Shown: positions 1 to 64,000 of the stretch, piece after piece
Layout: each line of letters starts with the position of its first letter
How positions within the stretch are numbered: the stretch's first letter is position 1
Assembly: GCA_903851135.1 (NCBI GenBank)
Contig: CAINNK010000037.1
Location: forward strand, 1,320-65,319
Source: an uncultured bacterium
GTDB taxonomy: Bacteria > Patescibacteriota > Minisyncoccia > Moranbacterales > GWC2-37-73
Direction: 5' to 3'
Length of the DNA stretch: 64,000 nt
The notes under the pieces: generated by a model
What the model saw: the letters and a program-made list of their open reading frames with translations, nothing else
The model's database searches: none
Told to the model about the DNA's origin: nothing
Program-made: the position numbers and the translations under genes

Positions 1-1501
1 TTCTGCGTGGAATCATTCCCTGCTTAGATAAATTACGCTCATCTACCGTAAAAAGAGCTTCTTTGAAAAAATAATATTCCAGCACAAACATGAAACCAAA
101 AAATAAAAATAGCAGCAATAAAATAATTACCAACCAACCTACATAATTAACTAACTGCAAATAAGTCAGCGTGATGCCACCGCCAAGGTTAAGCATCGGC
201 ATATCAACGAAAATAAAGGAACTTTCTCCACTCAAAAGATTGGCTCCGTCAAATAAAGAAACCCTGATTTTATAACTGCCGCTTGGCAGGTTTTCTGGAA
301 CATGCAGGGTTTTTTCCAATTGATTTCCAATTATTCTTTCTGAAACTTGCGAGCTAAAAACAACTGAATTTTTTTTGTTCAAGATTTCATATTTCAAATT
401 GAAAAGATTTTCATTTGAAATGACGGATAATTTATTTCTATCAACTAACAGGATTCTAAATTGCGCATCTTGACCCCTATAAATTCGCCCATTTTCATTT
501 TCAAGTTTCACGACAATTCTTCCAGCTTCAGCCGAGGATTGCAAAGGGTTTTCCTGAGGTTGAACGTTTTGATTGCCGGCATTATGCTTCGGATTACCAG
601 TTGACACGGGGATTAAATTTTCAGTTAAACCCTTAGAGGAACCATGATGTTTGCCGCCGCCTGATTCTTTTGGAGCTGGAGCCGGAGTTGGCGGTGGAGC
701 TGGAGGAACGGGCGGCGTTGACTCACTGATGATTTGAAAAGTATAGTCCTTGGTGATGTTGCGCAGGAAATCACCGGGATCAACGGCGGTAATTTGAAAA
801 TCGTAAGTTCCAACACTAAGTTCATTCGGCAAATAATACTCCCAATAGCCGGTCGCATTGGCCTGCAAGGTAGAAACAAAAACCGGACCCGGCAAAGTTT
901 TGATTTGGATATCCGCATTCGGCATATTTGTGGTACCGGTTATCCTGAAAGTTTTTTTGGTTGTTGAAAGCACATCTCCCAGCAAATATTCCTTTTCATT
1001 AAAAGAAATCAAATCCAAAGTAGGATCCGGTAAAATAATTAGACAATCCCTAGCGGTCACCACCAAAGGATCGGAAACAGTATCTCCGCCGGCACCTGAA
1101 GCTGTCACCACATAGGCATAGTCAGTGCCGCCAATTACATTATTATCAACATAAGCCATGGTCTGAAAGCCGGAAGCCAAAGGAGTGCCGTCTCGAGTTA
1201 TTGCATAAGAGGTGGCACCTTCCGAACCAGTCCAGGCCAAATGCACGGCCGAAACATTACTTGCGCAAGTTTTAGTAGCTGTAATAATCGGTTTACCAGG
1301 AAGACCATCAACGAAAACACTAATCGTTGCCCCAGCTGCCCAGGCATACTTGGCCTTTAAGTCATTTCCGAGCACACTAAACCCACCCAGCGTTCCCAAA
1401 GTCACATAAAAAAGCAGCAAGAAAATAGTAAAAGCCGCATGCAGCCTCATCCAGAAACGCATTTTCAATTTTCGACTTTTTTGCTTTTGCTTTTTTTTCA
1501 T
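1..1501 (-). CDS. partial (3' end runs off window) secreted/membrane-anchored Fn3-domain protein
   Basis: My own reverse-complement translation starts at the ATG at 1501..1499 and reads MKKKQKQKSRKLKMRFWMRLHAAFTIFLLLFYVTLG (signal/TM), then AWTGSEGATSYAITRDG (Fn3-like), a Pro-rich linker PPVPPAPPPTPAPAPK, and a C-terminal hydrophobic segment LVIILLLLFLFFGFMFVLEYYFF. The frame stays open down to position 2. It is absent from the ORF track, presumably because there is no stop codon inside the window. Confidence 0.5.
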   Translation of the reverse strand, partial: MKKKQKQKSRKLKMRFWMRLHAAFTIFLLLFYVTLGTLGGFSVLGNDLKAKYAWAAGATISVFVDGLPGKPIITATKTCASNVSAVHLAWTGSEGATSYAITRDGTPLASGFQTMAYVDNNVIGGTDYAYVVTASGAGGDTVSDPLVVTARDCLIILPDPTLDLISFNEKEYLLGDVLSTTKKTFRITGTTNMPNADIQIKTLPGPVFVSTLQANATGYWEYYLPNELSVGTYDFQITAVDPGDFLRNITKDYTFQIISESTPPVPPAPPPTPAPAPKESGGGKHHGSSKGLTENLIPVSTGNPKHNAGNQNVQPQENPLQSSAEAGRIVVKLENENGRIYRGQDAQFRILLVDRNKLSVISNENLFNLKYEILNKKNSVVFSSQVSERIIGNQLEKTLHVPENLPSGSYKIRVSLFDGANLLSGESSFIFVDMPMLNLGGGITLTYLQLVNYVGWLVIILLLLFLFFGFMFVLEYYFFKEALFTVDERNLSKQGMIPRR

Positions 1502-1568
1502 TTAAATTATCAGCTAAAATTCAACTCCTCTAAAAAAATCTTTTTTAACTTTTTGACATATCCCCTTT

Positions 1569-4500
1569 CTACATATTAGCCCAATGGAAGATTTCTTGGA
1601 AATTATTAATGATAATCTGAATAATATTTTCTTTCTTCTTAGGGGTCAGTAGGGCAAAATCATTAGAAACTCCTTCATTGCCGGCTTCATCAACAGATTT
1701 AACCTTGAAGAAATAAACAGCTCCCGGCTTGAAAACCGTCATAACGGCTAAATGATTTTTAATGTAAGCGTCTCCGATATTTATTTCTCTATCTTCGCCA
1801 TTTTTTCCCTCTCGATAGACGATAGAAGTTGTAGCATTTTCACTAGTGGTCCAAGAAATAATGGACTGCACTTTGTCGTTTTGCGTCAGCGCGCTATCAG
1901 TGTGAATTTGATCAATCACTGGCGGAGTAGTGTCTTTGCCAATCGTAAAATTCGGTCCGACAAGTTCCGAGGCGTTGCCACTTTCATCTTTGGCTTGAAC
2001 TTTCAAAGTGTATTCAGTTCCTGGTGTCAAATTTTTGAGCAAAATGGAATGTGCAATCACCAAATTCGTTTGACCCTGGGAACCGGAATTATTCGGATCG
2101 CCCACTGCCACATAGGCAGCCACTGCATCAGAAGGCACATTGGTTGCAAAGGTTACCGTCGCGCCACTTTCAGTCACGTCACTGACGGCGACATTACTAA
2201 TAACCGGTGGCGACTTTGGTTGAAAAGCATAATCACCTGAAACAAAAACATTACCGGCAGAATCAGTACTTCTGACTCTAAAATGATACATTTGTCCAAT
2301 TGTCAATTTAGTCAGATTAACCTCATGCGCTTTAGTTTGCGAATTACTTTCACTCTTGCTGCCATAGGTATCAGTTAAGCCATATTCAACCAGCGAGGTC
2401 ATGTTTTGAGTTGTCGACCAAGTAACTGCGGCTTCACCTAAAACCTTGGAAATTATACTGATGGAACTTAGCGTTGATTGAGTGGCAGTGGTGAAAGTTG
2501 CCGACGAACTTTCTGCTATATTGCCAGCAGCATCAATAGAAACAACACTATAGTAATATTTAGTCGCCGGCGCCAAGGAGCTGACGGTCACGGTATGAGC
2601 TGTGTCATATTTGGTCTGGTCGATGTTGACCAAATCATTTCCAACCATAAAACCAAAAGTTGATTTTGTTCCATAGCGGACATAGCTGCTAGTTTTCTTG
2701 TCAGTTTTCCAGGTGATGATAACATTTTCGCCAGTGGCTTTTCCAGCGCTGACGCCACTGATGACCGGCAAAGTTTTGTCGGTTCCGCCACTACCGCCTC
2801 CGCCACCAGATTGAATGGTCGTGAAAGAATATTCACTCGAAGTAACCGGAGTGCTAGCTATATTATCTTGACAATTAATCTGGAAGAAATATTTCGTCGT
2901 GCTGATGAGCGAAAGAATTTGCATGCGATGATTTTGATTGAAATCGCTTTCACTTGTCAGTCCTCCAGGATAGGTCTGTCCGTCCAAACGATATTCAATT
3001 ACACATTTAGCCAGTTGATCGGTATTGAAAGTCACACTAGCACTGCCTGAATCCGGAGTTGTCACCACATTGTCGATGGTTTTAAGCGGATCGTGCAAAT
3101 ATTTCGGATCTTTGGCGGTCTTGAAAGTTTTTTCATTGCTGACTGTGGTGATACCATTAGCACCCTTGGTTGAAACTTTATAATTGTAAGTTGTGTCTAA
3201 AGCCAGGTCACTGATAATCAAAGAGTGCCCAGCTCCAATCAAGTCAGCCGGATGATAAATACTACTGTCCAGAGAGTTATCCTTGCTAAAAGCAACTTTA
3301 CTATCACCAACCACATCCGTATCCCAAGTGATGGTAACTTGATTATAGGTAGCAGGCACACCGGCGTCACTGGCCACTACTGCCTGGATATTTGAAATCA
3401 CCGGAGCACCTGCCAAAGAATCGGTTGTAAAACTATTCATGCTGCCATAAGTTACGTTGCCGGAAGTATCTTTGGAAACGACTTGATAGAAATAAGTAGT
3501 AGCACTGGCAAGTCCGGTCACATCAACACTATGACTGGAAGTCGCATCACTAGCGCTGCCAAAAATTTTACTATACTGCGCTGTCTCACCTATATAAATA
3601 ATCGAATCGGTGTTTTCACTAGTGTTCCAACTGATGGTGACACCATTGTCAATAATGTTAGAAGTTGTCAGGTTGGAAATCAGCGGACGAATAAGGTCCG
3701 GGCCAGCACTGGTTGTGAAAGTATAACCAGCGGAAACCCCCTTGTTACCTGAGCCATCCGTAGAATGGACGCGATAATAATATTGATTACTTTGAGCCAA
3801 ATCAGCAGGCAAAACCACACTATGAGAAGTTGTCAGCTCCCCATTGCCGAAGATTTTTCCATAAGCGGTCGTAGTGCCATATTCCACATAGGAATCAGCA
3901 GCGACGTCCGTGGTCCAATTAATAGTGGCGTTATCGTAGGTTATGCCAGTTGCCGTTACAGCGGTGATTTGCGGAACTCCAGGCACTGGCGTAATGTCGG
4001 TTTTGAAATTAAAATCTCCGGAAGTGCCCTTATTTCCTGAACCATCGGTGGAATGCACGCGATAATGATAAGTTGTGTCTGGTGCTAAATCTCCGGGCAA
4101 GTTAATGCTGTGCGCAGTCCCAAGCGTACTGTCGCCGAAAGTTTTTCCATAAGCAGTCGTAGTGCCGTATTCCACATAAGAATCAGCGTTGATATCCGTA
4201 GTCCAATTGACGGTGGCGGTATTGTAGGTCACGCCGGTTGTTGTGACGTTAGTAATTTGAGGCATATTAGGAATCGGATTGGTCAGAGTCAGGAAAGTAT
4301 AGTCACTGGAAGTTCCTTTAGTTCCGGAAACATCCGTAGAATGGACGCGATAATGATAAGTTGTTTCCGGGGCCAAATCAGCCGGCAAGTTAATACTATG
4401 CGATTTAACCAAGGTACTGTTGCCAAAAGTTTTTCCATAGGAAGTTGTGGTGCCATATTCCACATAAGAATCAGCGTTAACATCGGTAGTCCAATTGACC

Positions 4501-7500
4501 GTGGCGGTGCTGTAAGTAACAGCGTCAGAAGAGACAGCTGAAATAATCGGGGCAGCCGGAAGTGGATCAGTCACGAAAGAATATGAACCGGAAACCATTT
4601 CAAACTGAGCCGTGCTGCGAACTCGATAATAATAAGTTGTCTGGGTAGCCAAACCTTGCAAACTAACGGAATGATTTTTAACGTTATCATATTTTCCAAA
4701 GACTTCTGCATTGGAAAAATCACTTTCAGTTGCAAACTCAACAAAAGAAGTTGCATTAATATCCGTGCTCCAGGAAATCGTAAAGGCATTGTAAGCATTT
4801 TTGGTCGCCAATGGTGAGCCTTGCAAAACCGGCGGTTGACCGGAGGAAGTGACAAACGTAAACCCATCCCCTCCATTATCAATGGTCATTATATTGCCAG
4901 ATGCATCAGCAGATTTCAGTTGATAATAATAGGCAGTATCTGGAATTAAGTTAACCAATGTGACTGAATGTAATTGGGTCAGTGGCAAACTTCCCTGTTC
5001 TAATTGAAAATTTCCAAGCGTCGGAGAATAATCAATAAAGGAAGTTGAATCCTCATCAGTCACCCAAGTTATAGTGGCCGAAGTAGCTGAAAAAGCCGTG
5101 ACTATTGGACCAGACACAAGCGTTGGCGCAGTGACATCTTGAGGATCAACATTGGTAGTAAAAGAATAATCAATTGAAACCGCTTCATTATTCGAAGCAT
5201 CCGCAGAATGAACTCGATAGTGATAAGTTGTCTGCGGCACTAAATCTTGAGGCAAAGCAACTGAGTGATTGAAAGGCGGCCCACTCACCAAGGTGCTGTT
5301 GCCGAAAGTTTTTCCATAGGAAGTTGTGGTGCCATATTCCACGTAGGATGTTGCCGTCTCATCCGTGATCCAATCGATGGTAGCGGTGTTGTGGGTCTTT
5401 GAAAAAACTGAAACAGCGCTAATCACTGGCGCAGTTATATCACCCAAGGAACTGGTTTGAAAAGTCTGCTCATCTGAAATAGCCTCATTACCTGAACCGT
5501 CTTTGGAATGCAATTTGTAATAATAAGTTGTGTTAGGACTTAGGAGGCTTGGCAAGGTTATGCTATGAGACAAAGTCAAATCATAAGAACCATAAGAGCT
5601 TCCCACGGAAAATCCCTGACTGACTGAATATTCCACAAATGAAGTAGCGGCTTCGTTGGTTGACCAAGTTATCAAGGTCGAAGTGGTTGTTGGCAAAGAA
5701 GCTATAGCGGAAATTACCGGTGGAACTATGTCGGCAGTAGTCGTAGTGAAACTAAAGCCATTGTGATTACCAGAGACATCAAAATTATCATCCACACTCA
5801 CCCCATTGTTGACCCCGATCGATTTGACTCTGAAATAATAAGTTTGATTTTGAGCAAGCCCAGTAAGAGTCACACTGTGACCCGAAGTCACCAATGTCGC
5901 GTTGCCAACTTCGCTTGAAAAATCACCCGGAGTTGTTGAAAAACCAACCGTGGAGCTAGCTTGCGCATCAGTGTCCCAGGTTATAGTAGCGCTACTGGAA
6001 TTTATTGAAGGAATTGGAACATCTACGTTTGAAATGACAGCCGGCGTGACATTTGCCCCACCTTCCCCATTAGGCATGTCATTGACAATGGCTGAGAAAG
6101 CTGAAATATTCCCATCTGCATCTTCCAAGGTAATCTTATAAGAATAAGTTGCAGCATTGGAAAGTCCTGAGTCAAGATAATAATTAACATTTTTATCCGT
6201 AATGGAATTTACTAAACTGTAACTACTGCCATCTATTGAACGCCAAATGTTATATTTGGCAAAGCCGCCACTACCCATTTCACCCAACACTGGTGCTCGC
6301 CAGGAAATCAACTCGCGATATTCTCCCGTCGTACTGTTAGAAATATCATAAAAGACCACATCGCTAAGTGAAAATGGGGTTGTCTCGACTGCATCAGCAT
6401 AGTTGCCTTTCGCATCTTTGATTCGTAAATGGACAGTTGCAGGATCATTTGTCAAAGCCGAATAATCATAAACACTTTGAAAGGCTTGATAAGTTGCATC
6501 ATGAAAATCACCAAAATTTGAAACAATCATTTGATAGGAAGAGTCATCAATCGGCGAAGTCAGATGCACCTTGTTTGCAGTGTGGTCAATAAAGAAGTTA
6601 ACATTGACCGGATTTTTTGTGTCAAAAACAAAATTGCTTGATTTGCCATAGCCAAGATTGTTGGCACCTTCCGAGTCATTCGCTTTTACTCGAACTTTGA
6701 AATTGCTGCCATTGAAAGCTTGCGGATAATCACTCTTAGCATTCCAAGTCAGTTGATATGATTTCCAATTAACATCTTCCACGGAAATATTAGCTCCTAC
6801 GTCACCATTGACAGTGGCAGCATTAGCCCAAACTTCTGAACCGCTCGCAGCGCAATTAGCGGTGCAATATTGCAAACCAATAATCACTTTTCCCGGAGTA
6901 ACATTTTGCGGAACACTTGAATCAGGATCGCGTACGTCATAATTTACCGTGACCAAGCCATCACTGCCTTGCGAAGCTACGACATTTTGAACTTCCGGTG
7001 GAGCATTGACCACGTATTGCAAAGTAACATCTGACAAAATCGGCGAATTGATTCCATCGGAAATCAGCAGCGCTTGATATTGAATCCATTGATCACCACT
7101 AACATCACTGACTAAACTTGGCATTGCTTGTCCGCCAGTATTATCAGAAAAATAGGTATTCGAAGTACCATCCGGGCCAACCCAACCGGTCCAGGTTCCC
7201 GGATTGCCAGCCTGATCAGGCGCGGTTCTCACTTGAAATTGCACATTCGTACCTGTTGCCAAAGAACGTGACCAACTTACTTTTGAAAGAATATTAGAAG
7301 CATCAGAAGTGTCATAAGCCGAGGAAACAAGGTGTCCCGGAGAAGGAAAATAATTATAATTCAAAGTTATGTCATCAAAAGAAGGCGTCGTGTTAGAATT
7401 AGTAGTAGCCATATTCACCGAATATTGATAGTAGCGCTGTTGACCTAGAGCTGAAATGTCACCACCATTTGAAACATTGGTCAAAGAAATCCAATTTCCA

Positions 7501-10500
7501 TCAACAGTTGGCGTGTTTCCAGCTTTAATATCGACAGTTGCGCTTGTGTTGGCTGGAGTTACAATTGAATAATTAAGCGTGGTGAAGGTTTTAATGCTGC
7601 CAGAATCAATGATAGCAGAATTGAAGGTTCCGCTTGAAAAATAAAAAGTGTGTCCAGCGTTGATTGTGCCACTGGCAGTTCCCCAAACTTGCACTGGAGA
7701 AACTCTTGTTTTATTGTTGTTTTGACCCAACTGTCCATTGCCATTTCCACCCCAAACCCAGACACTGCTGGCATCTGACATGAGAGCAACTGAATGAGCA
7801 TAACCACAAGAAATCATAGAAATACTAGAGGAACCAACGCTACCACCGACTTGCACAGGCGTAATACTATCCACAGTGTTTCCGTTGCCAAGTTGACCAT
7901 AAGCGTTCCAACCCCAAGTCCAAACCGTGCCATCATTTTTAAGGATAATAGAATGATTATTTCCAGCTTTAACCATATTAACATTTGAAGCACCCGCGCC
8001 AGTCACTGGCAAAGCTATCGTTGCTGAATTGCTATTACCAGTTCCCAGCTGTCCATAATCATTCCAACCCCAAGCCAATAAAGAACCATCATTAAGCAGC
8101 GCAAAAGAATGCGCATAACCAGCACTTATTTTTGCAACATTTGTGATTCCGGCAAGACTCGGATCAACAACTTGCACCGGCAAAGATTTATCAATCTTGG
8201 AATAATCTCCAAGCTGACCCTGGTCATTGCTGCCCCAACTCCAAGCGGTTCCATCATACAGTGAAGCTAATGAATAATAACCGCCACCAGAAATTGAACT
8301 CACATTAGTCAAGAAACTACCACCTGTTTTATCTTTAACTTGTTGCGGATAAGGTTGAAAAAAGCCAATACCGCCAATACCTATTTGCCCTTTCCCATTT
8401 CCTCCCCAAGCCCAAACTGTGCCATCACTCCTGAGTGCCAAAGAATGCGTGTCTCCCAAAGAAATCGCAGAAATGTTTTGCAGATAATCTCCGGGAGTTG
8501 AGGAAGCTTTTACTTGCACTGGCAAACTTTGACTCGTTTGCGTGCCGTCGCCCAATTGACCATAAGAGTTCCAACCCCAAGACCAAACCGTGCCATCAGA
8601 TTTCAATGCCAAAGAATGATTATACCCAGCCGCAATGGCAATAACATCGGTCAAACCAACCACTTCAATTGGTGTCAATCTGTTAATATTCGTACCATCT
8701 CCGAGTTGTCCAAAACCGTTTGAACCCCAAGCCCAAACTGTGCCGTCAGATTTCAGGCCTAAATTATGAGCATAACCCGAAGAGATATCTGAGAAACCAC
8801 TGATAATTCCTTGGGCCGATCCCCAGACTTGCACCGGCGTGCTTCGATTGACAACATCATTGACGCCAAGTTTACCGTTGAAATTCCAACCCCAAGTCCA
8901 AACGGTGCCATCCAATTTCAAGGCCACCGAAAAACCTTCCCCACCTGAAACCATCACACTATTGCCACTGCCAAAAGCTTCAACCGGAACCGGGGTTGAC
9001 TTATTTGAAACTGTTCCATCACCTAATTGACTTTTACTGTTGTTTCCCCAAGCCCAAACTGTGCCGTTTGCTCTGATGGCCAAAGAATGATCACTTCCAC
9101 CGCCGATGTAATTAACGTCCGTCAGATTCAACACTTGCACAGGAACATCCGAAGAATTGTTGGTTCCGTCCCCAAGTTCGCCACTGACATTGCTTCCCCA
9201 GGACCAAACGGTCTTGTCTGACTTGAGCACGACCGATCTATTTTTGCCACCATTAATTGAAATAACATTGGAAACTCCTGAAACTTGCAGGGGAATATTA
9301 CTATCCAGCAAAGCTCCATTGCCAAGCTGACCCAAACCGCCATCGCCCCAAGCCCAAACGTTTCCATCTGAAGTCACAGCCATTGTGGTCTTGCTATTGA
9401 TTCCGGAAGTAATCATGGAAACTTGAGCTAGGTTTGAAACTTGCACTGGCAAGTTCGTGTTAACATTGGCTGCATTTCCCAATTGACCTTTGTCATTAGA
9501 GCCCCATGCCCAAACTGTGCCGTCTTTTTTCAGGGCAATTGAATAACCATTGCCGGCTGAAATTGCAATCACATCTGAAAGGGTGCCAGTGCCATTAAAA
9601 TTTTTCACTTTTACTGGAAACAAACTTGAACTGTTAGCTCCGTTGCCAAGTTGGCCCAGGCCGCCATCTCCCCAAGCCCAAACTGTTCCATCAGCGTCAA
9701 GCCCCAAGGAATGATTATCTCCCGCTGCAACTGCCTCGATATTAGAAAGATAATCACTATCAGTTGAATTTCTGATTTGCACTGGTGTTAGACGTGCTGT
9801 TTGCGTGCCATCACCCAATTGTCCACTGTCATTTTGTCCCCAAGCCCAAATCTTATGATTATCACTGATGAGCAACACATGTCCTACTCCAGCCGAAATA
9901 GCTGCAATTCCTCCATAACCCAAATCAACCCGAGCACTGCTACCAGCCGAACGTCCTTTCGTTTGAATATGTTGGCCTGCGTTAAAACCACCACCATTTG
10001 GGGTGTCTTGGGCGCCAGTGTCAGAAGTCTGCACCGAAGAACCAGCCGTCCAATTCAATTCAACATCGTTGCCGGCATTCGTGGTTTTCACGAAAGGATC
10101 TTTGCTCGAATATTCATCCCAACCTCCGACTTTTCCTGGGTGTACATCAGTGTTGTTCGTTTGACCACCTGACCATTTCAATTGTTGCCAAGTGTAGGTC
10201 GCTCCATGCGCATCATGCAAGTTTTGAAAAAAGGCCACCGACACTATCGCCAAAATTAAAAATGAAGAAAAAACTCTTTTGGCAAAAATCGGATTGAAAG
10301 CAAAAGTTTTTTTGGATTTTTTGAAAAATTGCGCAACATTTTGTCCTATTGGATTTTCTTTCTTTTTGCGCGCCGCAAAAGATGGTGCAACTATTTTTCC
10401 AGTGCCAATAGAAAAAGTCACCACCGTTTCCGCTTTCCATTTGCGCATGATTCGCAAAGAAGAAAAAGCAGCAGGCTTGGAATTGGTTTGAATCTTTTTT

Positions 10501-10766
10501 TCAACAGAAAAATCAACTTGTTTTTTTGTCGCTGGCGGTCTTATCGAAGCTGGTCGAAAATTCGCAACTTGATCAGAACAAGCACGACGCATTTTCAACT
10601 TGGACAAATCCAAAATTTTTCTTTTCGAATTGGTCAAATTATTAATAGCAGCATACGTAACAACCCCATCCATCCTCCTTTGGGACGTTGGTTTTTGCTG
10701 AAGATTTTGTATTTTTTTTCGGAAAATCATCTGAGCTTTTGTTTTTCTTAAGACCCAAAAAACCAC
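1569..10766 (-). CDS. giant (3065 aa) secreted protein with an RCC1-like beta-propeller repeat array (about 20 blades) and about 14 Fn3 / purple-acid-phosphatase-N-like domains
   Basis: ORF track. The motif WAWG(x)N(x)GQLG(D/N)G recurs about 20 times, encoded at roughly nt 7650-9870. The unit TI(T/N)WxTDxxAxSxVEYGTTxxYG...HSVxLxxLxPxTTYHYRV(H/K)SxDxSGN recurs about 14 times, encoded at roughly nt 1650-6050. A signal-like hydrophobic segment FAKRVFSSFLILAIVSVAFF follows a basic N-region. The true start may lie downstream of the ORF-track ATG. Confidence 0.8.
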   Translation of the reverse strand: MVFWVLRKTKAQMIFRKKIQNLQQKPTSQRRMDGVVTYAAINNLTNSKRKILDLSKLKMRRACSDQVANFRPASIRPPATKKQVDFSVEKKIQTNSKPAAFSSLRIMRKWKAETVVTFSIGTGKIVAPSFAARKKKENPIGQNVAQFFKKSKKTFAFNPIFAKRVFSSFLILAIVSVAFFQNLHDAHGATYTWQQLKWSGGQTNNTDVHPGKVGGWDEYSSKDPFVKTTNAGNDVELNWTAGSSVQTSDTGAQDTPNGGGFNAGQHIQTKGRSAGSSARVDLGYGGIAAISAGVGHVLLISDNHKIWAWGQNDSGQLGDGTQTARLTPVQIRNSTDSDYLSNIEAVAAGDNHSLGLDADGTVWAWGDGGLGQLGNGANSSSLFPVKVKNFNGTGTLSDVIAISAGNGYSIALKKDGTVWAWGSNDKGQLGNAANVNTNLPVQVSNLAQVSMITSGINSKTTMAVTSDGNVWAWGDGGLGQLGNGALLDSNIPLQVSGVSNVISINGGKNRSVVLKSDKTVWSWGSNVSGELGDGTNNSSDVPVQVLNLTDVNYIGGGSDHSLAIRANGTVWAWGNNSKSQLGDGTVSNKSTPVPVEAFGSGNSVMVSGGEGFSVALKLDGTVWTWGWNFNGKLGVNDVVNRSTPVQVWGSAQGIISGFSDISSGYAHNLGLKSDGTVWAWGSNGFGQLGDGTNINRLTPIEVVGLTDVIAIAAGYNHSLALKSDGTVWSWGWNSYGQLGDGTQTSQSLPVQVKASSTPGDYLQNISAISLGDTHSLALRSDGTVWAWGGNGKGQIGIGGIGFFQPYPQQVKDKTGGSFLTNVSSISGGGYYSLASLYDGTAWSWGSNDQGQLGDYSKIDKSLPVQVVDPSLAGITNVAKISAGYAHSFALLNDGSLLAWGWNDYGQLGTGNSNSATIALPVTGAGASNVNMVKAGNNHSIILKNDGTVWTWGWNAYGQLGNGNTVDSITPVQVGGSVGSSSISMISCGYAHSVALMSDASSVWVWGGNGNGQLGQNNNKTRVSPVQVWGTASGTINAGHTFYFSSGTFNSAIIDSGSIKTFTTLNYSIVTPANTSATVDIKAGNTPTVDGNWISLTNVSNGGDISALGQQRYYQYSVNMATTNSNTTPSFDDITLNYNYFPSPGHLVSSAYDTSDASNILSKVSWSRSLATGTNVQFQVRTAPDQAGNPGTWTGWVGPDGTSNTYFSDNTGGQAMPSLVSDVSGDQWIQYQALLISDGINSPILSDVTLQYVVNAPPEVQNVVASQGSDGLVTVNYDVRDPDSSVPQNVTPGKVIIGLQYCTANCAASGSEVWANAATVNGDVGANISVEDVNWKSYQLTWNAKSDYPQAFNGSNFKVRVKANDSEGANNLGYGKSSNFVFDTKNPVNVNFFIDHTANKVHLTSPIDDSSYQMIVSNFGDFHDATYQAFQSVYDYSALTNDPATVHLRIKDAKGNYADAVETTPFSLSDVVFYDISNSTTGEYRELISWRAPVLGEMGSGGFAKYNIWRSIDGSSYSLVNSITDKNVNYYLDSGLSNAATYSYKITLEDADGNISAFSAIVNDMPNGEGGANVTPAVISNVDVPIPSINSSSATITWDTDAQASSTVGFSTTPGDFSSEVGNATLVTSGHSVTLTGLAQNQTYYFRVKSIGVNNGVSVDDNFDVSGNHNGFSFTTTTADIVPPVISAIASLPTTTSTLITWSTNEAATSFVEYSVSQGFSVGSSYGSYDLTLSHSITLPSLLSPNTTYYYKLHSKDGSGNEAISDEQTFQTSSLGDITAPVISAVSVFSKTHNTATIDWITDETATSYVEYGTTTSYGKTFGNSTLVSGPPFNHSVALPQDLVPQTTYHYRVHSADASNNEAVSIDYSFTTNVDPQDVTAPTLVSGPIVTAFSATSATITWVTDEDSTSFIDYSPTLGNFQLEQGSLPLTQLHSVTLVNLIPDTAYYYQLKSADASGNIMTIDNGGDGFTFVTSSGQPPVLQGSPLATKNAYNAFTISWSTDINATSFVEFATESDFSNAEVFGKYDNVKNHSVSLQGLATQTTYYYRVRSTAQFEMVSGSYSFVTDPLPAAPIISAVSSDAVTYSTATVNWTTDVNADSYVEYGTTTSYGKTFGNSTLVKSHSINLPADLAPETTYHYRVHSTDVSGTKGTSSDYTFLTLTNPIPNMPQITNVTTTGVTYNTATVNWTTDINADSYVEYGTTTAYGKTFGDSTLGTAHSINLPGDLAPDTTYHYRVHSTDGSGNKGTSGDFNFKTDITPVPGVPQITAVTATGITYDNATINWTTDVAADSYVEYGTTTAYGKIFGNGELTTSHSVVLPADLAQSNQYYYRVHSTDGSGNKGVSAGYTFTTSAGPDLIRPLISNLTTSNIIDNGVTISWNTSENTDSIIYIGETAQYSKIFGSASDATSSHSVDVTGLASATTYFYQVVSKDTSGNVTYGSMNSFTTDSLAGAPVISNIQAVVASDAGVPATYNQVTITWDTDVVGDSKVAFSKDNSLDSSIYHPADLIGAGHSLIISDLALDTTYNYKVSTKGANGITTVSNEKTFKTAKDPKYLHDPLKTIDNVVTTPDSGSASVTFNTDQLAKCVIEYRLDGQTYPGGLTSESDFNQNHRMQILSLISTTKYFFQINCQDNIASTPVTSSEYSFTTIQSGGGGGSGGTDKTLPVISGVSAGKATGENVIITWKTDKKTSSYVRYGTKSTFGFMVGNDLVNIDQTKYDTAHTVTVSSLAPATKYYYSVVSIDAAGNIAESSSATFTTATQSTLSSISIISKVLGEAAVTWSTTQNMTSLVEYGLTDTYGSKSESNSQTKAHEVNLTKLTIGQMYHFRVRSTDSAGNVFVSGDYAFQPKSPPVISNVAVSDVTESGATVTFATNVPSDAVAAYVAVGDPNNSGSQGQTNLVIAHSILLKNLTPGTEYTLKVQAKDESGNASELVGPNFTIGKDTTPPVIDQIHTDSALTQNDKVQSIISWTTSENATTSIVYREGKNGEDREINIGDAYIKNHLAVMTVFKPGAVYFFKVKSVDEAGNEGVSNDFALLTPKKKENIIQIIINNFQEIFHWANM

Positions 10767-10891
10767 GAAGAAACAACGGGGAAACCGCTTGATTTCTTCT
10801 CAAAAAATTTCACTAATCCAATTTATTATCATCGCTCATTTAATAATAAATATTGCTTTTATTATACTATTTTTTTGCAAATCGCGCAAAG

Positions 10892-10920
10892 AAAAAAACG
10901 CACTCGGAGCTTGCGTTTAA
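10892..10920 (-). terminator. hairpin plus T-run downstream of the FG-GAP giant gene (rho-independent terminator candidate)
   Basis: aaacgca-ctcggagct-tgcgttt is a 7-bp stem. On the minus strand it is followed by a T-run. Confidence 0.45.
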
Positions 10921-11130
10921 TTTGGCTTTTTCAAAAAAAATTTCGCTCATTTTTTTCTTCTGCCAAAGTTTTAATTTTGCATTTTTTCAACCTCCCAAAA
11001 AGTCAAAAAACATCGTTTTTACAATCACGAATTCACAATTCTTAAAAACTCAAAAAAATCAATTTTGACAACCTCAAAAACAGCTTGCAACTCAAACTCT
11101 CATCAATTTCTTCAAAATTTGCAACAATTT

Positions 11131-14100
11131 TTAACGCAATTTAAAGCTTCCGCGAACTTTGAATTGACCGCGCGAACGAACCAGCGGAAGCAATTCACTT
11201 GTTTTGGCTTCGGTGATGATGATTGAGACTCGACCAGTATTAGTGAGGTAGCCCGAAGCCCCAATAGCAAGATCAATATCGCCGTCCTGATTAAAATCAC
11301 CCACCGCCAAAGACCCGCCAAAACTATTGTTATCGCCAGTTATTCCAGTAATTATTTCATCTGCCGAAGCTGCTAAAGCAGGATAAGGAGTGTAGACATT
11401 ATCAAAAAAAATGTAAACCCGACCAACCCCAGAATAACCTGAAGCGCCAATCACCAAATCTGTTTTACCGTCAGCGTTGAAGTCGCCAACGGCCAAATCA
11501 GTTCCGAAACCACTTGAAGATTCACCGTTGATGATGACATCAGCCATGGCAGCGGTCGTTGGGATAGAGCCATCGTTATAGAAAATATAGACACGCCCAC
11601 CGGAACCCGCACCCGTTGCGCTAACCGCCAAATCTGTCTTACCATCAGCATTCAGGTCACCAGCAACAATAAAATATCCAAATTGACCCGTCTCACCATC
11701 GATGATAACATCGGCCGTGGCAGCGGTCGTCGGAATGGAGCCATCGTTATAGAAAATATAGACACGACCAGTACTAGAGGAGTAAAGAGGTGCCCCGACC
11801 GCCAAGTCAGTCTTACCATCGGCGTTGAAATCACCAGCAACAAGAGAGCTACCAAAGCCACTTGATGCTTCCCCATTAATGATCACATCAGCCGTGGCAG
11901 CGGTCGTCGGAATGGAGCCATCGTTATAGAAAATATAGACTCGCCCAGCTTGAGAGGAATAGTTATTAGCTGAAACCGCCAAATCGGTTTTACCATCAGC
12001 ATTAAAGTCACCAGTGGTAAGAATTTCACCAAACAAATTAGTCGTTGCTTCGCCAGAAATTATAACATCAGCCGTAGCAGCGGTTGTTGGATACGAGCCG
12101 TCGTTATAGAAAATATAAGCACGACCAGTGCTGCTTGACCACATTAAACCGCCAACAATTAGATCAGTTTTGCCGTCGCCATTCAAGTCACCCGCAGCCA
12201 GGTTAGCTCCAAATTGAGTTGCAGCTTCACCATCAATAATGACATCAGCTGCAGAAATATTAGGAGAGACTTTTCCATTAGCCGCATAAAAAATGTAAAC
12301 TCGACCAACACTAGAAGAATAGCTGAAAGCTCCGACAACTAGGTCTGTTTTGCCATCAGCATTGAAATCGCCAGCCGCCATATATGCTCCAAAATAAGTC
12401 CCAGTCCCCGGGCCTGAACCGGTACTGTCATTGAAAGTATAAAGGTAAGTCCGTCCGGCATTGGAAGAATAACCATAAGCCCCAACCACTAAATCAGTTT
12501 TGCCGTCGGCGTTAAAATCTCCAGCCATTAAAGTATAGCCAAAATAATTAGTTGTTGCTTCACCAGTGATAATCGTGTTGGCAGCCGTTGCGGCAATGGT
12601 TGCACTAAAACCACCAGCCGAATTTTGATTGAAAATATAGGCGCGGCCAGTGTAAGAAGAATAATAATAAGCCCCAACCGCCAGGTCGGTTTTGCCATCA
12701 GTATTAAAATCGCCAGCCGCAAGAGCATAGCCAAAATAATTATTTGTTGTTTCACCGGTGATGATTGTATTAGCGGCTGTCGCAGCAATGATCGCGTTGA
12801 AACCGCCCCCAGAGTTTTGATTAAAAATATAGGCGCGACCGGCATTAGATGAGTATTGATAAGCGCCAACTGCCAAATCAGTTTTGCCATCAGCGTTGAA
12901 GTCGCCGGCTGCCAAAGAAGATCCTAGAGAGCCGTACATTGCTTGAGCATCTATGATAGTATTAGCAGACGTAGCCGCAAGTGGTGTAGTGAAACCGCCC
13001 CCGGAATTTTGATTAAAGATATAAACACGGCCACCCCCAAGATAAAGCCCGCTGTAAGTACTACATCCAACCACTAAATCAGTTTTGCCATCAGTATTAA
13101 AGTCGCCGACTGTCAGAGAAGCACCAAAAGTAGTAGTCTGACCAGTAATAATGACATTGGCTGAGGCTGCAGCGATAGTTGCACCAAAACTTTGATTAAA
13201 AACGTAAACCCTTCCACCACTAGTATACATATAAGCGCTTACAACCAGATCAGTTTTACCATCAGCGTTAAGATCGCCAGCAATCATTCCATTGCCAAAT
13301 TTATCACCAGATGTTTCCCCGGTAATGATAGTATTAGCAGTGCTTGCAGCGATGGTTGGGCTGAAACCACCGCCAGAATTTTGATAAAAGATATAGGCGC
13401 GACCAGTATTGGTTGAATATCCATAAGCCCCAACCGCCAAATCAGTTTTTCCATCAGCGTTGAAATCGCCAACTGTCAGAGAATAGCCAAAATAACTCGA
13501 CGTTTCACCATCAATAATAACATCGGCTGAAATAGCAGTAAGTGGCGTAGAACCTTTGTTATAAAAAATATAAACGCGACCAGCATTACTAGCATAAGCA
13601 TAAGCCCCAACCGCCAAATCAGTTTTTCCATCAGCGTTAAAATCGCCAGCCGTCATTGCATACCCAAACTGACTTGAAGCTTGGCCGGTTGTTTTCATTT
13701 CCTGCCCAGCTCCCGCCGGACTAATGCGAAGCGACCCAGGCAGACCGACATTTTGCAATTGCCAGATGAAGTTGTCACGAGCTTCATAGAAATAGGATCT
13801 TCCTGCAGAAGAAGAATACCCATAAGCACCAACTACTAAATCAGCTTTACCATCACTATTGAAATCGCCAGCAATTAAAGCACTGCCGAAATAGTTGCCT
13901 GTTGTTTCGCCGCCGATAATCACATCAGCCGTGGCGGCAGTGGTTGGAATTGTGCCGTCGTTATAGAAAATATAGGCGCGACCGGTATTAGTCGAATATT
14001 GAGTTGCGCCAACTGCCAAATCAGTTTTACCATCAGCGTTAAAATCGCCAGCAACAAGGGAAGTGCCAAAATTATTAGTCGTCGTTTCACCAGAGATGAT

Positions 14101-17100
14101 TACATCAGCCGTGGCCGCGGTGGTAGGAATAGAACCATCGTTATAGAAAATATAGGTGCGACCTGTATTAGTAGAATAACCATAAGCACCAACCGCTAAA
14201 TCTATCTTACTATCGGCGTTAAAATCACCGGCTGCGAGAGAAAAACCAAAATAATTATTCATTGTTTCGCCAGTAATGGTGACGTCAGCAGTAAAAGCGT
14301 TAGTTGGAATGGAGCCATCATTATAGAAGATATAGGCGCGACCAGCATTAGCGTTAATACCATCCATATAGCCATAAGCACCAACCGCTAAATCTATCTT
14401 ACCATCCGCATTAAAATCACCAGCTGCGAGGGAAGAACCAAAATTACCCCCCACTATTTCACCATCAATTTTAATATCAGCTGTTGCGGCAGTGGTAGGT
14501 ATTGAACCATCGTTATAGAAAATATAAGCTCGGCCGGTATTACTTGTCCATAATAAAGCTCCGACGGCCAGATCAATCTTACCATCAGCATTGAAATCAC
14601 CGGCCGCAAGTGAAGTGCCGAATTGACTTGAGGCTTCACCAGTAATTTTCACATCAGCCGTCGCAGCAGTGGTTGGAATTGTGCCGTCGTTATAGAAAAT
14701 ATAGGCGCGACCGGTATTGGTAAAATAACCATAAGCACTAACGGCCAAATCAGTTTTCCCGTCGCCATTAAAATCGCCAGCTGCCAAAGCAGATCCGAAA
14801 TAACTTGACGCCTCTCCAGTGATGATGACATCAGCCGTGACAGCAGTCGTCGGAATAGAACCGTCATTGTAAAAGATATAAGCTCGACCGGTATTAGTCG
14901 AATAAGCATTTGCGCCAACTGCCAGATCAATTTTGCCATCAGCATTAAAATCACCCACCGCAAGTGAAGTGCCAAATTGGCTTGAGGCTTCTCCGGTCAT
15001 CATTCGATCCGTGTTTATGACTCCGTTTTGGGAATAAAAGATGTAGGCACGGCCATTGTTGGTTGAATATCTCTGAGCTCCAACCACTAAGTCAATTTTT
15101 CCATCAGCATTGAAATCACCAACAGCAAGGGAGCTACCGAAATAACTTGAGGCTTCACCGGTGATAATGACATCAGCCATAATGGAGGTGGCCGAATATG
15201 CACCATCGTTGTAAAAAATATAAGCCCGACCAGGAGAAACATATGTCCCTACCGTCAAATCAGTTTTGCCGTCGGCATTGAAATCACCGGCCGCAAGTGA
15301 AGTGCCGAATTGGCTTGAAGCTTCTCCATCAATGATGGTGCTTGCCGCGCTTGCAGCAATAGTCGCATTAAAACCGCCGCCGGAATTTTGGTTGAAGATA
15401 TAAGCACGACCAGCCTGAGTAGAATAACCAGAAGCTCCAACCGCCAAATCAGTTTTGCCATCGGCGTTGAAATCACCAGTCGCCAGAGAGCGGCCAAAAA
15501 TATTGCTTGACGCCTCTCCACTGATAATGACGTTGGCGGCCGTAGCAGCAATAGTTGCATTGAAACCGCCGCCGGAATTTTGATAGAAAATATAAACCCT
15601 ACCAGTAGAAGTCCCCAACCCAACCGCCAAGTCAGTCTTACCGTCAGTGTTAAAATCACCAACAGCCAAAGAAGAGCCGAAACTGCTAAACCCAATAGTG
15701 CCTGATATTTTTACATTGGCACCGGTCGAGGTAGCTGGATATGAACCACTGTTATAAAAAATATAAACATTACCATAGGCTACATCATTAGAATCTCCGA
15801 CGGCCAAATCTGTTTTACCGTCGGCGTTAAAGTCTCCAGCCGCCAAAGTATTGCCAAATTGAACTGTCGGGCTATTCCCATCAATGATTGCATTAGCAGT
15901 TGTAACAGCCACAATTGCATTAAAACCGCCAGCAGCATTTTGATTGAAAATATAAACCCGACCCTTTTGGCTAGTTGTAGCAGAATACCAATTTGCACCA
16001 ACTGCCAAATCAATTTTGCCATCAGCATTGAAATCACCAGCTGCCAATGCATAACCAAATTGACTTGCTGCTGAAGTTTCACTATTAATAATGACGTCAG
16101 CATTGGCAGCAGCTGCTGAATAAGAACCTTTGTTGTAGAAAATATAGACGCGACCATCGCCAGAATTCCAGTCATAAGCTCCAACCGCCAAATCAGTCTT
16201 ACCATCAAAATTAAAATCCCCAGCCACCAATGAATTAGCAAAATAGTCACCCGTATTCTCTCCTGTTATCACACTTCCCCCACTGCTAATCCCCGGCGCA
16301 GTGAAAGCCAGAGTCGGATCCAAAGTCAGCGGATATTTATCCGGCGTAGTTTTGATTTCCAAGGTTAAAGTTTTATCACTGATTTTCCAATCAAGGTCAA
16401 CTCTTTTGCCGTCTTTGTCTAGGTAGTAAGGTTTGGGGATGATGAAGTCCGGAGTCTTGTTGGGATTTAAAATATCCTTGCCTGCATCAGCTTGAATAGC
16501 TTTTTGCGCCCTTTCGATTAAGCTTTGGTCAACATTAGCCAGAGCTTGTTGGTTTTTCGCCTCGCTGCCATCGTCAAAAAAAACTTGGACGTCACCATCA
16601 CTGTTGAAACTGAGTTTAGCGTTGCTAAAATCATAGCTTTCGCTTTCGCTTCCATTGCCAAGAGCATAGACAACCCAGTTTTTAAGTTTTTTTTCACCAC
16701 TAGCTTGGTCTTTTTGATAACCATAATAAATGGTTTTGCGAGTGTCTGGAGTTTGATATTTAATAACATCGGCAGCGAATTTAAGTTGCGGTTGTTTTTC
16801 ATTGTTAGCTTGCTTGGCTTGAACTGGATTTTGATTAACAATCAATTCTCCCTTAGTATTGGAGGCATTTTTTTCAGTAATAGTGATGACTTTGTTATTA
16901 GGAAGATTGACTGAAATTGGTTGGTCAATAGTCTTGGGAAAATTTATTTTAGTTTGGGTTTTAGGGTTTGGAATTTGGGATTGTTGATTGGCAAATTGGA
17001 TTTTGATTCCATCTTGATTGTCATCGGTTATTTCAAACCCGTCATTAGTTTTGGCGGGGTTAAGTAATGAGATAGAGTTGAAACTTTTGACGATTTCATT

Positions 17101-17286
17101 TTTGGCGGCGGGATATTGATTCAATTCTCTTTCAATGGAATTAGTAGGAAGATTTTTAATTATGAATATGACAAGTAAGACTAAAAAGGCCAATGCTAAA
17201 AGTGAGGCTAAAAGGGTTAGCAAAAACTTTTTTGAAAAGTTCGGCCAAGAAATTTTTGAGAGAAGTTTTTGAATTTTTGCTTTCAT
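11131..17286 (-). CDS. giant (2051 aa) membrane-anchored protein with about 36 tandem FG-GAP/VCBS-type (integrin-alpha-like) repeats
   Basis: ORF track. The N-terminal TM anchor is LLTLLASLLALAFLVLLVIFII. The motif FGxSLAxGDFNADGKxDLAVGA recurs every 56-60 aa across nt roughly 11200-16300. Many repeat units are near-identical at the DNA level. Confidence 0.8.
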   Translation of the reverse strand: MKAKIQKLLSKISWPNFSKKFLLTLLASLLALAFLVLLVIFIIKNLPTNSIERELNQYPAAKNEIVKSFNSISLLNPAKTNDGFEITDDNQDGIKIQFANQQSQIPNPKTQTKINFPKTIDQPISVNLPNNKVITITEKNASNTKGELIVNQNPVQAKQANNEKQPQLKFAADVIKYQTPDTRKTIYYGYQKDQASGEKKLKNWVVYALGNGSESESYDFSNAKLSFNSDGDVQVFFDDGSEAKNQQALANVDQSLIERAQKAIQADAGKDILNPNKTPDFIIPKPYYLDKDGKRVDLDWKISDKTLTLEIKTTPDKYPLTLDPTLAFTAPGISSGGSVITGENTGDYFANSLVAGDFNFDGKTDLAVGAYDWNSGDGRVYIFYNKGSYSAAAANADVIINSETSAASQFGYALAAGDFNADGKIDLAVGANWYSATTSQKGRVYIFNQNAAGGFNAIVAVTTANAIIDGNSPTVQFGNTLAAGDFNADGKTDLAVGDSNDVAYGNVYIFYNSGSYPATSTGANVKISGTIGFSSFGSSLAVGDFNTDGKTDLAVGLGTSTGRVYIFYQNSGGGFNATIAATAANVIISGEASSNIFGRSLATGDFNADGKTDLAVGASGYSTQAGRAYIFNQNSGGGFNATIAASAASTIIDGEASSQFGTSLAAGDFNADGKTDLTVGTYVSPGRAYIFYNDGAYSATSIMADVIITGEASSYFGSSLAVGDFNADGKIDLVVGAQRYSTNNGRAYIFYSQNGVINTDRMMTGEASSQFGTSLAVGDFNADGKIDLAVGANAYSTNTGRAYIFYNDGSIPTTAVTADVIITGEASSYFGSALAAGDFNGDGKTDLAVSAYGYFTNTGRAYIFYNDGTIPTTAATADVKITGEASSQFGTSLAAGDFNADGKIDLAVGALLWTSNTGRAYIFYNDGSIPTTAATADIKIDGEIVGGNFGSSLAAGDFNADGKIDLAVGAYGYMDGINANAGRAYIFYNDGSIPTNAFTADVTITGETMNNYFGFSLAAGDFNADSKIDLAVGAYGYSTNTGRTYIFYNDGSIPTTAATADVIISGETTTNNFGTSLVAGDFNADGKTDLAVGATQYSTNTGRAYIFYNDGTIPTTAATADVIIGGETTGNYFGSALIAGDFNSDGKADLVVGAYGYSSSAGRSYFYEARDNFIWQLQNVGLPGSLRISPAGAGQEMKTTGQASSQFGYAMTAGDFNADGKTDLAVGAYAYASNAGRVYIFYNKGSTPLTAISADVIIDGETSSYFGYSLTVGDFNADGKTDLAVGAYGYSTNTGRAYIFYQNSGGGFSPTIAASTANTIITGETSGDKFGNGMIAGDLNADGKTDLVVSAYMYTSGGRVYVFNQSFGATIAAASANVIITGQTTTFGASLTVGDFNTDGKTDLVVGCSTYSGLYLGGGRVYIFNQNSGGGFTTPLAATSANTIIDAQAMYGSLGSSLAAGDFNADGKTDLAVGAYQYSSNAGRAYIFNQNSGGGFNAIIAATAANTIITGETTNNYFGYALAAGDFNTDGKTDLAVGAYYYSSYTGRAYIFNQNSAGGFSATIAATAANTIITGEATTNYFGYTLMAGDFNADGKTDLVVGAYGYSSNAGRTYLYTFNDSTGSGPGTGTYFGAYMAAGDFNADGKTDLVVGAFSYSSSVGRVYIFYAANGKVSPNISAADVIIDGEAATQFGANLAAGDLNGDGKTDLIVGGLMWSSSTGRAYIFYNDGSYPTTAATADVIISGEATTNLFGEILTTGDFNADGKTDLAVSANNYSSQAGRVYIFYNDGSIPTTAATADVIINGEASSGFGSSLVAGDFNADGKTDLAVGAPLYSSSTGRVYIFYNDGSIPTTAATADVIIDGETGQFGYFIVAGDLNADGKTDLAVSATGAGSGGRVYIFYNDGSIPTTAAMADVIINGESSSGFGTDLAVGDFNADGKTDLVIGASGYSGVGRVYIFFDNVYTPYPALAASADEIITGITGDNNSFGGSLAVGDFNQDGDIDLAIGASGYLTNTGRVSIIITEAKTSELLPLVRSRGQFKVRGSFKLR

Positions 17287-17404
17287 TTACTTTTGCGTTT
17301 TTCTAAAAACTTTAAAATTGATTAACACTCTATTTTTAAGCTATTTTTGCTAAACGTATTGGATTTGGATGACGGACTGTTTTGATTTTTTCTTTCATGC
17401 AAGC

Positions 17405-20400
17405 TTACGGACTCGGAACAGTTGTAACAACTGGGAAAGTCAATGATGCCGAGGTGGTAGCTTGCACAATCCACCAATCCACATTGACACCTTCATTTAC
17501 TGATTGATCCACTATAATTTTAAACCCGGTGTAATCGTCTAGGCCACTTTCCATTGTCTTTTCGACCCAACTTGAAGATCCTGGATTTTTCACGAAACTG
17601 GTGAAAATTTTCGAATCCCCACTAACTGCCCTGGTCTTAATTTCCACGCTCTTGCCATCACTGATTGGATTTTTCGTGTTGTCATCAAAACCATCATTGT
17701 TCTCATCAGTTTGAGCTACTGTACATTTATTATTTTTATCAACTTCCAGCAACTTCGGACAAATAATCGCCTGTCCAATCGAAGGCTTGTTAACATCTAC
17801 AATTTTGATAGTCAAGATTCCAGTTTCAACTTCAGCAGCTTCTAATTTTCCGTCAAGCAAATCAAGATTGCCAAGTGAATCTTTGTAAATTATTTTTGTC
17901 GGATCAAGAATTGCAATAAAATCACCAATGGTCTTGTTTTGTTCTTTGATTAAATTGATTTGCGTTTGCAATTGATCAGTAATATTTTTTTCATCAGCAA
18001 TTTGAGCTTGCATGCCAAACATAGTAGTTGCTTGCGCAGTAATTTGGGCATCAAGCGTTGTAAATTTGCCATTAATAATCAACAGATTTGAATCAACTGA
18101 AGTTTGAAGTCCGGAAAGACTTGAAATATCGGTATCAGTTTTAAGGTTAAGTGCCGAAATTTGATTTGAAATAGTATTAATTTGCTGGATATTCTTTTGG
18201 ATTCCAGCTGTAAGCAGCGGTGTAATTGCACCATAGTTGACTACGAAGCGAGCACCAGCTGGACTAATGAAGCCGTCAGCACTTATCTGTTCAGGCATGT
18301 TCGAATCAGGAGCAACAGAAACGAGATAACCGAATCCCTCCTTGATGAGGTCCTGGGCAATAAAACCGGTGTCTAAATTTTGATCAGCAATCCAACGGAA
18401 ATCAACTGGATTAACAGTGTTGAAAAAACTGTCAACTTTGTTGGCATCAATCGGAGTAACATTTTCCTTAAGTCGCTGATCAGAAGTTGCAAGAATGGTA
18501 CTTCCAACAACGGCACCATTCGGAGCATAAACACTGACTGCACGACTAGCTGAAGTAATTATTCCCCAAGTTGTTCCAGTCGAACCATAACCACCGATTG
18601 TAAGGTTGGCACTTGAGGTCACATGTACAGGGACTGTTGGAGCTGTTGTTCCAACGCCAACAAATCCGGAATTAATAATCAAGCCATAATTATTTGTCGC
18701 GCCAGATGCGTTCAAATAAAGACCGACATTGGTCGAAGTGCCCCCGGAATGAGTATTGGAAATTTGAGATCCATATGTGGTAACAGTTCCAGTAATAGTT
18801 CCAGTAGTGAGAATATTTAAAGCGGTTTGTGTCGTTGATGAAGCGACATTTCCCGATACTTGCAAATCAACGAGTTTTCCGGAAGTGAGCGTTGAAGATG
18901 CCGCATAAAGACCTGTTCCTGTGGTAAGTGAATTTGCTGAAAGATTGAGTGCACTCGAAGTGGTCAAACCAGTAGTGTTGCCAGAAACAACCGATAATGT
19001 TCCGCCCGGAGTCACTGTGCCAATACCAATGTTACCTGTGGAATTTATTGAAAGATATGGAGTTGTGCCAACAGTCAAACCAAGACCGATTTTGAAAACT
19101 GAGTCACTTTGGTCAATCCCAGTATAATAATCCTGACTATTGCCATCAAATTGAACAGAAACACTTTGACCAGCTGTTCCACTGCCAACAACAAGGGCCG
19201 ACTCAGCAGTGTTTGAACTCGAAAAAGCAAGATCGCCATTGCTCGCAGAAGCAAGATTGGCATAATGAGAAGCATCATATGACAAACGCAGCGCGTTGCT
19301 TGTGCCAAAAAGAGAAAGCATGGCTGCTGGCGCGGTGGTGCCAAGACCAAGCCGATGATTGGTCGCGTCATAGAAAAAGCCGGAATTGTCTTGAGCCAGT
19401 GCCCCAGCAGTGCCACCAAAATAAACTGAGCCGAGCGTGCCAGAAGTCACCGCGCCGCCAATCGCCATGCCACCGCTGCCACCAAGATTGGCCCATGAGC
19501 CGCCACTGTTTTTATATTGCAGCGTGCCAGCATTGTCATAAATTCCATAACCGCTTGCTCCATTAGTAGAACCAAAATTCAAATAGGAAGAACCAGCCAA
19601 ACTGGCATTTCCCGCATTTATAACTAATCCATAATTCGCAGTAGTTGCACCGGAAGCATTCAAATAAAGTGCCACATTAGTGCCGGAAGTCGCATTGGTG
19701 TGCGTGTTAGAAATCTTAGCGCCATAAGTCGTGATAGCATTGGTTGCATTAGCACCGGTTGTCAAAATGTTAAGAGCAGTCTGGGATGCTGCCGCTGCTG
19801 TGCCAGAAACTTCCAAGTCAGCCAGATAACCACTAGTTAGTGAGGATGAGGCGGCATATAAAGCAGTTCCCGTAGTCAAAGCATTTGCAGTTATATTGGC
19901 CGAAGTCGTTGAAATTTGTTGCGAACCAATGTTATTTGCAAACAAATTACTAAAAGCCAACATACTTGAACCGATTGAACCCCCTGGTGTAAATGAAGGA
20001 CTGATTGTTTTCAGATCTCCATTTGTAACGTCATAATAACTAATTTTGGAATTTCCACTCGAATCAACAGCAATGGACGTGTACTGTCCGGTGTCTCCCG
20101 TTGAATCAATGGTGGCAGTCGAGCTGGAAGAGCAAGCTACGTCACTACACTGAGCAAATTTCAAATCGCCATTAGTAACGTCATAATAACTCATGCGGGC
20201 AATTCCGTCGCTGCCCAAAGCGGCAGCTTGATATTGACCAACATTGCCTGCGGAATCAATCACGTTACCAGTACCAGCACTGGTTGTGTTGCCATGGCTA
20301 TAATTCAAAGTGCCATCAGTAGAATTATAATAAGCAACGTTAAAATTATTACTTGAATCCAAATCAAGAGAAAGATTTTGAAAAATCTCAGCACCGCTAG

Positions 20401-23400
20401 TGTTAATACTACCAGCACTTGATAGCGAAGAACAACTAGCGTTACTGCAAACAAGATACGACATACCGGAATCAGAATAGCTAGCATAAGCAATACGAGC
20501 AAAACCATCAGTGCCTATAGCAACAGCTGTATATTTTCCAGTACCAGCATTTGAATCAACAACAGTGGTGTTCTTGGTTGAACAAGCGGAATTGGTACAT
20601 TGAATGAATTTAGCATTCGTATTAGTCAAATCATAATAGGCAATCCGAGCAAAAGTGTCCGCGGAACTGATAGCAATGGAACTATACTGACCAACATCTC
20701 CAGTTGAATCAAGGGTGGCGATATTCTTGGTTGAACAAGCTGCATTGGTACACTGAACAAATTTGAGATCATGATTAGTAACATCATAATAACTGATGCG
20801 AGCAAAACCATCAGCGCCCATTGCCATGGCCGTGTATTGACCAACATCTCCAGTTGAATCAAGGGTGGCGATATTCTTGGTTGAACAAGCTGCATTGGTA
20901 CACTGAACAAATTTGAGATCATGATTAGTAACATCATAATAACTGATGCGCGAAAAGCCATCACTGCCAATAGCAGTTGAAGTATATTGTCCCACATTGC
21001 CACCAGAATCAACAACAGTACTACTAATAGTGGGAACTGTTGGCATAATGTCTCCACTTACTGAAACCGAACCGGCAACTTGCAATGCTGTCATTGGACT
21101 TGTTGTCCCGATGCCAACATGACCATCATTGCGTACAAACAGACCTGAAGTTCCGGAAGCATTTTTAACATTCAAAGCTGACGCAGAACTGTCTGACGTA
21201 GCGCCCATAATTTCAAGATTTGATCCGGGTGAAGCAGTGCCAATACCAACATTGCCAGCGCTAGTAATGCGTAACCTTTCAGTAAGGGTGTCTGCGGTCG
21301 TATTAGGTGGAATTGCTGAATGATTAATTGAAACCGCCACCGCAGATGCACCTATCGATGCACCGGAATTCCACAAAGTCCAAGATATCGTAGTTGAAGC
21401 TGCGCCATCCTTAACACTACCCGCTCCGCCAAATGTGGAAGTGGGATTCTGAAACCATAAAGCTGTTTGACCAAGACCCCCGGTAAGCGACATGGAAGCT
21501 GAAGACGTCGCTTGGATTACACCAAAAACTTTATTACCTACAGCACTTGAAAGCGTGACAGCATCAATTGAGCCATTGCCACTACCGCTAGCGCTTCCAG
21601 ATGTAGATACCGGGGTTGATTGATCAACATTGTACCAAGATGCCGCCCCACCAACCTTCGCACATGAACTTGCCATCGTAATCGTAATTGTGTCTGTTCC
21701 TGAAGTTGGATTTACCAAATACCAAATTTCAACAACCCCGTTATATCCTCCAGAAGTTCCAAGCTTTGTCAGACTTGCCGCTCCATACGTAACCGACGAA
21801 GCTCCAACCCCACTAGTGCCACCCATAACACCAACAAGCAAAAACCGATTACTATTCGAACCGACGGTATGTGACCATGCTAAAGTTGTGCCAGTGGTGT
21901 TTGAATTGTGACTACTTGCATCAAGAGTAACGACTGGAGTTGTCAAGGGACCAGCCGTTCGAAAAATGAAATCACCGGAACCTGAACTGCCGGTTCCATT
22001 TGAAGCATCAAAAATAAAGTTGCCACCAATAATGTTGCTGCCAGTTGCAGCCGCTCCTCGCAAAGTGAAAGCAGAGGGTGTGGCTCCTTCACCTGTTCCA
22101 AAAATCGTAGAAGTTCCCGCCACATGCAGCGCCGCGGCCGGCGTTGCCGTACCGATTCCAAGACGATTGGTTGAATTATCCCAAAAGAAATTTGCGTTGT
22201 TTTGAGCAAGAACGCCAGAAGTGCCGGCAAAAAGAATGGAACCTTGCGTTGCCGAAGTGATTGCGCCGCCAATTGCCATAGCCCCACCCCCGCCAAGATT
22301 AGCCCAACTGCCACCACTGTTTTTGTATTGCAGCGTGCCGGCATTATCATAGAGTCCATAACCGCCAGTTCCATCAGTGGCTCCGAAATTGATATACGAG
22401 GAAGCTGAAAGGCCGATGTTTCCTGCTACGTCTAATTTATGATTTGGACCAGTAGTCCCGATGCCGACGTAACCATCACGCTCGACCGCCATCGCATAAT
22501 AAGTCGTGTCGGTCAAGCCAACGGGTAAACTTCCAATGCCGACATTCCCAGCATCCGCACCAATATTTGTCACGGTCAATACTCCACCAGACGTGGTTCT
22601 ATTTGCTATATCAACCGCTAAATATATTGTCGAACCATCAGAGGAAATGAACGTTCGAATATTATCCATCGAAGCGTTACTGCTGTAGTGATTTTCATTC
22701 AGGATATTCAGCGACATATTTTCGTCAAATTGAGATCCGTTCACAGCCACTGTGTAGCGGTCGACTCTATTGGAGTCATCAAACGTGATAGTATAAATTC
22801 CACCCAGTCGCGATCCGACGGCAACATAGTATGTACCATCTGCCGAAATAGTGGACTGAACGGAATTTGCCGTCCCAACTCCAGAACTCGAGATAAGCCC
22901 GGCGACGTCCAATAACGATTGTGGGGAACTTGTCCCGATGCCGACATACCCGGTATCCCTGGCGAACGCGAGCATATTCGAGACGGACAAGGAAGAAAAT
23001 CCCAGTGTATTCGCGTTCTCGTCAAATGTAAGGTTGAAATTCTCAACTCCGGAACTATCGGCAAATGAGATAACGTCGGCCGTGCTCCCGTAACCAGCCA
23101 TCACCAAGGATACTGGGGCCGCGCCAGAACCGAGCTGGAGCGTCCCAGTCGGGCTCGTCGTCCCGATGCCGACGCTGCCACCGGCAGCATTAAGCACGAT
23201 ATCTCCATAGGAAGTTCCCTCCGCTTTAATGGATTGAATACCGAGATACCCATTCGTATCAGCACTCGTATAAAAATATCCAGAGGTATGCCCGGTAGCG
23301 TCACTCCCAATTGTAAAATCCGTTGTGCTCCCAGAACTATAAATGCTCAAAGTGCTGCTAGGGCTCGTCGTGCCGATGCCGACATTGCCATTATTCAAAA

Positions 23401-24211
23401 CTGTCAAAGCGGTAGTGCCTCCACTATTGCCGACGTTAAGTTGAATGGCAGGAGAAGTTGCCGTTCCATTGCCGGAAGTGCCCTGCAGTTTCAAAATGTC
23501 TGTGACTCCAGTGCCACCGATGACGGTGCCAGCAGAACCTCCAGCCAGTTGAATGTTTCCAGTGGCACTGACATTGCCTTGCGCATCAACTTTAAATTCC
23601 TGAGTGCCATTTACAGCCAAGCCCAACAGCGTATATCCAGCAGTTGCCGAAGCCGGATTAACATAAACCGTTCCGCCACTGACAGTATTGCCAGTTGGCA
23701 AACCGGCGATATTGATAAAACCATCCCCAATCAAATTATTCGAATTGAAAGCTTGCGGCACGGCGCCAATTCTTTTACGCGAAGTCATTTCAGCGTCAGT
23801 GCCAACGGTGATGCCAAGATAATATGCGTCTTGAGAAAAATCAACGTTCATCGCATTGTCACCAGCCACCGTATCCCCAAGCATAATCGAGAACATTCCG
23901 TTGGTCAGTGTCACCGCTCTGGCAGTTGGCGTACCAACTGTTCCGCGCGCAGTCCAAACCGGTGTGCCACCACTGGCAACAGTATACAAACTTATTTTGA
24001 AATTATAACTTCCATCAGCGACTGAAACGCCAGATCCGTCTGTCAATTTTCCCTGATAATTTATTTGCTTGTTGATGCCGGTTGCAGCTTGAGAAAAACT
24101 GACAAAAAATGCTATTCCAACCAACACAGAAAAAAACAAAGCAACCCATTTTGCTGTGGATTTCTCATTTTTTGGCTTATTTATTTTTATTTTTGGATTT
24201 ATGAGAAACAT
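17405..24211 (-). CDS. giant (2268 aa) secreted tail-fibre/tail-spike-like protein with a peptidase S74 (intramolecular chaperone, self-cleaving) domain near the C-terminus
   Basis: ORF track. The N-terminal signal peptide is AKWVALFFSVLVGIAFFVSFSQA. It has long Gly/Ser/Thr-rich beta-helix-like repeat regions and seven roughly 50-aa blade-like repeats, each with a conserved Cys pair. The C-terminal region reads SDQRLKENVTPIDANKV...DTGFIAQDLIKEGFGYLVSV...VVNYGAITPLLTAGIQ, followed by a coiled coil and a Cys-containing tail. Confidence 0.8.
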   Translation of the reverse strand: MFLINPKIKINKPKNEKSTAKWVALFFSVLVGIAFFVSFSQAATGINKQINYQGKLTDGSGVSVADGSYNFKISLYTVASGGTPVWTARGTVGTPTARAVTLTNGMFSIMLGDTVAGDNAMNVDFSQDAYYLGITVGTDAEMTSRKRIGAVPQAFNSNNLIGDGFINIAGLPTGNTVSGGTVYVNPASATAGYTLLGLAVNGTQEFKVDAQGNVSATGNIQLAGGSAGTVIGGTGVTDILKLQGTSGNGTATSPAIQLNVGNSGGTTALTVLNNGNVGIGTTSPSSTLSIYSSGSTTDFTIGSDATGHTSGYFYTSADTNGYLGIQSIKAEGTSYGDIVLNAAGGSVGIGTTSPTGTLQLGSGAAPVSLVMAGYGSTADVISFADSSGVENFNLTFDENANTLGFSSLSVSNMLAFARDTGYVGIGTSSPQSLLDVAGLISSSGVGTANSVQSTISADGTYYVAVGSRLGGIYTITFDDSNRVDRYTVAVNGSQFDENMSLNILNENHYSSNASMDNIRTFISSDGSTIYLAVDIANRTTSGGVLTVTNIGADAGNVGIGSLPVGLTDTTYYAMAVERDGYVGIGTTGPNHKLDVAGNIGLSASSYINFGATDGTGGYGLYDNAGTLQYKNSGGSWANLGGGGAMAIGGAITSATQGSILFAGTSGVLAQNNANFFWDNSTNRLGIGTATPAAALHVAGTSTIFGTGEGATPSAFTLRGAAATGSNIIGGNFIFDASNGTGSSGSGDFIFRTAGPLTTPVVTLDASSHNSNTTGTTLAWSHTVGSNSNRFLLVGVMGGTSGVGASSVTYGAASLTKLGTSGGYNGVVEIWYLVNPTSGTDTITITMASSCAKVGGAASWYNVDQSTPVSTSGSASGSGNGSIDAVTLSSAVGNKVFGVIQATSSASMSLTGGLGQTALWFQNPTSTFGGAGSVKDGAASTTISWTLWNSGASIGASAVAVSINHSAIPPNTTADTLTERLRITSAGNVGIGTASPGSNLEIMGATSDSSASALNVKNASGTSGLFVRNDGHVGIGTTSPMTALQVAGSVSVSGDIMPTVPTISSTVVDSGGNVGQYTSTAIGSDGFSRISYYDVTNHDLKFVQCTNAACSTKNIATLDSTGDVGQYTAMAMGADGFARISYYDVTNHDLKFVQCTNAACSTKNIATLDSTGDVGQYSSIAISSADTFARIAYYDLTNTNAKFIQCTNSACSTKNTTVVDSNAGTGKYTAVAIGTDGFARIAYASYSDSGMSYLVCSNASCSSLSSAGSINTSGAEIFQNLSLDLDSSNNFNVAYYNSTDGTLNYSHGNTTSAGTGNVIDSAGNVGQYQAAALGSDGIARMSYYDVTNGDLKFAQCSDVACSSSSTATIDSTGDTGQYTSIAVDSSGNSKISYYDVTNGDLKTISPSFTPGGSIGSSMLAFSNLFANNIGSQQISTTSANITANALTTGTALYAASSSLTSGYLADLEVSGTAAAASQTALNILTTGANATNAITTYGAKISNTHTNATSGTNVALYLNASGATTANYGLVINAGNASLAGSSYLNFGSTNGASGYGIYDNAGTLQYKNSGGSWANLGGSGGMAIGGAVTSGTLGSVYFGGTAGALAQDNSGFFYDATNHRLGLGTTAPAAMLSLFGTSNALRLSYDASHYANLASASNGDLAFSSSNTAESALVVGSGTAGQSVSVQFDGNSQDYYTGIDQSDSVFKIGLGLTVGTTPYLSINSTGNIGIGTVTPGGTLSVVSGNTTGLTTSSALNLSANSLTTGTGLYAASSTLTSGKLVDLQVSGNVASSTTQTALNILTTGTITGTVTTYGSQISNTHSGGTSTNVGLYLNASGATNNYGLIINSGFVGVGTTAPTVPVHVTSSANLTIGGYGSTGTTWGIITSASRAVSVYAPNGAVVGSTILATSDQRLKENVTPIDANKVDSFFNTVNPVDFRWIADQNLDTGFIAQDLIKEGFGYLVSVAPDSNMPEQISADGFISPAGARFVVNYGAITPLLTAGIQKNIQQINTISNQISALNLKTDTDISSLSGLQTSVDSNLLIINGKFTTLDAQITAQATTMFGMQAQIADEKNITDQLQTQINLIKEQNKTIGDFIAILDPTKIIYKDSLGNLDLLDGKLEAAEVETGILTIKIVDVNKPSIGQAIICPKLLEVDKNNKCTVAQTDENNDGFDDNTKNPISDGKSVEIKTRAVSGDSKIFTSFVKNPGSSSWVEKTMESGLDDYTGFKIIVDQSVNEGVNVDWWIVQATTSASLTFPVVTTVPSP
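17408..18488 (-). other. peptidase S74 / C-terminal intramolecular chaperone domain region inside the 2268-aa gene, plus a downstream coiled coil and Cys-containing tail
   Basis: SDxRLKEN, GFIAQD and NYgAItPLLtaaIQ are hallmark motifs of the endosialidase/tail-spike chaperone domain. The serine of SDQRLK is encoded at about nt 18485. Confidence 0.7.
20541..20990 (-). repeat. intragenic 150-bp (50-aa) tandem repeats, with two copies identical over about 110 bp
   Basis: 20691-20840 and 20841-20990 begin with identical sequence (ccaacatctccagttgaatcaagggtggcgatattcttggttgaacaagctgcattggtacactgaacaaatttgagatcatgattagtaacatcataataactgatgcg). A more diverged copy sits at 20541-20690, and further diverged copies lie between 19980 and 20540. 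Confidence 0.85.
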
Positions 24212-24318
24212 TTTTGTGAGTCTTTTTTTATCTTTCTTTTTTTGAATAAAAACTACCTAAAAAAGACGCACGCTCCCTACCCAGAAATTATATTTCTTCA
24301 TAGGGAAATTATAGCACA

Positions 24319-24348
24319 AAAAGAGCATTTTTTAAATGCTCTTTTAAA
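24319..24348. terminator. bidirectional hairpin between the small secreted-protein gene and the giant gene
   Basis: aagagcatt-ttttaa-aatgctctt is a perfect stem, flanked by A/T runs. Confidence 0.4.
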
Positions 24349-24436
24349 AGTTATCCACAGGTTTTTTCCGCTCAAACAAAGCAAAAAAATAATCAGTTGC
24401 AATTTTCAGGGTCCAAGACTTGAAAATCCGAAAAAA

Positions 24437-25150
24437 CTAGAGTTTTGCGATTGCTGTATAGCTCAAAATGTTCGTGTAATTTCCAGCTTTTTGCGAAGAA
24501 GGAACATCCAATTTGTAGCCAACCACTGTGCTGTCAATTCCACTCGAATATCCATTCTTGGTGTGAAACAAAGTTGAAGTGGTTGGAATGGCAGCATATT
24601 TGTAACTTGGATTCGTTCCCCACTTAGCTTCAACTGCCGTACCAGAACTCACCGTGAATCCAAAACCAGTTCCTGACCAAAAGCAAGGCGAGGCTATCGC
24701 GCAAGAATATGCTCCTATCGTCGTCACAGCGTCAGTGTGTTTCAAATTATTATTTTCTGAGATATAAAGGTCATAACCGCCCCAAGCATCGGTTGTGACT
24801 GAAGCCGTGGTGGTTGCCGTTATCGGCGTTCCGGAAGTCACCGAACCAAGATTTTTTGTGCTCGAATCCAAAAACAAACTCAAACCATACGTGGTCATAG
24901 GAGCCAACCCTTCTCCGATTGCAAAATTAGTGCTGGCCATGTTCCCAATGAAGGCTTCACCAATCGAATCAAAAGTTTTGTAGTTGGTGGAAGTGCTGAG
25001 ATTTCCGCCCGAGTTTATCGAGTCGGCGTTGATCTGATAATTCGCGCTAGACATTGCCAGCGCGGAAAGCGCGTAAAAACCGAACAAAAAAATAACAAGT
25101 AGTAGAATTATTTTTTTCATCTGTTTTGTAAAATAAGTTTCAAATATCAA
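24437..25150 (-). CDS. small secreted Thr/Ser-rich protein (237 aa) of unknown function
   Basis: ORF track. The N-terminal signal peptide is MKKIILLLVIFLFGFYALSALA. It sits immediately upstream of, and co-oriented with, the giant protein genes. Confidence 0.55.
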   Translation of the reverse strand: MIFETYFTKQMKKIILLLVIFLFGFYALSALAMSSANYQINADSINSGGNLSTSTNYKTFDSIGEAFIGNMASTNFAIGEGLAPMTTYGLSLFLDSSTKNLGSVTSGTPITATTTASVTTDAWGGYDLYISENNNLKHTDAVTTIGAYSCAIASPCFWSGTGFGFTVSSGTAVEAKWGTNPSYKYAAIPTTSTLFHTKNGYSSGIDSTVVGYKLDVPSSQKAGNYTNILSYTAIAKL

Positions 25151-25671
25151 AAAAATATTCTTGCTTACTTTGTAAATTAATTTTTATTTTAAAATTCAAT
25201 ATAGTATAAAAATAATCTTTAATAATTTGACAAAATTTATTTTTTAATACAAAAAATTATGGAATCATAAATCGCATCCAATGCGCTTTAATGCTGGGTT
25301 TTATAATTTTTAAAAATCTTAAAAAGTTTGAACTTGACAATTTCTAAATTTTTGTTTTCAAAAAACAGACTTTGAATTTTCCCAAATAAAACAATTTCAA
25401 AAAAAATTTTCACAGTTTTAATTTTATGAAATATTTTCTGATTATACACAGTGCAAATTTCTGACTAAAAAATATTTCTAAATTCTTGCGAACTTATTTT
25501 TCCTTTTTAGGACTTAGCTAGCAACGCAAAATCAGAGCCATTAGGCACAACTATCAACCAAGAAGCGTCTCCTGAAAGGAAAATACGCCGCAAAAATAGG
25601 CTGCGAAAAAGCAGTCTTACTTAGAATCATAATCCGAGTAAGACCTTTTTTCTGCTACTTTTTTTCAAAAG

Positions 25672-27795
<2,124 letters not shown>

Positions 27796-27872
27796 CTACA
27801 CTGTTACATTGTTACCAAATAATATTAAACGAGTTAACAATGTAACAATTTATCAATGTGACAATTCGTTTG

Positions 27873-28244
27873 TCAGCGAGTTAAATAATATAGTTCCACC
27901 AAAAATATTCCAGCCGCACTCAAAGCCCCATCCCACCAGGTCAAAACCCGATATTGTTGAAAAACTAAAAGGATGATGAACAACAGCGACAACAAAACTC
28001 CTTGCCGGAAACTGACGCCGATGAAAACCATTGATTCATCTTCGTCTTTTTGCATCTTTTGCCAAATCCAAGTGAGCAGCAACACGAAAGTGCTCGCAAG
28101 AAACAAAAATCCACTGACATAAAAAAGCAGCCAACCAGGAGCGCCTGATTTTTCCGGATCGATGTTGGTGAAAACCAAGACCCAAGCGGCCAGCGAAATT
28201 GCCCAACCGATTCTCATTCCCCAGAGATATGATTTTAATGTCAT
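27873..28244 (-). CDS. small integral membrane protein (123 aa), hypothetical
   Basis: ORF track. It has 3-4 hydrophobic helices. Confidence 0.45.
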   Translation of the reverse strand: MTLKSYLWGMRIGWAISLAAWVLVFTNIDPEKSGAPGWLLFYVSGFLFLASTFVLLLTWIWQKMQKDEDESMVFIGVSFRQGVLLSLLFIILLVFQQYRVLTWWDGALSAAGIFLVELYYLTR

Positions 28245-28367
28245 GTTTGTTTGCCTGCCCCGTTAAATTGAATTTTCATTTAACTAGGGTTTTTTGTTTT
28301 TTGCTACTTATCCATTATAACGGAAAAAACCCTCAAAGGCAAGCAAAAATCAATTATTTAGCTTTAA

Positions 28368-28395
28368 TTGACATAATCTCAAAAACCCGTATAAT
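28368..28395 (+). promoter_or_regulatory. sigma70-type promoter for the tRNA-Met gene
   Basis: TTGACA (28368-28373), a 16-nt spacer and TATAAT (28390-28395) lie about 26 nt upstream of the tRNA 5' end. Confidence 0.5.
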
Positions 28396-28421
28396 CAAAG
28401 AACGTTATCGAAATTTTACAT

Positions 28422-28497
28422 AGCGGGATGGAGCAGTCTGGCAGCTCGCGTGGCTCATAACCACGAGGTCGTAGGTTCGAATCCTACTCCCGCAACA
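28422..28497 (+). tRNA. tRNA-Met (anticodon CAT), possibly the initiator type
   Basis: I folded it by hand as a cloverleaf. The D-arm is gagc/gctc, the anticodon stem is cgtgg/ccacg with loop ctCATaa, and the T-arm is gtagg-ttcgaat-cctac. Positions 1:72 form an A-A mismatch, and the discriminator is A. Confidence 0.8.
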
Positions 28498-28599
28498 AGT
28501 TATCCTGAGATTCGCAACGCAAAACATACAGCGTGACAAACTTAAACGGAGCCTTTCGTTTTTTACGTTATGCGTTTTACGTTTAAAGTTTCGGGTTTT

Positions 28600-28675
28600 G
28601 GCAGGGTAGCTCAGTTGGTTAGAGCACAGCCTTCATAAGGCTGGGGTCGCGAGTCCGAGTCTCGCCCCTGCTACG
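28600..28675 (+). tRNA. tRNA with CAT anticodon (elongator Met or Ile2/lysidine type)
   Basis: It begins ggcagggtagctcagttggttagagc. The anticodon stem is cagcc/ggctg with loop ttCATaa, the T-arm is gcgag-tccgagt-ctcgc, and the acceptor 3' strand is ccctgct. Confidence 0.8.
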
Positions 28676-28683
28676 GATATTGA

Positions 28684-29373
28684 TTGAAAAAAATCATGCC
28701 AATTTACAAAAAGAAAAATGAGAATTTCTTTAAAAAATGGTCACCAGAAATGGCTTACGTGTTGGGATTTTTTGCAGCAGATGGTTGCATGATTAAAAAC
28801 AATCGCGGAGCACATTTTATTGAGTTTCATATTACTGATTTAGATATTTTGGAAAAAATTAAAAAATTACTAGAAGCTGAGAATAAAATTTCAACAAGAA
28901 AAACCAGTGCTGAATTAGCAAATGCATATAGACTACAAATAGGAAGCAAGGAAATGTTTAAAGATTTATTATCGCTTGAATTTAAGCCTAGAAAGAGTGC
29001 CAGCGTTCAATTTCCAAAAATTCCAAACAAATATTTGAAAGATTTTGTTCGAGGATATTTTGATGGAGATGGAAATGTTTATGCAAATGAATATCAAAGA
29101 AAAGGAAAACCTAGCAAAAGTCTAACATTGCTAGCAGGATTCACTTGCGGTAGCAAAAATTTTTTAGAAAAGTTAAAAGAAGAATTGAAACAGGTTGCAA
29201 ATTTATCAGGGGGAACATTGCATGAAATTGGCGGGTACTTTCGCCTATACTATTCAGTAAAAGATAGTTGCAAGTTGTATAAATTCATGTACAATACAAA
29301 AAGTGATTTATTTTTGGAGCGAAAGAAAAAGGTTTTTGAAGGTTATTTCAAAAAGCAAAATATTTTATTTTGA
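28684..29373 (+). CDS. LAGLIDADG-family homing endonuclease (double-motif, free-standing)
   Basis: ORF track. Motif 1 is LGFFAADGCM and motif 2 is VRGYFDGDGNV. The protein is Lys-rich, as is typical of homing endonucleases. It lies between tRNA(CAT) and tRNA-Asp, not inside a tRNA. Confidence 0.8.
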   Translation: MKKIMPIYKKKNENFFKKWSPEMAYVLGFFAADGCMIKNNRGAHFIEFHITDLDILEKIKKLLEAENKISTRKTSAELANAYRLQIGSKEMFKDLLSLEFKPRKSASVQFPKIPNKYLKDFVRGYFDGDGNVYANEYQRKGKPSKSLTLLAGFTCGSKNFLEKLKEELKQVANLSGGTLHEIGGYFRLYYSVKDSCKLYKFMYNTKSDLFLERKKKVFEGYFKKQNILF

Positions 29374-29389
29374 TAAAATGGACTGGTAG

Positions 29390-29466
29390 CTCAGTTGGTT
29401 AGAGCACCGCCCTGTCACGGCGGGGGTCGAGGGTTCGAGTCCCTTCCAGTCCGCATAGATAAAAAA
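29390..29466 (+). tRNA. tRNA-Asp (anticodon GTC)
   Basis: The acceptor is ggactgg/ccagtcc with discriminator G. The anticodon stem is cgccc/gggcg-like with loop ctGTCac. The T-arm is gaggg-ttcgagt-ccctt. Confidence 0.85.
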
Positions 29467-29468
29467 AG

Positions 29469-29506
29469 CATTCATATTCCATGAATGCTTTTTTGCTTGC
29501 AATTAT
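29469..29506. terminator. bidirectional terminator hairpin after tRNA-Asp and the GH130 gene
   Basis: aaaaaagcattcat-attc-catgaatgcttttttg is a perfect 10-bp stem, flanked by an A-run and a T-run. Confidence 0.55.
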
Positions 29507-29595
29507 CCTTATGATTTTTAATTTTACAAAAAAATCTTTTTTAATTCCACTACAATATACTGAAATATTGTAATCTTTTTTTATTAAGCCAAAAA

Positions 29596-31488
29596 CTAAA
29601 CATCCATCGCTTCCAGAATCCCTTCGAGACTAGCCGTAGCCACACCTAACACGCTATCTCCCCCGCCATAATACATAAAGATATTGTCACCCCGATTTAT
29701 GATTCCGCAAGGAAAAACAACCCGAGAAACTTGGCCATTATTTTCATAGTCTGTTTCCGGTTCAAAAATAAAGTCCGTGGTTCTGGCCAGCACGATTGTC
29801 GGATCCTTCAAAGCAAGCAAAATTGCCCCGACACGATAAGTGCTACTATCTGAAACTCCGTGATAGAAAAGCAGCCAGCCTTTTTTCGTTTTGATTGGCG
29901 GCGCTGCAATCCCAACTTTTTGACTATCCCACATGCCGGTTCGCGGACCAACGATTGGCGTGAAACTTTCGATTTTGTCCATTTCAAAATTTGCCGAACG
30001 AACTCGGTCAAGGCAAATATGATTATGTGCTCGATGAAAAACAAAATAATGTCCTTTGATTTTTTCAGGAAAAAGACAGGCGTCCTTATTATCAATTCCC
30101 ACTGGCGTAATAATAGTTGGATAAGTCCAATTCCAGTTTCTTTTCAGAAAATCGCCCGCTGCAATGCTGGTCGCGGCCACACCTGGCGGATTAACACCAT
30201 CATAAGCCGTATAAAACATATACAGCGTGTCATCGATTTGCGTCAGCCGCGGATCTTCACAGCCGGAATTGCCAGGATGAGTTTTCATTTCAAAAGCTTG
30301 GCGAGGGACATAAATCGGCTCTTCCAACCTTTCCAAAATATCTTTGCCGTTTTTTGAAATTGCCAAGCCCATCACCGAAGTGTCATCACTGCCCATTGCG
30401 CGATAGACGATATAAATTTTACCTTTCAATTCGACAGCGGCCGGATTAAACACCGCTTTGTTTTCCCAGACGTGATTTTCAAGCGGAAGCAGAATTGGAT
30501 TTTTTTTGCTACGTGAAAAAACCGGCTCTCTTTTGATGCTACGCAGCAAATCATCCAAGTTCACACTGGCTCGACAACAAGTAGTGTCGGTGGCTCCGTA
30601 ATAAATGAAAAGTTTTTTGCCAGCCACAAAAGACCCGGACGGGAAAATGACATTCGGCACTTGTCCAAATTCTTCATAAGTTTCTTCCGGCACCAACAAG
30701 GGCCCGGAAGTTCTAGCCACAATTTTCCGTGGGTCTTTCAAATCCAAAAGCAAAGCCTCAATACCAAAAATTTTATGATCACTGAAATAATTTTGAATAT
30801 GCGAATATATCATCAGCCAGCCGTCTTTCGTTTTGATTGGCGCTGAACCTATTTCCACATGATCAGTTTCACCTCTTCGCAAGACAATGCGATGACTTTC
30901 AATTTCACTATGCCACTTTTCCCAATAAGCTTGCGACCAAATTTCCTCCAGACTATCAAATTCAGCCAAGGCTGTAATCACAGGAGGACTGTCAGTGTGG
31001 GCACTCAGCATTGCCACATATTTGCCATTGATTTTTTCCGGAAAAAGCACCATAGCTTTAGCATTAAACGGAGTGACTAATTTTTTTTGGATGATTTTTT
31101 TGAAGTCCTTAGTGGTGGCTACAGCAATCTTGATACCTTCAGCGGCAAATGGAAAAACTGAAAGGGCGGTATAAAAAATATAGTAAGTATCATCAATTTT
31201 TGTGACGCGCGGATCTTCACAACCAAATTGCTCCCATTCGTGTTCCGGCGCAATGAACTGCCGACGCTTTTCATAATGATGCCCATCTTCACTGCAAGTA
31301 TAGCCAATGGAAGAAATTCGCAATTCTTTTTTGTGAACATATTCCATGTCTGATTCGGCTCGATACAAAGCATGAATTTTTTTCTTGTCCTGAATCGGAC
31401 ACCAATTGAAAGCGGCAAACGATTCCCAGGAATGATCTGAAATAGGTTTTAACAATGGATTGTGAGTTGATCTTCTGACAACAAGCAT
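29596..31488 (-). CDS. glycoside hydrolase family 130-like protein (beta-mannoside phosphorylase family), two tandem GH130 domains
   Basis: ORF track. GCEDPR occurs twice (FGCEDPRVTKIDDTYYIFYTA and NSGCEDPRLTQIDDTLYMFYTAYDG). FNPAAV...YRAMG matches the GH130 (formerly DUF377) beta-propeller signature. Confidence 0.75.
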   Translation of the reverse strand: MLVVRRSTHNPLLKPISDHSWESFAAFNWCPIQDKKKIHALYRAESDMEYVHKKELRISSIGYTCSEDGHHYEKRRQFIAPEHEWEQFGCEDPRVTKIDDTYYIFYTALSVFPFAAEGIKIAVATTKDFKKIIQKKLVTPFNAKAMVLFPEKINGKYVAMLSAHTDSPPVITALAEFDSLEEIWSQAYWEKWHSEIESHRIVLRRGETDHVEIGSAPIKTKDGWLMIYSHIQNYFSDHKIFGIEALLLDLKDPRKIVARTSGPLLVPEETYEEFGQVPNVIFPSGSFVAGKKLFIYYGATDTTCCRASVNLDDLLRSIKREPVFSRSKKNPILLPLENHVWENKAVFNPAAVELKGKIYIVYRAMGSDDTSVMGLAISKNGKDILERLEEPIYVPRQAFEMKTHPGNSGCEDPRLTQIDDTLYMFYTAYDGVNPPGVAATSIAAGDFLKRNWNWTYPTIITPVGIDNKDACLFPEKIKGHYFVFHRAHNHICLDRVRSANFEMDKIESFTPIVGPRTGMWDSQKVGIAAPPIKTKKGWLLFYHGVSDSSTYRVGAILLALKDPTIVLARTTDFIFEPETDYENNGQVSRVVFPCGIINRGDNIFMYYGGGDSVLGVATASLEGILEAMDV

Positions 31489-31715
31489 AGTTTGATATTT
31501 ATTTTATTATTTAAATCAGGCTAAGCACCAATTTTATATTTTGCGGAATTGAGCGTACTTTATGGTTTAAATTTTTACGAGCTTGTTTGCTTTTTAGACC
31601 ACTGCAAGCGATTAGCTATAATTCCTAGCCAAAGGAACGCGCCCTAAAAAGGAAACGAGCGAAGTAAAAATTTCTAACTTAGTTTCTGAGAACCAAAATG
31701 TTTCATATTCCAAAC

Positions 31716-33545
31716 TTAATCAATTTTTTCTAATAGAAAAGATTTTTTGGAATCACTGATGGCGGGCGCAGTCAATTCTTGCAAAAATTCATTCACATTT
31801 TCCGTAGCCACGCAAACCACACTATCAGCTCCACCATAATACACAAAAAGTTTGTCATCCTTAATCACCGCCCCACAAACATAGACCACGCCAGCCTTAG
31901 CTCCCTGATTTTCATAGTGAGCCAACGGTTCCAAGATTGGATAATTACAACGATGCAAAATTTTTGTCGGATCCTTATAGTCCAAAATCATCGCTCCAAC
32001 TTTATACTTGTCAGGATCGCGTTTATCCATAGCATGATACAAAACCAACCAACCATACTCAGTCAGCAGTGGCGGTGCGCCGGCGCCCCTGACAATATTA
32101 TCCCAACGATGTTCATCAACTCCCGGTTTTTTTGTGCTTTCAATAACAATGCCCTCCTTGTCCAAATTATCAACATATTCAATGGAAATTTTCGGAGTAA
32201 TGCTATGCAAAATTGCATATTTGCCGTTAATTTTTTCTGGGAAAATCATCCAGTTTTTTTGAATCTCACCTGCCCTTGAAATCAATTTAGGCTTTTTCCA
32301 TTTCCAACTTTTACTGAGGAAATCACTGACCTTTATGGATGTCAGGGCCACGCCGGGAGGATTACACCCATCAAAAAAAACATAGGTCACATAAATCCGT
32401 TTACCAATTATGGTTGCCCGAGGATCTTCACAGCCCGCCCAACTGCCGCCGGAAACATACAAAGATTTAACAACCGGTTTCTTCTCAACGATGCGTAAAT
32501 TTTCTGCCAACGAAAAAATTGGATAATTCAAGCGTTCATTAATCGTAAATCCATCATCCGAAGCGGCATAGCCCAAAACCGAAACTCCGTTTTCACCAAT
32601 AGCCCGATAAAGCAAATGAATTTTATTATCCAAATACAAAGCGGCGGGATTAAAGGTGGCATCGCGCTCCCATTTGTTTAGCGCCTTAGGCTGCAAAATC
32701 GGATTGCTGGCGTGCCTTTTCAGTTGCCTGGTTTGCTTGGTCAAAATCAAACCTGACGAAGCAAGATTAATTGTTTTTACAAAAAATTCATTTCCAAAGG
32801 AAGACCAATAAATATGCAGTGATTCATCAATAACCGCGCAACCTAAAAATCTAATCTCATATTTCTTTTTCTCCACGGATTCCTCCCAAATTGGAACTTC
32901 CGATCGCCAAATCGGCACATAAGGTTTATCCAGAGAAAATAACGCACAGCCAATCTTTATTGTATAGCTACTCTTCTTATCAATTCTGGCATCATACAAA
33001 ACCAAAATCCCTCGTTGAACAATGACCGTGCCAATAACATGCAGCAGTGCTCCGTCATCAAAAAAATCCTTTCGTTTTGGCAACAAGTGCCCCGTGCTGT
33101 GCCAATGCGTCAAATTATCCGAAGCTGCAACCTGAATTGATTTATCGCCATAGTAAGTCAAGAAATTCTTTTTGTACTTGTGATTTGAGACAATTGGAAA
33201 AAGGCTAACCAAATCAGCGGTTCCTTTGATAATTTCAAAGTTTTGCAAGTCGTTTGACTGGGCAATTAAAATTTGTTTTTTTCCTTTAAGGCTTTGCTCC
33301 AAAAAAAGATAAGCTTTGCCACCATAAGCAAAAAAAGAAAGCGCGCCGCAATCAACTAATCGTTTTCGCCGGCCACTTTCCAAGAAAAAGCTAACTTCAT
33401 GTTTGTTTTTAAAGGCTAGTCCATCATCACTATCAGATAAAAATATTTTTGTTTCAACAAAAGTTTTAACTCCATACACAAGCACCACTTTTTTTTCGTG
33501 TTGCACGGCTGAAAAAGGATAGAATGTAGAATTTATCTTTGCCAT
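31716..33545 (-). CDS. GH130-like protein paralog (C-terminal GH130 domain, divergent N-terminal domain)
   Basis: ORF track. The C-terminal half reads ATFNPAALYLDNKIHLLYRAIGENGVSVLGYAASDDG ... AGCEDPRATIIGKRIYVTYVFFDGCNPPGV, which parallels the downstream gene. Confidence 0.7.
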   Translation of the reverse strand: MAKINSTFYPFSAVQHEKKVVLVYGVKTFVETKIFLSDSDDGLAFKNKHEVSFFLESGRRKRLVDCGALSFFAYGGKAYLFLEQSLKGKKQILIAQSNDLQNFEIIKGTADLVSLFPIVSNHKYKKNFLTYYGDKSIQVAASDNLTHWHSTGHLLPKRKDFFDDGALLHVIGTVIVQRGILVLYDARIDKKSSYTIKIGCALFSLDKPYVPIWRSEVPIWEESVEKKKYEIRFLGCAVIDESLHIYWSSFGNEFFVKTINLASSGLILTKQTRQLKRHASNPILQPKALNKWERDATFNPAALYLDNKIHLLYRAIGENGVSVLGYAASDDGFTINERLNYPIFSLAENLRIVEKKPVVKSLYVSGGSWAGCEDPRATIIGKRIYVTYVFFDGCNPPGVALTSIKVSDFLSKSWKWKKPKLISRAGEIQKNWMIFPEKINGKYAILHSITPKISIEYVDNLDKEGIVIESTKKPGVDEHRWDNIVRGAGAPPLLTEYGWLVLYHAMDKRDPDKYKVGAMILDYKDPTKILHRCNYPILEPLAHYENQGAKAGVVYVCGAVIKDDKLFVYYGGADSVVCVATENVNEFLQELTAPAISDSKKSFLLEKID

Positions 33546-33670
33546 TTTTTGTTTTTTGCAACTTAGAACTTGCGACCATAAAAATCTGATATTCTAATTA
33601 TACCACTTTATCCAAAATCCCCAAAATTCATTCTAAAAAAGAACCGCACCTTCAAAAAAACATTTTAGGC

Positions 33671-34228
33671 TCAACTCAAAAAATCCAAATATTTAAGAAA
33701 GTCCTCATAAACCTTAATAGCAGCCTGGGCAGTTTCGTGGTCTATTTCAAAATCAGCCTCATGAACAATTCGATTTCGCAGCTTGTGAACTTCAGTCAAA
33801 GTTTCGCGATGTTCATCCAAATGTGCATCTCCGACTTGTTCTAGCTTTTGAGCCATGTTTTCCCCGCCATAGCCGATACTGGCCAGGATCTCCTCCGCAA
33901 CAACATCTGCTTCAATAATTGCAACTTTGTATTGTGAAGTGTTGCCACTTTCCAAACGTTGCAAAATTTCCCCCCAACGTTTTTGCATTTTCTTTTTTGA
34001 AACAATTGGAATATCCGCGCCCTTAGCGCCAACCCTGATGTCCCACGTGACATCTCGAAGAATAAGCAGCAGCACAATGTCCGCCAAAATAACCAGCAAA
34101 TAAATTGCAATTAAAATTTTCAAAAGCAAAAACAACGGTGAGTTGTAAAAACCCATCCAAGCAGAAGCAAAAATATCAGTCAAACCCGTGGCGTCGTATT
34201 CCATGAATTTTCGCAGGGCGCAAATCAA
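33671..34228 (-). CDS. hypothetical membrane protein (185 aa)
   Basis: ORF track. It has hydrophobic helices (LLLKILIAIYLLVILADIVLLLIL) and then an acidic helical C-terminal domain. Confidence 0.45.
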   Translation of the reverse strand: MICALRKFMEYDATGLTDIFASAWMGFYNSPLFLLLKILIAIYLLVILADIVLLLILRDVTWDIRVGAKGADIPIVSKKKMQKRWGEILQRLESGNTSQYKVAIIEADVVAEEILASIGYGGENMAQKLEQVGDAHLDEHRETLTEVHKLRNRIVHEADFEIDHETAQAAIKVYEDFLKYLDFLS

Positions 34229-34266
34229 AGCATGTTTGATAAGTCCTATTTGTTTTATTTTTCTTA

Positions 34267-35724
34267 TTATTTTTCGCTTATTTCAAAAGTATGCGCCGCA
34301 TTAAGAATGCCTTCTTCATCAAACCATTCGCCTATCAGCTGTCCACCTACTGGTAATTTCTTTTCTTCAATCTCACAAAAACCAATTGGAAAAGAGATCG
34401 CCGGCAAACCTGCCAGATTGACCGAAATTGTGAAAATATCCGAAAGATACATTTGCAGTGGATCAGAAGTTTTTTCGCCAAATTTGAAAGCCACTTCCGG
34501 ACAAGTTGGACAGTAAATAAAATCAACTTTTTCGTAAGCTTGCTGAAAATCTTTGCGAATCAGGGCGCGCACCTTTTGGGCCTTCAAATAATAAGCATCA
34601 TAGTAGCCAGCACTTAAAGCATAGGTTCCAAGCATAATGCGACGCTTAACTTCATCGCCAAAACCAATTTTTCGAGTGTCCAAGTAGGTTTCCAAAAGAT
34701 TTTTCGCCGTGCCACTTTCAGTAGCGCCGGAATCATTCAAATCATCAGCGCGCATCCCAAATTTAATCCCATCAAATTTCGCCAAGTTGGAACTAACTTC
34801 GCTGGTCATAATAATATAATAAATCGCCAGCGCATACTGCGTGTGCGGCAAACTAATCGTTTCAATCCTGGCACCAAGGGCTTTGAATTTTTCTACCGAT
34901 TTTTCAAAAATTTCCAAAATTTCCCCTTCCAAATTTTCCACGTATTCTTTCGGCACGCCGATAACTTTGCCAGCAATATCACCAGTCAGATAGTCTTCAA
35001 ATTTTTTGTCGCCGCTTTGAGCACTGGTAGCATCCTTCAAATCCTGTCCGGCAATCACACTTAGCACAATCGCCGCATCTTCCACGGTTTTCGTGAAAGG
35101 GCCAATTTGATCAAGACTAGAAGCCATCGCAATGGCGCCGTATCTGGAAACTCTACCATAGGTTGGCTTGAGTCCCACTACTCCGCAAAAAGAAGCTGGC
35201 TGCCTAATTGAACCACCAGTGTCAGTTCCCAAGGACCACACTGCTTCATCTGCTGCCACCGCCGCCGCGCTGCCACCGGATGAACCACCTGGCACCCGAC
35301 TAGGGTCCACTGGATTTCTAGTAATCTGATAGGCACTGGTTTCAGTTGAGGATCCCATGGCAAATTCATCTTGATTGGCTTTACCCAAAATTACTGCGCC
35401 ATTTTCTTTAAGTTTTTTGATGACAGTCGCATCATAGGGCGCAATATAATTGTCCAAGATTTTTGAACCAGCCGTAGCGCGCACCCCTTCCACACAGATC
35501 ATGTCCTTGATAGCACCTGGTATGCCTTCAAGCAAGCCTATTTCCTCACCTCTGGCAATTTTCTCATCCACAAATTTAGCCTGCTCCAAAGCCAACTTCT
35601 TGGTGAGCGTCAAATAAGCTCCAATTTCTCCGTCTTTTTTTTCAATCGCCTCGAAATAAGTCTGCGCCAGTTGAGTGGCACTCATTTCTTTGCTAATTAA
35701 TTTATTGTGAAGATCTCTAATCAT
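34267..35724 (-). CDS. gatA: Glu-tRNA(Gln)/Asp-tRNA(Asn) amidotransferase subunit A
   Basis: ORF track. It carries the amidase signature GGSSGGSAAAVAA and reads GTDTGGSIRQPASFCGVVGLKPTYGRVSRYG. The length is 485 aa. Confidence 0.9.
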   Translation of the reverse strand: MIRDLHNKLISKEMSATQLAQTYFEAIEKKDGEIGAYLTLTKKLALEQAKFVDEKIARGEEIGLLEGIPGAIKDMICVEGVRATAGSKILDNYIAPYDATVIKKLKENGAVILGKANQDEFAMGSSTETSAYQITRNPVDPSRVPGGSSGGSAAAVAADEAVWSLGTDTGGSIRQPASFCGVVGLKPTYGRVSRYGAIAMASSLDQIGPFTKTVEDAAIVLSVIAGQDLKDATSAQSGDKKFEDYLTGDIAGKVIGVPKEYVENLEGEILEIFEKSVEKFKALGARIETISLPHTQYALAIYYIIMTSEVSSNLAKFDGIKFGMRADDLNDSGATESGTAKNLLETYLDTRKIGFGDEVKRRIMLGTYALSAGYYDAYYLKAQKVRALIRKDFQQAYEKVDFIYCPTCPEVAFKFGEKTSDPLQMYLSDIFTISVNLAGLPAISFPIGFCEIEEKKLPVGGQLIGEWFDEEGILNAAHTFEISEK

Positions 35725-35785
35725 AATGAAAAAAAATAAAAAATTTTATCCGTCTTATCAGTCCTCTTTATCCCAGTATCCAAAA

Positions 35786-36073
35786 TCAAAGCACCGACTT
35801 CACTTTGACATATTCGTCTTTCCTTTCTGGCACATTTTTCAAAATTGCCGCTTTCCCCAGGTCTCCGAAATCAACGTTGGCATCTGTGCGAAAAGTATTT
35901 TGCATGCCAGTAATATGCCCAATCGGCTCAACACCCCTCACATCAACTTGGTCTAATTTTTTGAAATAATCCAAAATTTCAGACAAATCATGTTGATATT
36001 TTTCAATATCTTTTTCACTGACTCCAATTCTGGCCAGTGTTGCAATATGTAAAATTTCTTCTTTGGTTAACAT
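35786..36073 (-). CDS. gatC: amidotransferase subunit C
   Basis: ORF track. It is 95 aa, sits directly upstream of gatA, and reads EEILHIATLARI...VDVRGVEP, which is GatC-like. Confidence 0.8.
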   Translation of the reverse strand: MLTKEEILHIATLARIGVSEKDIEKYQHDLSEILDYFKKLDQVDVRGVEPIGHITGMQNTFRTDANVDFGDLGKAAILKNVPERKDEYVKVKSVL

Positions 36074-36115
36074 AATTTCTTAAGCTAAGAATTATAAACT
36101 GCGTAAGTGAGCAGA

Positions 36116-36185
36116 GCATACTTTTTCTTTTTTCACTTAAAATCAGCAGATTTTACTGGGATAAAAAGAAAAAGTATGCGATGCG
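36116..36185. repeat. perfect 17-bp inverted repeat (long hairpin) between ligA and gatC
   Basis: gcatactttttcttttt ... aaaaagaaaaagtatgc, with a loop of about 35 nt. Confidence 0.6.
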
Positions 36186-36211
36186 AGCGAAATATAATTT
36201 CAAAATTCAAT

Positions 36212-38437
<2,226 letters not shown>

Positions 38438-38619
38438 TCAAAGAGATTTTACCTAAAAATCTTTCTAAATGTCAAAATATTACATTTCTCCTGCGTAATT
38501 AAGTATTTTATCTTTTCTAAATTCTCACCACTGGTTAATTATATCACATAAAAGTTTTCAAAAAAAGCATCCCGGGGATGCTTTTAGCTTGACTTTTCTT
38601 TACTAACTAAGTTCAACAG

Positions 38620-39228
38620 CTACTTGGAATTTCTCAAGGACACTGCCATCTGGATTTTCAAGGGAGATGATGTTTGACTGTCATTTTTAACCGTAACCGC
38701 AACAGCGACAACTCCATATGTTGCTATAGTGGAAGGTACAACGTTAAAAAAAACTTTCGTCACATTTGGAGGAGTAAGGTCATCTGGTGACGTCATGACA
38801 TCAAAATTGCAATTATCAAGCGCATCGCCGTCGGAAGTGTAAACTTGCAGCTTATTTGAAACCAATGAATATTTTATACATTTCAGCTGAGCATAATCGA
38901 AACAGCCAAGATTATTTTCATCTATTTTTCTCACATCACTAGTTCTAATGGTTTTTGCCATAAGATTCATCGCAAACTGAGTTGCTTCGATATTTTGCTG
39001 CATTTTTTTTGACTCGGCATAATTTTTCAAAAAATTCCCAAATATCCCAGACACCATCACTGAAACCAAGGAAAAAAGAAAAACCGCAATTAAAGTTTCC
39101 ACCAAAGTAAAACCTTTCCTGGTTGAAAAAACCAGCTGCTTGCGCTCAGAGGAAAAGCGACACTTCAGCAATTGCCATTCCTTTTTTATATTATTTATTT
39201 TCTTTTTCATTTGCATAAACCAAGCCAA
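38620..39228 (-). CDS. type IV pilin-like protein (pseudopilin) with a prepilin N-methylation motif
   Basis: ORF track. The motif is RKGFTLVETLIAVFLFSLV. The leader is long, so the true start may lie downstream. Confidence 0.6.
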   Translation of the reverse strand: MAWFMQMKKKINNIKKEWQLLKCRFSSERKQLVFSTRKGFTLVETLIAVFLFSLVSVMVSGIFGNFLKNYAESKKMQQNIEATQFAMNLMAKTIRTSDVRKIDENNLGCFDYAQLKCIKYSLVSNKLQVYTSDGDALDNCNFDVMTSPDDLTPPNVTKVFFNVVPSTIATYGVVAVAVTVKNDSQTSSPLKIQMAVSLRNSK

Positions 39229-39266
39229 ACTTATATATCTAAAAAGCCAACAAAACCGCTCTCATC

Positions 39267-39821
39267 TTAAGGAACAACCGTATAGGAGATAACTAAACTA
39301 GCAGTTATGCATTTATTTGAAACATTGCAAATTGCCGGAGGATTCAAGTTATCTGGTCCATCCCACCAAACTTCACTGGTAACTATTCGCTTTCCAGAAA
39401 CACTACCGTCTATATCTATTTTCCTGCAAAATTTAGTAGGAGTTCCTCCACCACTGTGAGAATAATATCCGCTAGTTTCATCCAGGTATAATCTAAAATT
39501 CCCAGCATTTGGAAAGGAGATTTCTCCCGTGGCAGCATCCATATCTATCCTGTGATCATTATAATCTGTTTTATCTGTAAGCATCGAATTGTCATTCAAA
39601 TTTCGCACCAATTCAATGCCTTCTTGAGTAAGTTGAGCTGCAATGATTTGATTTCTAGCCATTGCGGATGTTTTGATATTTGCAGTCATAATTGCAACAA
39701 TACTCACGATTCCAATCGACAGCACCAACAATGAAAACAACACCTCAATCAAAGAAAAGCCTTTCTTGGCAACTGTTTTATTTCCATCCTGATTGTATTT
39801 TTTCTTGTTGAGCATATCCAA
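39267..39821 (-). CDS. type IV pseudopilin (minor pilin)
   Basis: ORF track. The motif is KKGFSLIEVLFSLLVLSIGIV. Confidence 0.65.
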   Translation of the reverse strand: MDMLNKKKYNQDGNKTVAKKGFSLIEVLFSLLVLSIGIVSIVAIMTANIKTSAMARNQIIAAQLTQEGIELVRNLNDNSMLTDKTDYNDHRIDMDAATGEISFPNAGNFRLYLDETSGYYSHSGGGTPTKFCRKIDIDGSVSGKRIVTSEVWWDGPDNLNPPAICNVSNKCITASLVISYTVVP

Positions 39822-39845
39822 AAAAAATTATTTTAAAAAAATCTA

Positions 39846-40400
39846 TCACGAGCACGCCGTCTTTTGCGCAAAAATGTTTCCCATTTTATTAATGCAAACA
39901 TAATAAACATCAGTCCCTGAAGCAAGCTTAATATAACCGTCAGAACTAACATCTCCGCGAGGAGCTGTGAAATAAAATTGCAAACCAGGTGAAGATTCCA
40001 CAAAAGAAACTGTGCCATTATCTTTTTTTGCGCTTAGATACATTTCAACAGCCGCTGAATCAACTTCATTATTCAAAGCGCAGTCCCTGACAGTATTGGT
40101 GTATTTTTTGTCGCCAATATTGAAATTAAATTCAAATTGACACATCATGACGCCATCAATACTTTTGCCATTGATGGAATCATTTTGCAACGCTCTAAGT
40201 TGAGCCACGACCTGCAGCGCAGCAATTTCAACCTCATTAACCCCCTTGTTCTTGTTCATATTAACTGCCACTACCCCAGTCATCAAAGAAATAATCGCAA
40301 TGACTACCAACAGCTCAATCAAAGAAAAACCGTTTCTCATTTTCGATGAAATTCCTGATTTAAATGAGAATTTTCTTTGCTTGTCTTGATTGTTGAGCAT
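39846..40400 (-). CDS. type IV pilin-like protein
   Basis: ORF track. The motif is MRNGFSLIELLVVIAIISLMTG. A likely true start is the internal Met at about 40340, which would give a 4-aa leader. Confidence 0.7.
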   Translation of the reverse strand: MLNNQDKQRKFSFKSGISSKMRNGFSLIELLVVIAIISLMTGVVAVNMNKNKGVNEVEIAALQVVAQLRALQNDSINGKSIDGVMMCQFEFNFNIGDKKYTNTVRDCALNNEVDSAAVEMYLSAKKDNGTVSFVESSPGLQFYFTAPRGDVSSDGYIKLASGTDVYYVCINKMGNIFAQKTACS

Positions 40401-40408
40401 GAGAAAGA

Positions 40409-41209
40409 CTAACTAAAAAGTAAGAAATAAGATTGCAATTGCGGAAACATCCGCGGAAGCAGCAAGACCAAAAAGACGCCAGCAATCAAAAAAGGCGCAA
40501 ATGGCACCTGGCTTTTGATGGTTTTTTTGCTAGCCACAACCAACAAAACACTGACAAAAGCCCCGATTGAAAATGAAAGCAGCAGCGCCACCAAAATATT
40601 TGACCAACCAACAACGAGCCCGGCTAATAATCCAAGATAAGCGTCGCCATAACCCATCCAGGTTTCTTTGGAGTATGCCGCCAAACCGTAAAAGAAACCT
40701 CCAGCGATTAACCCACCCAAAATTCCTGCAATTGTTTTTAATTCCAAAATTGAATTAGCAGTTTTGAAACCATAATAGTCGGAAAATATGTAATACACTA
40801 AACTCACCCCAATACCGAGCCACAAGATCAACATTGGAATTTCCATGTATTTAAAATCATACACAAAAATAACTATCAAAATAGCAAAAACAACCAAATA
40901 ATACGTCGTCAAGCTCCAAGTCAAAGGATCAAGCATGTCAAAAAAATAATTTCCAATCAAAGCAAAGATTACACCAGTTGCAGCTTCCACGAAAGGATAT
41001 TGCCAAGAAATTTTTTCGCCGCAATCGCGACACCTAGCACTGAGCAGAATAAAACTAAGCACCGGTACATTATCGAACCAACGCACAGTTTTTTTGCAAT
41101 GCGGACAATGGCTGCGCTCCAATAAAGACTCCACCGCATTCAGACGATACACTACTGCGTTCAAAAAACTGCCTATGATTAGTCCGAACAAAAGAAAAAT
41201 GATTATCAT
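40409..41209 (-). CDS. pilD: prepilin peptidase (A24 family)
   Basis: ORF track. The N-terminal Cys tetrad is CPHC...CRDC. It is a polytopic membrane protein with conserved Asp residues. Confidence 0.85.
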   Translation of the reverse strand: MIIIFLLFGLIIGSFLNAVVYRLNAVESLLERSHCPHCKKTVRWFDNVPVLSFILLSARCRDCGEKISWQYPFVEAATGVIFALIGNYFFDMLDPLTWSLTTYYLVVFAILIVIFVYDFKYMEIPMLILWLGIGVSLVYYIFSDYYGFKTANSILELKTIAGILGGLIAGGFFYGLAAYSKETWMGYGDAYLGLLAGLVVGWSNILVALLLSFSIGAFVSVLLVVASKKTIKSQVPFAPFLIAGVFLVLLLPRMFPQLQSYFLLFS

Positions 41210-41334
41210 ATTCTTGTTATTATTTTTTAATCCACCTTATCAGTCTTATTTGTCCTAGCATCGTCCTTAACCTATTTCTTCCTCAAAAATTTCATTTGTT
41301 TGCCAATTTTTTTGGCAAACATGGAAACTTTTGA

Positions 41335-41745
41335 TTACGGACAAACAGCAGCTGCTGCTGGAACCGCGCAAAGATTGTCAGAGAACAAGCCTCCTTGTCC
41401 AACGAAAACGTGACAGTTAGTCGCAGTTGTAGTTGGGAAATCTTTAACATTAGTAGCTTCTTCACAGAAAGTCAAACTTCCAGTCGGCCCGCAACTATCA
41501 GTAAAGGCAGCATCATGAGTCCAAGTTATGTTTGATGTATTAGTCAATGCTGGAGTTCCTGCAGTAGCATCACATTTCATAAGGATACCGCCAGCAGAAC
41601 CCCTTGCTTCCTCCAAAAATGCTGCACGATTGGCCTTTCCCCTAGCAGCAGAAGTGCTAACCAAGATAACTCCCGCCAAAATGCCAATGATTGCAATCAC
41701 AATCAAAAGTTCAATCAGCGTGAAACCTTTTTGTGTTTTTTTCAT
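41335..41745 (-). CDS. pilA: type IVa pilin (major-pilin candidate)
   Basis: ORF track. The leader MKKTQKG is followed by FTLIELLIVIAIIGILAG. A C-terminal Cys pair forms the disulfide loop. Confidence 0.8.
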   Translation of the reverse strand: MKKTQKGFTLIELLIVIAIIGILAGVILVSTSAARGKANRAAFLEEARGSAGGILMKCDATAGTPALTNTSNITWTHDAAFTDSCGPTGSLTFCEEATNVKDFPTTTATNCHVFVGQGGLFSDNLCAVPAAAAVCP

Positions 41746-41887
41746 ATTTATTATCTTTATTTAAAAATTAACATTTGTAATTACATCGACCTTTCTTATG
41801 TAATTTATATCTAAACTTTCCATTTTTTAGCTTTAATTTCAAAATCTAAAACTTTCCCACCAAATCAACAAACATTTTCTATTTAAA

Positions 41888-42370
41888 TTAGTTGCAATCA
41901 TTTGTCGCATAACTGCAGGTGATAGTTATTTGTCCTGTTTTTGCTGCGGTAAAGGTGTAACTTAAAATCTGAGCATTTGTTGCTGCTCCAGCAGTTACGA
42001 TATATCCGGTTTTGGTGTTTATATCCGGCCATTTCACTGTGTGGCTGGCGTCATTACAAATCGTACTGGCCGTATTATAAGCATTGAGACCAAAACCATC
42101 ATCTTGACACGCAACCAATTCCGGCAACACACTCGACATGGTTGTCATAGCGGAAGCTCTTTTTGATTTTTCAACACTCCCAGCGGAACTCACCATAACA
42201 ACTCCCGCCAAAACACCAATGATCGCAATCACAATCAACAATTCAACCAGTGTAAAACCTTTTTGATTTTGCGCAAAAAGAAAATTGGTTGAATTGTTTT
42301 TTTCAGCCGAAATTAAAACTTTTTTGAAAACGGATTTTTTCTCTTTTTCCATAATATGATTGTAGCACAA
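41888..42370 (-). CDS. type IV pilin paralog
   Basis: ORF track. The motif is KGFTLVELLIVIAIIGVLAGVV, with a C-terminal Cys pair (ITCSYATNDC). Confidence 0.7.
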   Translation of the reverse strand: MCYNHIMEKEKKSVFKKVLISAEKNNSTNFLFAQNQKGFTLVELLIVIAIIGVLAGVVMVSSAGSVEKSKRASAMTTMSSVLPELVACQDDGFGLNAYNTASTICNDASHTVKWPDINTKTGYIVTAGAATNAQILSYTFTAAKTGQITITCSYATNDCN

Positions 42371-42416
42371 TAGTTATCGTTTTTAAATACCTTGACAATT
42401 ACTAAATTTGAATTTT

Positions 42417-43625
42417 CTACATCAGTGTTGAAAGATTGTAAATCGGAATCAAAATTGCAAAAACCAAGATTGCCACCCCAAGCCCCAACAAGGAAATCAG
42501 AATCGGCTCCAGCATGGTTGAAAGATTGCGCGTAATGGTGTCAGTCTCCTTACCATAAAATACGGCAATGTGTTTTAGCACCTCACTTATTTTTCCAGAA
42601 TCTTCTCCGATTTTGATCATCTGCGGTACAATCGGCGGAAAATATTGTGAACGCGCAAAAACGCTACTCATCGTTCCACCTTTTTTCACTTCATCAGCCG
42701 CTCGCAAAATAACACTTTCATAAGCTGTGCTGTTCACGACACCGCTAATAATCGTAAGCGCTCTAACTATTGGAATTCCTCCAGCTAGCAACACTGCCAA
42801 ATTCTCCGAAAAACGAGCCAAATAAACGTATTTGAAAATATTTCCAACCACCGGAATTTTCATTTTGATAATATCCCATTCTCTTTTTCCATCCTCACTG
42901 CGGATGTAGTAAACAGTTCCACTGATAATTGCAGCCAAAAAAACCAAAACTATCCACCAATATTGACTCATAAAATCACCAACATTCATCATGACTTTCG
43001 TGTACCACGGAACTTCAGCATTTAAATCTTTGAAAATAGCTGTTAGTTTTGGCAGCACCAAAGTAGAAACCACAAATCCAATTATCGTAGCCGCTGATAA
43101 AACAAACCCTGGATAGAAAAGCGCACCCCTGATTTTTGAAGTGAGATCATAATTTTTTTCCGCATTTTCAGCCAAGAAAGAAAAGGAACGTTCCAAATTT
43201 CCCGAAAGTTCACCAGCTTTAATCATACTGATCGCCAACGGCTCAAAAATATCCGTGTGTTTAGCCATCGATTCGGAAAAAGGCATACCATCCTCCAGGT
43301 CATTAACCATTTCCCAAATGATTGTTCGCAAATAAGTGTTTTCAGTTTGATCAGCTACCGCTCGCATGGAATAAATAATTGCAACCTTAGCTTCAATCAA
43401 AGTTGACATTTGCCTGAAAAAAACCGCCACTTCCCGCAGGCTGATTCCTTCCCAAAGATGTTGGAAATCTTTAATGAACTCAGGAACTTGTCTTTCCTGC
43501 TCAATTGAAATAGGCACCAGGCCTTTACTTTGCAGTATGGCGGCGGCGGCATCTTTTGTGATAGCCTCAATGTGCCCCTCCCTCAAGTCTCCGAGAGCAC
43601 TTTTAGCTTGAAAAGAAAATTTCAT
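42417..43625 (-). CDS. pilC: type IV pilus assembly platform protein (GspF/PilC family)
   Basis: ORF track. It has two T2SSF repeats, three TM segments, and is 402 aa. Confidence 0.9.
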   Translation of the reverse strand: MKFSFQAKSALGDLREGHIEAITKDAAAAILQSKGLVPISIEQERQVPEFIKDFQHLWEGISLREVAVFFRQMSTLIEAKVAIIYSMRAVADQTENTYLRTIIWEMVNDLEDGMPFSESMAKHTDIFEPLAISMIKAGELSGNLERSFSFLAENAEKNYDLTSKIRGALFYPGFVLSAATIIGFVVSTLVLPKLTAIFKDLNAEVPWYTKVMMNVGDFMSQYWWIVLVFLAAIISGTVYYIRSEDGKREWDIIKMKIPVVGNIFKYVYLARFSENLAVLLAGGIPIVRALTIISGVVNSTAYESVILRAADEVKKGGTMSSVFARSQYFPPIVPQMIKIGEDSGKISEVLKHIAVFYGKETDTITRNLSTMLEPILISLLGLGVAILVFAILIPIYNLSTLM

Positions 43626-43702
43626 AGTAATAAATTAATTAAATTATTTTTATTTCACTGTTCGAACTTTTTTGAAAAAATATCATTCTTAATAATCAAA
43701 AC

Positions 43703-44785
43703 CTATCCATTCCTTCCAACAAGCATCTGCAGATATTCGCGATTGCTAGAATAGAGCAAGGCATCGTCTACTGTTATCAAACCGCGCTGAACCAAGTCAG
43801 CCAAAGATTTATCCAAAGAAATCATCCCATCACGCAGACTGGTTTCAATGACTGAATCAATCTGATAAGTTTTATTTTCTCTAATCAAATTCTCAACCGC
43901 ATGATTATTAATCATGATTTCTAAGGCCGGAACACGCCCACCACCGACTTTCGGCAACAATCGCTGGGAAACAACACCCAAAAGCACGCTGGCCAGTTGC
44001 GATCTGATTTGATTTTGTTGATGCGCTGGAAAAACGTCAATGATACGATCAATTGTTTGTGAGGTGTCATTTGTATGCAAGGTTGCCAAGATAAGATGTC
44101 CGGTTTCAGCAGCTGTCATCGCAGTGCTAATTGTGTCCAAATCTCGCAGTTCACCAATAAGCACAACATTGGCATCTTCTCGAAAAACACTTCGCAGCCC
44201 ATCCTGAAAAGATTTTGTATCCTTACCTACTTCTCGTTGATTGATGATGCAACGGTCCTGCTCATAAACATATTCTATCGGATCTTCAATTGTCATGATG
44301 TGCTTATCTTGATTATGATTGATAAAATCAATAAGCGCCGAAAGAGTGGTTGACTTACCGTGCCCAACTGGACCAGTAATCAGTAATAATCCTTGAGTCT
44401 TGTGAGTAAATTCATACAGTGCCGGCGGGAGCCCTAATTCTTCCAAAGTTCTGATGCGACCAGAAACCAAACGCATCGCCACACTTACGTTACCTTTTTG
44501 ATAGAAAACATTAGTACGAAATCTGGCCTTTTCTTCAAAGTTATAGGAAAAATCAACTTGACCCTCAGCGATCAATCTTTTTTTGTTTTCTTCCGTCATC
44601 AAACTATCGCTCAGCATCTGCGTATCTTCCACTGACAAAATACTCTCTTGAGTGAGAGGATAAAGCTGTCCATCCAAGCGAATAGTCGGATATCGCCCCA
44701 CAACCAAATGAAGGTCTGAGGCATTTTGTTGAGCAACCAGACGCAAAAGATTTTTTACTCTTTGTTCACCATGCAATGTTGTCAT
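43703..44785 (-). CDS. pilT: type IV pilus retraction ATPase
   Basis: ORF track. It has the Walker A motif GPVGHGKSTT, Asp/His boxes, and is 360 aa. Confidence 0.9.
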   Translation of the reverse strand: MTTLHGEQRVKNLLRLVAQQNASDLHLVVGRYPTIRLDGQLYPLTQESILSVEDTQMLSDSLMTEENKKRLIAEGQVDFSYNFEEKARFRTNVFYQKGNVSVAMRLVSGRIRTLEELGLPPALYEFTHKTQGLLLITGPVGHGKSTTLSALIDFINHNQDKHIMTIEDPIEYVYEQDRCIINQREVGKDTKSFQDGLRSVFREDANVVLIGELRDLDTISTAMTAAETGHLILATLHTNDTSQTIDRIIDVFPAHQQNQIRSQLASVLLGVVSQRLLPKVGGGRVPALEIMINNHAVENLIRENKTYQIDSVIETSLRDGMISLDKSLADLVQRGLITVDDALLYSSNREYLQMLVGRNG

Positions 44786-44905
44786 TTTTTATTTTTATAT
44801 TAATTTGATTTTAATTAGATGAACTAAGCTATCAAACAACACCAAAAAAATCCCCAGAAAAATCACGCAAGCTACCAACATAGTTAACTTTATTGTACTA
44901 AAAAT

Positions 44906-45280
44906 TTACATTTTCAGCAAAGTTCTTACTTTATGTACCACCTCTGAAGGTGTGAAATGAGATTTAATCAAATAATCATTGGCTCCGGTTTCCATCCCTT
45001 CGTCGATTTTTTCTTTTTCAGAAATGTTAGTCAACATGATAATTGGAATTTCCTTCAGTTTTCCATTCTCTTTTATTTTTCTCAAAACTTCCATGCCATC
45101 CATGTATGGCATAATAACGTCTAGCAAAATAATATCAGGAACGAATTGATTCAATCTTTCAAGGGCAACAACCCCATCTTCAGCCATCATGACTTCAAAT
45201 CCTTCTTGTTGAAATTTTATTTGATAAATATCGCGAATAAAAGTGTCATCCTCTATAATTAAGATTTTCTTTTTATCCAT
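44906..45280 (-). CDS. single-domain response regulator (CheY-like receiver)
   Basis: ORF track. It reads ILIIEDD...DIILLDVIMPYMDGMEVLRKIK...ANDYLIK. It is embedded between pilT and pilB. Confidence 0.8.
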   Translation of the reverse strand: MDKKKILIIEDDTFIRDIYQIKFQQEGFEVMMAEDGVVALERLNQFVPDIILLDVIMPYMDGMEVLRKIKENGKLKEIPIIMLTNISEKEKIDEGMETGANDYLIKSHFTPSEVVHKVRTLLKM

Positions 45281-45313
45281 AATTGTTGAGCCGTTATGAT
45301 TAAAAAATTAGAC

Positions 45314-47026
45314 TTAAGCTTCATCGACGTCTCCACCGACACTTCTGCTGCCCTCCGTTACTCGCTCCACCTCAGCAAGCGTAGTCCTGCCAGCAAGTGC
45401 CTTTAGTACCCCGTCTTGTTTAATTGTAATCATCCCTTGAGTTTTTGCATAATCTTGAACAGCTTGCTCACTGCCGTCATGTTCAGAAATAATTTCTTTA
45501 ATGTTAGCATCTACTTCAAGAGCTTCAAACATTGCAATACGTCCTTTGTAACCAGTTTTTCCACACTCTTCACAACCAGCTCCTTCAAATAATGAGACTC
45601 CTTTCTTCAGATCAACCCCATATTTAGCCATATCTTCGTCTGATATCCCTTCAATTTGGCCAAGGAGATACTCCTTTGTTGATCCAGAAATGCTGACCTC
45701 ATGCTTACATTTATCGCAGATTCTTCTGACCAAACGCTGCGCAGCCACAACTCGCAAAGAAGACGCCAACAGGAAAGCTTCTACACCCATGTCAACAAGT
45801 CGAGGGATTGCTCCAATGGAGCTATTGGTATGCAAAGTTGAAAGCACTAAGTGACCAGTGAGGGCAGCATGAATTGTAAGCTCAGCAGTTTCACTATCGC
45901 GAATTTCTCCCACCATAATAACATTCGGATCTTGACGCAAAATTGAACGCAGTCCACTAGCAAAGGTATAGCCAATTTCAGGATTTATTTGACTCTGATT
46001 GATGCCAGCGATGGAATATTCAACCGGGTCCTCAAGTGTGATGATGTTTCGCTCTTCCATATTCAAAACTTCCAAGCAAGAATACAAAGTGGTTGATTTT
46101 CCACTACCAGTAGGACCAGTCATCAAAATAATTCCGAAAGGTTCACTGATATTTCTGACCAAAATATCTCCGCCTCGGCCTATGATTCCCATGTTTTCGA
46201 GACTATCCAGCTTATTGTCCTTATCCAAAAGTCGTAAAACTATTTTCTCTCCATCCATAATAGGCAAAGTTGAAACTCGAAAATCAACCGGGTGTCCATT
46301 TTCAACAACATTAAAACGACCGTCTTGCGGTTTCCTTTTTTCATCTATTTTCAAATTGGCGAGAATCTTAATTCTTGAAACTACCGCCTTTCCAACTTCT
46401 TTAGGAACAGATAATGAAGCATAAAGCAAACCATCGACACGAAAACGCACCCGATATTCTTTATCGATTGGTTCAATGTGGATGTCACTAGCTTTACCAT
46501 CAATCGCGTGACGAATAATCACACTTAAAAGTTTCGTAACTGGAGCCGACTGAACATTGCTGTCACCTCTGCCACCATCGCCCATTGCAAAACTGCCTTC
46601 CTCTTCTCCGACAGTTGCATCGTCTCGCAAAGAGTCTGCGGCTTCTTCAATCGCCTTTTCAGCTCCACCGGAATATTGCACAACCAAATCTTGAAAAACT
46701 TTCAAAGAAATCAAATAAACCTCAAACTGCAATTGAGTTTTTTCAGAAATAAATCGCAAGACATTCAGCGCATTGATGTTTTGCGGATCAACAATGCCGA
46801 CCTTAGCAATATTTTCTTTTTTCTCGAAAACAACCATCTGATTTCCCCTGGCAACATCTTCCGGAATAATATTAAGCACGTCAATAAAAACCGGAACGCT
46901 CTTATTCATATAAGGCATACCTAATTTCCTGGCCTCTTCGGCGAGAGCCTCGCCATCACTGACAGAAACAATTCCCTGGCCTTTTATTTCTGTGGCTATT
47001 TTATCATCATCAACTAAATTTTCCAT
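45314..47026 (-). CDS. pilB: type IV pilus assembly ATPase (GspE/PilB family)
   Basis: ORF track. It has an N-terminal GspE_N-like domain, the Walker A motif GPTGSGKSTT, and a tetracysteine motif (CDKC...CEEC). Confidence 0.9.
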   Translation of the reverse strand: MENLVDDDKIATEIKGQGIVSVSDGEALAEEARKLGMPYMNKSVPVFIDVLNIIPEDVARGNQMVVFEKKENIAKVGIVDPQNINALNVLRFISEKTQLQFEVYLISLKVFQDLVVQYSGGAEKAIEEAADSLRDDATVGEEEGSFAMGDGGRGDSNVQSAPVTKLLSVIIRHAIDGKASDIHIEPIDKEYRVRFRVDGLLYASLSVPKEVGKAVVSRIKILANLKIDEKRKPQDGRFNVVENGHPVDFRVSTLPIMDGEKIVLRLLDKDNKLDSLENMGIIGRGGDILVRNISEPFGIILMTGPTGSGKSTTLYSCLEVLNMEERNIITLEDPVEYSIAGINQSQINPEIGYTFASGLRSILRQDPNVIMVGEIRDSETAELTIHAALTGHLVLSTLHTNSSIGAIPRLVDMGVEAFLLASSLRVVAAQRLVRRICDKCKHEVSISGSTKEYLLGQIEGISDEDMAKYGVDLKKGVSLFEGAGCEECGKTGYKGRIAMFEALEVDANIKEIISEHDGSEQAVQDYAKTQGMITIKQDGVLKALAGRTTLAEVERVTEGSRSVGGDVDEA

Positions 47027-47100
47027 GAGAATAAATAAATATATTTAAAAACAAATAAACAAGCCTAACTAGCTAACAAAAAATCCCAATAACATAATAA

Positions 47101-47874
47101 TTACTGACTCAAGAATGGGTTATTACTTCCGGCAGAGATGCCACTCATATTGATTTTTGGAACATTTCCAGCGGTATAATCTTTCAATTTTTGAATTGTC
47201 GCATTATCAATCTCAGGATGAAAATCAGCCAGCTTCTTGTCATCAGCTTTAACTTGCTTTAGGTATCCAAAATCAACAGTAATTTTAGCCGTGATTGTGG
47301 TGGTTGACTGCGAGCCTGTAGTTGAAGTTGCAGCTGAATCACTACTGGTCGTCTTTTCAACAGTAGCTATATTTAAAGATTTTATTGAATTGAAAAGTGG
47401 AATGTGCTGAATGCCATTAAAAAAGGTTTTCAATTTATCATAATCACCATCAACCGTAATCACAGCCTGAGTATTCTGAATGATATCGATAGGTTGATTT
47501 TTCGAGGCTAAATCAGCCACAACGGAAGCAGGAGTTGGGTTATCAACAATTTCAACATTATCCAAAAAGACCCCGGCATTAGCCGCTAAATAATTAACTT
47601 CTCCCACAATTTTCTCCTCCACTTTATTCTTAGGGAGGTAGTTCAAAATCATCGCGTTACTCTCTTCATCATTTTTAATCGTATTACTCAATGAATCAAG
47701 GGCGGCTTTTTTATTCTTAACTCCCTGCAAGATCTGAAGATTGGTATTATAGTCATCACTCACCGCCTTAAAAGCAACGATTTCAGGATTTATATAGCCA
47801 AAAAAAACAGCCACTGCGAGAATTAAAATTATAGGAAAAAACAAATATTTCAACCTCATTTTTTTATTTTCCAA
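47101..47874 (-). CDS. pilO: PilO-like inner-membrane pilus assembly protein
   Basis: ORF track. It has an N-terminal TM segment, then a coiled coil. It follows the pilN-like gene. Confidence 0.5.
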   Translation of the reverse strand: MENKKMRLKYLFFPIILILAVAVFFGYINPEIVAFKAVSDDYNTNLQILQGVKNKKAALDSLSNTIKNDEESNAMILNYLPKNKVEEKIVGEVNYLAANAGVFLDNVEIVDNPTPASVVADLASKNQPIDIIQNTQAVITVDGDYDKLKTFFNGIQHIPLFNSIKSLNIATVEKTTSSDSAATSTTGSQSTTTITAKITVDFGYLKQVKADDKKLADFHPEIDNATIQKLKDYTAGNVPKINMSGISAGSNNPFLSQ

Positions 47875-48011
47875 TATTTTGTTAAATCAAACAAAAATAA
47901 TGGGTTTATTTATTTAAAATTTTATTATTCAACTAAGTAAATGAGTTATTTTTTTCAGCTTGTAAAAAATCCCCAAACCTCCACAGCCAACAAAAGTCAA
48001 TTAGCTAAAAA

Positions 48012-48533
48012 TCATTTAATATTAATTTCAACATCACATTTTATGCCTTTTGTATCCCTGCTCAAGCTCTTCACATTAACACTTGAAGCAAAATCAGCCT
48101 GTTTAAAGTTGAAAACTTGTTTTGAGACACTGTCAAAATTTGATGTTCTTAAAGTTATCAAAACCTTCTTGTCCGTTTGAGTATATGAAGAAAAGACAAT
48201 TCCCGGGATGACAACTTTGGATATATCACTAAGCACGCTATTGACTTCAATTTTTGCCCCTAAATTATTTTTCACTTCCTTCAGTCTTGTCTGCGTATCA
48301 ATAACGTCGTCCACACTTTGTTTACCACTAAGAGCCCCACTTTCTGAGGTTATTTGAATTTTCAATTCATTATTCTTTTTATCAATAGAGAGCGACCCAA
48401 ATTTTAAACCCAAGAAAGAAATGAGGATTATTGCGAAAACTGCAATAAAAACTATAATACTGAAGTTCATTTTTCCAGTACCGTTAAGCATTTCTTCTCG
48501 CTGTTGATCTTGATAAAGATTGATTGTGGTCAT
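48012..48533 (-). CDS. pilN: PilN-like inner-membrane pilus assembly protein
   Basis: ORF track. It has a short cytoplasmic N-terminus, one TM segment (FSIIVFIAVFAIILISFLGL) and a periplasmic domain. It sits immediately downstream of pilM. Confidence 0.5.
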   Translation of the reverse strand: MTTINLYQDQQREEMLNGTGKMNFSIIVFIAVFAIILISFLGLKFGSLSIDKKNNELKIQITSESGALSGKQSVDDVIDTQTRLKEVKNNLGAKIEVNSVLSDISKVVIPGIVFSSYTQTDKKVLITLRTSNFDSVSKQVFNFKQADFASSVNVKSLSRDTKGIKCDVEINIK

Positions 48534-48703
48534 GCTTGTGAATAAATCTCGGATCGACGCTAATTTATCTTCAGTAATCTCTAACTATCAAACTCGTGCT
48601 TTGCAACTGTCAGCAAATGAGCTTGGGTAGCATTAGTGATTCATGTTTTCCGTGATAATTAGTGAAAAGATTCGTGTAGATTAGTGATTTATATTCTTAA
48701 TTT

Positions 48704-49831
48704 TTATTTTCTTTTATAATCATCGATGCCGCGTAAAGCCAAACCAAGCGCTACTGAAAATGAAGATCCCAGCTCTTTCGTGAAAGGCGCAACTTCATTG
48801 CTAACAACTATACCACGCCAAGGATTTCCCATCCGCACTTTTTCACCCAAGGACCTAGTAAAATATTCTTCAATACCCTTCATCTTGGAAGTGCCACCGG
48901 AAATTATCAGTGAATCTATCCTAGCTTCTCTATTTTTTTCTTTATAAGCAGCAATGATCCTGCGCAATTCGCCCACAATCAAATCTAAGACTGGAATTAT
49001 GATAGCCGTCTCATTACTATTAAGCATGTCCTTATCACCCTTTTTGAATATTTCCGCTCTGGCTCTAGCAATATTCATGCCATCGGCAATAGCTGAAGTG
49101 ATTTCATCGCCCCCAGCATCGATATTTCTGTTAACCTGAATCACACTTTTTTCAACCAAAACGATGTTAGTTGCTCTGGATCCAATATCCACAATCAAGA
49201 AGGTTCCACCATCATCGCCAACCAGCGATCTGGCAATAGAAAAAGTTTCCAGTTCAATAGCGCTCACATCCAGACCAGCGCCGGAAACCAAGCGGTCACA
49301 ATGTTCAATATCTTTTTTTGGAGCAGCCACTAAAAGCACCTTTATCTTCCCATTAGTTCTGCCCTTTGGATCATTCTTTGCTTTAAGTTTAGCAACAAAA
49401 TTATCTTGATCTTGAAGTTTTACGCCATCCGTTTTCCTTTCAATGATTTCCCAACTCATAGCAATTTCATCAAGAGCACTAGGAATATATTTATGCGCTT
49501 CAAACTGAATCGCTTTTGCCAATTCATCATCCGGCATGTCTGGTAAATCAATAATAGTAACCAAACCGCTAAAGCCTGGGATAGAAACATAAGTTGACAC
49601 AGGCTTTATGCCCATTCTGGCAATAAGTTTTTTCAGGGATTCATTAAGCGCTTGTTCCAGCGAAGCTGATTTCAAACCGTTGTTATTGCTAGCCAAATTC
49701 AAGTCAACAAAACCATAATTTTCCAAACGAGTTTGTTGATCAGTATATGAAAGTTCCACAACTTTAATTGAGGATGTTCCGAAATCGACACCAATAAAAT
49801 GATTCTTATTTGTTTTAAACAATTCAAGCAT
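48704..49831 (-). CDS. pilM: type IV pilus assembly protein PilM (actin-like ATPase fold)
   Basis: ORF track. It reads HFIGVDFGTSSIKVVEL ... LLVAAPKKDIEH. Confidence 0.85.
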   Translation of the reverse strand: MLELFKTNKNHFIGVDFGTSSIKVVELSYTDQQTRLENYGFVDLNLASNNNGLKSASLEQALNESLKKLIARMGIKPVSTYVSIPGFSGLVTIIDLPDMPDDELAKAIQFEAHKYIPSALDEIAMSWEIIERKTDGVKLQDQDNFVAKLKAKNDPKGRTNGKIKVLLVAAPKKDIEHCDRLVSGAGLDVSAIELETFSIARSLVGDDGGTFLIVDIGSRATNIVLVEKSVIQVNRNIDAGGDEITSAIADGMNIARARAEIFKKGDKDMLNSNETAIIIPVLDLIVGELRRIIAAYKEKNREARIDSLIISGGTSKMKGIEEYFTRSLGEKVRMGNPWRGIVVSNEVAPFTKELGSSFSVALGLALRGIDDYKRK

Positions 49832-49913
49832 ATTTGTTTTTGTGTTAGGCTAAAGTCAGATATAGCAGTTACAAAAATCATAACATATATTTAAAAAATC
49901 AACAACAACAAAA

Positions 49914-50672
49914 ATGCCAACCTTGTGGACAAAAATCCTTATCAATCTCAAAAACATCAGGGGTTACGCGCTTGATATTTTTTTTCCCATTAATTGCCTT
50001 GGCTGTGGCGCTGAAGAAGGTTGGATTTGCGAAACTTGCAGTCAAAAGATTAAAATCCGTGATCAACAGCTCTGTCCTCTCTGCGAGAAAATCATAACCC
50101 CGGACGGCCAGGTCTGTTTTGCCTGCAAACACAAATCTCCCTTGAGCGGGCTGCTGGTTGCGGCAAGTTATCAAGAGCCGCTTGTCTCAAAAGCAGTCCA
50201 TCTTTTCAAGTATCGCTTCATCGAAGAATTGTCCGCACCACTAACAAAAATAATCCTCAAGGCTATTAGAAGTTACGAGTTGCCCTTGCCAGACCTTATC
50301 ATGCCAATACCCCTTCACACCAAAAGACTTCATTGGCGAGGTTTCAACCAATCTTCCTTGCTAGCAAAAAACCTGGCTGAAAATCTTTTGCCAAATTCAC
50401 AACTGGAAGTTTGCGAAGATATTCTAATACGCAGTCGGCACACCTTACCGCAAATGAGTCTAAAGGACCACCAACAGCGAAATCGGAACATTCAAAACGC
50501 TTTCACCATCAACGATTTCTCAAAAATTAAAGACAAAAGAATTTTACTCGTTGATGACATCACCACCACTGGTTCAACCATTTTCGAATGTGCTCGCGTA
50601 CTCAAAAAAGCCGGCGCCAAAGAAATTTATGCTACTGTAATTGCCAGACAGGAATACAAAAAGAAATCCTAA
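49914..50672 (+). CDS. comFC: ComF-family protein (double zinc ribbon plus phosphoribosyltransferase domain)
   Basis: ORF track. The zinc ribbon reads CLGCGAEEGWICETC...CPLCEK...CFAC. The PRTase motif is ILLVDDITTTGSTI. Confidence 0.8.
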   Translation: MPTLWTKILINLKNIRGYALDIFFPINCLGCGAEEGWICETCSQKIKIRDQQLCPLCEKIITPDGQVCFACKHKSPLSGLLVAASYQEPLVSKAVHLFKYRFIEELSAPLTKIILKAIRSYELPLPDLIMPIPLHTKRLHWRGFNQSSLLAKNLAENLLPNSQLEVCEDILIRSRHTLPQMSLKDHQQRNRNIQNAFTINDFSKIKDKRILLVDDITTTGSTIFECARVLKKAGAKEIYATVIARQEYKKKS

Positions 50673-50912
50673 ATCCTAATTTACAATGTCCAATACAATA
50701 AAAAGGGTATTAAAAACCCAGCGTAAACCCTGCACCCTTCGGGCTCACGCCGATAAAATCGGCGAGGTTTTAAAGCTTTTGGTATCGTCGCTCCCGCCCG
50801 CTTCGATACGCGAAGCGTTTCGGGCAGGCGCTGCGAAATAAAAGTACTCTTTCATTTCACTCACTCCGCTAGATAATAAACCAGGAAACTAAGAAGCTAA
50901 AGCCTGATAAGC

Positions 50913-51530
50913 TTAATCCTCTGCCTTAACAACCCCCGCCACAACCAAAGCTTCAAAATGTTTTGGTTTTTTCTGAAAAAGATACTGCACAATTTTTCCG
51001 CGTTTTTTTTCAAATTTAAGCTCATTTCTTTTGGCAAATTTTTCAATCTGCTTGCTTGCCGACGATACTTCATCTTTATTTTCAACCAGCAATTCTATCT
51101 CAGTTATTTTATAAACAAAATCTTCCTCACCTGGCAAAATGGAAACTGCCTCATCTAAATCAATTTCAAAGCCTTCCTTTTGATATTTCTTGCGCGTTGT
51201 CCTAAGCTGACAAAAAAATTCATAACCAAAAGCTTTGATATCGGTTTCAAAATCCAACACAGTTGCCACCGCAAAAATTTCCCGAATTTTATCTTCGCCT
51301 TCGATTTCTTGAAATTGAGTGGTCTGCATTTTCTCTTTTTGAAAAACTGGCAACTTCAATTGAAACTCGCCGTCTCTTTCTCGCAGCCAAATGTTGTTTT
51401 TCGAAAGCGTAAAATCCGCAGTGTCATAATAAACATCCGTAAAGGTTTTTTCACTGACAAATTCAGCACCCTTAAGAAGCCTTTTTTCCTCCTCATCATT
51501 TAGTTTAAATTTTTTTTCAACTTCAATCAT
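50913..51530 (-). CDS. CYTH-domain (triphosphate tunnel metalloenzyme) protein
   Basis: ORF track. It has an N-terminal EVEKKFKL (ExExK) motif and alternating acidic and basic beta-strand signatures. Confidence 0.6.
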   Translation of the reverse strand: MIEVEKKFKLNDEEEKRLLKGAEFVSEKTFTDVYYDTADFTLSKNNIWLRERDGEFQLKLPVFQKEKMQTTQFQEIEGEDKIREIFAVATVLDFETDIKAFGYEFFCQLRTTRKKYQKEGFEIDLDEAVSILPGEEDFVYKITEIELLVENKDEVSSASKQIEKFAKRNELKFEKKRGKIVQYLFQKKPKHFEALVVAGVVKAED

Positions 51531-51619
51531 AACACTTATCTTTATTATTTTTTGTTATCTTTTTATTCCAAAAAGTGTGACACATCTTGACGGCCGTCAA
51601 CTTCTGTCACACTTTTATT

Positions 51620-54175
51620 TTATTTTTTTGATAATTTCTTAACCCAAAATTGAAACTGTTCACCCTTTTCTTCAAAATTTTTCCACACGCTATAACTCGG
51701 CGAAGCCGTGGAAAGCAAGCAGACTGAGCCTTTTGGTGTATTTTCAAAAGCAAATGCCACCGCTTCCTTCATGCTTTTTGTTTCCAAAATGTTAAGTCCT
51801 TTTTGTGATTTGAAAATTCTTTTGCCACTATCCGGGAAAAGCACCACGTTTTTGACGCCCTTTTTGCGGATTTGCTTTTCAAGCTTGGAAAAATCATAGC
51901 CGCGATCTTGCCCGCCCAGAAAAATAGTTCCAACATTTTCAATTGCTTCCAAGGCCATCATGGTTGATTCCGGCGTGGTTGAAATCGCATCATCAAAAAA
52001 TTTAATATCACCAAATTGCCCCACAAATTCCAACCGGTGAGCAAGCGATTTGAATTTTTTGAGCGCCTTTTTAATTGCGTCATCTGAAATTCCAAACTCT
52101 TTCGCGACCGTCACTGCCGCTCGGATGTTGTTTTGATTATGCTCACCCAACAATGACGATTCAAAACCATCCAGCGAAATTTCAGCAAAAGACTTTTTTT
52201 GCGCCACTGTTGCGCTAGCCCAGTTTTTAAGTTTTTGATCTTTAGCGTTATAAACAAAAACATCTTCAGAGTCTTGAAAAGAAACTATCCTCTTTTTGGC
52301 TTGATAATAATTATCAATCCCACCGTGATAATCCATATGCTCAGGAAAAAAATTCAGCGCCACGGCGATGTTTGGCGAATAAGCGATGTCATCCAGTTGA
52401 TAACTGGAAAGTTCCAACACAAAAATTTCTTCAGGATCAATCTTGCCTAGCAACGCTCCCAGCATCGGAGTGCCAATATTTCCCAACAGCCGAACTTTTT
52501 TGCCAGCCTCTTTCAAAATTGCGGCAATTAAAGAAGCGGTGGTGCTTTTGCCCTTGCTACCAGTCACCCCAATTGTGAAATTTTTGTTTTGCGCAAAAAA
52601 CAAATTTGTAGCTGTCACATACGGAATTGAGACTTTTTCCTTTTTTATTCCCGGCGTTTTGATGGCCAAATCATAATCAGCCTGACTTGCTAGATAGTTT
52701 TCATCCAGATTCCCGTCAGCGATTCCAATTTTCAATTTTGGAAAATATTTTTTCAGATATTTTTCTGTCGTCTTTCCTTCCTTGCCATAACCAAGAATCA
52801 GGATATTATATAGTCCAAGTAATCTGAAATTTTCTGGCAAAGTTTCAACTTGATTGACTTTAAAAACTTCCTTAACCAGTTTTTCTGGATTTTTTATTTT
52901 TGGTAAAAGTTTTTTCAAAATAAAAGTTTCGCCAAAATTTTTACGTGCCAAATATAACGCTGCTTGCGATTCAGCAAAAGTTCCAACACAATCAAAAGGT
53001 TTCATTTTGCCAAAACCAAGCACGTCTTCAAACATTGGCAAAAGTTTTTCATCTTCAAAAAGATTTTTTCCAAAAATTTTCAACAACTCCGGCTTTTTCA
53101 AAAAAGAAGCCAGTAGCGTGAAAACAAAAACGCATTTCGCGCACTCACCGCACCACAACTTCTCTTGGCGATTCTTGTGAACTTTAAAGTTCCGATTACA
53201 GCTAGAAAAAGACGCAAAATATTTCTGTTGCCTGGCAAACATTTGCGCAATACGAATTTCATAAAACTGCCTTAACAAGGAAAAGTAAACTACATCAGAT
53301 GAAAAAAGTTTTTTTGTATAAGTTTGGAAAAGTTTCTCAAACTCCATTGACTTGCTCCATTGATGATTCACGCTCTCACCTTTATACTTAATGTTGCCAA
53401 AGTTGCTACTAAATTCATTGCCAACCACCACATGCGAATAATCATACAAAATCGCCGTCAAATATCCAACAAAAGCAAAGACTGCTGAAATCGGAACATG
53501 CCCATTATAAGCACCTTCAAATTTTTCAAATATTTTTTTATCCAAAAATCGTTGCACTTTCAAAGCTGGGATGTCCATCGTTTTTACAACCGTATCGGAA
53601 ATTGGAGAACCCTGTTGGGTTTCAATTAAAAGCGCCGTGATTTTCTGCCCATTTTCCTTGAGCAATTCCCCTGCCACAATTGAATCTTTCCCTCCGCCAA
53701 TTCCCACTAACATTCGTTGCTTTCTTTTCAGGCTATAGCTTTTGATTTTCACTTTCGAGCTATATGGAAATTCAATCAATCCCTGTGGGTCAATTTTATT
53801 CTGAAAGAAAAATTCTCCCAAACCTTTTCGATAAACCACATTGAAAAATTTCGCCTGCTCCTTGGAAATTAGTTTAAACAATTTTATTTTCGGCGGACAA
53901 TAAAGTTTGAAGTAGCTGATTCCCAACATCAAATGCACGCTTTGCAAAACATTTTCCAACAGCTCAGCTGGAACGTTTTCAAGAGATATTTTTCTTGGAA
54001 AGATAATTGTCTCAAAAAATTCCAAGGTTGGTCGATTTTCAAATTCAATCGCATATCCAAAAACAGCCTGCTTTTTCTCAGGCTGCAATTGATATGAGGT
54101 AAACACAAAATTTTTCGCAATTGGCGCTTTATTCATTAATTTTTTCCATATTCCACAGAGACTTAAGCATAGCAA
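51620..54175 (-). CDS. murD: fusion protein: N-terminal ~430-aa domain with a PP-loop-like motif, plus a full-length C-terminal UDP-N-acetylmuramoylalanine--D-glutamate ligase (MurD)
   Basis: ORF track. The C-terminal ~420 aa has the MurD N-terminal Rossmann segment (ILILGYGKEGKT) and the Mur ligase P-loop VGVTGSKGKSTTASLIAAIL. The N-terminal half carries LVGIGGGKDSIVAGELL (SGGxDS-like) and CGECAKC. Confidence 0.8.
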   Translation of the reverse strand: MLCLSLCGIWKKLMNKAPIAKNFVFTSYQLQPEKKQAVFGYAIEFENRPTLEFFETIIFPRKISLENVPAELLENVLQSVHLMLGISYFKLYCPPKIKLFKLISKEQAKFFNVVYRKGLGEFFFQNKIDPQGLIEFPYSSKVKIKSYSLKRKQRMLVGIGGGKDSIVAGELLKENGQKITALLIETQQGSPISDTVVKTMDIPALKVQRFLDKKIFEKFEGAYNGHVPISAVFAFVGYLTAILYDYSHVVVGNEFSSNFGNIKYKGESVNHQWSKSMEFEKLFQTYTKKLFSSDVVYFSLLRQFYEIRIAQMFARQQKYFASFSSCNRNFKVHKNRQEKLWCGECAKCVFVFTLLASFLKKPELLKIFGKNLFEDEKLLPMFEDVLGFGKMKPFDCVGTFAESQAALYLARKNFGETFILKKLLPKIKNPEKLVKEVFKVNQVETLPENFRLLGLYNILILGYGKEGKTTEKYLKKYFPKLKIGIADGNLDENYLASQADYDLAIKTPGIKKEKVSIPYVTATNLFFAQNKNFTIGVTGSKGKSTTASLIAAILKEAGKKVRLLGNIGTPMLGALLGKIDPEEIFVLELSSYQLDDIAYSPNIAVALNFFPEHMDYHGGIDNYYQAKKRIVSFQDSEDVFVYNAKDQKLKNWASATVAQKKSFAEISLDGFESSLLGEHNQNNIRAAVTVAKEFGISDDAIKKALKKFKSLAHRLEFVGQFGDIKFFDDAISTTPESTMMALEAIENVGTIFLGGQDRGYDFSKLEKQIRKKGVKNVVLFPDSGKRIFKSQKGLNILETKSMKEAVAFAFENTPKGSVCLLSTASPSYSVWKNFEEKGEQFQFWVKKLSKK

Positions 54176-54216
54176 ATTTGAAACTCAAAATCAATGAGAT
54201 CGAAATTTTTATTGCA

Positions 54217-54373
54217 CAAAGCCGCTCATTGCAACCCCGATGAAATATGGCCAGACGGCAATGGCAAGCACGCCTTCCCAAAAGGAAAGATGCAGAAAGC
54301 CGATTGTGAACAGCCAGCCGGCAAACCACGAGAACGCCGTGAACCCGTGTTGCTCGATTTTGATTTTTTCCAT
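54217..54373 (-). CDS. possible tiny membrane protein (about 52 aa)
   Basis: My own translation reads MEKIKIEQHGFTAFSWFAGWLFTIGFLHLSFWEGVLAIAVWPYFIGVAMSGFVQ. It has two hydrophobic helices. It is below the ORF-track length cutoff. Confidence 0.3.
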
Positions 54374-54415
54374 ATGATTATGGATTAAAAAATTAATTGG
54401 TTTTTATTTGGAACA

Positions 54416-54727
54416 TCAGCTCAGCTTTTTCATGACTTCGGCAAACTCTTCATCGGTCGCAATTTCGCCTTTCAAAATTTCACATTCCTTGCCTTGCCAA
54501 TGAGGTTGCTGGCTCATGTTTTTTCTGGTGATTTTTTCAGCCAGCTGACGATCGTCTCCGATTTGACTCATGAAATATTGGACTCCGCCTTCAAAAATTT
54601 CCTCGCAGGATTTGACGTTGCCGTCTTCACCCACACAATGGAGACAAAAATTTGAATTTTCGTCGCCGCCAGCGAAATCTTCTTTTTTCTCAAGTGGCAT
54701 TCCGCATGCCTGGCAAAATTTTTGCAT
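54416..54727 (-). CDS. zinc-ribbon domain protein (103 aa)
   Basis: ORF track. The pattern is CQACGMPL...CLHC. Confidence 0.5.
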   Translation of the reverse strand: MQKFCQACGMPLEKKEDFAGGDENSNFCLHCVGEDGNVKSCEEIFEGGVQYFMSQIGDDRQLAEKITRKNMSQQPHWQGKECEILKGEIATDEEFAEVMKKLS

Positions 54728-54747
54728 ATATTTTTATGAATTAATTA

Positions 54748-55113
54748 TTAGACCAACTTGGCTTTATTTTTCCACCAACCCACAAAAAGCGGAAGCGCAA
54801 AAGTCAAAAGATAATAAAGATAAACGTCCATTTTGTAATACCCATCGGCTGGCTTGAAAATCTTGACCAAGAAAAAATAATCAAAAACAATCGCTATCAG
54901 CATCCAAATGATGGCAATTTTCAAATAATATTCAAATTCTTCATTTTTGATTTTTTTCAACAAAACCCAAAGCGTGATGGCTACGCCAATTGGCATAATC
55001 ACCCAGCCCAGCACCGAAGTTGGCACAAAAGCGAAAAGCACAATGCCAAGCACGTAGCCAAAAAACCATAGTCCGATTCCCCAACCGAAAGTGTCTTTCA
55101 GAAATTGTTTCAT
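54748..55113 (-). CDS. hypothetical membrane protein (121 aa)
   Basis: ORF track. It has four hydrophobic helices. Confidence 0.5.
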   Translation of the reverse strand: MKQFLKDTFGWGIGLWFFGYVLGIVLFAFVPTSVLGWVIMPIGVAITLWVLLKKIKNEEFEYYLKIAIIWMLIAIVFDYFFLVKIFKPADGYYKMDVYLYYLLTFALPLFVGWWKNKAKLV

Positions 55114-55167
55114 ATTGTTAAAAAATTACTAACATTTATTATTATACCTAAATATTTTTATTTCTCG

Positions 55168-55677
55168 CTACATCTTTTCGCCAAAATTTCTGTTTGAGTG
55201 ATAAGTTTGCTCCTCTTCCTCAACTGGCGTGACATGATATTTAACAATGGTTAGTTTTGAGCCGACATAAAGGTCACTATCATCAGTTTCCTCAACCATG
55301 TTTCTGAAGTTTTTTTCGTATTTTCGGCCTTTTGACTCAACCGTGAAAACGTCGAAATATTCAATTGACTCTTTCATGCCATAGTCACCTTTCACGTTCA
55401 AATTGATTTCTTTTTCGCCACTGCCCAAATCATCAATCACAATTTTCACTTTTTCGCTGTCAAAAATAGCTGTGACTTTTCCGTCACCTTTTCCATCGCT
55501 CAAAGAATTTTTCACCAACTGAACCAAATAGTTTCCAATTGCATAAAGCTTGCCAGGACTGGCTGGCGACTGCGACTTCTTGGAAATGTCTTTCCACCAA
55601 ACTCCAACGATGCTAGCAATGTTTCCCGCCTGCGACGCTTTGATTTCCAAACTCCTCTCAAAAATTTCTTCGGTCAT
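55168..55677 (-). CDS. hypothetical protein (169 aa)
   Basis: ORF track. No motif was recognised. Confidence 0.45.
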   Translation of the reverse strand: MTEEIFERSLEIKASQAGNIASIVGVWWKDISKKSQSPASPGKLYAIGNYLVQLVKNSLSDGKGDGKVTAIFDSEKVKIVIDDLGSGEKEINLNVKGDYGMKESIEYFDVFTVESKGRKYEKNFRNMVEETDDSDLYVGSKLTIVKYHVTPVEEEEQTYHSNRNFGEKM

Positions 55678-55791
55678 GTTAATTATTGTTATTGTTATTG
55701 TTATTTATCAACCTTACATATTTTCATTATATCGCACTTTCAAGGTAAGCAAAACAACAGCAAAAGTAAAGAAAAATGGACCGTAAAATGC

Positions 55792-55820
55792 TTGACAGCT
55801 ACGCTGGAAAGGCATAAACT
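55792..55820 (+). promoter_or_regulatory. sigma70-type promoter upstream of the 55885 gene
   Basis: TTGACA, a 17-nt spacer and TAAACT. Confidence 0.4.
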
Positions 55821-55884
55821 ACTATGAAGTTTATTCAAGGTCAAAAGTCAGTCTATTTCAGAACATTTAAAACATAGGATAATT

Positions 55885-56142
55885 ATGAAAACTCTCAAGG
55901 GAACACTTTCAGACACAAAGACTTTAAGGGAAAATCTCAAGAAGATAAGGGATTATGCAATCGGTGGTGGTGATGGATATGAGATAGGAATTCTGCTTTC
56001 ACTCATCCTCAAAGACGATACTGAAGATGTCTGCCTTTTGGCAAAAGGATATGTCTACAAAAAAAACAAACAACCAACCAATGAACCAGGGCAATCAGAA
56101 GCCCAAAAGCTCATTGAAAAACTTTCAGCAATGCTGGAATAA
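55885..56142 (+). CDS. hypothetical small protein (85 aa)
   Basis: ORF track. It is preceded by the promoter-like motif above. Confidence 0.45.
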   Translation: MKTLKGTLSDTKTLRENLKKIRDYAIGGGDGYEIGILLSLILKDDTEDVCLLAKGYVYKKNKQPTNEPGQSEAQKLIEKLSAMLE

Positions 56143-56211
56143 AAACTTCAAGACATTACGTTTAGCATCAGGACTATGGCAACATTGCCATGTTACAGTC
56201 CTGATGCTTTT

Positions 56212-56580
56212 TTATTTCTTTCCCAGTTTCTCATTTGTCATATACTTATCATCCGAAGACCAAACAAGATAAAGTCTTTTTGCAAATCCACCTTTTTTTT
56301 CAAAATTTTTCTTTTGTTGATCGATGACTTGTTTTTGGGTGATTTTCTTGAACTTCAAAATTTCATCAATCACATCCAGCACGTCGGCAATCTCTTCAAC
56401 GATTTCTTTCTTGCCTTTTGATTTCAAAAAGAGTTCGCCACTTTCTTCCCCAGCCTTTTTCAAAAGCTCTTTCAAAAACTCAACTTTCGAAAGTCTGCGG
56501 GTTTCAAGCTCACTTCCCCGGTTGCTTATCTTTTCCGGAATCTTGTCCCGAATGAGTTTTCGATAATAGACTCTTTTCAT
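56212..56580 (-). CDS. MazG-like nucleotide pyrophosphohydrolase-family protein
   Basis: ORF track. KLIRDKIPE and EEIADVLDVIDEI match the MazG/HisE-type all-alpha NTP-pyrophosphatase pattern. Confidence 0.5.
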   Translation of the reverse strand: MKRVYYRKLIRDKIPEKISNRGSELETRRLSKVEFLKELLKKAGEESGELFLKSKGKKEIVEEIADVLDVIDEILKFKKITQKQVIDQQKKNFEKKGGFAKRLYLVWSSDDKYMTNEKLGKK

Positions 56581-56601
56581 AAAATTTTATATAAACTCAA
56601 G

Positions 56602-57741
56602 CTAATCCCTATCAAATTTCATTAAACTTTTCTTATATATCTCAAACACTTCTGGAATTGTGTCTACATTTATCCATTCATTTGAAGCATGGACGTTGTC
56701 ACTTTCAACTCCAAAAGCATTTATAATTGGAATATTAAGTTTTGAAATAACATTTCCAACACTTCCCTGTCCGCTAGCAACAAGTGGAATTTGTTTTTCC
56801 AAAATTTCACTTGCAGTGTTTTGAAGAATTTTAACAAAAGAATTATTTTCATCAGTCAAAAATGCTTGTTCGCTTTGCAAAATATCCAATTCGTATTTAA
56901 TTCCTAACTCATTTATTTTTTTCTTTATTTCTGTAATAATATTTTCTTCTTTTTGAGTCGGCAACAAGCGAATATCTAAATCAATCTCACACTTGTCAGG
57001 AATTATATTAATAGCTGTCCCTCCATTAATTTGTGAAATATTAAGTGAAGAACCAAATTCAAAAAAACGTTCAGTCTTCTCTCCCAAATCCAGTGCGGCC
57101 AATAAATTTATAACCTTTCCCATTGAGTGAATAGCATTTATTCCTTTTTTACTCCTACTCCCAGTGTGTGCAGCCTTTCCCAATGTCGTAATTTTTATTC
57201 TCAACCACCCACGAGCTCCAATTGAAATTTCATCCGTTCCCTGATAGCCAAGCAAACAAATATCATGATTTAGTGGTGCATATTTCATAACCTCTCTTAT
57301 GCCAGTAAATTTTCCAGATTGTTCATCAGCGTCAAACCCTAAAAAGATTGAGGAACTGAAATTTTTATCTTCAGCGAGATATTTTGCAAGATAACAAAAT
57401 AAAGCGATTGCAACTTTTGAATCAGCCACCCCCCGCCCATACATTTTATTATTAACAATCTGCGCCTCAAACGGAGGATATTGCCATCTTGAAAGATCGC
57501 CAACTTGGACAGTATCTAAGCAACTTTCAAGCCAAATTGTTTTTGATGAGTTTTCTTTTTTAATACGGCAAATAACAGATGGGTGTTTTTCTCCCCCAAT
57601 CATATCCGGATTAAAACCAAATTCTTTTAGCTTAAGAAAAACTAAATCAGCAACCCTGCGTTCGCCATCAATTTGATTTTGCGACGGAATAGCCACCAAC
57701 TCTTGCGTGAATTTAATGATTTGTTCAGAAAAAGAATCCAT
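56602..57741 (-). CDS. M20-family metallopeptidase (ArgE/DapE-like)
   Basis: ORF track. It reads QELVAIPS ... MYGRGVADSK ... HTGS. Confidence 0.8.
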   Translation of the reverse strand: MDSFSEQIIKFTQELVAIPSQNQIDGERRVADLVFLKLKEFGFNPDMIGGEKHPSVICRIKKENSSKTIWLESCLDTVQVGDLSRWQYPPFEAQIVNNKMYGRGVADSKVAIALFCYLAKYLAEDKNFSSSIFLGFDADEQSGKFTGIREVMKYAPLNHDICLLGYQGTDEISIGARGWLRIKITTLGKAAHTGSRSKKGINAIHSMGKVINLLAALDLGEKTERFFEFGSSLNISQINGGTAINIIPDKCEIDLDIRLLPTQKEENIITEIKKKINELGIKYELDILQSEQAFLTDENNSFVKILQNTASEILEKQIPLVASGQGSVGNVISKLNIPIINAFGVESDNVHASNEWINVDTIPEVFEIYKKSLMKFDRD

Positions 57742-57773
57742 AAAATATTTTAATAAAAAAATAATGAGCTACT

Positions 57774-58265
57774 TTACCATTTTTCCTGATGGATTTTTTC
57801 GATTTTAAACTCCTCGTCACTATGCTCGGGTTTTTCTTCGGCAGGAAAACCAAGAGGAATGATATCAATCATGCGAAAATTTTGCGGCACGCCAAGGACT
57901 TCTTTGACCTTTTCTTCCCAAACTGGCGTCAGATTCTTCCAAACACTGCCAAGTCCAAGTTCAGCAGCTTGCAAGAAAATATTTTCCGAAACAATGGAAA
58001 GATCCTGCACTGGCAAAACCGATTGGTCACTAGCAACTGGCACTACCAGCACTGGCGCAGTTTTGATATAGTCTTGATCAATAACTGCAAAAATTGCCTC
58101 TTTGATTTTTTGATCCCTGATCACAATGAACTCAACCGCGCTTCTGCCCATCGCGCTTGGCGCAAATTGCGCCGCCTTGATAATCTCATTTATCATTTCA
58201 TCCGAAACAGGATCACTCTTATAAGTTCGAAAACTCCGACGTTTTTTGATTGACTCAATAATCAT
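57774..58265 (-). CDS. nitroreductase-family protein
   Basis: ORF track. It reads RRSFRTY...EMINEIIKAAQFAPSA. Confidence 0.7.
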   Translation of the reverse strand: MIIESIKKRRSFRTYKSDPVSDEMINEIIKAAQFAPSAMGRSAVEFIVIRDQKIKEAIFAVIDQDYIKTAPVLVVPVASDQSVLPVQDLSIVSENIFLQAAELGLGSVWKNLTPVWEEKVKEVLGVPQNFRMIDIIPLGFPAEEKPEHSDEEFKIEKIHQEKW

Positions 58266-58586
58266 GTTTTTAGAATTAGTTATATGTTAAAAAAGTAATC
58301 TTAATTTTGCATTCCACATCTATCCTCCGCACATTGCGAAGTGCGTAGGTAAAAGACGATTGATGAGCGTAAAAAATTTCTAGCGAGCTTTTTCAACAGA
58401 AAAAGTGCAGCGGGAATTTTTAGCGAAGAGTGAAGTCTTTACCACAGCAACGAGCACGTGTCGGGGAAGATTTTCACCCAAGGGGTGATCATCCCCTGGA
58501 TGACTTTTGTAACTTTTCTTTCCTAAAAAGAAAAGTTACCCCTTGAATTTCGATTAAATTATTGGCCAATACAGAAATATTAATTA

Positions 58587-59258
58587 TTAAAGAGTTTCAT
58601 ACACCAATTCCTCATTCCCGCTGAAACTCTTGATCACGTCAATCACTTTTCCGAAAACCTGAAAATCTTTTTTCATAATGATCGGACGATATTGCGGGTC
58701 GCGAGACATTGGTTGCAAAACCACGGCGTTGGGAGAAAAATTGATTTGTTTTATCAGCGCCATGCCATCAACCACTGCCACCACTTTGTCTTTGTTGACA
58801 ACCTCAAGGGTTTTTTCCGTGATCACCAAATCCCCCGTTCCAATCCCGGCATCAGACATTGAATCACCAACCGCCCTGAAAACAAAAACCTGCTCAGGAT
58901 TTTTGCCGTGAATAAAATCTCGATCGAGGGTGACAAATTCAGCAAAAGATTGCTCGGCAAAAACTTGCATGTTATCACAACCAGCACTGCTGAGCACTGG
59001 CAAAATCACGGTTTGAGTCATCACATCATTATGAGTTGCCAAACGAATGCCGCGATTTTGGTGACGAGAGCGAATGATGAGATTTTTCTTTTCCAGACTT
59101 TCCAAGTATTGCGTCACAGTTCGCAATGACGAAACTCCCATAAACTTTGCCAGCTCCAAAATCGTGGGAGAAGACCCATCTTTTTCAAGGCAATCACAAA
59201 TATATTCAAAAATCTTTTTTTGTTTTTGAGTAAGTTTTTTTGTTTTTTCTTTTAGCAT
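58587..59258 (-). CDS. lexA: LexA repressor (S24 peptidase)
   Basis: ORF track gives 58587..59342. It has a winged-HTH N-domain (TQKQKKIFEYICDCLEKDG...ILELAKFMGVSS) and a C-terminal motif VFVFRAVGDSMSDAGI ... ALIKQI (Ser/Lys dyad). The likely true start is MLKEK at 59258, because a TATAAT sits 6 nt upstream. Confidence 0.85.
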   Translation of the reverse strand: MLKEKTKKLTQKQKKIFEYICDCLEKDGSSPTILELAKFMGVSSLRTVTQYLESLEKKNLIIRSRHQNRGIRLATHNDVMTQTVILPVLSSAGCDNMQVFAEQSFAEFVTLDRDFIHGKNPEQVFVFRAVGDSMSDAGIGTGDLVITEKTLEVVNKDKVVAVVDGMALIKQINFSPNAVVLQPMSRDPQYRPIIMKKDFQVFGKVIDVIKSFSGNEELVYETL

Positions 59259-59264
59259 TCTGAC

Positions 59265-59293
59265 ATTATACAACTTTTGGATTTGTGTAACAA
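59265..59293 (-). promoter_or_regulatory. candidate lexA promoter producing a leaderless or near-leaderless mRNA
   Basis: On the minus strand, TTGTTA is followed by 17 nt, then TATAAT, then gtcaga, then ATG. Confidence 0.4.
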
Positions 59294-59564
59294 TAGTACA
59301 CTTGTGCACACAATATACACAACTGTGCAGAACCCTGTGCATAATCTTAAAATGGCTTTTCTTAGCCAGATAAGCTGCTTATATTTCGCGCTTCCGTGCA
59401 ACACAAATGTGCAGCATCTTTACGTTGTGCATAACTTTCAATACACAACACACACAAATTTAAATTTGATTTGCAACTAGTTTATGATTTAAAAACATTT
59501 TAAAGGCTTCTATTGATATTTTTATCAATATCTGTTAATCTAAATCTTGTAAATAAGTGTACAC

Positions 59565-59650
59565 GGAGAAGTGACTGAGAGGGTTGAATGTAAGCGGGCA
59601 AACATTCAACGGGTTTCAAAAGAAACCCTGGCGGCCCGAAGTCCACAGTT
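59565..59650 (+). other. tRNA-Ser 5'-half-like element ('A')
   Basis: The first ~20 nt (ggagaagtgactgagagg) match the 5' end of the adjacent tRNA-Ser(GCT). The sequence then diverges into a perfect 9-bp hairpin (gttgaatgt/acattcaac), the motif gggtttcaaaagaaaccc, cccgaagtcca, and a T-run. No cloverleaf can be drawn. Confidence 0.4.
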
Positions 59651-59677
59651 TTTTGAATTTACGAAGTAAATAGATAT

Positions 59678-59767
59678 GGAGAAGTGACTGAGAGGCCGAA
59701 AGTACCTCACTGCTAACGAGGCAGGGCTTAATCGCCCTCGAGGGTTCGAATCCCTCCTTCTCCTCCA
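59678..59767 (+). tRNA. tRNA-Ser (anticodon GCT), long variable arm, CCA encoded
   Basis: The acceptor is ggagaag/cttctcc. The anticodon loop is ctGCTaa. The variable arm is agggcttaatcgccct. The T-arm is gaggg-ttcgaat-ccctc. Confidence 0.8.
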
Positions 59768-59827
59768 AAAAACAAGGTCTCTATCTCAAGACCATTTGGT
59801 TTTTTGTGTTTTTAAAAAAAATAATTA

Positions 59828-59925
59828 AGAAAGCATGGCCGAGTGGGTATGGTGCGAATGTGTGAGCATTATGCGGATTTCAAAAGAAACCCAGGAACCC
59901 GAGGTCATTCAAATTTTTGCATTTT
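59828..59925 (+). other. tRNA-Ser 5'-half-like element ('C')
   Basis: aagcatggccgagtgg matches the 5' end of the adjacent tRNA-Ser(TGA). It then diverges into ggatttcaaaagaaaccc, cccgaggtca and a T-run. It shares the tttcaaaagaaaccc ... cccga(a/g)gtc motif with element A. Confidence 0.4.
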
Positions 59926-59940
59926 TGAAAAAAATATTAA

Positions 59941-60027
59941 GGAAGCATGGCCGAGTGGTTGAAGGCAACAGTCTTGAAAACTGTCATGGGGAGACCCATC
60001 GTGAGTTCGAATCTCACTGCTTCCTCA
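59941..60027 (+). tRNA. tRNA-Ser (anticodon TGA)
   Basis: The acceptor is ggaagca/tgcttcc. The D-arm is gcc-gagtggttgaa-ggc. The anticodon stem is acagt/actgt with loop ctTGAaa. The variable arm is catggggagacccatc. The T-arm is gtgag-ttcgaat-ctcac. Confidence 0.85.
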
Positions 60028-60049
60028 TTAACATAAAAGCAAAAGAGAT

Positions 60050-60145
60050 TCAAAGGGCGCAAGTAGAATGCAAGAAGTACAAGCATTCTGCGTGTAGGGC
60101 CCAAACTGCGAGTCAGAGCAAGTAGGAATCTCACCACTTCCTCCT
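60050..60145 (+). other. tRNA-Ser 3'-half-like element ('E')
   Basis: It contains the hairpin agaatgc/gcattct and ends with aggaatctcaccacttcctcc, which resembles the T-arm plus acceptor 3' strand of the upstream tRNA-Ser(TGA). Confidence 0.3.
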
Positions 60146-60159
60146 TGTAAGACAGTAGC

Positions 60160-60182
60160 TAACACCCTATGGTGTTTTTTTA
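60160..60182 (+). terminator. rho-independent terminator after the tRNA-Ser region
   Basis: aacacc-ctat-ggtgtt followed by ttttttt. Confidence 0.5.
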
Positions 60183-60254
60183 TTTGTCTAAAAAATTTTG
60201 AGCAACTGAGGGTCTGTGTTAAAATCAACTTAAACAAGAGTAACAAAAAAACAT

Positions 60255-60845
60255 ATGCCAGTTGACCTACGACAATTTATCAACAAACCAAAGCAAAAAG
60301 AAAGACGAATTCCGCAATATTCGCAACCAGAGCCTCCAGAAAAGAAATCACCGAAAGAAAATGAAGAAAGCGAAGGAAAATATGGCGAAATCCTGCACCA
60401 ATGGCAGGCGCCCGAGTTTGAGGTTTATGAAAAATCTGACCGCTGGTACCTTTTTGCCGGCGTTTTCCTTTTGGCGATCATCATCTATGCGATGTTTACA
60501 AACGGACCAATTATGGCAATCACCTTCATCTTGGTCGGAATCGTCGGCTACATCCATATGCAAAAAGAGCCGCGCATTGTAACATTCACCATCACCACCG
60601 AAGGAATCATAGCTGACAAGGATATGTATCTATATGAAAATATTCATTCCTTTTGGATTTTTTATGAACCGCATCACACTGAAATTATCAGCCTGCACAC
60701 CAAAGCCTCCATGCTTCCATACGTTCATATTCCCTTGCAAGATGAAGACCCGGTGCATATTCGTGAAATAATATTGCCATACATTCCCGAAATCAAACAA
60801 GAGCAAAGCCTGGTCGACACAGTTGAGAAGGTTTTGCATATCTAG
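60255..60845 (+). CDS. hypothetical membrane protein (196 aa)
   Basis: ORF track. It has a Lys/Glu-rich N-terminus and two TM helices (WYLFAGVFLLAIIIYAMF and IMAITFILVGIVGYI). Confidence 0.5.
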   Translation: MPVDLRQFINKPKQKERRIPQYSQPEPPEKKSPKENEESEGKYGEILHQWQAPEFEVYEKSDRWYLFAGVFLLAIIIYAMFTNGPIMAITFILVGIVGYIHMQKEPRIVTFTITTEGIIADKDMYLYENIHSFWIFYEPHHTEIISLHTKASMLPYVHIPLQDEDPVHIREIILPYIPEIKQEQSLVDTVEKVLHI

Positions 60846-60985
60846 AATAATTGGTAACTAGTAATCAGAAATCTAGTCTTTCTCAGCTACAACAAATAGA
60901 ACGTTTATACAATTAGAACGTTGCCAAGGCTTTACATTTTCCACCTATCATATATACTAAGTTTTGAGTTGAAAAATAGAAAAAT

Positions 60986-61058
60986 GTCCTTGTAGCTCAG
61001 TGGATAGAGCGTCTGGTTGCGGTCCAGAAGGTCGCAGGTTCGATTCCTGCCAAGGACA
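60986..61058 (+). tRNA. tRNA-Arg (anticodon GCG)
   Basis: The acceptor is gtccttg/caaggac with discriminator A. The D-arm is gctc-agtggatag-agc-like. The anticodon stem is tctgg/ccaga with loop ttGCGgt. The T-arm is gcagg-ttcgatt-cctgc. Confidence 0.8.
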
Positions 61059-61076
61059 CACTTTGTGTGTTTTTTG
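61056..61076 (+). terminator. small hairpin plus T-run directly after tRNA-Arg
   Basis: acacac-ttt-gtgtgt followed by tttttt. An inverted copy of the tRNA T-arm (tggcaggaatc) lies at 61075-61085. Confidence 0.45.
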
Positions 61077-61192
61077 GCAGGAATCAAACAGGAAAGGGGT
61101 CCCGCCCAAGGCGGACAGGCGGGAAAAACTAGGTTTTCCCGTGGCGGAAGCATTAAAACCACTGGGTTTCAAAAAGCATAGCGCATGAGATC

Positions 61193-61213
61193 TTCCTGCC
61201 AAGGACACACTTT
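61193..61213 (+). repeat. 21-bp perfect direct repeat of the tRNA-Arg 3' end (ttcctgccaaggacacacttt)
   Basis: It is identical to 61044-61064. The 128-bp segment between the copies contains gggtttcaaaaag, which is related to the motif in elements A and C. Confidence 0.8.
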
Positions 61214-61248
61214 AAAAAAAAACACCACCGATTTTCGGTGGTGTTTTT
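61214..61248. terminator. bidirectional terminator hairpin
   Basis: aaaaaaaaa-caccaccg-attt-cggtggtg-tttttt. Confidence 0.55.
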
Positions 61249-61272
61249 TGTTTTAACTTGTATAATTAACAT

Positions 61273-63405
61273 ATGGACATCTTTAATGCCAAAATCGGGT
61301 CAATTCCGAGAATCAGCGAAAAATACGTTGAAATTTTGAAAAAAATCAACGTTTTCACAGTGAGTGATTTTTTGCTTCACTTCCCTTTTCGCTATGAAGA
61401 TTATAGCGAACGAATTGAAATTGACTCCCTTGTCGCTGGGCAAACTGCCACGATTATGGGCGAGATTTCAACGAGCAAATTAGTTCGAACCTGGAAGAAA
61501 AAAATGCTCATTACAGAATGCCACATTGCAGATGAAACTGGCAGCGTGCGAGCGGTGTGGTTCAATCAGCCCTATGTCAGCGATTCGCTCACAGTCGGCA
61601 AAGGCGTGCGCCTGGCTGGCAAAGTTCTGGAAGACAAAAATGGCTTTTATTTTTCCAATCCGGCCTGGGAACTTTCTTCCCGCGAGCCGACCAACACTGG
61701 AAGATTGGTGCCAATTTACAGCGAAACTGAGGGCCTAACTTCCAAGTGGATTCGCTGGCAAATGCAAAACATTTTCAAATTAAAATTGGAAATTCCGGAT
61801 CCGATTCCGGCAGATATTCTCGAGGAACTCCACTTGCCGCCAATCAAAACTGCCTTACAGTATATTCACTTTCCCCAAAGCGAGAATCAATATTTGCTGG
61901 CTCAAAAAAGATTTGCTTTCCAAAATATGTTGACCGTCCAATTGGCCTCTTTGAAAGTCAAAGCCAATTGGGAAAAAGAATCCTGCGTCAAAATCCCTTT
62001 TCAAGAAAAAACGATCCAGCAGTTCACCGCTTCCCTGCCCTTCACCCTGACCAACGCCCAACGTAAAGCGTCTTTCGAAATTCTCAAAGATTTGGAAAAA
62101 ACCAGACCCATGAACAGGCTGCTTAATGGTGACGTTGGCTCTGGCAAAACTATCATCGCAGCCCTGGCAAGTTTGCAGACAACCCAAGCTGACTTTCAAA
62201 TAGCTATCATGGCCCCCACTGAAGTTCTGGCACGGCAACACTACACAACCTTTTGTGAATTATTCAAAAATACCAAAATAAAGATAGCATTGCTGACAAA
62301 TTCATACAGAGAAACTAACTCAAAGCAAAATACAAGATACGAAATACAAGATACAAAAAAAGTTCAAAAATCAAAAGCCCAAAGAGATGAATTATTAACC
62401 AAAATAAAGCATGGAGAAATAAATATCACAATAGGCACGCACGCCTTGATTCAAAAAGACATTCATTTTAAGAATTTAGCCCTGGTTATCATCGACGAAC
62501 AACATCGCTTTGGCGTCAGCCAGCGCGCTTTTTTGCAACAGCAAATTGAAACTATCAATGATGGACTGCCTGGTAAAATCCCTCATTTACTCACGATGAC
62601 CGCCACCCCAATTCCTCGCACTTTGACGATGGCATATTTTGGCAATCTCGATTTGTCTTTGTTGGATGAGATGCCAAAAAATCGCAAACCGATTATCACT
62701 AAAATAGTTCCACCTCGCCAAAGGAATGAAGTTTATAATTTTGTCAGAAGCCAAGTGGCCGACGGTCATCAGGTTTTTATCATCTTTCCCTTGGTTGAAG
62801 AGTCAGAAAAATTGGCTGAACTTAAGGCGGCCACCCAAGAACATGAAAGACTTTCACGCGATATCTTTCCCGCGCTTTCCCTGGGGCTGCTGCACGGCAA
62901 ACTCAAAGCCAAAGAAAAAGAGCAAGTGATGGCAGATTTCAAAAATAAAAAATATGACATCCTGGTTGCCACTTCCGTGGTGGAAGTTGGCATCGATGTT
63001 CCCAATGCCACCGTCATCATCATTGAAGATGCCGATCGTTTCGGACTTTCGCAGCTCCATCAATTTCGCGGACGCGTCGGCCGCAGCCAGCTACAATCAT
63101 ACTGCTTTCTGCTAACTTCTTCCAACACCGTTAAATCAAAATCACGGCTGGGCGCTTTGGAAAAAACCAACGGTGGTTTTGAAATCGCCGAAGCTGATTT
63201 GAAAATGCGAGGTCCAGGTGAATTTCTGGGCCTGCGCCAATCCGGCTTGCCAGACATTGCCATGCAGCATCTCGGCAACGTGAAACTCATTGAAATTTCT
63301 CGCCAAAAAGCGCTCCAGCTTTTGAAAAGCAGTCCAACCTTGGCAAAATATCCTTTGCTCAAAAAAGAGCTGACAAGGTTTGCCATCAACGTGCACCTTG
63401 AATAA
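61273..63405 (+). CDS. recG: ATP-dependent DNA helicase RecG
   Basis: ORF track. It has an N-terminal wedge/OB region, the helicase motif GDVGSGKT, DEQHRFGV, and the C-terminal motifs QLHQFRGRVGRS and the TRG motif. It also has a Lys-rich low-complexity insertion (about residues 335-375). Confidence 0.9.
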   Translation: MDIFNAKIGSIPRISEKYVEILKKINVFTVSDFLLHFPFRYEDYSERIEIDSLVAGQTATIMGEISTSKLVRTWKKKMLITECHIADETGSVRAVWFNQPYVSDSLTVGKGVRLAGKVLEDKNGFYFSNPAWELSSREPTNTGRLVPIYSETEGLTSKWIRWQMQNIFKLKLEIPDPIPADILEELHLPPIKTALQYIHFPQSENQYLLAQKRFAFQNMLTVQLASLKVKANWEKESCVKIPFQEKTIQQFTASLPFTLTNAQRKASFEILKDLEKTRPMNRLLNGDVGSGKTIIAALASLQTTQADFQIAIMAPTEVLARQHYTTFCELFKNTKIKIALLTNSYRETNSKQNTRYEIQDTKKVQKSKAQRDELLTKIKHGEINITIGTHALIQKDIHFKNLALVIIDEQHRFGVSQRAFLQQQIETINDGLPGKIPHLLTMTATPIPRTLTMAYFGNLDLSLLDEMPKNRKPIITKIVPPRQRNEVYNFVRSQVADGHQVFIIFPLVEESEKLAELKAATQEHERLSRDIFPALSLGLLHGKLKAKEKEQVMADFKNKKYDILVATSVVEVGIDVPNATVIIIEDADRFGLSQLHQFRGRVGRSQLQSYCFLLTSSNTVKSKSRLGALEKTNGGFEIAEADLKMRGPGEFLGLRQSGLPDIAMQHLGNVKLIEISRQKALQLLKSSPTLAKYPLLKKELTRFAINVHLE

Positions 63406-63615
63406 AATCCCGATTTTTGCTAGGATAATTAGGCACTAAGATTTTTAATTTTAACTAAAAAATTCACTCTGTTAAATAATTTTAAAGAAAATTAAGATTT
63501 AATAATTTTTGGGTGAATTTTTAAAAATCATAACTATTAATTAAAATAAGTTGTTTCTACACTATTTGTAGAATCAAATCTTATTTAACAGGGTAAATGG
63601 AAATTAACCCAGGCA

Positions 63616-64000
63616 TTTTCAAAGCTTATGACATCCGTGGAATCTATGGAAGTGATTTTGATGAAGACATGGCCTATCGACTTGGTTTGGCCTATAGCCA
63701 AATGCGAAGAGGAGAATTGCCAGACAAAAAAGAACTCGAAATTGTGGTGGGATATGATATGCGTTTGTCTTCCCAAGCCCTGAAAGAAAAACTTATAGCC
63801 GGACTTTGCGATGGAGGTGTCAATGTGATTGATATCGGACTTTCTTCAACTCCAACTTTTTATTTCGCAGTCGCCAAATATAATTATGATGGTGGCGTAC
63901 TGGTTTCCGCCTCGCACAACCCAAAAGAATATAATGGTTTTAAATTAGTGAGAGAAAGAGCCTTGCCAATCAGCAAAGATTCTGGAATTTTTGTCCTGCG
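63616..64000 (+). CDS. phosphohexomutase (phosphomannomutase/phosphoglucomutase family), 5' part only
   Basis: My own translation from the ATG at 63616 reads MEINPGIFKAYDIRGIYGSDFDEDMAYRLG...GGVLVSASHNPKEYNGFKL. It carries the active-site Ser motif SASHNP. The gene runs off the window end. Confidence 0.8.

Follow-up and report, generated by a model that had tools for sequence, protein, structure and literature searches.

Giant extracellular proteins beside putative Pam-like pilin subunits in a Moranbacteria-like Patescibacterium

Five co-oriented genes and their domains

Five co-oriented minus-strand genes, confirmed by ORF calls, occupy positions 1-25150 of the window (the whole 64-kb stretch of DNA analysed) and sum to about 24.4 kb, or 38% of it (Table 1). 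They encode a small secreted protein, three giants and a further surface protein that runs off the window. The first-pass annotation, made from the letters alone, had given all five proteins a signal peptide or N-terminal anchor, and a hydrophobicity scan found one N-terminal hydrophobic segment in each; together with the domain calls, these segments support the extracellular placement. The S74, FG-GAP, RCC1 and Fn3/PAP-N domains that it had read from motifs were all recovered by Pfam searches, and Pfam, NCBIfam and PHROGs agree with it that the proteins carry no enzymatic domain, save the self-cleaving S74 module. We detected no similarity outside the repeats among the giants or to the set of S74 homologues, and pilin-like HMMs gave no match in them. 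The giant genes are separated by gaps of 118-400 bp and are also present on several contigs that were assembled independently, thus they are no assembly artefact. Promoter and terminator scans of the locus gave results at chance level, and operon here means a putative operon.

Table 1. Coordinates of the five genes and their features in the window
Feature	Position	Strand	Basis or remark
Fifth gene	1..1501	-	Incomplete in the window; full length 505 aa, last 5 codons outside
Fifth protein, C-terminal TM, aa 445-480	62-169	-	Hydrophobicity scan
RCC1/Fn3 protein, about 3053 aa	1569..10730	-	Pfam, blade and module counts
About 16 Fn3/PAP-N-like modules	1737-6356	-	Pfam, module count
Beta-rich modules without family, ~420 aa, RCC1/Fn3 protein	6357-7616	-	
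14 RCC1 blades, two propellers	7617-9899	-	Pfam, motif
RCC1/Fn3 protein, single TM	10218-10289	-	After basic N-terminal tail
FG-GAP protein, 2051 aa	11131..17286	-	ORF, Pfam
28 FG-GAP repeats, aa ~340-2030	11197-16269	-	Four 7-bladed propellers
FG-GAP protein, signal-anchor, aa 18-51	17134-17235	-	Hydrophobic segment
Tail-fibre-like protein, 2268 aa	17405..24211	-	ORF, Pfam PF13884, PHROG
Coiled-coil-like stretch and conserved ~170-aa C-terminal domain, past the S74 site	17408..18340	-	Homology
Peptidase_S74 intramolecular chaperone core, aa 1910-1957	18341..18484	-	Pfam PF13884
About eight 50-aa blade-like repeats, fibre	19892..21124	-	TRF, motif scan
Fibre conserved N-terminal module, aa ~44-220, begins INYQGKLT	23552..24082	-	Homologue comparison
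Fibre signal peptide/anchor, aa 19-43	24083..24157	-	Hydrophobicity scan, sequence inspection
PamT-like small secreted subunit	24437..25120	-	227 aa from M11

The tail-fibre-like protein begins with a signal segment that looks cleavable (...FVSFSQA/ATG). It has 385 homologues, most of them giant mosaic proteins from Patescibacteria ('tail fiber domain-containing proteins'). Its N-terminal module was found in 62 of 114 homologous giants, always at the N terminus and with 40-79% identity, and the middles of these proteins vary. The body contains G-N-V-G-I-G-T fibre-type repeats as well as the blade-like repeats (consensus G-Q-Y-T-S-I-A...Y-Y-D-x-T-N-x-D-L-K...C; TRF period 150 nt, 82-87% identity), and a strain variant (P0241) differs solely by a clean 50-aa deletion (aa 1088-1137). 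PF13884 matched with E 1.8e-9 (38.2 bits, cut-off 22 bits), and the dyad Ser1910-Asp-Gln-Arg-Leu-Lys1915, followed by G-F-I-A-Q, has a spacing that we take to match that of endosialidase. The predicted cleavage Ser is followed by 359 residues; classical S74 chaperone domains measure about 150 aa. The C-terminal domain of the fibre recurs in many homologues. The PHROG tail fibre match was restricted to aa 1906-2024, and a PDB sequence search with the full protein gave no match.

In the second giant, a region of about 290 aa without family lies between the signal-anchor and the repeats. Pfam detected FG-GAP in 28 stretches (E 3.5e-260), and all 28 match G-[DN]-[FL]-N-x-[DN]-[GS]-x-x-D-L at a spacing of 50-74 aa (about 60), which replaces the earlier estimate of about 36 repeats. 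A Ca-binding D-x-N-x-D-G-x-x-D loop is present in each repeat. TRF found periods of 177-192 nt with 70-78% identity in this gene.

The maximal ORF of the third giant is 1569-10766(-) (3065 aa), with public gene calls placing the start at 10730 or 10673. Pfam models for RCC1 and RCC1-like domains matched with E 1e-152 to 4e-238 (WD40_RLD, E 3.9e-238), with 14 RCC1 stretches, and W-G-x-N-x-x-G-Q-L-G occurs in 14 copies that lie 48-59 aa apart; about 20 blades had been claimed. The assignment of the remaining modules to the Fn3/PAP-N type held (Pur_ac_phosph_N in 14 stretches, E 2e-91; fn3, E 5e-32), with their number revised from about 14 to about 15 PAP-N-type modules and one classical Fn3. A short amphipathic tail closes the protein. 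Its topology is unusual for an adhesin of the head-on-stalk kind, in that the propellers lie beside the anchor and the Fn3 array is the distal part.

In the fifth protein, a hydrophobic segment lies at the N terminus, and three beta-rich blocks of Ig/Fn3-like type, together with a Pro/Thr linker, come before the C-terminal TM and a basic tail. The C-terminal hydrophobic anchor first proposed for it was found again, and the Fn3 call did not reach the Pfam threshold: Pfam gave weak Big_13/MG2 matches only, and PDB a weak match to an 'Fn3-like protein' (E 0.004). An AF2 model built without an alignment is all-beta and of low confidence (pLDDT 49), and its top Foldseek matches, to RbmA of V. cholerae (E 2e-6, TM 0.2-0.34), are at this pLDDT a hint only. 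The protein is a candidate PamR-like membrane anchor.

Small subunits and WxLIP homologues beyond the window

The gene upstream of the fibre has a maximal ORF of 24437-25150(-) (237 aa), and translation probably starts at M11. The first reading of its product as a small secreted protein stands as to secretion, and we now describe it as a pilin-like subunit of a Pam-like, WxLIP-containing filament operon. It is composed of a signal peptide, a disordered segment of about 55 aa in which S-x-N-Y occurs three times and, at the C terminus, an Ig-like beta-sandwich that ends G-x-Y-x-N-x-x-T-Y-T-A. The monomer model shows a pilin-like fold whose N-terminal extension is disordered, which is an indirect sign of donor-strand exchange and the sole one observed; the best structural matches were CsuA/B, CfaB, the pilin domain of FimH, CupE, TasA and TLP-1b; as modelled, the protein thus resembles donor-strand pilins in fold. 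PDB sequence searches with profiles of the small protein gave no match.

Among the NCBIfam families, the small protein matched NF058579 (CPR_pilus_PamT) with E 4.7e-14 and 52 bits (curated cut-off 240), and relatives matched NF058581 (Pam_pilin_C) over the whole model with E 3.3e-6 and 0.0039, under the 55-bit cut-off; the best Pam_pilin_C score of one paralogue was 27 vs 55 bits. Of 34 family members, 13 matched PamT and 10 Pam_pilin_C, with no match to any other family. Scores this far under the curated cut-offs indicate distant homology, not orthology. The family has 3788 representatives, and its domain is also found at the C terminus of large adhesin-like proteins with DUF2341/LamG or cadherin-like domains, a layout similar to that of FimH-type tip adhesins. 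A C-terminal G-x-Y-T-x-T motif and the WxLIP-like neighbours described below had suggested a WxL domain. This was ruled out: PF13731 (WxL) found nothing in the small proteins at E<=1, hhalign of the family against an alignment of seven plasmid WxL proteins gave 1.65%, and the W-x-L motif is absent from the small proteins.

On the source contig, the cluster runs 4.5 kb further past the window start, with short gaps or overlaps between genes for proteins of 101 aa, then 215, 213 and 218 aa, then 327 and 307 aa. The whole cluster, of which the first 25 kb of the window are part, measures roughly 30 kb and contains 12 genes, all co-oriented, with pilus-type genes flanking the giants on both sides. 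The 215-, 213- and 218-aa proteins are paralogues that share the Ig domain of the small protein (BLAST E 1e-9 to 1e-10; HMM of the domain, E 1e-48). Each of the four subunits (213-227 aa) has a single Ig domain, and a two-domain pilin of the PamA/PamB/PamE type is absent among the 12 cluster genes.

The 327- and 307-aa proteins have a signal peptide, a WxLIP-type two-domain body and a C-terminal TM. In a profile search, they matched EfmWxLIP1 in PDB over both domains (E 6.4e-9), and hhalign against seven plasmid WxLIPs gave 98.6% (E 1.2e-15, 295 columns including the TM); their orthologues exceed the cut-off of Pfam PF06030. Judged from these alignments, they are full-length homologues of Firmicutes WxLIP. 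They also show the architecture of PamC/PamD, a pair of beta-sandwich domains followed by a C-terminal TM, and by architecture alone are candidate equivalents of these chaperones. No C-terminal sortase-type (LPXTG) signal was detected in any cluster protein.

Genomic context, synteny and related systems

The gyrB of the host is 76-92% identical to those of Moranbacteria MAGs, by which the host is a Moranbacteria-like Patescibacterium, as fits the small-genome bacterium supposed at first. In MAGs with gyrB 83-87% identical, ordinary genes lie downstream of gyrB. The giants are missing at this position in most relatives, so we class the locus as accessory rather than core. A type IV pilus locus, earlier described as next door, is present at 38.6-49.8 kb, 13 kb off and behind gyrB, GH130, gatA and ligA (tRNAs are also among the neighbours), and is not informative as a neighbour. 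ATP synthase genes were found neither in the window nor in 8 kb beyond it.

Four loci of relatives (L085, L087, L089 and L093) contain the small gene, one or more paralogues, two WxLIP-like genes and one large protein, which in L087 and L093 is an S74 or fibre homologue. The N-terminal module of our fibre is also present in the large proteins of L087 and L089, and its C terminus is homologous to that of the 1053-aa fibre of L087 (E 1.7e-22). The order gyrB-small gene-giant fibre recurs in L092, L094 and L010, and in both the source locus and L092 the gene immediately downstream of the PamT-like one encodes the fibre. In all, at least four independent loci, with two gene orders among them, tie an S74-type fibre to the small-gene/WxLIP cluster. 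The synteny check kept the S74-type fibre with the small genes; the FG-GAP and RCC1 giants are missing from the compact clusters of relatives.

The closest described system is the Pam pilus of Ca. Mycosynbacter amalyticus (Troman et al., bioRxiv 10.64898/2026.03.03.709456). In this preprint, the major pilins PamA/PamB/PamE consist of a nine-strand NTD, a donor linker strand and a CTD, accompanied by the membrane-anchored chaperones PamC/PamD and the RbmA-like FnIII anchor PamR with a C-terminal TM, and a protein resembling a tail fibre consistently co-localises with pam operons, which have ATP synthase genes in their neighbourhood. Its hosts are mainly Saccharimonadia and Microgenomatia; Parcubacteria/Moranbacteria are unmentioned. 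Our cluster shares with it the CPR host, Sec-exported Ig-fold subunits (with weak PamT/Pam_pilin_C matches), two chaperone-like proteins of similar architecture, a protein with tandem Ig/Fn3-like blocks that ends in a C-terminal TM and basic tail, and the fibre. It differs in its Parcubacteria/Moranbacteria lineage, in single-domain subunits of about 190 aa when mature, in scores far under the equivalog cut-offs, in the missing ATP synthase neighbourhood and in the three giants (7.3 k aa) within the operon. In a cultivated Saccharibacterium, adjacent envelope proteins of the VCBS/FG-GAP and Fn3 types are essential for epibiotic growth.

The WxL or Csc cell-surface clusters of Firmicutes (Siezen 2006, PMC1534035; Hassan 2023, PMC10599100) are defined by at least one full WxLIP (PGBD, HBD and TM helix), at least two WxL-domain proteins (with the dual Trp-x-Leu motif) within four genes, and a small LPXTG-anchored partner of the CscD type (PMC10599100). 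The present cluster is alike in its full-length WxLIP (DUF916-DUF3324-TM) homologues just outside the window, in several secreted partners of about 200 aa beside a large surface protein and, in the wider CPR family, in a small domain placed like the WxL domain at the C terminus of large proteins. It is unlike them in that its small proteins are not WxL by Pfam, hhalign or motif, an LPXTG partner is lacking and the giants are N-terminally anchored without a C-terminal small domain.

Other likenesses concern single components. The Ig-like sandwich predicted for the small protein, whose N-terminal extension is disordered, recalls the donor-strand fibres of chaperone-usher, TasA and archaeal bundling pili. 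The S74 core with Ser-x4-Lys, the G-N-V-G-I-G-T repeats and a conserved N terminus followed by a mosaic, variable body are features of S74 phage tail fibres and endosialidases; unlike in phage, the gene is cellular, encodes a signal peptide and has no virion genes nearby. The giants share with integrin-alpha FG-GAP and RCC1 propellers the repeat families, blade numbers in multiples of seven and, in FG-GAP, the Ca-loop, yet four and two propellers stand in tandem, each array in one bacterial chain, with neither an integrin beta partner nor a GEF context. The likeness to eukaryotic adhesion systems first pointed out is one of folds, not homology of the systems. For their repeat families, the giants may also be compared with bacterial giant Fn3/Ig adhesins.

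A possible Pam-like filament operon and its alternatives

We consider it reasonably probable that the cluster is a divergent Pam-like strand-complementation filament operon in which two extra giants have joined the S74 fibre as host-contact modules. Alternatively, the giants could be independent anchored adhesins or coat proteins that came to lie downstream of gyrB because the spot is permissive and variable, with the small genes a separate system. We regard this as doubtful. Their own N-terminal anchors, the lack of a pilin-like domain, the gaps between their genes, the ordinary genes behind gyrB in close MAGs and the compact clusters of relatives without FG-GAP and RCC1 giants all agree with it; the recurrent tie of S74-type fibres to the small-gene/WxLIP cluster, the same association in the Pam preprint (10.64898/2026.03.03.709456) and the co-orientation of 12/12 genes with pilus-type genes on both sides of the giants speak against it. 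A Firmicutes-style WxL complex without a filament, in which WxLIP would hold subunits on peptidoglycan and the large proteins would bind host or substrate, is unlikely: the WxLIP homology is strong and full-length, and the gene layout is like that of plasmid WxL clusters (small protein or proteins, WxLIP, large surface protein) and fits the published definition in its full WxLIP (PMC10599100), but no WxL domain is detectable in the small proteins, which match Pam pilin models, no LPXTG partner or sortase-type signal is present and the giants lack the C-terminal small domain.

Two further alternatives concern the giants themselves. A degradative or predatory apparatus, with cryptic depolymerases attacking the host envelope, seems very improbable. 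S74 chaperones often come after glycosidase or lyase beta-helices, and about 1,900 aa of the giants have no family (among them S74 protein, aa 220-1030; FG-GAP protein, aa 52-340; RCC1 protein, aa 1051-1470), which leaves room for such enzymes; searches of Pfam, NCBIfam, PHROGs and PDB sequences found no catalytic family, however, and these parts look beta-sandwich or propeller-like. We rejected as scarcely tenable the idea of a prophage or tailocin remnant with the S74 protein as a phage tail fibre, to which the S74 domain and the PHROG 'tail fiber protein' match had pointed, because this match covers the S74 core alone. Moreover, no further phage-type gene lies among the neighbours (gyrB, tRNAs, GH130, gatA, ligA), the protein begins with a signal peptide, and hundreds of cellular Patescibacteria homologues share its N-terminal module.

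In the Pam-like operon that we favour, one PamT-like subunit and the three paralogues of about 215 aa would form the core as small Sec-exported Ig folds, the incomplete folds being held by the anchored WxLIP-like proteins via strand complementation until, in our proposal, they polymerise into a thin filament with the fifth gene product as a possible PamR-like anchor. The S74 protein, which is conserved as the large partner in operons of this type, would probably trimerise under its C-terminal intramolecular chaperone, as phage tail fibres do, with the chaperone predicted to cleave itself off at Ser1910. Its N-terminal module may dock to a conserved surface partner, leaving the variable body to touch the host cell. 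The FG-GAP and RCC1/Fn3 giants would have been inserted beside the fibre in the source lineage as N-terminally anchored, enzyme-free, Ca-loop-bearing binding modules. Given their position within a Pam-like gene cluster, the giants are probably part of a host-contact apparatus rather than stand-alone adhesins. The analysis establishes gene content, domains, homologies and synteny; a role of the giants in adhesion or host attachment and any physical link to the filament are inferences.

More tentatively, the cluster may be a Parcubacteria-type relative of Pam in which WxLIP-homologous, anchored strand donors assemble single-domain pilins, and giant interchangeable fibres (S74 docked by its N-terminal module, FG-GAP, RCC1) are host-recognition cargo. 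If so, the Pam pili of CPR bacteria and the Firmicutes WxL clusters would represent two branches of a single ancient chaperone system that assembles surface structures without an usher, and its specificity determinants would be the giant mosaic 'tail fibre' proteins that CPR bacteria carry. WxL is unmentioned in the Pam preprint, and our literature search found no paper joining it to Patescibacteria.

It is believed that CPR bacteria live on other microbes, to which they attach. Apart from type IV pili and the Pam pilus, first described in 2026, few structures that serve such attachment are known. The locus suggests a simplified, single-domain Pam-like machinery in the Moranbacteria/Parcubacteria lineage, to which giant mosaic 'tail fibre' proteins are genetically tied. 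It opens testable hypotheses on how CPR bacteria encode and exchange host specificity, and may offer a functional handle on the WxL clusters of lactic acid bacteria and enterococci.

Gene content and domain architecture of the locus

The five minus-strand genes described in the first-pass annotation are present (see table), each product having a single N-terminal hydrophobic segment, in line with the signal peptides or anchors claimed, and the fifth also the expected C-terminal one. Using Pfam, we recovered every domain family named there: Peptidase_S74 in the 2268-aa protein (E 1.8e-9, over cut-off), FG-GAP in the 2051-aa protein (E 3.5e-260) and RCC1 or RCC1-like domains in the RCC1 protein (E down to 4e-238), which also has 14 Pur_ac_phosph_N stretches and matches fn3. 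The repeat numbers changed: we counted 28 FG-GAP repeats (not about 36), spaced about 60 aa and predicted to build four 7-bladed propellers, and 14 RCC1 blades (not about 20), probably two propellers. The Fn3/PAP-N domain type held, with the count corrected from about 14 to about 15 PAP-N-type domains plus one classical Fn3. The giant genes recur on several independently assembled contigs.

In the RCC1 ORF, about 130-160 very basic codons (10290-10766) precede the sole TM segment. Public gene calls place the start at 10730 or 10673, and the ATG at 10673 has a perfect AAGGAGG immediately adjacent (zero spacer).

The locus continues past the window edge, where we read it on a 123-kb contig (ena:ERZ27313161:k141_38270) found by exact look-up of the RCC1 protein. 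Co-oriented genes follow the fifth gene, spaced -4 to 148 bp apart, and unrelated genes come after the last pair. The C-terminal domain of the small protein recurs in all three tandem paralogues (BLAST E 1e-9 to 1e-10; HMM E near 1e-48).

Features of the locus and its surroundings, in window coordinates
Feature	Position	Strand	Product or remark
Small protein ORF	24437-25150	-	237 aa
S74 protein ORF	17405-24211	-	2268 aa
FG-GAP protein ORF	11131-17286	-	2051 aa
RCC1 protein ORF	1569-10766	-	3065 aa, maximal ORF
Fifth gene	1-1501	-	505 aa in full; extends beyond window
Membrane protein	outside window, downstream of fifth gene	co-oriented	101 aa
Three tandem paralogues	outside window, after 101-aa gene	co-oriented	215, 213, 218 aa
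Two proteins with C-terminal TM helices	outside window, after paralogues	co-oriented	327 and 307 aa
gyrB	25672-27762		696 aa
tRNA-Met	28600-28674
LAGLIDADG_3 ORF	28684-29373	+	free-standing
tRNA-Asp	29380-29454
Two tandem GH130 genes	29596-33545	-	mannoside phosphorylase-type
Type IV pilus locus	38.6-49.8 kb
Mur-ligase-domain protein	51620-54175	-	851 aa

Pilin-like small proteins and WxLIP homologues

The small protein (227 aa from its probable start) begins with a signal peptide, followed by ~55 aa that contain three S-x-N-Y motifs and then by a domain of ~150 aa; AF2 gives a confident beta-sandwich for the domain and a disordered N-terminal segment. Its single NCBIfam match is 'CPR-type pilus protein PamT' (E 4.7e-14; the score is far under the equivalog cut-off). 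Among 34 diverse family members, 13 match PamT and 10 'Pam pilus system pilin subunit', and no other NCBIfam family was matched. A profile search found 3788 representatives, and the domain also occurs C-terminally in bigger proteins with DUF2341/LamG or cadherin-like modules, as in two-domain tip adhesins. One predicted protein from this search (P0109, 546 aa) joins a WxLIP_PGBD-like N-terminus to a C-terminal pilin-like domain; chaperone and subunit may be naturally fused here, or gene calls may have been merged.

The Pam models go back to a preprint of 2026 about Ca. Mycosynbacter amalyticus, in which the pilins have an Ig fold and assemble by donor-strand exchange, PamT is a single-domain tip pilin, PamC and PamD are two PapD-like chaperones with a C-terminal TM helix, PamR is an RbmA-like FnIII membrane anchor, and a protein resembling tail fibres consistently co-localises with the operon; WxL is not mentioned (bioRxiv 10.64898/2026.03.03.709456). 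The cluster differs from that system in the sub-threshold Pam scores of its small proteins and in lacking the two-domain pilin and the ATP-synthase neighbourhood. The proposed equivalence of the 327/307-aa proteins to PamC/D is one of architecture, and that of the fifth protein to PamR one of architecture and a pLDDT-49 model.

A profile of the 327/307-aa proteins and their orthologues matched the solved structure of E. faecium WxLIP1 over both Ig-like domains (E 6.4e-9), and hhalign against seven WxLIPs taken from Firmicutes plasmids gave 98.6% probability (E 1.2e-15, 295 columns including the TM helix). Orthologues in relatives clear the Pfam WxLIP_PGBD cut-off. Firmicutes WxLIP has been proposed to stabilise small WxL proteins through an inserted beta-hairpin. 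The small proteins themselves are not WxL domains (no Pfam match, hhalign 1.65%, W-x-L motif absent), so what both systems have in common is the two-domain, membrane-anchored protein.

The S74 fibre, conserved gene order and the proposed filament

For the S74 protein, 385 homologues could be detected, mostly Patescibacteria 'tail fiber domain-containing proteins' of 1300-4000 aa. Its first ~220 aa are kept at the N-terminus in 62 of 114 homologues, while the middles are mosaic and in some join FG-GAP, LamG or LVIVD modules to S74; such a constant attachment end with a variable binding body would follow the logic of phage tail fibres. Some giant homologues contain an HTH_17 domain (PF12728). 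The S74 core has Ser1910 and Lys1915 within an S-D-x-R-x-K motif. A strain variant (P0241, 2218 aa, 3 contigs) is identical save for one cleanly deleted 50-aa repeat (aa 1088-1137, window 20800-20949), reflecting either copy-number variation or assembly collapse.

Two gene orders recur in relatives. The compact one (loci L085, L087, L089 and L093) comprises a small-protein homologue, one or more ~210-aa paralogues, two WxLIP-like genes, 1-2 small genes and one large protein (1053-2430 aa). The large protein carries S74 in L093, is homologous to the window fibre in N-terminus, repeats and C-terminus in L087 (E 1.7e-22), and shares its N-terminal module in L089. The gyrB-linked order (L092, L094 and L010) has gyrB, small gene and giant fibre as in the window; MAGs with GyrB 83-87% identical have none of the cluster downstream of gyrB. 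A ~141-145-aa protein that lacks a signal peptide and by eye resembles HTH proteins lies immediately upstream of the large fibre gene in L087 (protein at 14235-14660) and in L093 (12960-13397).

This evidence establishes which genes are present, the families their domains belong to, their homologies and the conserved linkage; the best-supported reading makes the cluster a filament operon of divergent Pam-like type that contains WxLIP homologues and is enlarged by giant repeat proteins. All cluster products would be exported by Sec; the WxLIP/PamCD-like proteins may hold the small subunits by their incomplete Ig folds, and the subunits would polymerise through strand complementation, with the fifth protein a possible filament anchor. 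The S74 protein would form trimers, cleave itself and dock via its constant N-terminal module, and fibre and both propeller giants could reach the host cell. Weak points are the 359 aa beyond the predicted S74 cleavage site and the topology of the RCC1 protein. In Southlakia epibionticum, adjacent VCBS (FG-GAP-like) and Fn3 envelope proteins are essential for epibiotic growth, an experimental precedent for this type of envelope protein. The earlier proposal of a surface attachment layer was reasonable and incomplete, having missed the Pam-like/WxLIP context.

Among the relatives compared, the FG-GAP and RCC1 giants were found in the window's lineage only, as might be expected of giants functionally unconnected to the small genes; with fibre-like large proteins linked to such genes in the compact clusters, we consider that reading unlikely. 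A wall-bound, non-filamentous complex of WxL type would agree with the WxLIP homology and disagree with the absence of WxL domains, and seems rather improbable. In line with the first-pass annotation, enzymatic domains were absent from Pfam, NCBIfam and PHROGs matches except for the self-cleaving S74 module, and we give little credence to cryptic enzymes in the giants. The S74 domain of the fibre could point to a prophage remnant, the most far-fetched reading for a largely patescibacterial protein family.

Host and neighbouring genes

GyrB is 76-92% identical to that of MAGs labelled Candidatus Moranbacteria or Moraniibacteriota, a phylum of the Parcubacteria group within Patescibacteria. Beyond the locus follow, in order, gyrB, a tRNA cluster with a LAGLIDADG ORF, two GH130 genes, gatA and ligA, and then the type IV pilus locus, which is complete as claimed and, with these housekeeping genes intervening, 13 kb off rather than next door.

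Both GH130 proteins have ~280-320-aa N-terminal extensions without a Pfam match, and the ~530-aa N-terminal region of the Mur-ligase-domain protein has none either. The LAGLIDADG_3 ORF (E 1.8e-15 in Pfam) occupies the space between tRNA-Met and tRNA-Asp and is kept in the relative L010 (79% identity). The gyrB ORF of L010, the closest relative, encodes 1133 aa (9974-13372) and probably holds an intein, the shorter window gyrB being intein-free.

Follow-up and report, generated by a model that had tools for sequence, protein, structure and literature searches.

The 64-kb window (the whole stretch of DNA that was analysed) contains, at 17405..24211 on the minus strand, a gene for a 2268-aa, phage-tail-fibre-like precursor. 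On balance, this gene is best explained as a chromosomal gene of a CPR bacterium for a Sec-exported, trimeric surface fibre of the mosaic adhesive trimer (MAT) kind, whose C-terminal 359 aa would act as a pro-piece that assembles the trimer and is then cut off. The protein carries an S74 chaperone/protease domain with its catalytic dyad intact, is encoded among cellular genes and ends in a C-terminal module that is widespread in other proteins. Named homologues, together with a CPR-like gene content, put the organism among the Patescibacteria (CPR), probably close to Moraniibacteriota; it would be a tiny and probably host-attached cell.

The Fibre Gene and Its Cellular Setting

The reading frame begins with ATG and ends with the stop codon at 17405-17407, and the identical 2268-aa protein was found on nine metagenome contigs, the longest of 123 kb, with the same flanking genes at the places shown. 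A promoter-like site, TTTAAA-17-(TG)TATAAT (24308..24336, minus strand), lies approximately 97 nt 5' of the ATG and is a consensus match only. The neighbours of the gene are a giant with 28 FG-GAP repeats and an RCC1/Fn3 giant. The downstream FG-GAP giant (2051 aa; 11131..17286, minus strand) is found 119 nt past the fibre gene, with no terminator-like site seen between the two, and is a recurrent neighbour of family members, the same pairing occurring at loci L011 and L015. Upstream lies an ORF of 237 aa (227 aa in another call; 24437..25150, minus strand), the product of which is secreted and weakly similar to PamT, the tip pilin of the CPR pilus; its match to NCBIfam NF058579 (E 2.4e-14, 53 bits) is far under the cut-off of 240. 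The order of this ORF and the fibre gene is kept on other contigs. The weak PamT likeness might suggest that fibre and Pam pilus are connected, but this was rejected: at L002, the locus of a relative, Pam genes are absent and the 227-aa ORF is not related. For the LAGLIDADG ORF, an Rfam search for a surrounding group I intron gave no match.

The scan of the window took in 32 further ORFs of 150 aa or more, every one of them cellular or unassigned and none phage structural; among them are gyrB, ligA, gatA, recG, lexA, two GH130 genes, a Mur ligase gene and a type IV pilus operon. The scans, PHROGs included, revealed no capsid, terminase, portal, baseplate, replication or integration genes in the 64 kb, in agreement with a preliminary description in which phage genes had been reported absent from the vicinity. 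Were the gene a tail fibre of a phage or prophage, or recently inserted by a phage, the PHROG tail-fibre match described below would be accounted for, as would the distant matches (27-38% identity) of the S74 part, some to Roseobacter and Synechococcus phage tail fibre genes and others to Lak megaphage genomes in regions that lack annotation. Nevertheless, such an origin is extremely improbable: besides the absence of phage structural, replication and integration genes, the flanks consist of gyrB and giant surface proteins in an order kept on the independent contigs shown, the GC content is inside the window's range, a signal peptide is present (by the -3/-1 rule), relatives adjoin enolase, tRNA synthetase, recJ and similar genes, and the C-terminal module was found neither in 50,697 phage genomes nor in IMG/VR pattern scans. 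On this context a prophage tail fibre was rejected, and the reading is effectively refuted for the 64-kb window. The term "domesticated" in the preliminary description presupposes a direction of transfer.

The N-Terminus and the Fibre Body

As read from the sequence, the N-terminus (aa 1-42; 24086..24211, minus strand) resembles a signal peptide, with a K-rich n-region, an 18-residue hydrophobic core (W22-F39) and then SQA/A. The earlier account of a signal-peptide-bearing protein beside other giants thus holds in that the protein looks exported, the signal itself being a heuristic call by the -3/-1 rule only. It is followed by a conserved domain (aa 43-175; 23687..24085, minus strand) with the motif INYQGKLTD...YYLGITVG.D.EM..RK.IGAVP. 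The 15 homologues found for this domain are all metagenomic, and the four with a taxon name belong to Parcubacteria, Patescibacteria (two) and Gottesmanbacteria; no Bdellovibrio protein was among the matches, and a PDB sequence search with the domain gave nothing useful. The giant at L002 carries a similar N-terminus. The domain is a candidate for cell-proximal attachment, and with the signal peptide removed, retention on the cell would depend wholly on this uncharacterised domain.

The fibre body (aa 176-1909; 18485..23686, minus strand) is rich in Gly, Ser, Thr and Ala and contains ten copies of [VLI]G[IVL]GT..P....L, the last at aa 1851, 59 aa ahead of the cleavage Ser. This motif aligns with RVGINTDRPDEALVV of the eukaryotic protein MYRF, sited just N-terminal of the MYRF S74 domain, and resembles the capping-loop consensus of MAT fibres, of which the printed form is one position off the version shared by MYRF and the window (PMC10769870). 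The body also includes an internal duplication of approximately 105 aa (copies at aa 605 and 1542) and a region of Cys-pair repeats (aa 1066-1412; 19976..21016, minus strand) made up of about seven repeats of approximately 50 aa, with C-x4-C in five and the consensus DSxGxVGQYTSxAxGxDGxxRISYYDxTNxDLKFxQCxxxxCS. A 150-bp tandem repeat (20571-20997) falls inside this region, a natural variant of the protein has exactly one Cys-pair repeat fewer, and the repeats had no match in PDB or Pfam. YadA_head trimeric-adhesin repeats are present in one family member.

The S74 Chaperone/Protease Domain

The Peptidase_S74 domain (aa 1910-2022; 18146..18484, minus strand) was recognised by Pfam, PHROG and a profile search against solved structures. 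Pfam Peptidase_S74 (PF13884) matches aa 1910-1957 (E 1.8e-9, 38.2 bits against a cut-off of 22) and is the sole Pfam match in the whole protein, PHROG 9942 (tail fiber) matches aa 1906-2024 (E 7e-8), and NCBIfam has no model for the protein. A profile search was needed because searching PDB with the single sequence of the C-terminal 404 aa yielded chance coiled-coil matches only; the family profile matched 8jov (7e-15), 6f45 (1.7e-14), MYRF 7dc3 (1.2e-11) and GA-1 3gud (0.01). SDQRLK of the fibre protein aligns with SDERLK (8jov), SDRRIK (6f45) and SDERHK (3gud), in keeping with SDxxxK, and the solved chain of the GA-1 chaperone domain, 3gud, starts with SDERHK. The predicted nucleophile is Ser1910 (codon 18482-18484) and the predicted general base Lys1915, which would place the cut between aa 1909 and 1910. 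The Ser-x4-Lys dyad is kept in 49/49 S74-class relatives and is visible by eye in divergent S74-like relatives (STRSTK, SYRRYK and SDRNTK).

The preliminary description had assigned this domain from motifs read by eye, and both the assignment and the motifs stand: the dyad is intact, and SDQRLKENV (aa 1910), GFIAQDLIKEGFGYLV (aa 1949), NYGAITPLLTAGIQ (aa 1992) and CPKLLEVDKNNKC (aa 2151) are all present in the ORF. Its further point, that the domain is not terminal, is also correct, but the helix that comes first behind the S74 beta part is still part of the canonical chaperone, and the true extra sequence is aa 2023-2268. The solved phage S74 structures 8jov and 6f45 stop at a profile position corresponding to approximately aa 2022, leaving 246 aa here. 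An S74 domain is as a rule terminal, and MYRF is a known exception. An AF2 monomer of the C-terminal 404 aa was poor (pLDDT 57.6, with the S74 part under 50) and was left out of the fold search.

A Widespread Module Beyond the S74 Domain

The extension opens with a coiled coil (aa 2023-2100; 17912..18145, minus strand) that starts with the family signature LKTDxNxxxLxxLQTSVD, in which LKT, L, S and D are invariant. AF2 modelled aa 2023-2100 as one long helix, the heptad a/d positions are occupied by hydrophobic residues at z = 3.0 relative to shuffles, and length differences of the coiled coil across the family are enriched at multiples of 7. A highly conserved linker follows (aa 2101-2140; 17792..17911, minus strand; IYKDSLGNLDLLxGKLxAxxVETGxLTIxVxD..PTIG), of which the low pLDDT in the monomer model is compatible with an inter-chain element. 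The linker leads into an eight-strand beta-sandwich ending in VDWWIVQ (aa 2141-2250; 17462..17791, minus strand) and a short Thr/Ser/Pro-rich tail (aa 2251-2268; 17408..17461, minus strand) that is missing from most relatives. Family alignment identified a lineage-specific insert in the sandwich (aa 2151-2185; 17657..17761, minus strand), consisting of a Cys2151-Cys2163 loop and an acidic DxNxDGxxD loop that may bind Ca2+; the Cys pair is present in 19/164 family members, while a DxDxDG-like acidic loop is commoner (103/164). Therefore, of the coiled coil and Cys-containing tail described earlier, the coiled coil stands, and the Cys loop is a minority insert inside a conserved beta-sandwich. 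Conservation of the module is highest in the linker and core strands, not the loops. The best structural matches of the sandwich are the trimer-locking domes of tailspikes, at 7-16% identity and without Foldseek significance.

Far from being peculiar to this protein, as the word "unusual" had implied, the extension is a conserved module in its own right that recurs widely at protein C-termini in metagenomes: 1072 protein clusters match it at E<=1e-3, and 182 do so at E<=1e-30. In 130/164 relatives no more than 5 aa separate its end from the C-terminus, a DWWIV-like ending is found in 131/164 members, and the module is 51-55% identical between proteins with unrelated bodies. Every named or placed relative is a CPR bacterium, and a scan of genome contigs for relatives gave six loci. 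Pfam, NCBIfam and PHROG have no model for the module. P0005 and P0006, the closest S74 relatives, lack it.

In 49 of the 99 relatives with enough upstream sequence the module comes after S74; in another 19 it comes after a GADYAEYF domain, and in 13 after one that is unknown. The top PDB matches of the GADYAEYF domain, the phi29 gp12 and Dpo31 tailspike autochaperones, are weak, and because no match to Pfam, PHROGs or PDB reached significance, a phi29-type autochaperone is a lead only. A DGAVHGLYARF domain had no match at all. In about 8 of the 99 the module follows domains without a recognisable protease; in these it must be kept after maturation, a situation equally compatible with a foldon and with a functional tip or anchor.

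A Model for Fibre Assembly and Its Alternatives

In the favoured model, the unfolded chain would leave through Sec by way of its N-terminal signal. The C-terminal 359 aa, in which the S74 chaperone is prolonged by a coiled coil, itself trimeric, and by a beta-sandwich "dome" like that of tailspikes, would then set three chains in register outside the cell, where ATP and general chaperones are absent, and would nucleate the beta-helical fibre so that it folds from its C-terminal end toward the N-terminus. Once a correct trimer had formed, Ser1910 and Lys1915 would cut the chain before Ser1910, freeing a 38.9-kDa fragment and exposing the fibre tip. The mature fibre of approximately 186 kDa would be held on the cell by the conserved N-terminal domain and would bind a surface structure of the host organism; its trimeric state and any recognition of prey or host are predicted from homology. 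The long helix in the AF2 model and the heptad signal count in support of an assembly role for the module, and the dome-fold resemblance likewise points to assembly rather than to the role of its own that had been suggested for the released fragment. A clamp role is weakened by the fact that canonical S74 domains trimerise fibres without an extension, which leaves the need for an extra clamp unexplained. A more specific proposal is put forward tentatively, as possible but short of probable: that the coiled coil, linker and DWWIV sandwich form a CPR-associated assembly cassette, interchangeable behind S74, GADYAEYF (phi29-gp12-like) and DGAVHGLYARF self-processing chaperones, in the host-recognition fibre of an epibiotic CPR bacterium.

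The module might instead be an effector or receptor-binding unit, with a lectin-like trimeric head borne by the coiled coil as its stalk, and would either be held non-covalently at the tip or be shed as a soluble factor that has a role of its own, as the preliminary description had suggested. The variable insert with its acidic and Cys loops is what would be expected of a ligand-facing surface, the module must be retained where it follows non-protease domains, and its identity across unrelated bodies is strong. This is nonetheless rather unlikely, as conservation peaks in the linker and core strands and not in the loops, the best structural matches are trimer-locking domes, no binding-site motif was identified, and its position in most members, past a cleavage site that is conserved, speaks for discard. 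A cell-proximal anchor or sorting signal, engaging the envelope, an S-layer or a CPR-specific attachment system, with the S74 cut freeing the fibre, appears distinctly unlikely. The strictly C-terminal position and DWWIV-like ending do recall C-terminal sorting domains, and T9SS CTDs, which are such domains, are also beta-sandwiches; moreover, the N-terminal signal looks cleavable, leaving no other obvious anchor, and in MYRF, where cleavage frees the N-terminal trimer from the membrane, S74 likewise lies upstream of an anchoring region. However, no transmembrane segment or LPXTG motif is present, the Pfam scan gave neither SLH nor LysM nor any other recognised wall-binding domain, the genes next to it include no evident machinery dedicated to sorting, the fold matches give no pointer to envelope binding, and the conserved N-terminal domain right after the signal peptide parallels MAT fibres.

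It is also conceivable, but very doubtful, that the S74 domain is an internal trimerisation unit that does not cleave, so that the whole 2268-aa chain would be mature, with the coiled coil and sandwich distal. The internal position of S74 is in its favour, as is P0006, in which a VGIGK..P motif and a different beta domain come after the S74 helix, as if the fibre continued. This reading is disfavoured because conservation of the Ser-x4-Lys dyad, here and throughout the S74-class and divergent relatives, is hard to explain without catalysis.

Significance

The CPR, or Patescibacteria, account for a large part of the diversity of bacteria. To our knowledge, all of their cultivated members live attached to other microbes, and we know of few molecules, beyond type IV and Pam pili, by which they choose and hold their hosts. 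As a fibre of the phage-receptor-binding type whose gene lies clustered with those of other giant surface proteins, the protein is a concrete candidate determinant of host recognition. Its post-S74 module is unannotated, yet present in more than 1000 protein clusters, and defining it would allow such fibres to be catalogued; the module might also account for the folding of very long trimeric fibres once Sec has exported them from a cell without an outer membrane. If the assembly cassette is real, it would add a new, third class to the fibre autochaperones and offer an HMM handle on the host-attachment repertoire of the CPR.

Comparison With Known Systems

Phage S74 chaperones (K1F endosialidase, T5 pb1, S16 gp37 and GA-1 gp12; PF13884, MEROPS S74) possess the same domain and Ser-Lys dyad and, like the fibre protein, carry S74 directly behind a beta-helical stalk motif. 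They stop approximately 115-155 aa past the catalytic Ser, whereas the fibre protein continues for 359 aa and has no virion context. The eukaryotic MYRF ICA (7dc3) is an S74 homologue that is used by a cell, is internal and has a VGINT..P...L motif upstream. In MYRF, a transmembrane segment and luminal domain then follow and the cut frees a transcription factor, while the fibre protein is exported and has no transmembrane segment.

Tailspike depolymerase domes (Klebsiella K1 lyase 7w1c, K64-1 S2-4 9k4a and cyanophage Pam1 7eea) are C-terminal, as is the module sandwich, and that of the K1 lyase locks the trimer; there is no sequence similarity between these domes and the sandwich. Furthermore, a tailspike dome comes directly after the beta-helix and is kept, while the sandwich comes after a protease and a coiled coil. 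YadA trimeric autotransporters are long trimeric fibres with a C-terminal trimerisation unit that nucleates their folding, as proposed here. In contrast with that family, the fibre protein has no beta-barrel anchor (no Pfam match), its C-terminal unit is soluble and probably removed, and its organism is probably without an outer membrane.

The closest known kind is the S74 subgroup of the Bdellovibrio MAT fibre family, for example Bd3182. Bd3182 of Bdellovibrio bacteriovorus self-cleaves at the S74 Ser, while a Ser-to-Ala mutant does not (Caulton et al., 2024; PMC10769870). Because it was biochemically validated in this family, the concept of a cellular S74 fibre is not new (PMC10769870). The homologue list for other lineages in that study has no CPR entry (PMC10769870), and the fibre protein extends the MAT concept to this lineage. 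MAT proteins are approximately 1000 aa long with S74 at the end, compared with 2268 aa and 246 aa beyond S74 here; the approximately seven 50-aa Cys-pair repeats of the fibre body are unlike MAT, and the MAT host is a diderm predator, whereas that of the fibre protein is probably a monoderm CPR bacterium. The beta-rich domain of approximately 130 aa after the MAT signal peptide may have a counterpart in aa 43-175, the named homologues of which are CPR only. In both, cellular, non-phage genes encode a signal peptide and then a conserved N-terminal domain, followed by a long fibre with capping-loop motifs of the VG.GT..P...L type and an S74 domain with SDxxxK, and the CPR organism probably shares the way of life of Bdellovibrio, which lives by attaching to other bacteria.

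The S74 Domain and the Fibre Body

The fibre protein is encoded by the minus-strand ORF at 17405..24211, starts with ATG and comprises 2268 aa. The motifs quoted in the preliminary description all lie where they had been placed (SDQRLKENV at aa 1910, GFIAQDLIKEGFGYLV at aa 1949, NYGAITPLLTAGIQ at aa 1992 and CPKLLEVDKNNKC at aa 2151), and its assignment of a Peptidase_S74 domain was borne out by Pfam, in which PF13884 matched aa 1910-1957 (E 1.8e-9, 38.2 bits, gathering score 22), the sole match in the whole protein. A PHROGs tail-fibre family matched aa 1906-2024, and the S74 domain as delimited here spans aa 1910-2022. A profile built from the C-terminus of the fibre protein and 12 homologues matched solved S74 domains, namely the 8jov tail fibre (7e-15), the long-tail-fibre tip of phage S16 (6f45; 1.7e-14), MYRF (7dc3; 1.2e-11) and the GA-1 chaperone domain (3gud; 0.01). 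The SDxxxK motif of all four aligned on S1910-DQRL-K1915, and the Ser1910/Lys1915 dyad is intact. Because the first residue of the 3gud chain is the Ser aligned to Ser1910, cleavage is predicted immediately N-terminal to this residue.

By rule of thumb, aa 1-42 resemble a signal peptide (K-rich stretch, 18-residue hydrophobic core, SQA|A); they are followed by a domain (aa 43-175) whose sequence is conserved in other CPR proteins, likewise at the N-terminus. Gly, Ser, Thr and Ala make up 47% of the fibre body (aa 176-1909), which contains ten copies of the motif [VLI]G[IVL]GT..P....L. This motif aligns with 'RVGINTDRPDEALVV' immediately ahead of the MYRF S74 domain and resembles the beta-helix capping-loop consensus of Bdellovibrio mosaic adhesive trimer (MAT) fibres and MYRF (PMC10769870). 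The body also contains an internal duplication of ~105 aa (at aa 605 and 1542) and, at aa 1066-1412, about seven repeats of ~50 aa, five with a C-x4-C pair, encoded by a 150-bp tandem repeat (window 20571-20997). A metagenome variant of 2218 aa (P0196) lacks exactly one repeat (aa 1088-1137) and is otherwise identical, owing either to variation of copy number in the population or to collapse during assembly.

The Extension Beyond the S74 Domain

The claim that the S74 domain is not terminal was upheld. The solved 8jov and 6f45 proteins stop at the profile position just ahead of the LKTD motif at aa 2023; thus, the helix that directly follows the S74 beta part counts as canonical, leaving a true extension of 246 aa (aa 2023-2268). 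According to an AF2 prediction, the extension begins with a single long helix of ~70 residues, whose heptad character is reflected in hydrophobic occupancy of a/d positions (z = 3.0 versus shuffles); length variation within the family is enriched at multiples of 7 (15 of 40 cases). It continues through a very conserved 40-aa linker (consensus IYKDSLGNLDLLxGKLxAxxVETGxLTIxVxD..PTIG), which as a monomer has no confident predicted fold, into an eight-strand beta-sandwich ending in VDWWIVQ, modelled with pLDDT >90 over most of the domain (model ma19b03f8031c). Of the coiled coil and Cys-containing tail described initially, the helix stands, while the 'tail' proved to be inserted into the first hairpin of the sandwich and, among the aligned relatives, is shared with P0001 only. 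Of 164 family members, 19 have a Cys pair and 103 have a DxDxDG-like acidic loop.

Fold searches of the sandwich returned LKA1 gp49, phiAB6 and KP32gp38 among generic sandwiches. Foldseek matches were below significance, both against the PDB, where the same tailspikes recurred, and against viral models, where matches annotated 'K1 capsule-specific polysaccharide lyase C-terminal domain' were recurrent. In the K1 lyase structure, a dome of three such sandwiches 'firmly locks the three subunits' (PMC8822698). The modelled likeness to this dome may serve as a functional lead and is not proof of homology.

Distribution of the Module and Its Partner Domains

The extension is a modular, conserved unit. 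An exhaustive HMM search of 1.84 billion cluster representatives with the module alone recovered 1072 representatives at E <= 1e-3, 439 at E <= 1e-10 and 182 at E <= 1e-30, in proteins of up to 6169 aa; in 130 of the 164 proteins examined, no more than 5 residues separate its end from the C-terminus. Pfam, NCBIfam and PHROGs contain no model for it, tblastn with two different members found no match in 50,697 phage genomes, and pattern-based IMG/VR scans gave no confirmed match. Six loci carry it in the genome collection, two in MAGs labelled Moraniibacteriota and four in unclassified or uncultured bacteria. The window holds one module copy and one S74 domain.

Among 99 representatives with at least 220 aa ahead of the module, canonical S74 precedes it in 49, all of which retain S-x4-K, and an S74-like domain identified by regular expression in 5. 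A GADYAEYF domain occupies this position in 19, P0001 and the relatives' proteins L011 38-4342 and L013 20-10444 among them; the L013 protein (3474 aa) also carries YadA_head trimeric-adhesin repeats. The best PDB match of this domain, the phi29 gp12 pre-neck appendage autochaperone (3gqh), was not significant (E 0.26), nor was that to 28nb, 'chaperon domain D4 of tailspike Dpo31' (E 0.35), with which it has GSDYAEYF in common; kinship with these autochaperones is suggested. In a further 13, including P0032, P0042, P0053 and P0056, a conserved domain of ~140 aa (DGLATKV..C.D..F..DT.G..CIDS..GR.YFR.GGAWHY...GGFQIPNYE...DGAVHGLYARF.DVK) stands in place of S74 directly before the module; it had no Pfam, PHROG or PDB match and might represent a fibre autochaperone of a new kind. 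The remaining 13 were other or unclear, about five of them divergent S74 types by eye and the rest lectin- or CBM-like. The module is missing from P0005 and P0006, which at 55-57% identity are the closest S74 relatives of the fibre protein. This absence, together with the varied upstream domains, indicates that module and chaperone evolve as distinct units, although they frequently occur together. P0005 has a canonical end, following a short coiled coil, while in P0006 the S74 helix is followed by one more VGIGK..P motif and by a beta domain of a different sort; thus, post-S74 extensions are of more than one kind.

Genomic Context

The fibre gene lies in a cellular context. In agreement with the initial reading, capsid, terminase, portal, baseplate and integrase genes were not found in the window, and its unassigned small ORFs had no PHROG match. 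The window encodes GyrB, NAD-ligase, GatA, two GH130 enzymes, a Mur ligase, RecG, LexA, six tRNAs and a complete type IV pilus set (PilB, PilT, PilC, PilM, PilO, PilD and several prepilins). Nine metagenome contigs, the longest of 123 kb, carry the identical protein, and the order gyrB, small ORF, fibre, FG-GAP is kept at the metagenome places shown. Named homologues come from MAGs of Patescibacteria, Moranbacteria/Moraniibacteriota, Parcubacteria and Gottesmanbacteria. Genes adjoining homologues include those for enolase, iPGM, RecJ, NDK and a tRNA synthetase. With cellular genes present, phage genes absent and homologues beside cellular genes, a prophage gene is effectively excluded for the window.

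The reported proximity to other giant surface proteins was also confirmed: the fibre gene is flanked by a small secreted ORF on one side and by two other giants on the other, one an FG-GAP protein with 28 repeats and one an RCC1/Fn3 protein. Giants adjoin module-bearing fibre genes in the window (1569-17286, minus strand) and at relatives' loci L011 (4479-9395), L015 (3746-8515) and L005 (1855-10813), of FG-GAP type in the window, L011 and L015 and of RCC1 type in the window and L005; this recurrence points to a 'giant surface protein island' that is conserved in these CPR genomes. The fibre and FG-GAP genes may be co-transcribed, since the stretch separating them showed no terminator-like site. 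The fibre ATG is preceded, at a distance of ~97 nt, by a promoter-like site with a strong extended -10 (TTTAAA-17-TG-TATAAT; 24308-24336, minus strand). The small secreted ORF (24437-25150, minus strand), immediately upstream of the fibre gene, gave a weak match (E 2.4e-14, 53 bits, cut-off 240) to NCBIfam 'CPR-type pilus protein PamT'. According to a brief remark in a 2026 preprint on the Pam pilus of CPR, the gene of a 'tail fibre-like protein' is co-localised with pam operons (10.64898/2026.03.03.709456); no further pam genes were seen in the window or locus L002.

Elsewhere in the window, a LAGLIDADG homing-endonuclease-like ORF (28684-29373, plus strand) fits tightly between tRNA-Met (28600-28674) and tRNA-Asp (29380-29454). 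Rfam found only tRNAs around it and no group I intron; such introns are reported in CPR tRNA-Asp/Asn genes (PMC13011429). The two GH130 (mannoside phosphorylase family) genes are adjacent (29596-31488 and 31716-33545, minus strand), with N-terminal extensions of ~280-320 aa each that have no Pfam assignment, and the 851-aa Mur-ligase-domain protein (51620-54175, minus strand) has a ~530-aa N-terminal region without a Pfam match.

Proposed Function and Comparison with Known Fibres

The initial observation is confirmed, and the interpretation first given to it gains partial support. A MAT-like trimeric surface fibre is the best-supported interpretation of this protein, whose domain identity and cellular context are directly observed. 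FG-GAP or other giant adhesin-like proteins as recurrent neighbours, and YadA_head repeats in one module-bearing relative, provide supporting context. Once exported by Sec, three chains would be brought into register by their C-terminal 359 aa, which comprise the S74 chaperone, the coiled coil, the linker and the dome and would nucleate folding from the C-terminus toward the N-terminus, giving the module a role in assembly. A cut by Ser1910/Lys1915 would then release a 38.9-kDa fragment and leave a fibre of ~186 kDa, which would be anchored by its N-terminal domain. Phage and MAT S74 fibres provide the analogy for the final step, in which the newly exposed tip would bind a polymer on the surface of the host organism. 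In rival explanations, the module might itself be a functional lectin or effector, or a C-terminal anchor combined with MYRF-like release, or the S74 domain might be non-cleaving.

Cellular fibres of this type have been described in B. bacteriovorus, in which 13 of 21 MAT fibres end in S74 with SDxxxK, and one of them, Bd3182, is cleaved at Ser782, with no cleavage in an S782A mutant (PMC10769870). MAT-like proteins were listed for other lineages, including Micavibrio, Uabimicrobium and Omnitrophica, with no CPR among them (PMC10769870). An incomplete coverage of the literature yielded no description of CPR S74 proteins or of the post-S74 module, a weak negative. Since the MAT work, cellular use of a phage fibre domain is unsurprising; what is worth following is an unannotated, very common module that is paired with self-processing domains of interchangeable type, in a group for which few host-attachment molecules are known. 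MAT fibres of the S74 subgroup end in S74, whereas the fibre protein continues for another 246 aa. The concept of a cellular S74-terminated fibre was already known, and what is new here is the lineage and the architectural variant.

Follow-up and report, generated by a model that had tools for sequence, protein, structure and literature searches.

A fused MurL-MurD2 protein of Patescibacteria predicted to carry out both steps of the alternative D-glutamate route in peptidoglycan synthesis

A single gene in the window (the whole stretch of 64,000 nucleotides that was analysed) very probably encodes a bifunctional enzyme for both steps of the MurD2/MurL alternative D-glutamate route in peptidoglycan synthesis, the enzyme activities being predicted. 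The route is known from Xanthomonas oryzae, where MurD2 is XOO_1320 and MurL is XOO_1319 (Feng et al. 2017; reviewed in PMC8788868 and PMC5808125), and ATP/Mg-dependent one-way L-to-D epimerisation of the terminal glutamate with release of AMP has been shown only for the enzymes of X. oryzae, Micromonospora and Salinispora. The literature presents it as a narrow speciality of bacteria like Xanthomonas and of a few actinomycetes, and as a narrow-spectrum drug target (PMC8788868); a 2021 review limits it to a few proteobacterial and actinobacterial genera, the published distribution comprising a few Gamma- and Alphaproteobacteria and rare actinomycetes. Against this narrow picture MurL and MurD2 are found, usually as one protein, in at least 583 species-representative genomes. 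The pathway as such is known; new are its fused form and its occurrence in a very large lineage, the host of the fusion belonging to the Patescibacteria (CPR), outside the published distribution of MurD2/MurL. In the literature searched no description was found of the fused MurL-MurD form or of a CPR distribution of the route.

Gene architecture and MurL homology of the N-terminal half

Positions 51620..54175 on the minus strand hold a single uninterrupted ORF of 851 aa running from a TTG to the stop codon. Translation probably starts at the ATG at 54136 (MNKAPI..., 838 aa), in agreement with the database gene call P0001 (838 aa, 100% identity); residue numbers (e.g. Glu612, Arg758, Cys396) nevertheless follow the 851-aa ORF throughout. 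The gene is surrounded by type IV pilus, ComF-like and CYTH genes and lies outside any dcw cluster. Fused proteins of this kind are mostly annotated in public databases as plain D-glutamate ligases, and by NCBI as ordinary MurD, which probably mis-states the substrate and hides the epimerase half. The features of the gene as a whole and of its N-terminal half are as follows.

51620..54136, minus strand: whole murL-murD2 fusion gene, 838 aa plus stop; the stop-to-stop ORF reaches the TTG at 54175
52826..54136, minus strand: MurL module with N-terminal subdomain, predicted PP-loop ATP-pyrophosphatase core and helical C-terminal subdomain (NF041275, identity to X. sacchari MurL, AF2, Foldseek)
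53681..53698, minus strand: GGGKDS (residues 160-165), variant PP-loop, predicted site for the alpha/beta-phosphates of ATP in adenylation (invariant; strand-loop-helix context)
53348..53368, minus strand: NHQWSKS (residues 270-276), MurL signature and candidate substrate or catalytic site (invariant in alignments)
53132..53203, minus strand: SCN-x13-WCGECAKC (residues 325-348) with Cys 326, 342, 345 and 348, predicted QueC-like metal (Zn) site (all four Cys invariant)
52979..53002, minus strand: KPFDCVGT (residues 392-399) with the invariant Cys396 (Xanthomonas equivalent KPFECVG)
52772..52840, minus strand: junction LPENFRLLGLYNILILGYGKEGK (residues 446-468), at which the end of MurL is joined directly to the Rossmann strand of MurD, a long linker being absent (model and comparison with split genes)

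A preliminary description of this DNA had noted a large N-terminal extension in front of MurD and had drawn a cautious analogy to MurL. The extension, about 440 aa long, matches the MurL model end to end and far above chance, and judged by its sequence it is related to MurL by homology, so that the analogy turns out stronger than was claimed. The NCBIfam MurL model NF041275 covers residues 20-448 with model positions 7-437 of 447 (E=2.6e-104), and comparison with the annotated MurL of Xanthomonas sacchari gives 36% identity (E=5e-86) with all motifs conserved. In addition, precomputed database Pfam labels for this half are MurL_N and MurL_epimerase_C. The NF041275 score of 349 bits stays under the curated equivalog cut-off of 700, which is why databases do not transfer the MurL name automatically; since the model was built for Xanthomonadales, such a shortfall is to be expected in a distant phylum and does not contradict homology.

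Motif alignments of 38 fused proteins with split CPR forms and Xanthomonas MurL revealed GGGKDS, NGHxP, NE, NHQWSK, SCN, WCxxCxKC and KPFxCVG to be invariant in all three groups. The four invariant cysteines are spaced C-x15-C-x2-C-x2-C, the best-fitting structure matches being QueC and Cap9, and may form a QueC-like Zn site. The separate Cys396 is a candidate acid/base for exchange of the C-alpha proton.

Predicted PP-loop fold of the MurL half

What kind of domain is MurL? In earlier literature it was described as being without recognisable domains, a search of the PDB by sequence with the MurL half returned nothing even at E<=1, and thus no solved relative is found by sequence; recent structural or mechanistic work on MurL was not found in the MurL/peptidoglycan literature. 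The preliminary description had suggested a PP-loop from a short motif, and structure prediction bears this out. The AlphaFold model of the N-terminal half (pLDDT 92.6, pTM 0.92) places GGGKDS between a strand (139-145) and a helix (150-161, N-half numbering of the AF2 model), and all 17 Foldseek matches in the PDB at E<=0.001 are PP-loop ATP pyrophosphatases (QueC, Cap9, TtuA, NMN synthetase; probability 0.97-1.00), followed just past this threshold by argininosuccinate synthase, MnmA/TrmU, NAD synthetase and asparagine synthetase B. The best fits are those to QueC and Cap9, whose target TM-scores are 0.60-0.66. Sequence profiles contribute little: the best Pfam PP-loop match, in a Pfam set without the MurL families, is the HUP domain of tRNA_Me_trans at a sub-threshold E=0.13, and when the MurL alignment is compared with E. 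coli QueC by hhalign, only the PP-loop region aligns, at a non-significant E=0.009 and a probability of 4%. The comparison with Pfam and PP-loop families thus yields the fold match but not a significant sequence-profile match, and the model supports assignment of the MurL half to the PP-loop fold. The N-domain belongs to a nucleotide-binding family, and not, as the preliminary description had allowed for, to an unrelated family devoid of a nucleotide-binding motif. The fold also fits published findings on X. oryzae MurL, which requires ATP and Mg and releases AMP (PMC5808125).

With QueC and Cap9 the MurL half shares the fold over its central ~200 residues, in which a glycine-rich xGGxDS loop follows the first strand, and a C-terminal cluster of Cys that closes with CxxCxxC. 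Activation of a carboxylate with ATP and release of AMP, predicted for the fusion, would be common to them as well. There are also differences. The canonical PP-loop SGGxDS starts with Ser but the motif of the MurL half with Gly; the MurL half carries additional subdomains, one N-terminal (~125 aa) and one C-terminal and helical (~90 aa); and its predicted outcome is epimerisation and hydrolysis, whereas QueC-type enzymes form an amide or nitrile.

Since in many relatives by fold (NAD synthetase, asparagine synthetase B, QueC) the adenylate leads to an amide or nitrile and not to epimerisation, it could be imagined that the ligase half is a plain MurD adding D-Glu and that the MurL-like half does another adenylation-dependent job on the same precursor, either amidating the Glu alpha-carboxylate to iso-glutamine or correcting occasional misincorporation of L-Glu. 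We consider this improbable, as the protein matches the whole MurL model and keeps all conserved motifs of the characterised-type Xanthomonadales MurL, and domain searches detected neither a glutaminase nor an ammonia-channel domain in it. The PP-loop domain is for the same reasons, lack of a glutaminase domain and retention of all MurL motifs, judged unlikely to be an amidotransferase.

Specificity residues of the ligase half and proposed reaction sequence

That the C-terminal part is a complete MurD, as first described, is confirmed by residues 458-846 passing the curated murD model TIGR01087 (270.3 bits versus a cut-off of 211.95), by matches to Mur_ligase_M and Mur_ligase_C, and by PDB MurD matches with E=1e-50. 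The motifs LVGIGGGKDSIVAGELL and CGECAKC given in the preliminary description are present, but the P-loop of the ligase reads IGVTGSKGKSTT and not VGVTGSKGKSTT, a trivial slip. The score above the TIGR01087 cut-off would suit the alternative of an ordinary MurD, although this model evidently fails to tell MurD2 from MurD. The features of the ligase half are the following.

51623..52813, minus strand: MurD2-type Mur ligase module (residues 455-851), predicted UDP-MurNAc-L-Ala:L-glutamate ligase (TIGR01087, Mur_ligase_M, Mur_ligase_C, PDB MurD, specificity residues)
52538..52570, minus strand: ATP P-loop GVTGSKGKSTT (residues 536-546), Lys543 corresponding to E. coli Lys115 (alignment)
52322..52348, minus strand: FPEHMDYHG (residues 610-618), Glu612 corresponding to E. 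coli Asp182 and X. oryzae MurD2 Glu197, followed by His613, corresponding to E. coli His183 (alignment; PMC8788868)
51962..51994, minus strand: DDAISTTPEST (residues 728-738), Ile731 replacing E. coli Lys319 and Thr733 corresponding to Thr321 (alignment)
51890..51916, minus strand: GGQDRGYDF (residues 754-762), Arg758 corresponding to E. coli Lys348 and MurD2 Arg358 (alignment; PMC8788868)
51662..51712, minus strand: STASPSYSVWKNFEEKG (residues 822-838), Pro826 and Tyr828 corresponding to E. coli Ala414 and Leu416 and to MurD2 Pro433 and Phe435 (alignment; PMC8788868)

With canonical MurD the window ligase shares the three-domain organisation of Mur ligases, the P-loop, His183, the carbamylated Lys198, Thr321, Ser415 and Phe422. 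Catalytic Lys115, Asn138, His183, Lys198, Thr321 and Ser415 are conserved in all sequences (121/121 of the fused proteins), and position 422 holds Phe in 119 and Tyr in 2 of the 121, Tyr also being found in X. sacchari MurD2. The window ligase differs from canonical MurD in Asp182 to Glu, Lys319 to Ile, Lys348 to Arg, Ala414 to Pro and Leu416 to Tyr, and furthermore in being fused to an epimerase and in its location away from the dcw cluster. In the D-Glu pocket the canonical residues at 182, 319 and 414 are replaced by Glu612, Ile731 and Pro826. At the same columns X. sacchari MurD2 reads E, I, R, P and F, its Lys319 region carrying the motif NDSISTTP; Glu, Ile, Arg and Pro are thus common to both proteins, and Phe there is Tyr828 here.

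These replacements recur throughout the 121 fused proteins: position 319 is never Lys (Ile in 113, Asn in 5, Ala in 2, Thr in 1), position 414 is Pro in 121/121, and position 182 is Glu in 105 and Asp in 16. Position 348 is Arg in 121/121 and position 416 Tyr in 119 and Phe in 2, although Arg at 348 and an aromatic residue at 416 occur in canonical Gram-positive MurD as well (3lk7 alignment). In the canonical MurDs of E. coli, A. baumannii and S. agalactiae Lys319 and Ala414 are invariant and position 182 is Asp or Thr. Mutational studies link these positions to the choice between the two glutamate enantiomers, as the E197D/R358K double mutant of X. oryzae MurD2 becomes a D-Glu ligase and the K319T mutant of E. 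coli MurD gains use of L-Glu (PMC8788868); in X. oryzae MurD2 replacement of Glu by Asp at the 182-equivalent position alone alters stereospecificity.

Overall identity does not discriminate, amounting to 29% with Xanthomonas MurD2 and 30% with E. coli MurD, and the MurD2 call thus rests on a few positions and local motifs. That the ligase half is no nearer to Xanthomonas MurD2 than to E. coli MurD, and that 16 of the 121 homologs have Asp at position 182, would be compatible with an ordinary D-Glu-adding MurD. Against such a ligase speak the joint presence of Glu612 and Arg758, the very pair whose change to the E. coli identities confers D-Glu use on X. oryzae MurD2, the replacement of Lys319 and Ala414, kept in the three canonical MurDs examined, exactly as in Xanthomonas MurD2, and the linkage of murL followed by murD as in Xanthomonas. 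From these residues we infer a MurD2-type, L-Glu-adding ligase half, as the scenario of the preliminary description requires.

How could such a protein then provide D-glutamate? In the first step the C-terminal ligase module (residues ~455-851) would add L-glutamate to UDP-MurNAc-L-Ala at the expense of ATP and through an acyl-phosphate intermediate, as suggested by its residues. In the second step the MurL module (residues ~14-450) would, to judge from homology and fold, bind ATP-Mg at the GGGKDS PP-loop and adenylate the alpha-carboxylate of the terminal L-Glu with release of PPi. Activation as adenylate would render the C-alpha proton acidic, and this proton could be taken and returned on the opposite face by an enzyme base, for which the invariant Cys396 and His226 are candidates; alternatively to an enzyme base, an oxazolone might be formed with the carbonyl of the preceding Ala. 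In the third step MurE would proceed as usual. The fusion probably serves the direct hand-over of the L-Glu intermediate between the active sites and a 1:1 ratio of the two activities, the catalytic base and the channelling of the substrate being what we infer. The PP-loop/QueC placement of MurL, the Cys cluster and the separate invariant Cys offer concrete residues for a mechanism of adenylation and epimerisation, and the natural single-chain fusion would be convenient for structural work and for the question of channelling of the L-Glu intermediate.

Distribution of the fusion and supply of D-glutamate

At least 120 protein clusters in the database show the fused architecture (781-885 aa, 56-100% identity), the close relatives P0002-P0005 having 87-89% identity and the same length. 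Using NHQWSKS as search pattern, at least 583 species-level loci were retrieved, the best 80 of which, nearly all from Patescibacteria, were examined. In 67 of these 80 species-representative Patescibacteria genomes (best 80 of at least 583) there is a single fused ORF; 12 of the 80 have a separate murL followed by murD, with 9 of the 12 sharing an ATGA stop/start overlap. According to contig labels the fused form occurs in Moranii-, Uhr-, Staskawicz-, Kaiser-, Peregrini- and Peribacteria and in nearly all contigs with the label Parcubacteria or Patescibacteria group, and the split form in Roizman- and Levyibacteria. Fusion is thus the usual form across much of Patescibacteria, beyond this one genome.

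Could the long ORF be an artefact, in which a frameshift from sequencing or assembly has run murL and murD together where their stop and start overlap? In some Patescibacteria and in Xanthomonas murL and murD are indeed separate and overlap, and a one-base error at ATGA could join them. Such an error is effectively refuted, and its probability practically negligible, in view of the single ORF in 67/80 independent species-representative assemblies from many studies and of the fused clusters, numbering at least 120 and spanning 56-100% identity, with P0002-P0005 equal in length; moreover, the fused or split state largely tracks the contig labels. The frameshift between two genes that the preliminary description had considered is likewise at odds with conservation of the fusion across dozens of independent genomes. 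Finally, the junction is predicted to be structured, with a pLDDT of 93-94 over model residues 421-450 (ORF residues about 434-463) in a full-length model of pLDDT 89.4 and pTM 0.84 (without PAE map). Split CPR forms break at the position of the fusion junction, with the ATGA overlap, and the fusion probably originated from translationally coupled murL-murD genes by loss of this overlap.

The halves of the window protein are homologous to Xanthomonas MurL and MurD2, with the same gene order, murL then murD, and the same predicted chemistry. They differ in that the window fusion is one 838-aa polypeptide without free linker but the Xanthomonas genes are separate with a 20-nt overlap, and identity to the characterised Xanthomonas-type proteins is 29-36%, missing the NCBIfam equivalog cut-off.

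Is the fusion also the sole source of D-glutamate? Neither the window nor the 80 related loci (1.28 Mb together) yielded a second MurD-type ligase, and thus the only MurD seen is the one of predicted L-Glu type. A tblastn search with E. coli MurI against the 64-kb window and the 80 loci (1.28 Mb) gave no match better than E=0.85, with a single E. coli query, no CPR positive control and only about one murI expected even if every genome had one. Whether most Patescibacteria obtain the D-glutamate of their peptidoglycan from the fused MurL-MurD2 alone, with no free D-Glu made and no murI, we regard as evenly balanced. Alternatively, the fusion could make the D-Glu precursor but be redundant, with MurI or import of D-Glu also present and the fusion serving as backup or for a different polymer. 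Redundancy would be favoured by the glutamate racemase demonstrated experimentally in Ca. Saccharimonas aalborgensis, one lineage of the CPR (Penalver et al. 2024, as cited in PMC11974145). We nevertheless hold redundancy to be very improbable, given the lack of a second MurD-type ligase in the window or the 80 loci and the absence of murI from the characterised MurD2/MurL organisms. Patescibacteria genomes are, in addition, strongly reduced, which should make redundant routes unlikely.

If the fusion were the sole source, the 'rare' route would be among the most widespread D-Glu routes in bacterial diversity, and a stable single-chain form suited to solving the mechanism and structure of MurL would be at hand. 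If the murI gap were confirmed, the fusion would close an apparent gap in metabolic reconstructions of reduced genomes.

Joining of a Mur ligase to an enzyme of a neighbouring step is also found in MurC/Ddl (NF011171), MurE/MurF (NF008896) and the 'multifunctional fusion protein' of PDB 8f5d. The window fusion differs from these in that the partner is a predicted epimerase acting on the ligase's own product, and in that this partner is N-terminal though it acts second.

Make-up of the fusion protein

The fusion gene is read without interruption from a TTG codon, and residue numbers refer to this 851-aa ORF:

51620..54175, minus strand, single uninterrupted ORF, 851 aa from TTG (murL-murD2 fusion)

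The first ATG, at 54136, would yield an 838-aa product with the N-terminus MNKAPI, identical to P0001, a database protein predicted on a separate, independent ENA scaffold of 4.1 kb. The motifs quoted in the preliminary description are present in the ORF, except that the ligase P-loop was off by one letter and correctly reads IGVTGSKGKSTT. A 54-aa hydrophobic ORF (54209-54373, minus strand) lies directly upstream and is also called on the ENA scaffold L002 (250-414).

The reading of the C-terminal half as MurD is borne out, as residues 458-846 match Pfam Mur_ligase_M and Mur_ligase_C, score above the curated threshold of TIGR01087 (270 versus 212 bits) and align with MurD structures in the PDB with E-values from 1e-50 to 1e-33. 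For the N-terminal half, comparison with Pfam and with MurL and PP-loop families had been proposed; MurL families were matched, and the PP-loop was seen via the predicted fold. Residues 20-448 align with positions 7-437 of the 447 of NCBIfam NF041275 (MurL_Xanthmoales) at E=2.6e-104, with a score of 349 bits that is under the family's 700-bit equivalog cut-off, and precomputed Pfam labels in the protein database are MurL_N (PF26299) and MurL_epimerase_C (PF26298). Moreover, the annotated murL product of Xanthomonas sacchari, taken from a 508-kb record filed as a plasmid, is 36% identical over residues 32-441 (E=5e-86), which supports the analogy with MurL that had been drawn from a short motif. 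Motifs invariant in an alignment of fused CPR (Patescibacteria), split CPR and Xanthomonas proteins are GGGKDS, NGHxP, NE, NHQWSK, SCN, W-C-x2-C-x-K-C and KPFxCVG.

Which glutamate enantiomer would the ligase half use? In Xanthomonas oryzae MurD2 adds L-Glu, and four positions close to the bound Glu set this enzyme apart from E. coli MurD (Asp182 to Glu197, Lys348 to Arg358, Ala414 to Pro433 and Leu416 to Phe435); the E197D/R358K double mutant of MurD2 is a D-Glu ligase, and E. coli MurD K319T gains some use of L-Glu (PMC8788868). E. coli MurD numbering counts from Ala1, as checked on the fetched sequence.

Residues at specificity positions (E. coli MurD; window; 121 fused proteins; X. sacchari MurD2)
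Asp182; Glu612; E 105, D 16; E
Lys319; Ile731; I 113, N 5, A 2, T 1; I
Lys348; Arg758; R 121; R
Ala414; Pro826; P 121; P
Leu416; Tyr828; Y 119, F 2; F

All 121 fused proteins keep the catalytic set Lys115, Asn138, His183, Lys198, Thr321 and Ser415, and the position of Phe422 holds Phe in 119/121 and Tyr in 2/121. X. sacchari MurD2 shares the local motifs as well, its versions reading NLFPEHLD, NDSISTTP, GGHDRG and APSF. Lys319 and Ala414 are kept in all three canonical MurDs compared (E. coli, S. agalactiae 3lk7 and A. baumannii 7sir); Arg348 and an aromatic residue at 416 also occur in Gram-positive canonical MurD. Overall identity does not separate the two types, as the ligase half shares 29% of its residues with Xanthomonas MurD2 and 30% with E. 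coli MurD. Taken with the MurL half, the fusion product is very probably a bifunctional L-Glu ligase and epimerase, and the interpretation of the fusion in the preliminary description is supported.

The specificity positions vary, for instance at loci L065, L073, L080 and L081 and in protein P0114. At the position of E. coli Asp182, Asp stands in place of Glu in two split forms and 16/121 fused proteins, whereas position 414 is Ala and position 319 is Leu in L080 and L081 (the latter labelled Levyibacteriota), which are the split forms that diverge most. Judged from these residues, the variants may differ in Glu stereoselectivity.

Predicted fold of the MurL half and a possible mechanism

According to reviews of 2018 and 2021, MurL has no known conserved domains (PMC5808125, PMC8788868), and a sequence search with the MurL half returned no MurL relative among PDB sequences. 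Modelling of the N-half with AlphaFold2 from 38 aligned sequences gave a confident structure, with a mean pLDDT of 92.6 and a pTM of 0.92. All 17 Foldseek matches of this model in the PDB at E<=0.001 are PP-loop ATP pyrophosphatases, in agreement with the PP-loop motif proposed earlier: the top match is the QueC-like Cap9 (9nto_B, E=4e-5, target TM 0.66), QueC (3bl5, 2pg3) is among the best (target TM 0.60-0.63), and TtuA and NMN synthetase make up the rest. Just under this E line follow argininosuccinate synthase, MnmA/TrmU, NAD synthetase, asparagine synthetase B and carbapenam synthetase. In the model (N-half numbering) the first core strand (139-145) precedes GGGKDS and a helix (150-161) comes after it, which is where a PP-loop classically sits. 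Since sequence-profile support is weak, with a Pfam match to the tRNA_Me_trans HUP domain at E=0.13 and an hhalign comparison with E. coli QueC that aligned only LVGIGGGKDS with VVFSGGQDS (E=0.009, 4% probability), it is the predicted fold on which the assignment of the MurL half to the PP-loop enzymes depends. The cysteines Cys326, Cys342, Cys345 and Cys348 are all invariant; their pattern, C-x15-C-x2-C-x2-C, is reminiscent of the zinc site of QueC, and by this analogy the cluster may be a zinc-binding site.

Epimerisation of the terminal L-Glu by X. oryzae MurL runs only towards D-Glu; it needs ATP and Mg and releases AMP (PMC5808125), a chemistry that a PP-loop fold would directly explain. 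In the mechanism proposed for the fusion, the PP-loop would adenylate the α-carboxylate of Glu, and an enzyme base, for which Cys396 and His226 are candidates, would exchange the activated Cα proton, unless the exchange goes via an oxazolone. Hydrolysis of the adenylate would then render the reaction irreversible, the cysteine cluster would bind zinc, and the fusion could channel the intermediate.

Spread and origin of the fusion

In a word-indexed search, proteins of 781-885 aa that are 56-100% identical to the query over 94-100% of its length made up at least 120 clusters, named, where names are given, as Moranbacteria, Uhrbacteria, Buchananbacteria, Parcubacteria or Patescibacteria. When the MurL half by itself was searched exhaustively with HMMER, 2,543 clusters (at 50% identity) matched at E<=1e-3, and 1,172 at E<=1e-30; standalone (~440-470 aa) and fused (~795-914 aa) proteins are mixed among the best 150 of the 2,543. 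In addition, scanning one genome per GTDB species for [IV]NHQWSKS and [VL]G[IV]GGGKDS matched at least 600 stretches, of which at least 583 were confirmed. The best 80 of these loci are nearly all from Patescibacteria: 67 encode MurL and ligase as a single ORF, in 12 murL is directly followed by murD in the same orientation, and one is broken off at a contig end. Of individual sequences, the complete genome OZ246396.1 and the 971-kb contig JAQTXZ010000001.1 carry the fused form, and the complete genome CP066689.1 has murL and murD split. The single ORF in 67/80 loci and in at least 120 clusters effectively rules out a frameshift or assembly artefact, which the preliminary description had named as an alternative. 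Because 67 of the 80 loci are fused and the 12 split ones keep the order murL-then-murD, the fusion is a conserved trait that tracks lineage.

In 9/12 split loci the murL stop and the murD start overlap as ATGA, and in X. sacchari murD2 directly follows murL with a 20-nt overlap. The Xanthomonas gene order is thus that of CPR, albeit with separate genes there and one polypeptide here. Most simply, the fusion would have arisen when the stop codon at a murL/murD junction with translational coupling was lost. The fused junction (…LPENF-RLLGLYN-ILILGYGKEGK) is essentially without linker, and the full-length AlphaFold model (pLDDT 89.4, pTM 0.84, junction 93-94) suggests a compact two-enzyme body.

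The pathway itself is the known MurD2/MurL route, which the 2021 review describes as confined to a few genera (PMC8788868); the searchable literature contained no mention of a covalent fusion, of a spread across CPR or of the MurL fold. New relative to that literature are the covalent fusion, in which the epimerase is N-terminal though second to act, its prevalence in a very large uncultured radiation and the predicted fold of MurL. Databases already hold part of this implicitly, as the Pfam MurL families match these proteins and JGI names some MurL, for some fused proteins giving the epimerase only. NCBI mostly names the fused proteins D-glutamate ligase (e.g. P0006, P0022, P0024, P0033), a name that overlooks the epimerase half and probably states the wrong substrate enantiomer.

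Several related loci merit description. Loci L010, L026, L048, L067, L073-L075, L077, L079 and L080 have 33-47% GC and CPR-type murL/murD under the labels 'uncultured Gammaproteobacteria', 'Weeksellaceae' or 'Omnitrophota'; the label or the binning of these MAG contigs is probably wrong. The X. sacchari record (L084, NZ_CP010410.1, 508 kb, labelled plasmid) carries murL-murD, ssb and a gene for a bifunctional aspartate kinase/diaminopimelate decarboxylase; it resembles a piece of a chromosome, or a chromid, and not a plasmid, and its murL-murD pair is presumably essential. Two mobilizable actinomycete plasmids of Pseudonocardia encode MurL-like 'hypothetical proteins' (L085 4962-6362, L086 4983-6392) with 27-31% identity over near full length, next to a WD40-repeat giant, a ParA-family protein and a GH16 protein. 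Since no Mur ligase lies within 5 kb of them, the MurL fold family has orphan members, which may act on other substrates.

Genomic surroundings

The fusion gene lies outside any dcw (division and cell-wall) cluster, among the following genes:

Upstream of the fusion: small ORFs, M20 peptidase, nitroreductase, LexA
Downstream of the fusion, same strand: CYTH-domain gene
Beyond the CYTH gene, plus strand: ComF-like phosphoribosyltransferase gene with double zinc ribbon
42417-50672 (with the ComF-like gene), minus strand, that of the fusion: type IV pilus cluster of T2SSF/PilC, two T2SSE ATPases, PilO and PilM

Possibly the pilus cluster and the ComF-like gene constitute a DNA-uptake apparatus beside the mur fusion. 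Across the window and the 80 loci, together 1.28 Mb, there is no second MurD-like gene and no sequence similar to E. coli MurI, a result that for murI says little, because about one murI would be expected by chance in scattered DNA of this extent. Glutamate racemase has been demonstrated in the CPR bacterium Ca. Saccharimonas aalborgensis, according to work cited in PMC11974145, so CPR is not uniform in this respect.

Elsewhere in the window are found:

1569-24211, minus strand, three consecutive giant ORFs
29596-31488 and 31716-33545, minus strand, tandem GH130 (mannoside phosphorylase-type) genes, 630 and 609 aa
28422-28496 and 28600-28674, plus strand, two tandem tRNA-Met(CAT) ~100 nt apart, tRNA-Asp nearby

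The giant ORFs, probably huge surface or adhesion proteins, contain 13 RCC1 repeats, 8 purple-acid-phosphatase-N domains and one fn3 (ORF 1, 3065 aa), 28 FG-GAP repeats (ORF 2, 2051 aa) and a Peptidase_S74 intramolecular-chaperone domain (ORF 3, 2268 aa). The N-terminal extensions of both GH130 proteins (~280-320 aa) have no Pfam match. The tRNA-Met(CAT) pair probably represents, for example, initiator and elongator or a tRNA-Ile2 precursor.

Follow-up and report, generated by a model that had tools for sequence, protein, structure and literature searches.

Why should complete tRNA genes be accompanied by partial copies of their own ends? The question is raised by a 64,000-nt stretch of DNA from a member of the Moranbacteria (CPR), hereafter the window, in which a preliminary description recognized three elements: two that open with the 5' end of the tRNA-Ser gene lying downstream and a third that closes with a tRNA 3' end. 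The presence of RecG, LexA, SmpB and tmRNA in the neighborhood indicates that the organism is bacterial. All three elements (A, C and E) are real, but a fourth (G), marked by a repeat of a tRNA-Arg 3' end, had been missed. The four are small gene-less cassettes adjoining three tRNA genes. The tRNA genes, together with the direct repeats detected by a repeat finder, are as follows.

59678-59767, + strand: tRNA-Ser(GCT), intact (ARAGORN; Rfam tRNA model, 50.6 bits)
59941-60026, + strand: tRNA-Ser(TGA), intact (ARAGORN; Rfam tRNA model, 61.4 bits)
60986-61059, + strand: tRNA-Arg(GCG), intact (ARAGORN; Rfam tRNA model, 73.1 bits)
59551-59582 and 59664-59695: direct repeat D3, 32 nt, spacing 113
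59810-59846 and 59922-59958: direct repeat D1, 37 nt, spacing 112, 86% identical
60004-60029 and 60121-60146: direct repeat D5, tRNA-Ser(TGA) 3' end, 26 nt, 81%
61044-61064 and 61193-61213: direct repeat D6, tRNA-Arg 3' end, 21 nt, perfect

The final 18 nt of D3 are identical in both copies and correspond to positions 1-18 of tRNA-Ser(GCT), while D1, at element C, also takes in ~19 nt located 5' of the tRNA start (59810-59828). A and C belong to one family, here called the 5' family. A covariance model (R2), made only from relatives in other genomes with the window sequences excluded, was used to scan the window; it recovered A and C at full length and nothing further significant. Their parts can be listed as follows.

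59565-59654, + strand: element A, 5' family (R2, 86.8 bits, E = 7.9e-25, full length; D3; MFE fold)
59565-59582: copied nt 1-18 of tRNA-Ser(GCT), ending with the D-loop GG
59583-59610: hairpin hp1, 9 bp with a 10-nt loop
59611-59628: hairpin hp2, GGGTTTC-AAAA-GAAACCC
59629-59634: linker
59635-59646: strand CCCGAAGTCCAC, forming helix P1 with copy nt 8-19
59649-59654: T6
59655-59677, + strand: spacer between A and tRNA-Ser(GCT), with the AT-rich palindrome ATTTAC-GAA-GTAAAT (read by eye from the sequences)
59829-59917, + strand: element C, 5' family (R2, 79.3 bits, E = 2.1e-22; D1; MFE fold)
59829-59846: copied nt 1-18 of tRNA-Ser(TGA), G2 to A being the sole mismatch
59847-59874: hp1, three of its pairs being G.U
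59875-59892: hp2, including a single A.C mismatch
59898-59908: CCCGAGGTCAT, pairing strand of the copy
59914-59918: T-run

As originally proposed, both elements begin with the 5' end of the downstream tRNA-Ser (nt 1-18, with an identity of 18/18 for A and 17/18 for C), and the same opening is found in 16 relatives. What had been called a tRNA half is really a short adaptor, 18 nt on this 5' side and ~20 nt in the 3' elements described below, and the acceptor 3' strand is absent from A and C. The MFE folds of A and C are a three-way junction composed of P1, the variable hairpin hp1 and the constant AAAA-loop hairpin hp2, followed by the T-run. The reported common motif was confirmed: the 15-mer TTTCAAAAGAAACCC is present in exactly two copies in 64 kb, at 59614 and 59878, with every further match requiring 3 mismatches, and CCCGA(A/G)GTC and the T-runs are also there. 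This "motif" actually consists of a hairpin, GGGTTTC-AAAA-GAAACCC, and, after it, the strand that forms P1 with the copied D-arm half. The distance between the end of the T-run and the tRNA start is 23 nt in both cases (59654 to 59678 for A, 59918 to 59941 for C). The palindrome in the spacer of A recurs in relatives with compensatory variants (ATTTTC-GAA-GAAAAT and GTTTAC-GAA-GTAAAC) recognizable by eye.

The 5' family is not unique to this locus. Relatives are present in at least 17 Moranbacteria/Parcubacteria genomes, where they lie on the same strand as, and 13-30 nt (rarely ~100 nt) upstream of, tRNA-Ser (GCT, TGA, GGA and CGA) or tRNA-Cys genes. All 18 distinct members (18/18) fold by MFE into one common three-way junction, in which P1 is formed by the copied D-arm half and its 3' strand, hp1 has 9 bp and a loop flanked by GA..GA, and hp2 has 7 bp. 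In an alignment whose seed patterns predetermine parts of the hp2 sequence, pairing in hp1 is 98.8%, with changes on both sides in 6/9 pairs, and its covariation score is 0.315 versus 0.137 in shuffles, none of 500 reaching 0.315. The hp2 stem covaries as well (GGGUAGC/GCUACCC, GGAAUC/GAUUCC) around a constant AAAA loop, in members found by the model and not by the search pattern. In every member, a U-tract (T5-T6) comes 2-5 nt past the end of P1. A simple terminator scan made no call on the P1 and U-tract of A and C, because the "loop" is in this case a branched domain.

Element E, previously grouped with A and C, represents a separate family that has no more than one hairpin type in common with them. 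It is the sole hit over 64 kb of a second covariance model (R1), made from relatives in other genomes with the window copy left out.

60042-60144, + strand: element E, E-type 3' family (R1, 72.4 bits, E = 4.6e-18, full length; D5)
60045-60051: GAGATTC, complement of GAATCTC
60055-60102: helix P2 (GGGCGC / GGGCCC), bearing an hp1-type hairpin at 60064-60090
60106-60125: helix P3 with CGAGTCAGAGCAAG
60126-60144: diverged copy of tRNA-Ser(TGA), from the 3' part of the T-loop to the 3' end

E-type elements are ~100-nt three-way junctions found in Patescibacteria metagenomes downstream of tRNAs for at least 13 amino-acid types, with more than 70 distinct copies, every one of which terminates in a copy of the local tRNA from T-loop to 3' end. 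In the closing helix, the copied GAAUC plus T-stem 3' strand is paired with its complement, which is followed by GAAG; P2 is GGGCGC/GCGCCC with a variable hairpin, and P3 is NNN-CGAGUCGGAGCGAG-N'N'N'. In the 46-sequence alignment, seeded with patterns that fix parts of P3, 89.2% of cells pair versus 78.6% in shuffles, with double changes in 19/27 pairs (0/500 shuffles). The unpaired core nucleotides GAAG, UGYGYAG and CGAGUCGGAGCGAG are invariant. The direct repeat extends to the tRNA 3' end in 43/61 pairs from relatives, and some of these repeats overrun it by up to 34 nt, into the terminator. As far as the discriminator base, the tRNA-derived copy still matches the tRNA exactly, while its flanks diverge. 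When the complementary adaptor was compared to the local T-stem, all 5 nt agreed in 12/51 cases, and therefore much of the apparent adaptation may be pairing to the universally conserved GAAUCCC. Two possible sources for these segments were rejected. The complementary adaptor is not the T-stem 5' strand of the tRNA itself, as it would be had a duplicated T-arm received the core in its T-loop, since it differs from that strand in all 16 tRNAs whose T-stem contains a non-Watson-Crick pair, and the 3' copy does not derive from mature tRNA, since CCA is found in the copy but not in the gene in 2/36 cases, with no excess over chance.

The window copy departs from its family. It reads CGAGUCAGAGCAAG, GAUUCAAAG, GCGCAAG and GGGCCC, with changes at positions (near-)invariant in the 46 relatives, several family-invariant positions carrying G-to-A substitutions. 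Its tRNA-end copy is 81% identical over 26 nt, with 2 mismatches in the final 16 nt where the family norm is at most 1. Window E looks like a decaying copy. Could tRNA pseudogenes in ordinary decay, or chance tandem duplications at the ends of tRNA genes, account for all these elements? In a related locus (L005), the place of E is occupied by a second, nearly complete gene resembling tRNA-Ser(TGA), which would fit, as do the diverged 3' copy and substitutions in window E. However, the non-tRNA parts are unlike tRNA bodies and are conserved across genera (for E, across the phylum) with compensatory changes. Because of this family-wide conservation, the idea is refuted as a general explanation and we find it scarcely credible; decay could be the present state of window E only. 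The preliminary description had likewise argued against simple decaying pseudogenes, and it was right to do so, since these are conserved families with a common motif at tRNA genes of many other genomes.

Element G, which follows tRNA-Arg, is a 3' cassette with a different core (T2).

61065-61213, + strand: element G, 3' cassette with T2 core (D6 and inverted repeat I3)
61065-61089: tRNA-Arg 3' end in inverted orientation (GTGTGT..TTGGCAGGAATCAAAC)
61090-61192: core (GGAAAGGGGTC .. GGCGGAAGC .. CTGGGTTTCAA .. ATGAGATC)
61193-61213: tRNA-Arg 3' end repeated without mismatch over 21 nt
61217-61249: strong terminator 3' of G

The T2 core is found behind tRNA-Arg in the window, behind tRNA-Leu and tRNA-Gly in L015, and nested within E-type elements in L203 and L191. 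Another core, T1, is found behind tRNA-Arg and also tRNA-Ser(GGA), and the syntenic tRNA-Arg slot that is occupied by T2 in the window is occupied by T1 in close relatives. Each 3' repeat copy has its own terminator downstream.

Are these cassettes known RNAs? The three intact tRNAs were all that ARAGORN and the Rfam tRNA model found; none of the four cassettes gave a tRNA match, even with E values up to 10 admitted. Intron-containing, permuted or split tRNAs were rejected since only intact genes were called and A and C are without the acceptor 3' strand. A two-piece tRNA made of the 5' tails of A/C and the 3' tails of E/G was rejected as well, since the partners are not consistently together and the window's C and E lack complementarity to each other. 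The cassettes resemble archaeal split and intron-containing tRNAs (Nanoarchaeum halves, D-loop and T-loop introns) in their break points within loops and their exon-complementary flanks, but the host is a bacterium, a complete tRNA gene lies beside every element, and the pieces are not assembled by ARAGORN or the Rfam tRNA model. Rfam 15, whose families include hammerhead, HDV-like, twister, pistol, hatchet, T-box, tmRNA and RNase P, was searched with the window at the gathering threshold and with 59300-61300 at E up to 10, and nothing came up beyond tRNAs and chance matches located elsewhere than in the elements; at seven loci bearing canonical E-type elements, tRNAs alone were detected. In a by-eye comparison, the junction sequences do not fit the hammerhead core (CUGANGA/GAAA) or an HDV-like layout. 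Similarities of GAAGTCC in A to RNase P P4, of GGGAAAGGGGTC in T2 to the Tetrahymena intron, and of GGAUUCGA in E to tmRNA were regarded as coincidences, since they have no model support. The hp2-like hits in L068 and L071 correspond to an unrelated repeat beside phage promoters. We found no description of the A/C or E-type families in Rfam 15 or the literature searched.

How the cassettes are distributed points to portability. There are 18 pairs of E cores that are at least 93% identical despite different tRNA adaptors. Tandem arrays occur (A four times in L004 and twice in L010; E twice in L130 and in L170), and unlike cassettes are also found in tandem and nested in one another. The tandem E copies in L130 have diverged through compensatory changes. 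Two relatives (L003 and L008) are without E, and in L005 the tRNA-like gene mentioned above takes its place. These findings define the architecture of the cassettes, their compensatory conservation, their range of tRNAs and their evolutionary behavior.

Of the readings offered originally, a small repeat or mobile element copying tRNA end regions is the best fit. Our preferred explanation, to which we give slightly less than an even chance, is that all four elements (A, C, E and G) are portable cassettes without ORFs, each of which encodes a small structured RNA and duplicates the end of a tRNA gene; we infer that they spread semi-selfishly between tRNA genes. Each cassette consists of a constant ~60-110-nt core, a three-way junction, placed between two adaptors taken from the neighboring tRNA. 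The distal adaptor is a direct copy, which on the 5' side comprises nt 1-18, as far as the D-loop GG, and on the 3' side begins at the T-loop GAAUC and stops at the discriminator base. The proximal adaptor complements the inner part of this copy, the two pairing to make the closing helix. One junction is fixed in a universally conserved tRNA loop and the outer one lies at or beyond the gene end, and therefore the real tRNA stays intact. Conserved D-loop or T-loop sequence might guide insertion, through either homology or base pairing, with repair by copying; homing-type nucleases encoded beside tRNA genes (small GIY-YIG proteins, LAGLIDADG) may assist. Spread would require the folded strand, either as RNA or conceivably as single-stranded DNA, and transcription of A and C would begin at the duplicated tRNA start and end at the U-tract. 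Against this reading, no transposase, integrase or reverse transcriptase was found in or adjoining the cassettes, and we know of no mechanism that yields a direct plus a complementary target copy. Since many 3' cassettes lie behind an intrinsic terminator, their transcription is uncertain.

Persistence across genera, near-invariant core nucleotides and identity of the copies are explained just as easily by an RNA function in the host, and the elements could instead be host-beneficial structured RNAs that mimic tRNA ends in cis or in trans, a reading that we consider possible, if somewhat doubtful. A and C might then be leader or small RNAs with a duplicated tRNA start, ending at P1 plus U-tract and possibly acting as attenuators, while E and G might be trailer RNAs imitating the acceptor/T-arm "top half". 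Such RNAs would bind or titrate a factor acting on tRNA ends (a processing, modification, charging or toxin enzyme). Alternatively, they would control the maturation of the neighboring tRNA through alternative pairing, because the complementary segment can pair with either the copy or the real tRNA. The strong covariation is consistent with a host role, as are the G.U pairs located on the tRNA strand of the cassette helices, the maintenance of the same A or C lineage at the same tRNA across genera, the compensatory divergence in L130, the identity of copy and tRNA up to the discriminator base amid diverging flanks, and the U-tract directly after P1 in every member of the 5' family. A regulatory-RNA role, one of the suggestions made at the outset, is possible. 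In contrast, the cassettes are dispensable, with close relatives lacking them or having another core at the same slot; unlike cassettes are tandem or nested, near-identical cores stand behind unrelated tRNA isotypes, and a terminator often precedes the 3' cassettes. There is also no candidate gene for a partner protein nearby, and window E has lost invariant positions.

The tRNA-like domain of tmRNA, YrlA (a bacterial Y RNA), viral tRNA-like structures and T-box leaders all imitate or read parts of tRNA (the acceptor/T-arm "top half", D-loop and T-loop elements), and T-box leaders end with a terminator helix and U-tract, which P1 and the T-run of A and C may resemble. Unlike these mimics, a cassette contains a literal copy of the end of the neighboring tRNA, which changes with that tRNA. 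Moreover, unlike T-box leaders and YrlA, the cassettes have no specifier or T-box sequence and lie beside a tRNA gene, not beside synthetase or Ro genes.

Integration into tRNA genes is an obvious source of end duplications, and relics of integration had been suggested for this locus. The cassettes would then be classical scars, i.e., attL/attR of prophages or integrative elements, or CIME-like remnants almost wholly deleted. This has some appeal, since repeats of a tRNA 3' end starting in the T-loop are what T-loop-class integrases leave, with the functional tRNA preserved, a separate terminator after each repeat copy and tandem accretion at one site, which is known for such elements; there is also a large serine recombinase near a tRNA-Ser pair in L001. 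However, serine recombinases leave only 2-bp repeats, and a duplication of a tRNA 5' end at the D-loop is not known from integrases. Integrase-type att sites were rejected since, although repeats are present, a conserved, ORF-less core of 95-130 nt lies between them. More generally, cassettes differ from tRNA-integrating elements by having no integrase or element genes, and instead a conserved, covarying 60-110-nt three-way junction, an adaptor complementary to the repeat and a 5' mirror version with a D-loop junction; they occur at hundreds of loci, one core being found behind tRNAs for 13 or more amino acids. No recombinase was found among the ORFs listed for 55-64 kb of the window. A phage or plasmid origin was rejected, with no family member in 2.9 million viral contigs (three scans). 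Classical integration, a poor fit with no integrase between or beside the repeats, is in our opinion very unlikely.

The preferred reading, that of portable cassettes, invites comparison with nonautonomous mobile elements. Targeting of tRNA genes by retroelements has precedents, such as the Dictyostelium TRE, and integration of the Neurospora Mauriceville retroplasmid is tRNA-linked. MITEs, SINEs and other nonautonomous elements are similarly short, ORF-less and multicopy, with a conserved body, adjacency to tRNA genes, target-derived flanking repeats, and nested and tandem copies. In the cassettes, however, the inverted repeats are not constant but consist of local target sequence, the target duplication is long (18-53 nt) and anchored at one end in a tRNA loop, and no partner transposase or reverse transcriptase was identified. 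A MITE, which would have constant terminal inverted repeats and a short target-site duplication of set length, was rejected, the inverted arms of the cassettes being local tRNA sequence that varies by locus and their duplication being variable in length.

Could the cores be catalytic? They might form a new class of small RNAs, catalytic or guide-bearing, in which the complementary adaptor pairs with the universally conserved D-/T-loop region of a tRNA or of its gene and a replacement tRNA end is carried as "exon", which seems unlikely to us; they might then represent ORF-less mobile ribozyme-like elements that rebuild the gene end as they insert, or tRNA-end repair devices, perhaps acting with the single-domain GIY-YIG nucleases whose genes lie just upstream of tRNA genes in these genomes. 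Formulated as intron-like or trans-splicing ribozymes, with the complementary segment as guide, a catalytic core and the tRNA-end copy as exon, resulting in a self-sufficient mobile intron or a device replacing a damaged tRNA end, the proposal appears quite improbable. The order guide-core-3' exon, mirrored on the 5' side, is the layout of a trans-splicing ribozyme, the core holds invariant unpaired nucleotides (GAAG, UGYGYAG and CGAGUCGGAGCGAG), optional peripheral domains sit at fixed places (T2 within E), and the exon copy is kept the same as the tRNA. However, the cores match no known ribozyme family and are far below the size of group I or group II introns, and splicing is unneeded since the real tRNA is already complete. 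The precedent for small ribozymes beside tRNA 3' ends is theta ribozymes, which are minimal HDV-like ribozymes of gut phages, abut the tRNA end (within 5 nt), adopt the HDV double-pseudoknot fold with a catalytic C, contain no tRNA copy and have a proposed role in tRNA end biology (PMC10879173). Like the cassettes, they are small structured RNAs beside tRNA genes, with one core accompanying many isotypes. In contrast, the cassettes are three-way junctions with no HDV-like Rfam match, lie 20-70 nt away, often past a terminator, and reside in CPR chromosomes rather than phages.

If correct, this analysis implies that Patescibacteria, which account for a large share of bacterial diversity and have tiny genomes, carry at least two widespread and unrecorded families of tRNA-linked, structured-RNA-like elements. 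A folded constant core between a tRNA-end copy and its complement has no counterpart in Rfam 15 or the literature searched. Were the elements tRNA-mimicking RNAs, they could help to mature, protect or repair tRNAs in organisms where tRNA biology is almost unstudied. In practical terms, they give rise to tandem repeats, incomplete tRNA hits and gaps in the assembly of CPR genomes from metagenomes, and R1 and R2 can be used for annotating them. Were they mobile, this would explain how tRNA genes can be colonized without being destroyed, and would offer a testable link to small GIY-YIG nucleases. In 13/17 cases, a small GIY-YIG ORF precedes a same-strand tRNA by 8-127 nt, and 6 of these 13 tRNAs bear an E element. 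This proximity may be unrelated to the cassettes, as homing genes could independently park next to conserved genes. In L003, extra copies of a tRNA-Ser 5' end bracket a GIY-YIG cassette.

Two points about elements A, C, E and G are secure: they are structured, ORF-less cassettes organised around copied tRNA gene ends, and they belong to conserved, covarying families. The window is bacterial chromosome of a Candidatus Moranbacteria (Patescibacteria/CPR) organism, and homologues of a 196-aa ORF among the elements (60255-60845) are named Moranbacteria or Parcubacteria. Six tRNAs were detected in the window by ARAGORN and Rfam, three of them at the element region, which is laid out as follows.

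Features of the element region
58590-59342, minus strand: LexA, neighbour of the elements
59565-59654: element A, 5' family
59678-59767: tRNA-Ser(GCT), by ARAGORN and Rfam
59829-59917: element C, 5' family
59941-60026: tRNA-Ser(TGA), by ARAGORN and Rfam
60042-60144: element E, E-type 3' family
60986-61059: tRNA-Arg(GCG), by ARAGORN and Rfam
61065-61213: element G, 3' cassette, repeats D6 and I3
61273-63405: RecG, neighbour of the elements

All the features reported for A, C and E in the preliminary description were found again in the sequence. The opening 18 nt of A and of C repeat the start of the tRNA-Ser gene lying 113 (A) or 112 (C) nt downstream. Both contain an exact 15-mer, TTTCAAAAGAAACCC, which occurs only twice in the 64 kb, and CCCGA(A/G)GTC and the T-run are likewise common to them; E closes with a copy of the 3' end of tRNA-Ser(TGA) that is 81% identical. 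Repeat analysis (D6 and I3) added G as a fourth element. With hits allowed up to E = 10, A, C, E and G still match no tRNA model and no Rfam family. Genes for a transposase, integrase or reverse transcriptase are absent from the flanks of the cassettes. As explanations, scars of classical integrase activity, ordinary pseudogenes and tRNAs with introns are refuted or have poor support.

For the 5' family of A and C, 20 loci came from syntenic positions in relatives and from a single pattern scan across 185,579 species genomes. Moranbacteria or Parcubacteria account for 17, while the other three were rejected as chance matches within genes of other phyla. Every genuine member opens with a copy of the downstream tRNA's nt 1-18, as far as the D-loop GG, followed by a variable 9-bp hairpin with a loop bordered by GA..GA (hp1), the hairpin GGGUUUC-AAAA-GAAACCC (hp2), a short linker, a strand pairing back with nt 8-19 of the copy (closing helix P1) and T5 or T6. 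All 18 distinct sequences fold individually as a three-way junction. Covariation is marked in hp1 (98.8% paired, both-sided changes in six of nine pairs); its score is 0.315, vs 0.137 shuffled (0/500) and no more than 0.09 when the partners are slid. P1 is maintained through lineage-specific pairings, such as CUGAGAG/CUCUCAG in locus L005 and GCUGAGCG/CGCUCAGC in L014; in the window it consists of GACU/AGUC and GGG/CCC about a tandem G.A. The hp2 sequence was fixed by the search pattern, and members later found by the model carry the compensatory stems GGGUAGC/GCUACCC and GGAAUC/GAUUCC with the AAAA loop unchanged. G.U pairs are far above non-pairs, which indicates that the tRNA strand is the folded strand. 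A covariance model built from 16 relatives, with the window left out, detected A (86.8 bits, E = 7.9e-25) and C (79.3 bits, E = 2.1e-22), these E-values being rough owing to a shortened calibration, and matched nothing else in the window.

The 5' family is hosted by tRNA-Cys and by tRNA-Ser of all four anticodons. Judged by linker and P1 3' strand, both the A lineage and the C lineage have orthologues in different genera, so the elements are old at their sites. The number of copies ranges from one in the window through two in L010 to four in L004, at a period of 113 nt. The gap between U-tract and tRNA (window 59655-59677 and 59919-59940, and the equivalent place in relatives) is occupied by an AT-rich palindrome that varies in a compensatory way (ATTTAC-GAA-GTAAAT, ATTTTC-GAA-GAAAAT, ATTTTT-GA-AAAAAT) or, in different lineages, by UCGAGGC-UAU-GCCGAG, a small hairpin with a tandem G.A. 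The palindrome also stands ahead of the cassette-free tRNA-Ser(TGA) of L001. An hp2 variant recurs with identical sequence, in an unrelated context, in phage (L068 and L071, IMG/VR contig UViG_3300010354_000050), where each of four copies of GGTTTTCAAAAGAAAACC has a terminator-like hairpin on one side and a TTGACA box on the other.

E has only the hp1-type hairpin in common with A and C. Scanning metagenome contigs for its 3' motif gave at least 120 loci; among the matches listed, 66 have a same-strand tRNA within 400 nt upstream, covering at least 13 amino-acid types, and about 40 were discarded as chance matches within genes. At least 74 distinct E-type elements were collected. After the tRNA, and often a terminator, their consensus runs through the complement of the T-stem 3' strand, AUUC, GAAG, helix P2 (GGGCGC ... 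GCGCCC) with a variable hairpin, MGG, helix P3 (NNN-CGAGUCGGAGCGAG-N'N'N') and GAAUC to the T-stem and acceptor 3' strands of the local tRNA. Across 46 sequences, 89.2% of cells are paired vs 78.6% shuffled, and 19 of 27 pairs show double changes (0/500 shuffles). The outer P3 pairs changed on both sides in 16-17 sequences. Seed patterns fixed part of hp2 in the 5'-family alignment and part of P3 in the E-type alignment.

The E-type model gave one full-length match in the window (60042-60142, 72.4 bits, E = 4.6e-18, rough after shortened calibration) and no second. Several positions that are invariant in other members have changed from G to A in this element, and its tRNA copy has diverged; the element is probably decaying. 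Loci carrying E-type elements span 31-66% G+C among the matches listed and the G+C-rich L130 is also from Patescibacteria; the family is therefore phylum-wide. It has no Rfam family, and neither Rfam 15 nor the literature that could be searched contains the cassette families. At the slot held by E in the window, L005 has a second, nearly complete tRNA-Ser(TGA)-like gene (2284-2393) with a shortened 5' acceptor strand and a 30-nt palindrome in the D-loop; ARAGORN does not call it.

G consists of an inverted tRNA 3'-end copy directly after the tRNA-Arg gene, a core of ~100 nt, and a perfect direct repeat of the last 21 nt at the tRNA-Arg 3' end, placed 149 nt beyond the original. At this slot the window has core type T2, and the close relatives L001, L003, L005 and L008 have T1, which is also found after tRNA-Ser(GGA) in L019. 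T1 is a three-way junction closed by anti-T with the copy; its core GGAGTGAGTGAA..GCGAGGCGGTGGCCAGAC.. is strongly conserved, with two AT-rich 9-10-bp hairpins showing compensatory changes. T2 recurs behind tRNA-Leu and tRNA-Gly in L015, and E-type elements of L203 and L191 contain it, nested at a single fixed position.

T1 cores and a recurrent palindrome
T1: L001 3348-3530; L003; L005 3255-3440; L008 3345-3512; L019 about 7900-8000
CCGCCCAAGGCGG... palindrome: window 61102-61114; L003 1893-1922 and 3381-3400; L005 2287-2316

The small G+C-rich palindrome is a recurrent insertion in three settings, namely the D-loop portion of additional 5' copies of tRNA-Ser(TGA) and tRNA-Arg, the tRNA-Ser(TGA)-like gene of L005 and the core of G, and may be a tiny mobile hairpin. 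Between the near-identical contigs L007 (3270-3300) and L008 (3271-3344), a 41-nt deletion in L007 removes most of tRNA-Arg; the deletion is either genuine or a product of misassembly at this repeat-rich site.

One junction of each cassette has a fixed place in a conserved tRNA loop: in 5' cassettes it follows the D-loop GG, and in 3' cassettes it precedes the T-loop GAAUC. In 43 of 61 pairs the 3' direct repeat extends to the end of the tRNA; it usually ends within 3 nt of that point and at times continues up to 34 nt into the terminator; 5' repeats include sequence upstream of the tRNA. An origin of the complementary adaptor from the tRNA's own T-stem 5' strand was rejected (0/16 informative cases). 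This adaptor fully matches the local stem in only 12 of 51 cases, so its apparent tailoring is partly pairing to the universally conserved GAAUCCC. In G, L115, L121 and L130 the complement reaches the very 3' end, and these cassettes then mimic an acceptor/T-arm minihelix with the core in place of the T-loop. A ribozyme-like mechanism, for which the layout 'guide, core, exon' leaves room, seems unlikely.

At least 18 pairs of E cores are ≥93% identical, variable hairpin included, and carry adaptors for different tRNAs. Cassettes are arranged in tandem (L130, L170, L146, L167) or nested, with like or unlike partners; some of the tandem arrays come from gapped short-read assemblies (L003). Presence, copy number and core type all vary at the same slot among close relatives. 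Nuclease genes are found at the same sites: 13 of 17 single-domain GIY-YIG ORFs (75-80 aa, Pfam PF01541) are followed, 8-127 nt further on, by a tRNA on the same strand, against a chance expectation of about 1.4% per case, and six of these 13 tRNAs have an E-type trailer. The ORF in L003 is its own cassette, bordered by extra tRNA-Ser(TGA) 5'-end copies.

GIY-YIG ORFs, among others
L003 1947-2183
L005 1920-2162
L099 10217-10441
L127 9521-9754
L158 3649-3891

In the window, a free-standing LAGLIDADG homing-endonuclease-like ORF (28696-29373; Pfam LAGLIDADG_3, E = 1.7e-15) is flanked by tRNA-Met (28600-28674) and tRNA-Asp (29380-29454), ending 7 nt before the latter. We tentatively favour portable, semi-selfish cassettes: the elements show several traits typical of mobile DNA (portability, nesting, accretion, replacement at a slot and duplication of the target), and homing-type nucleases cluster where they lie. 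Nearly as likely is a host RNA function, supported by their long persistence, their invariant nucleotides and the tRNA copy being kept identical.

Upstream of the LexA-like gene, the intergenic stretch 59280-59450 contains at least five copies of TGTGCA(C/G/T), for example tgtgcacaca, ctgtgcag, ctgtgcat, atgtgcag and ttgtgcat, which may be operator sites.
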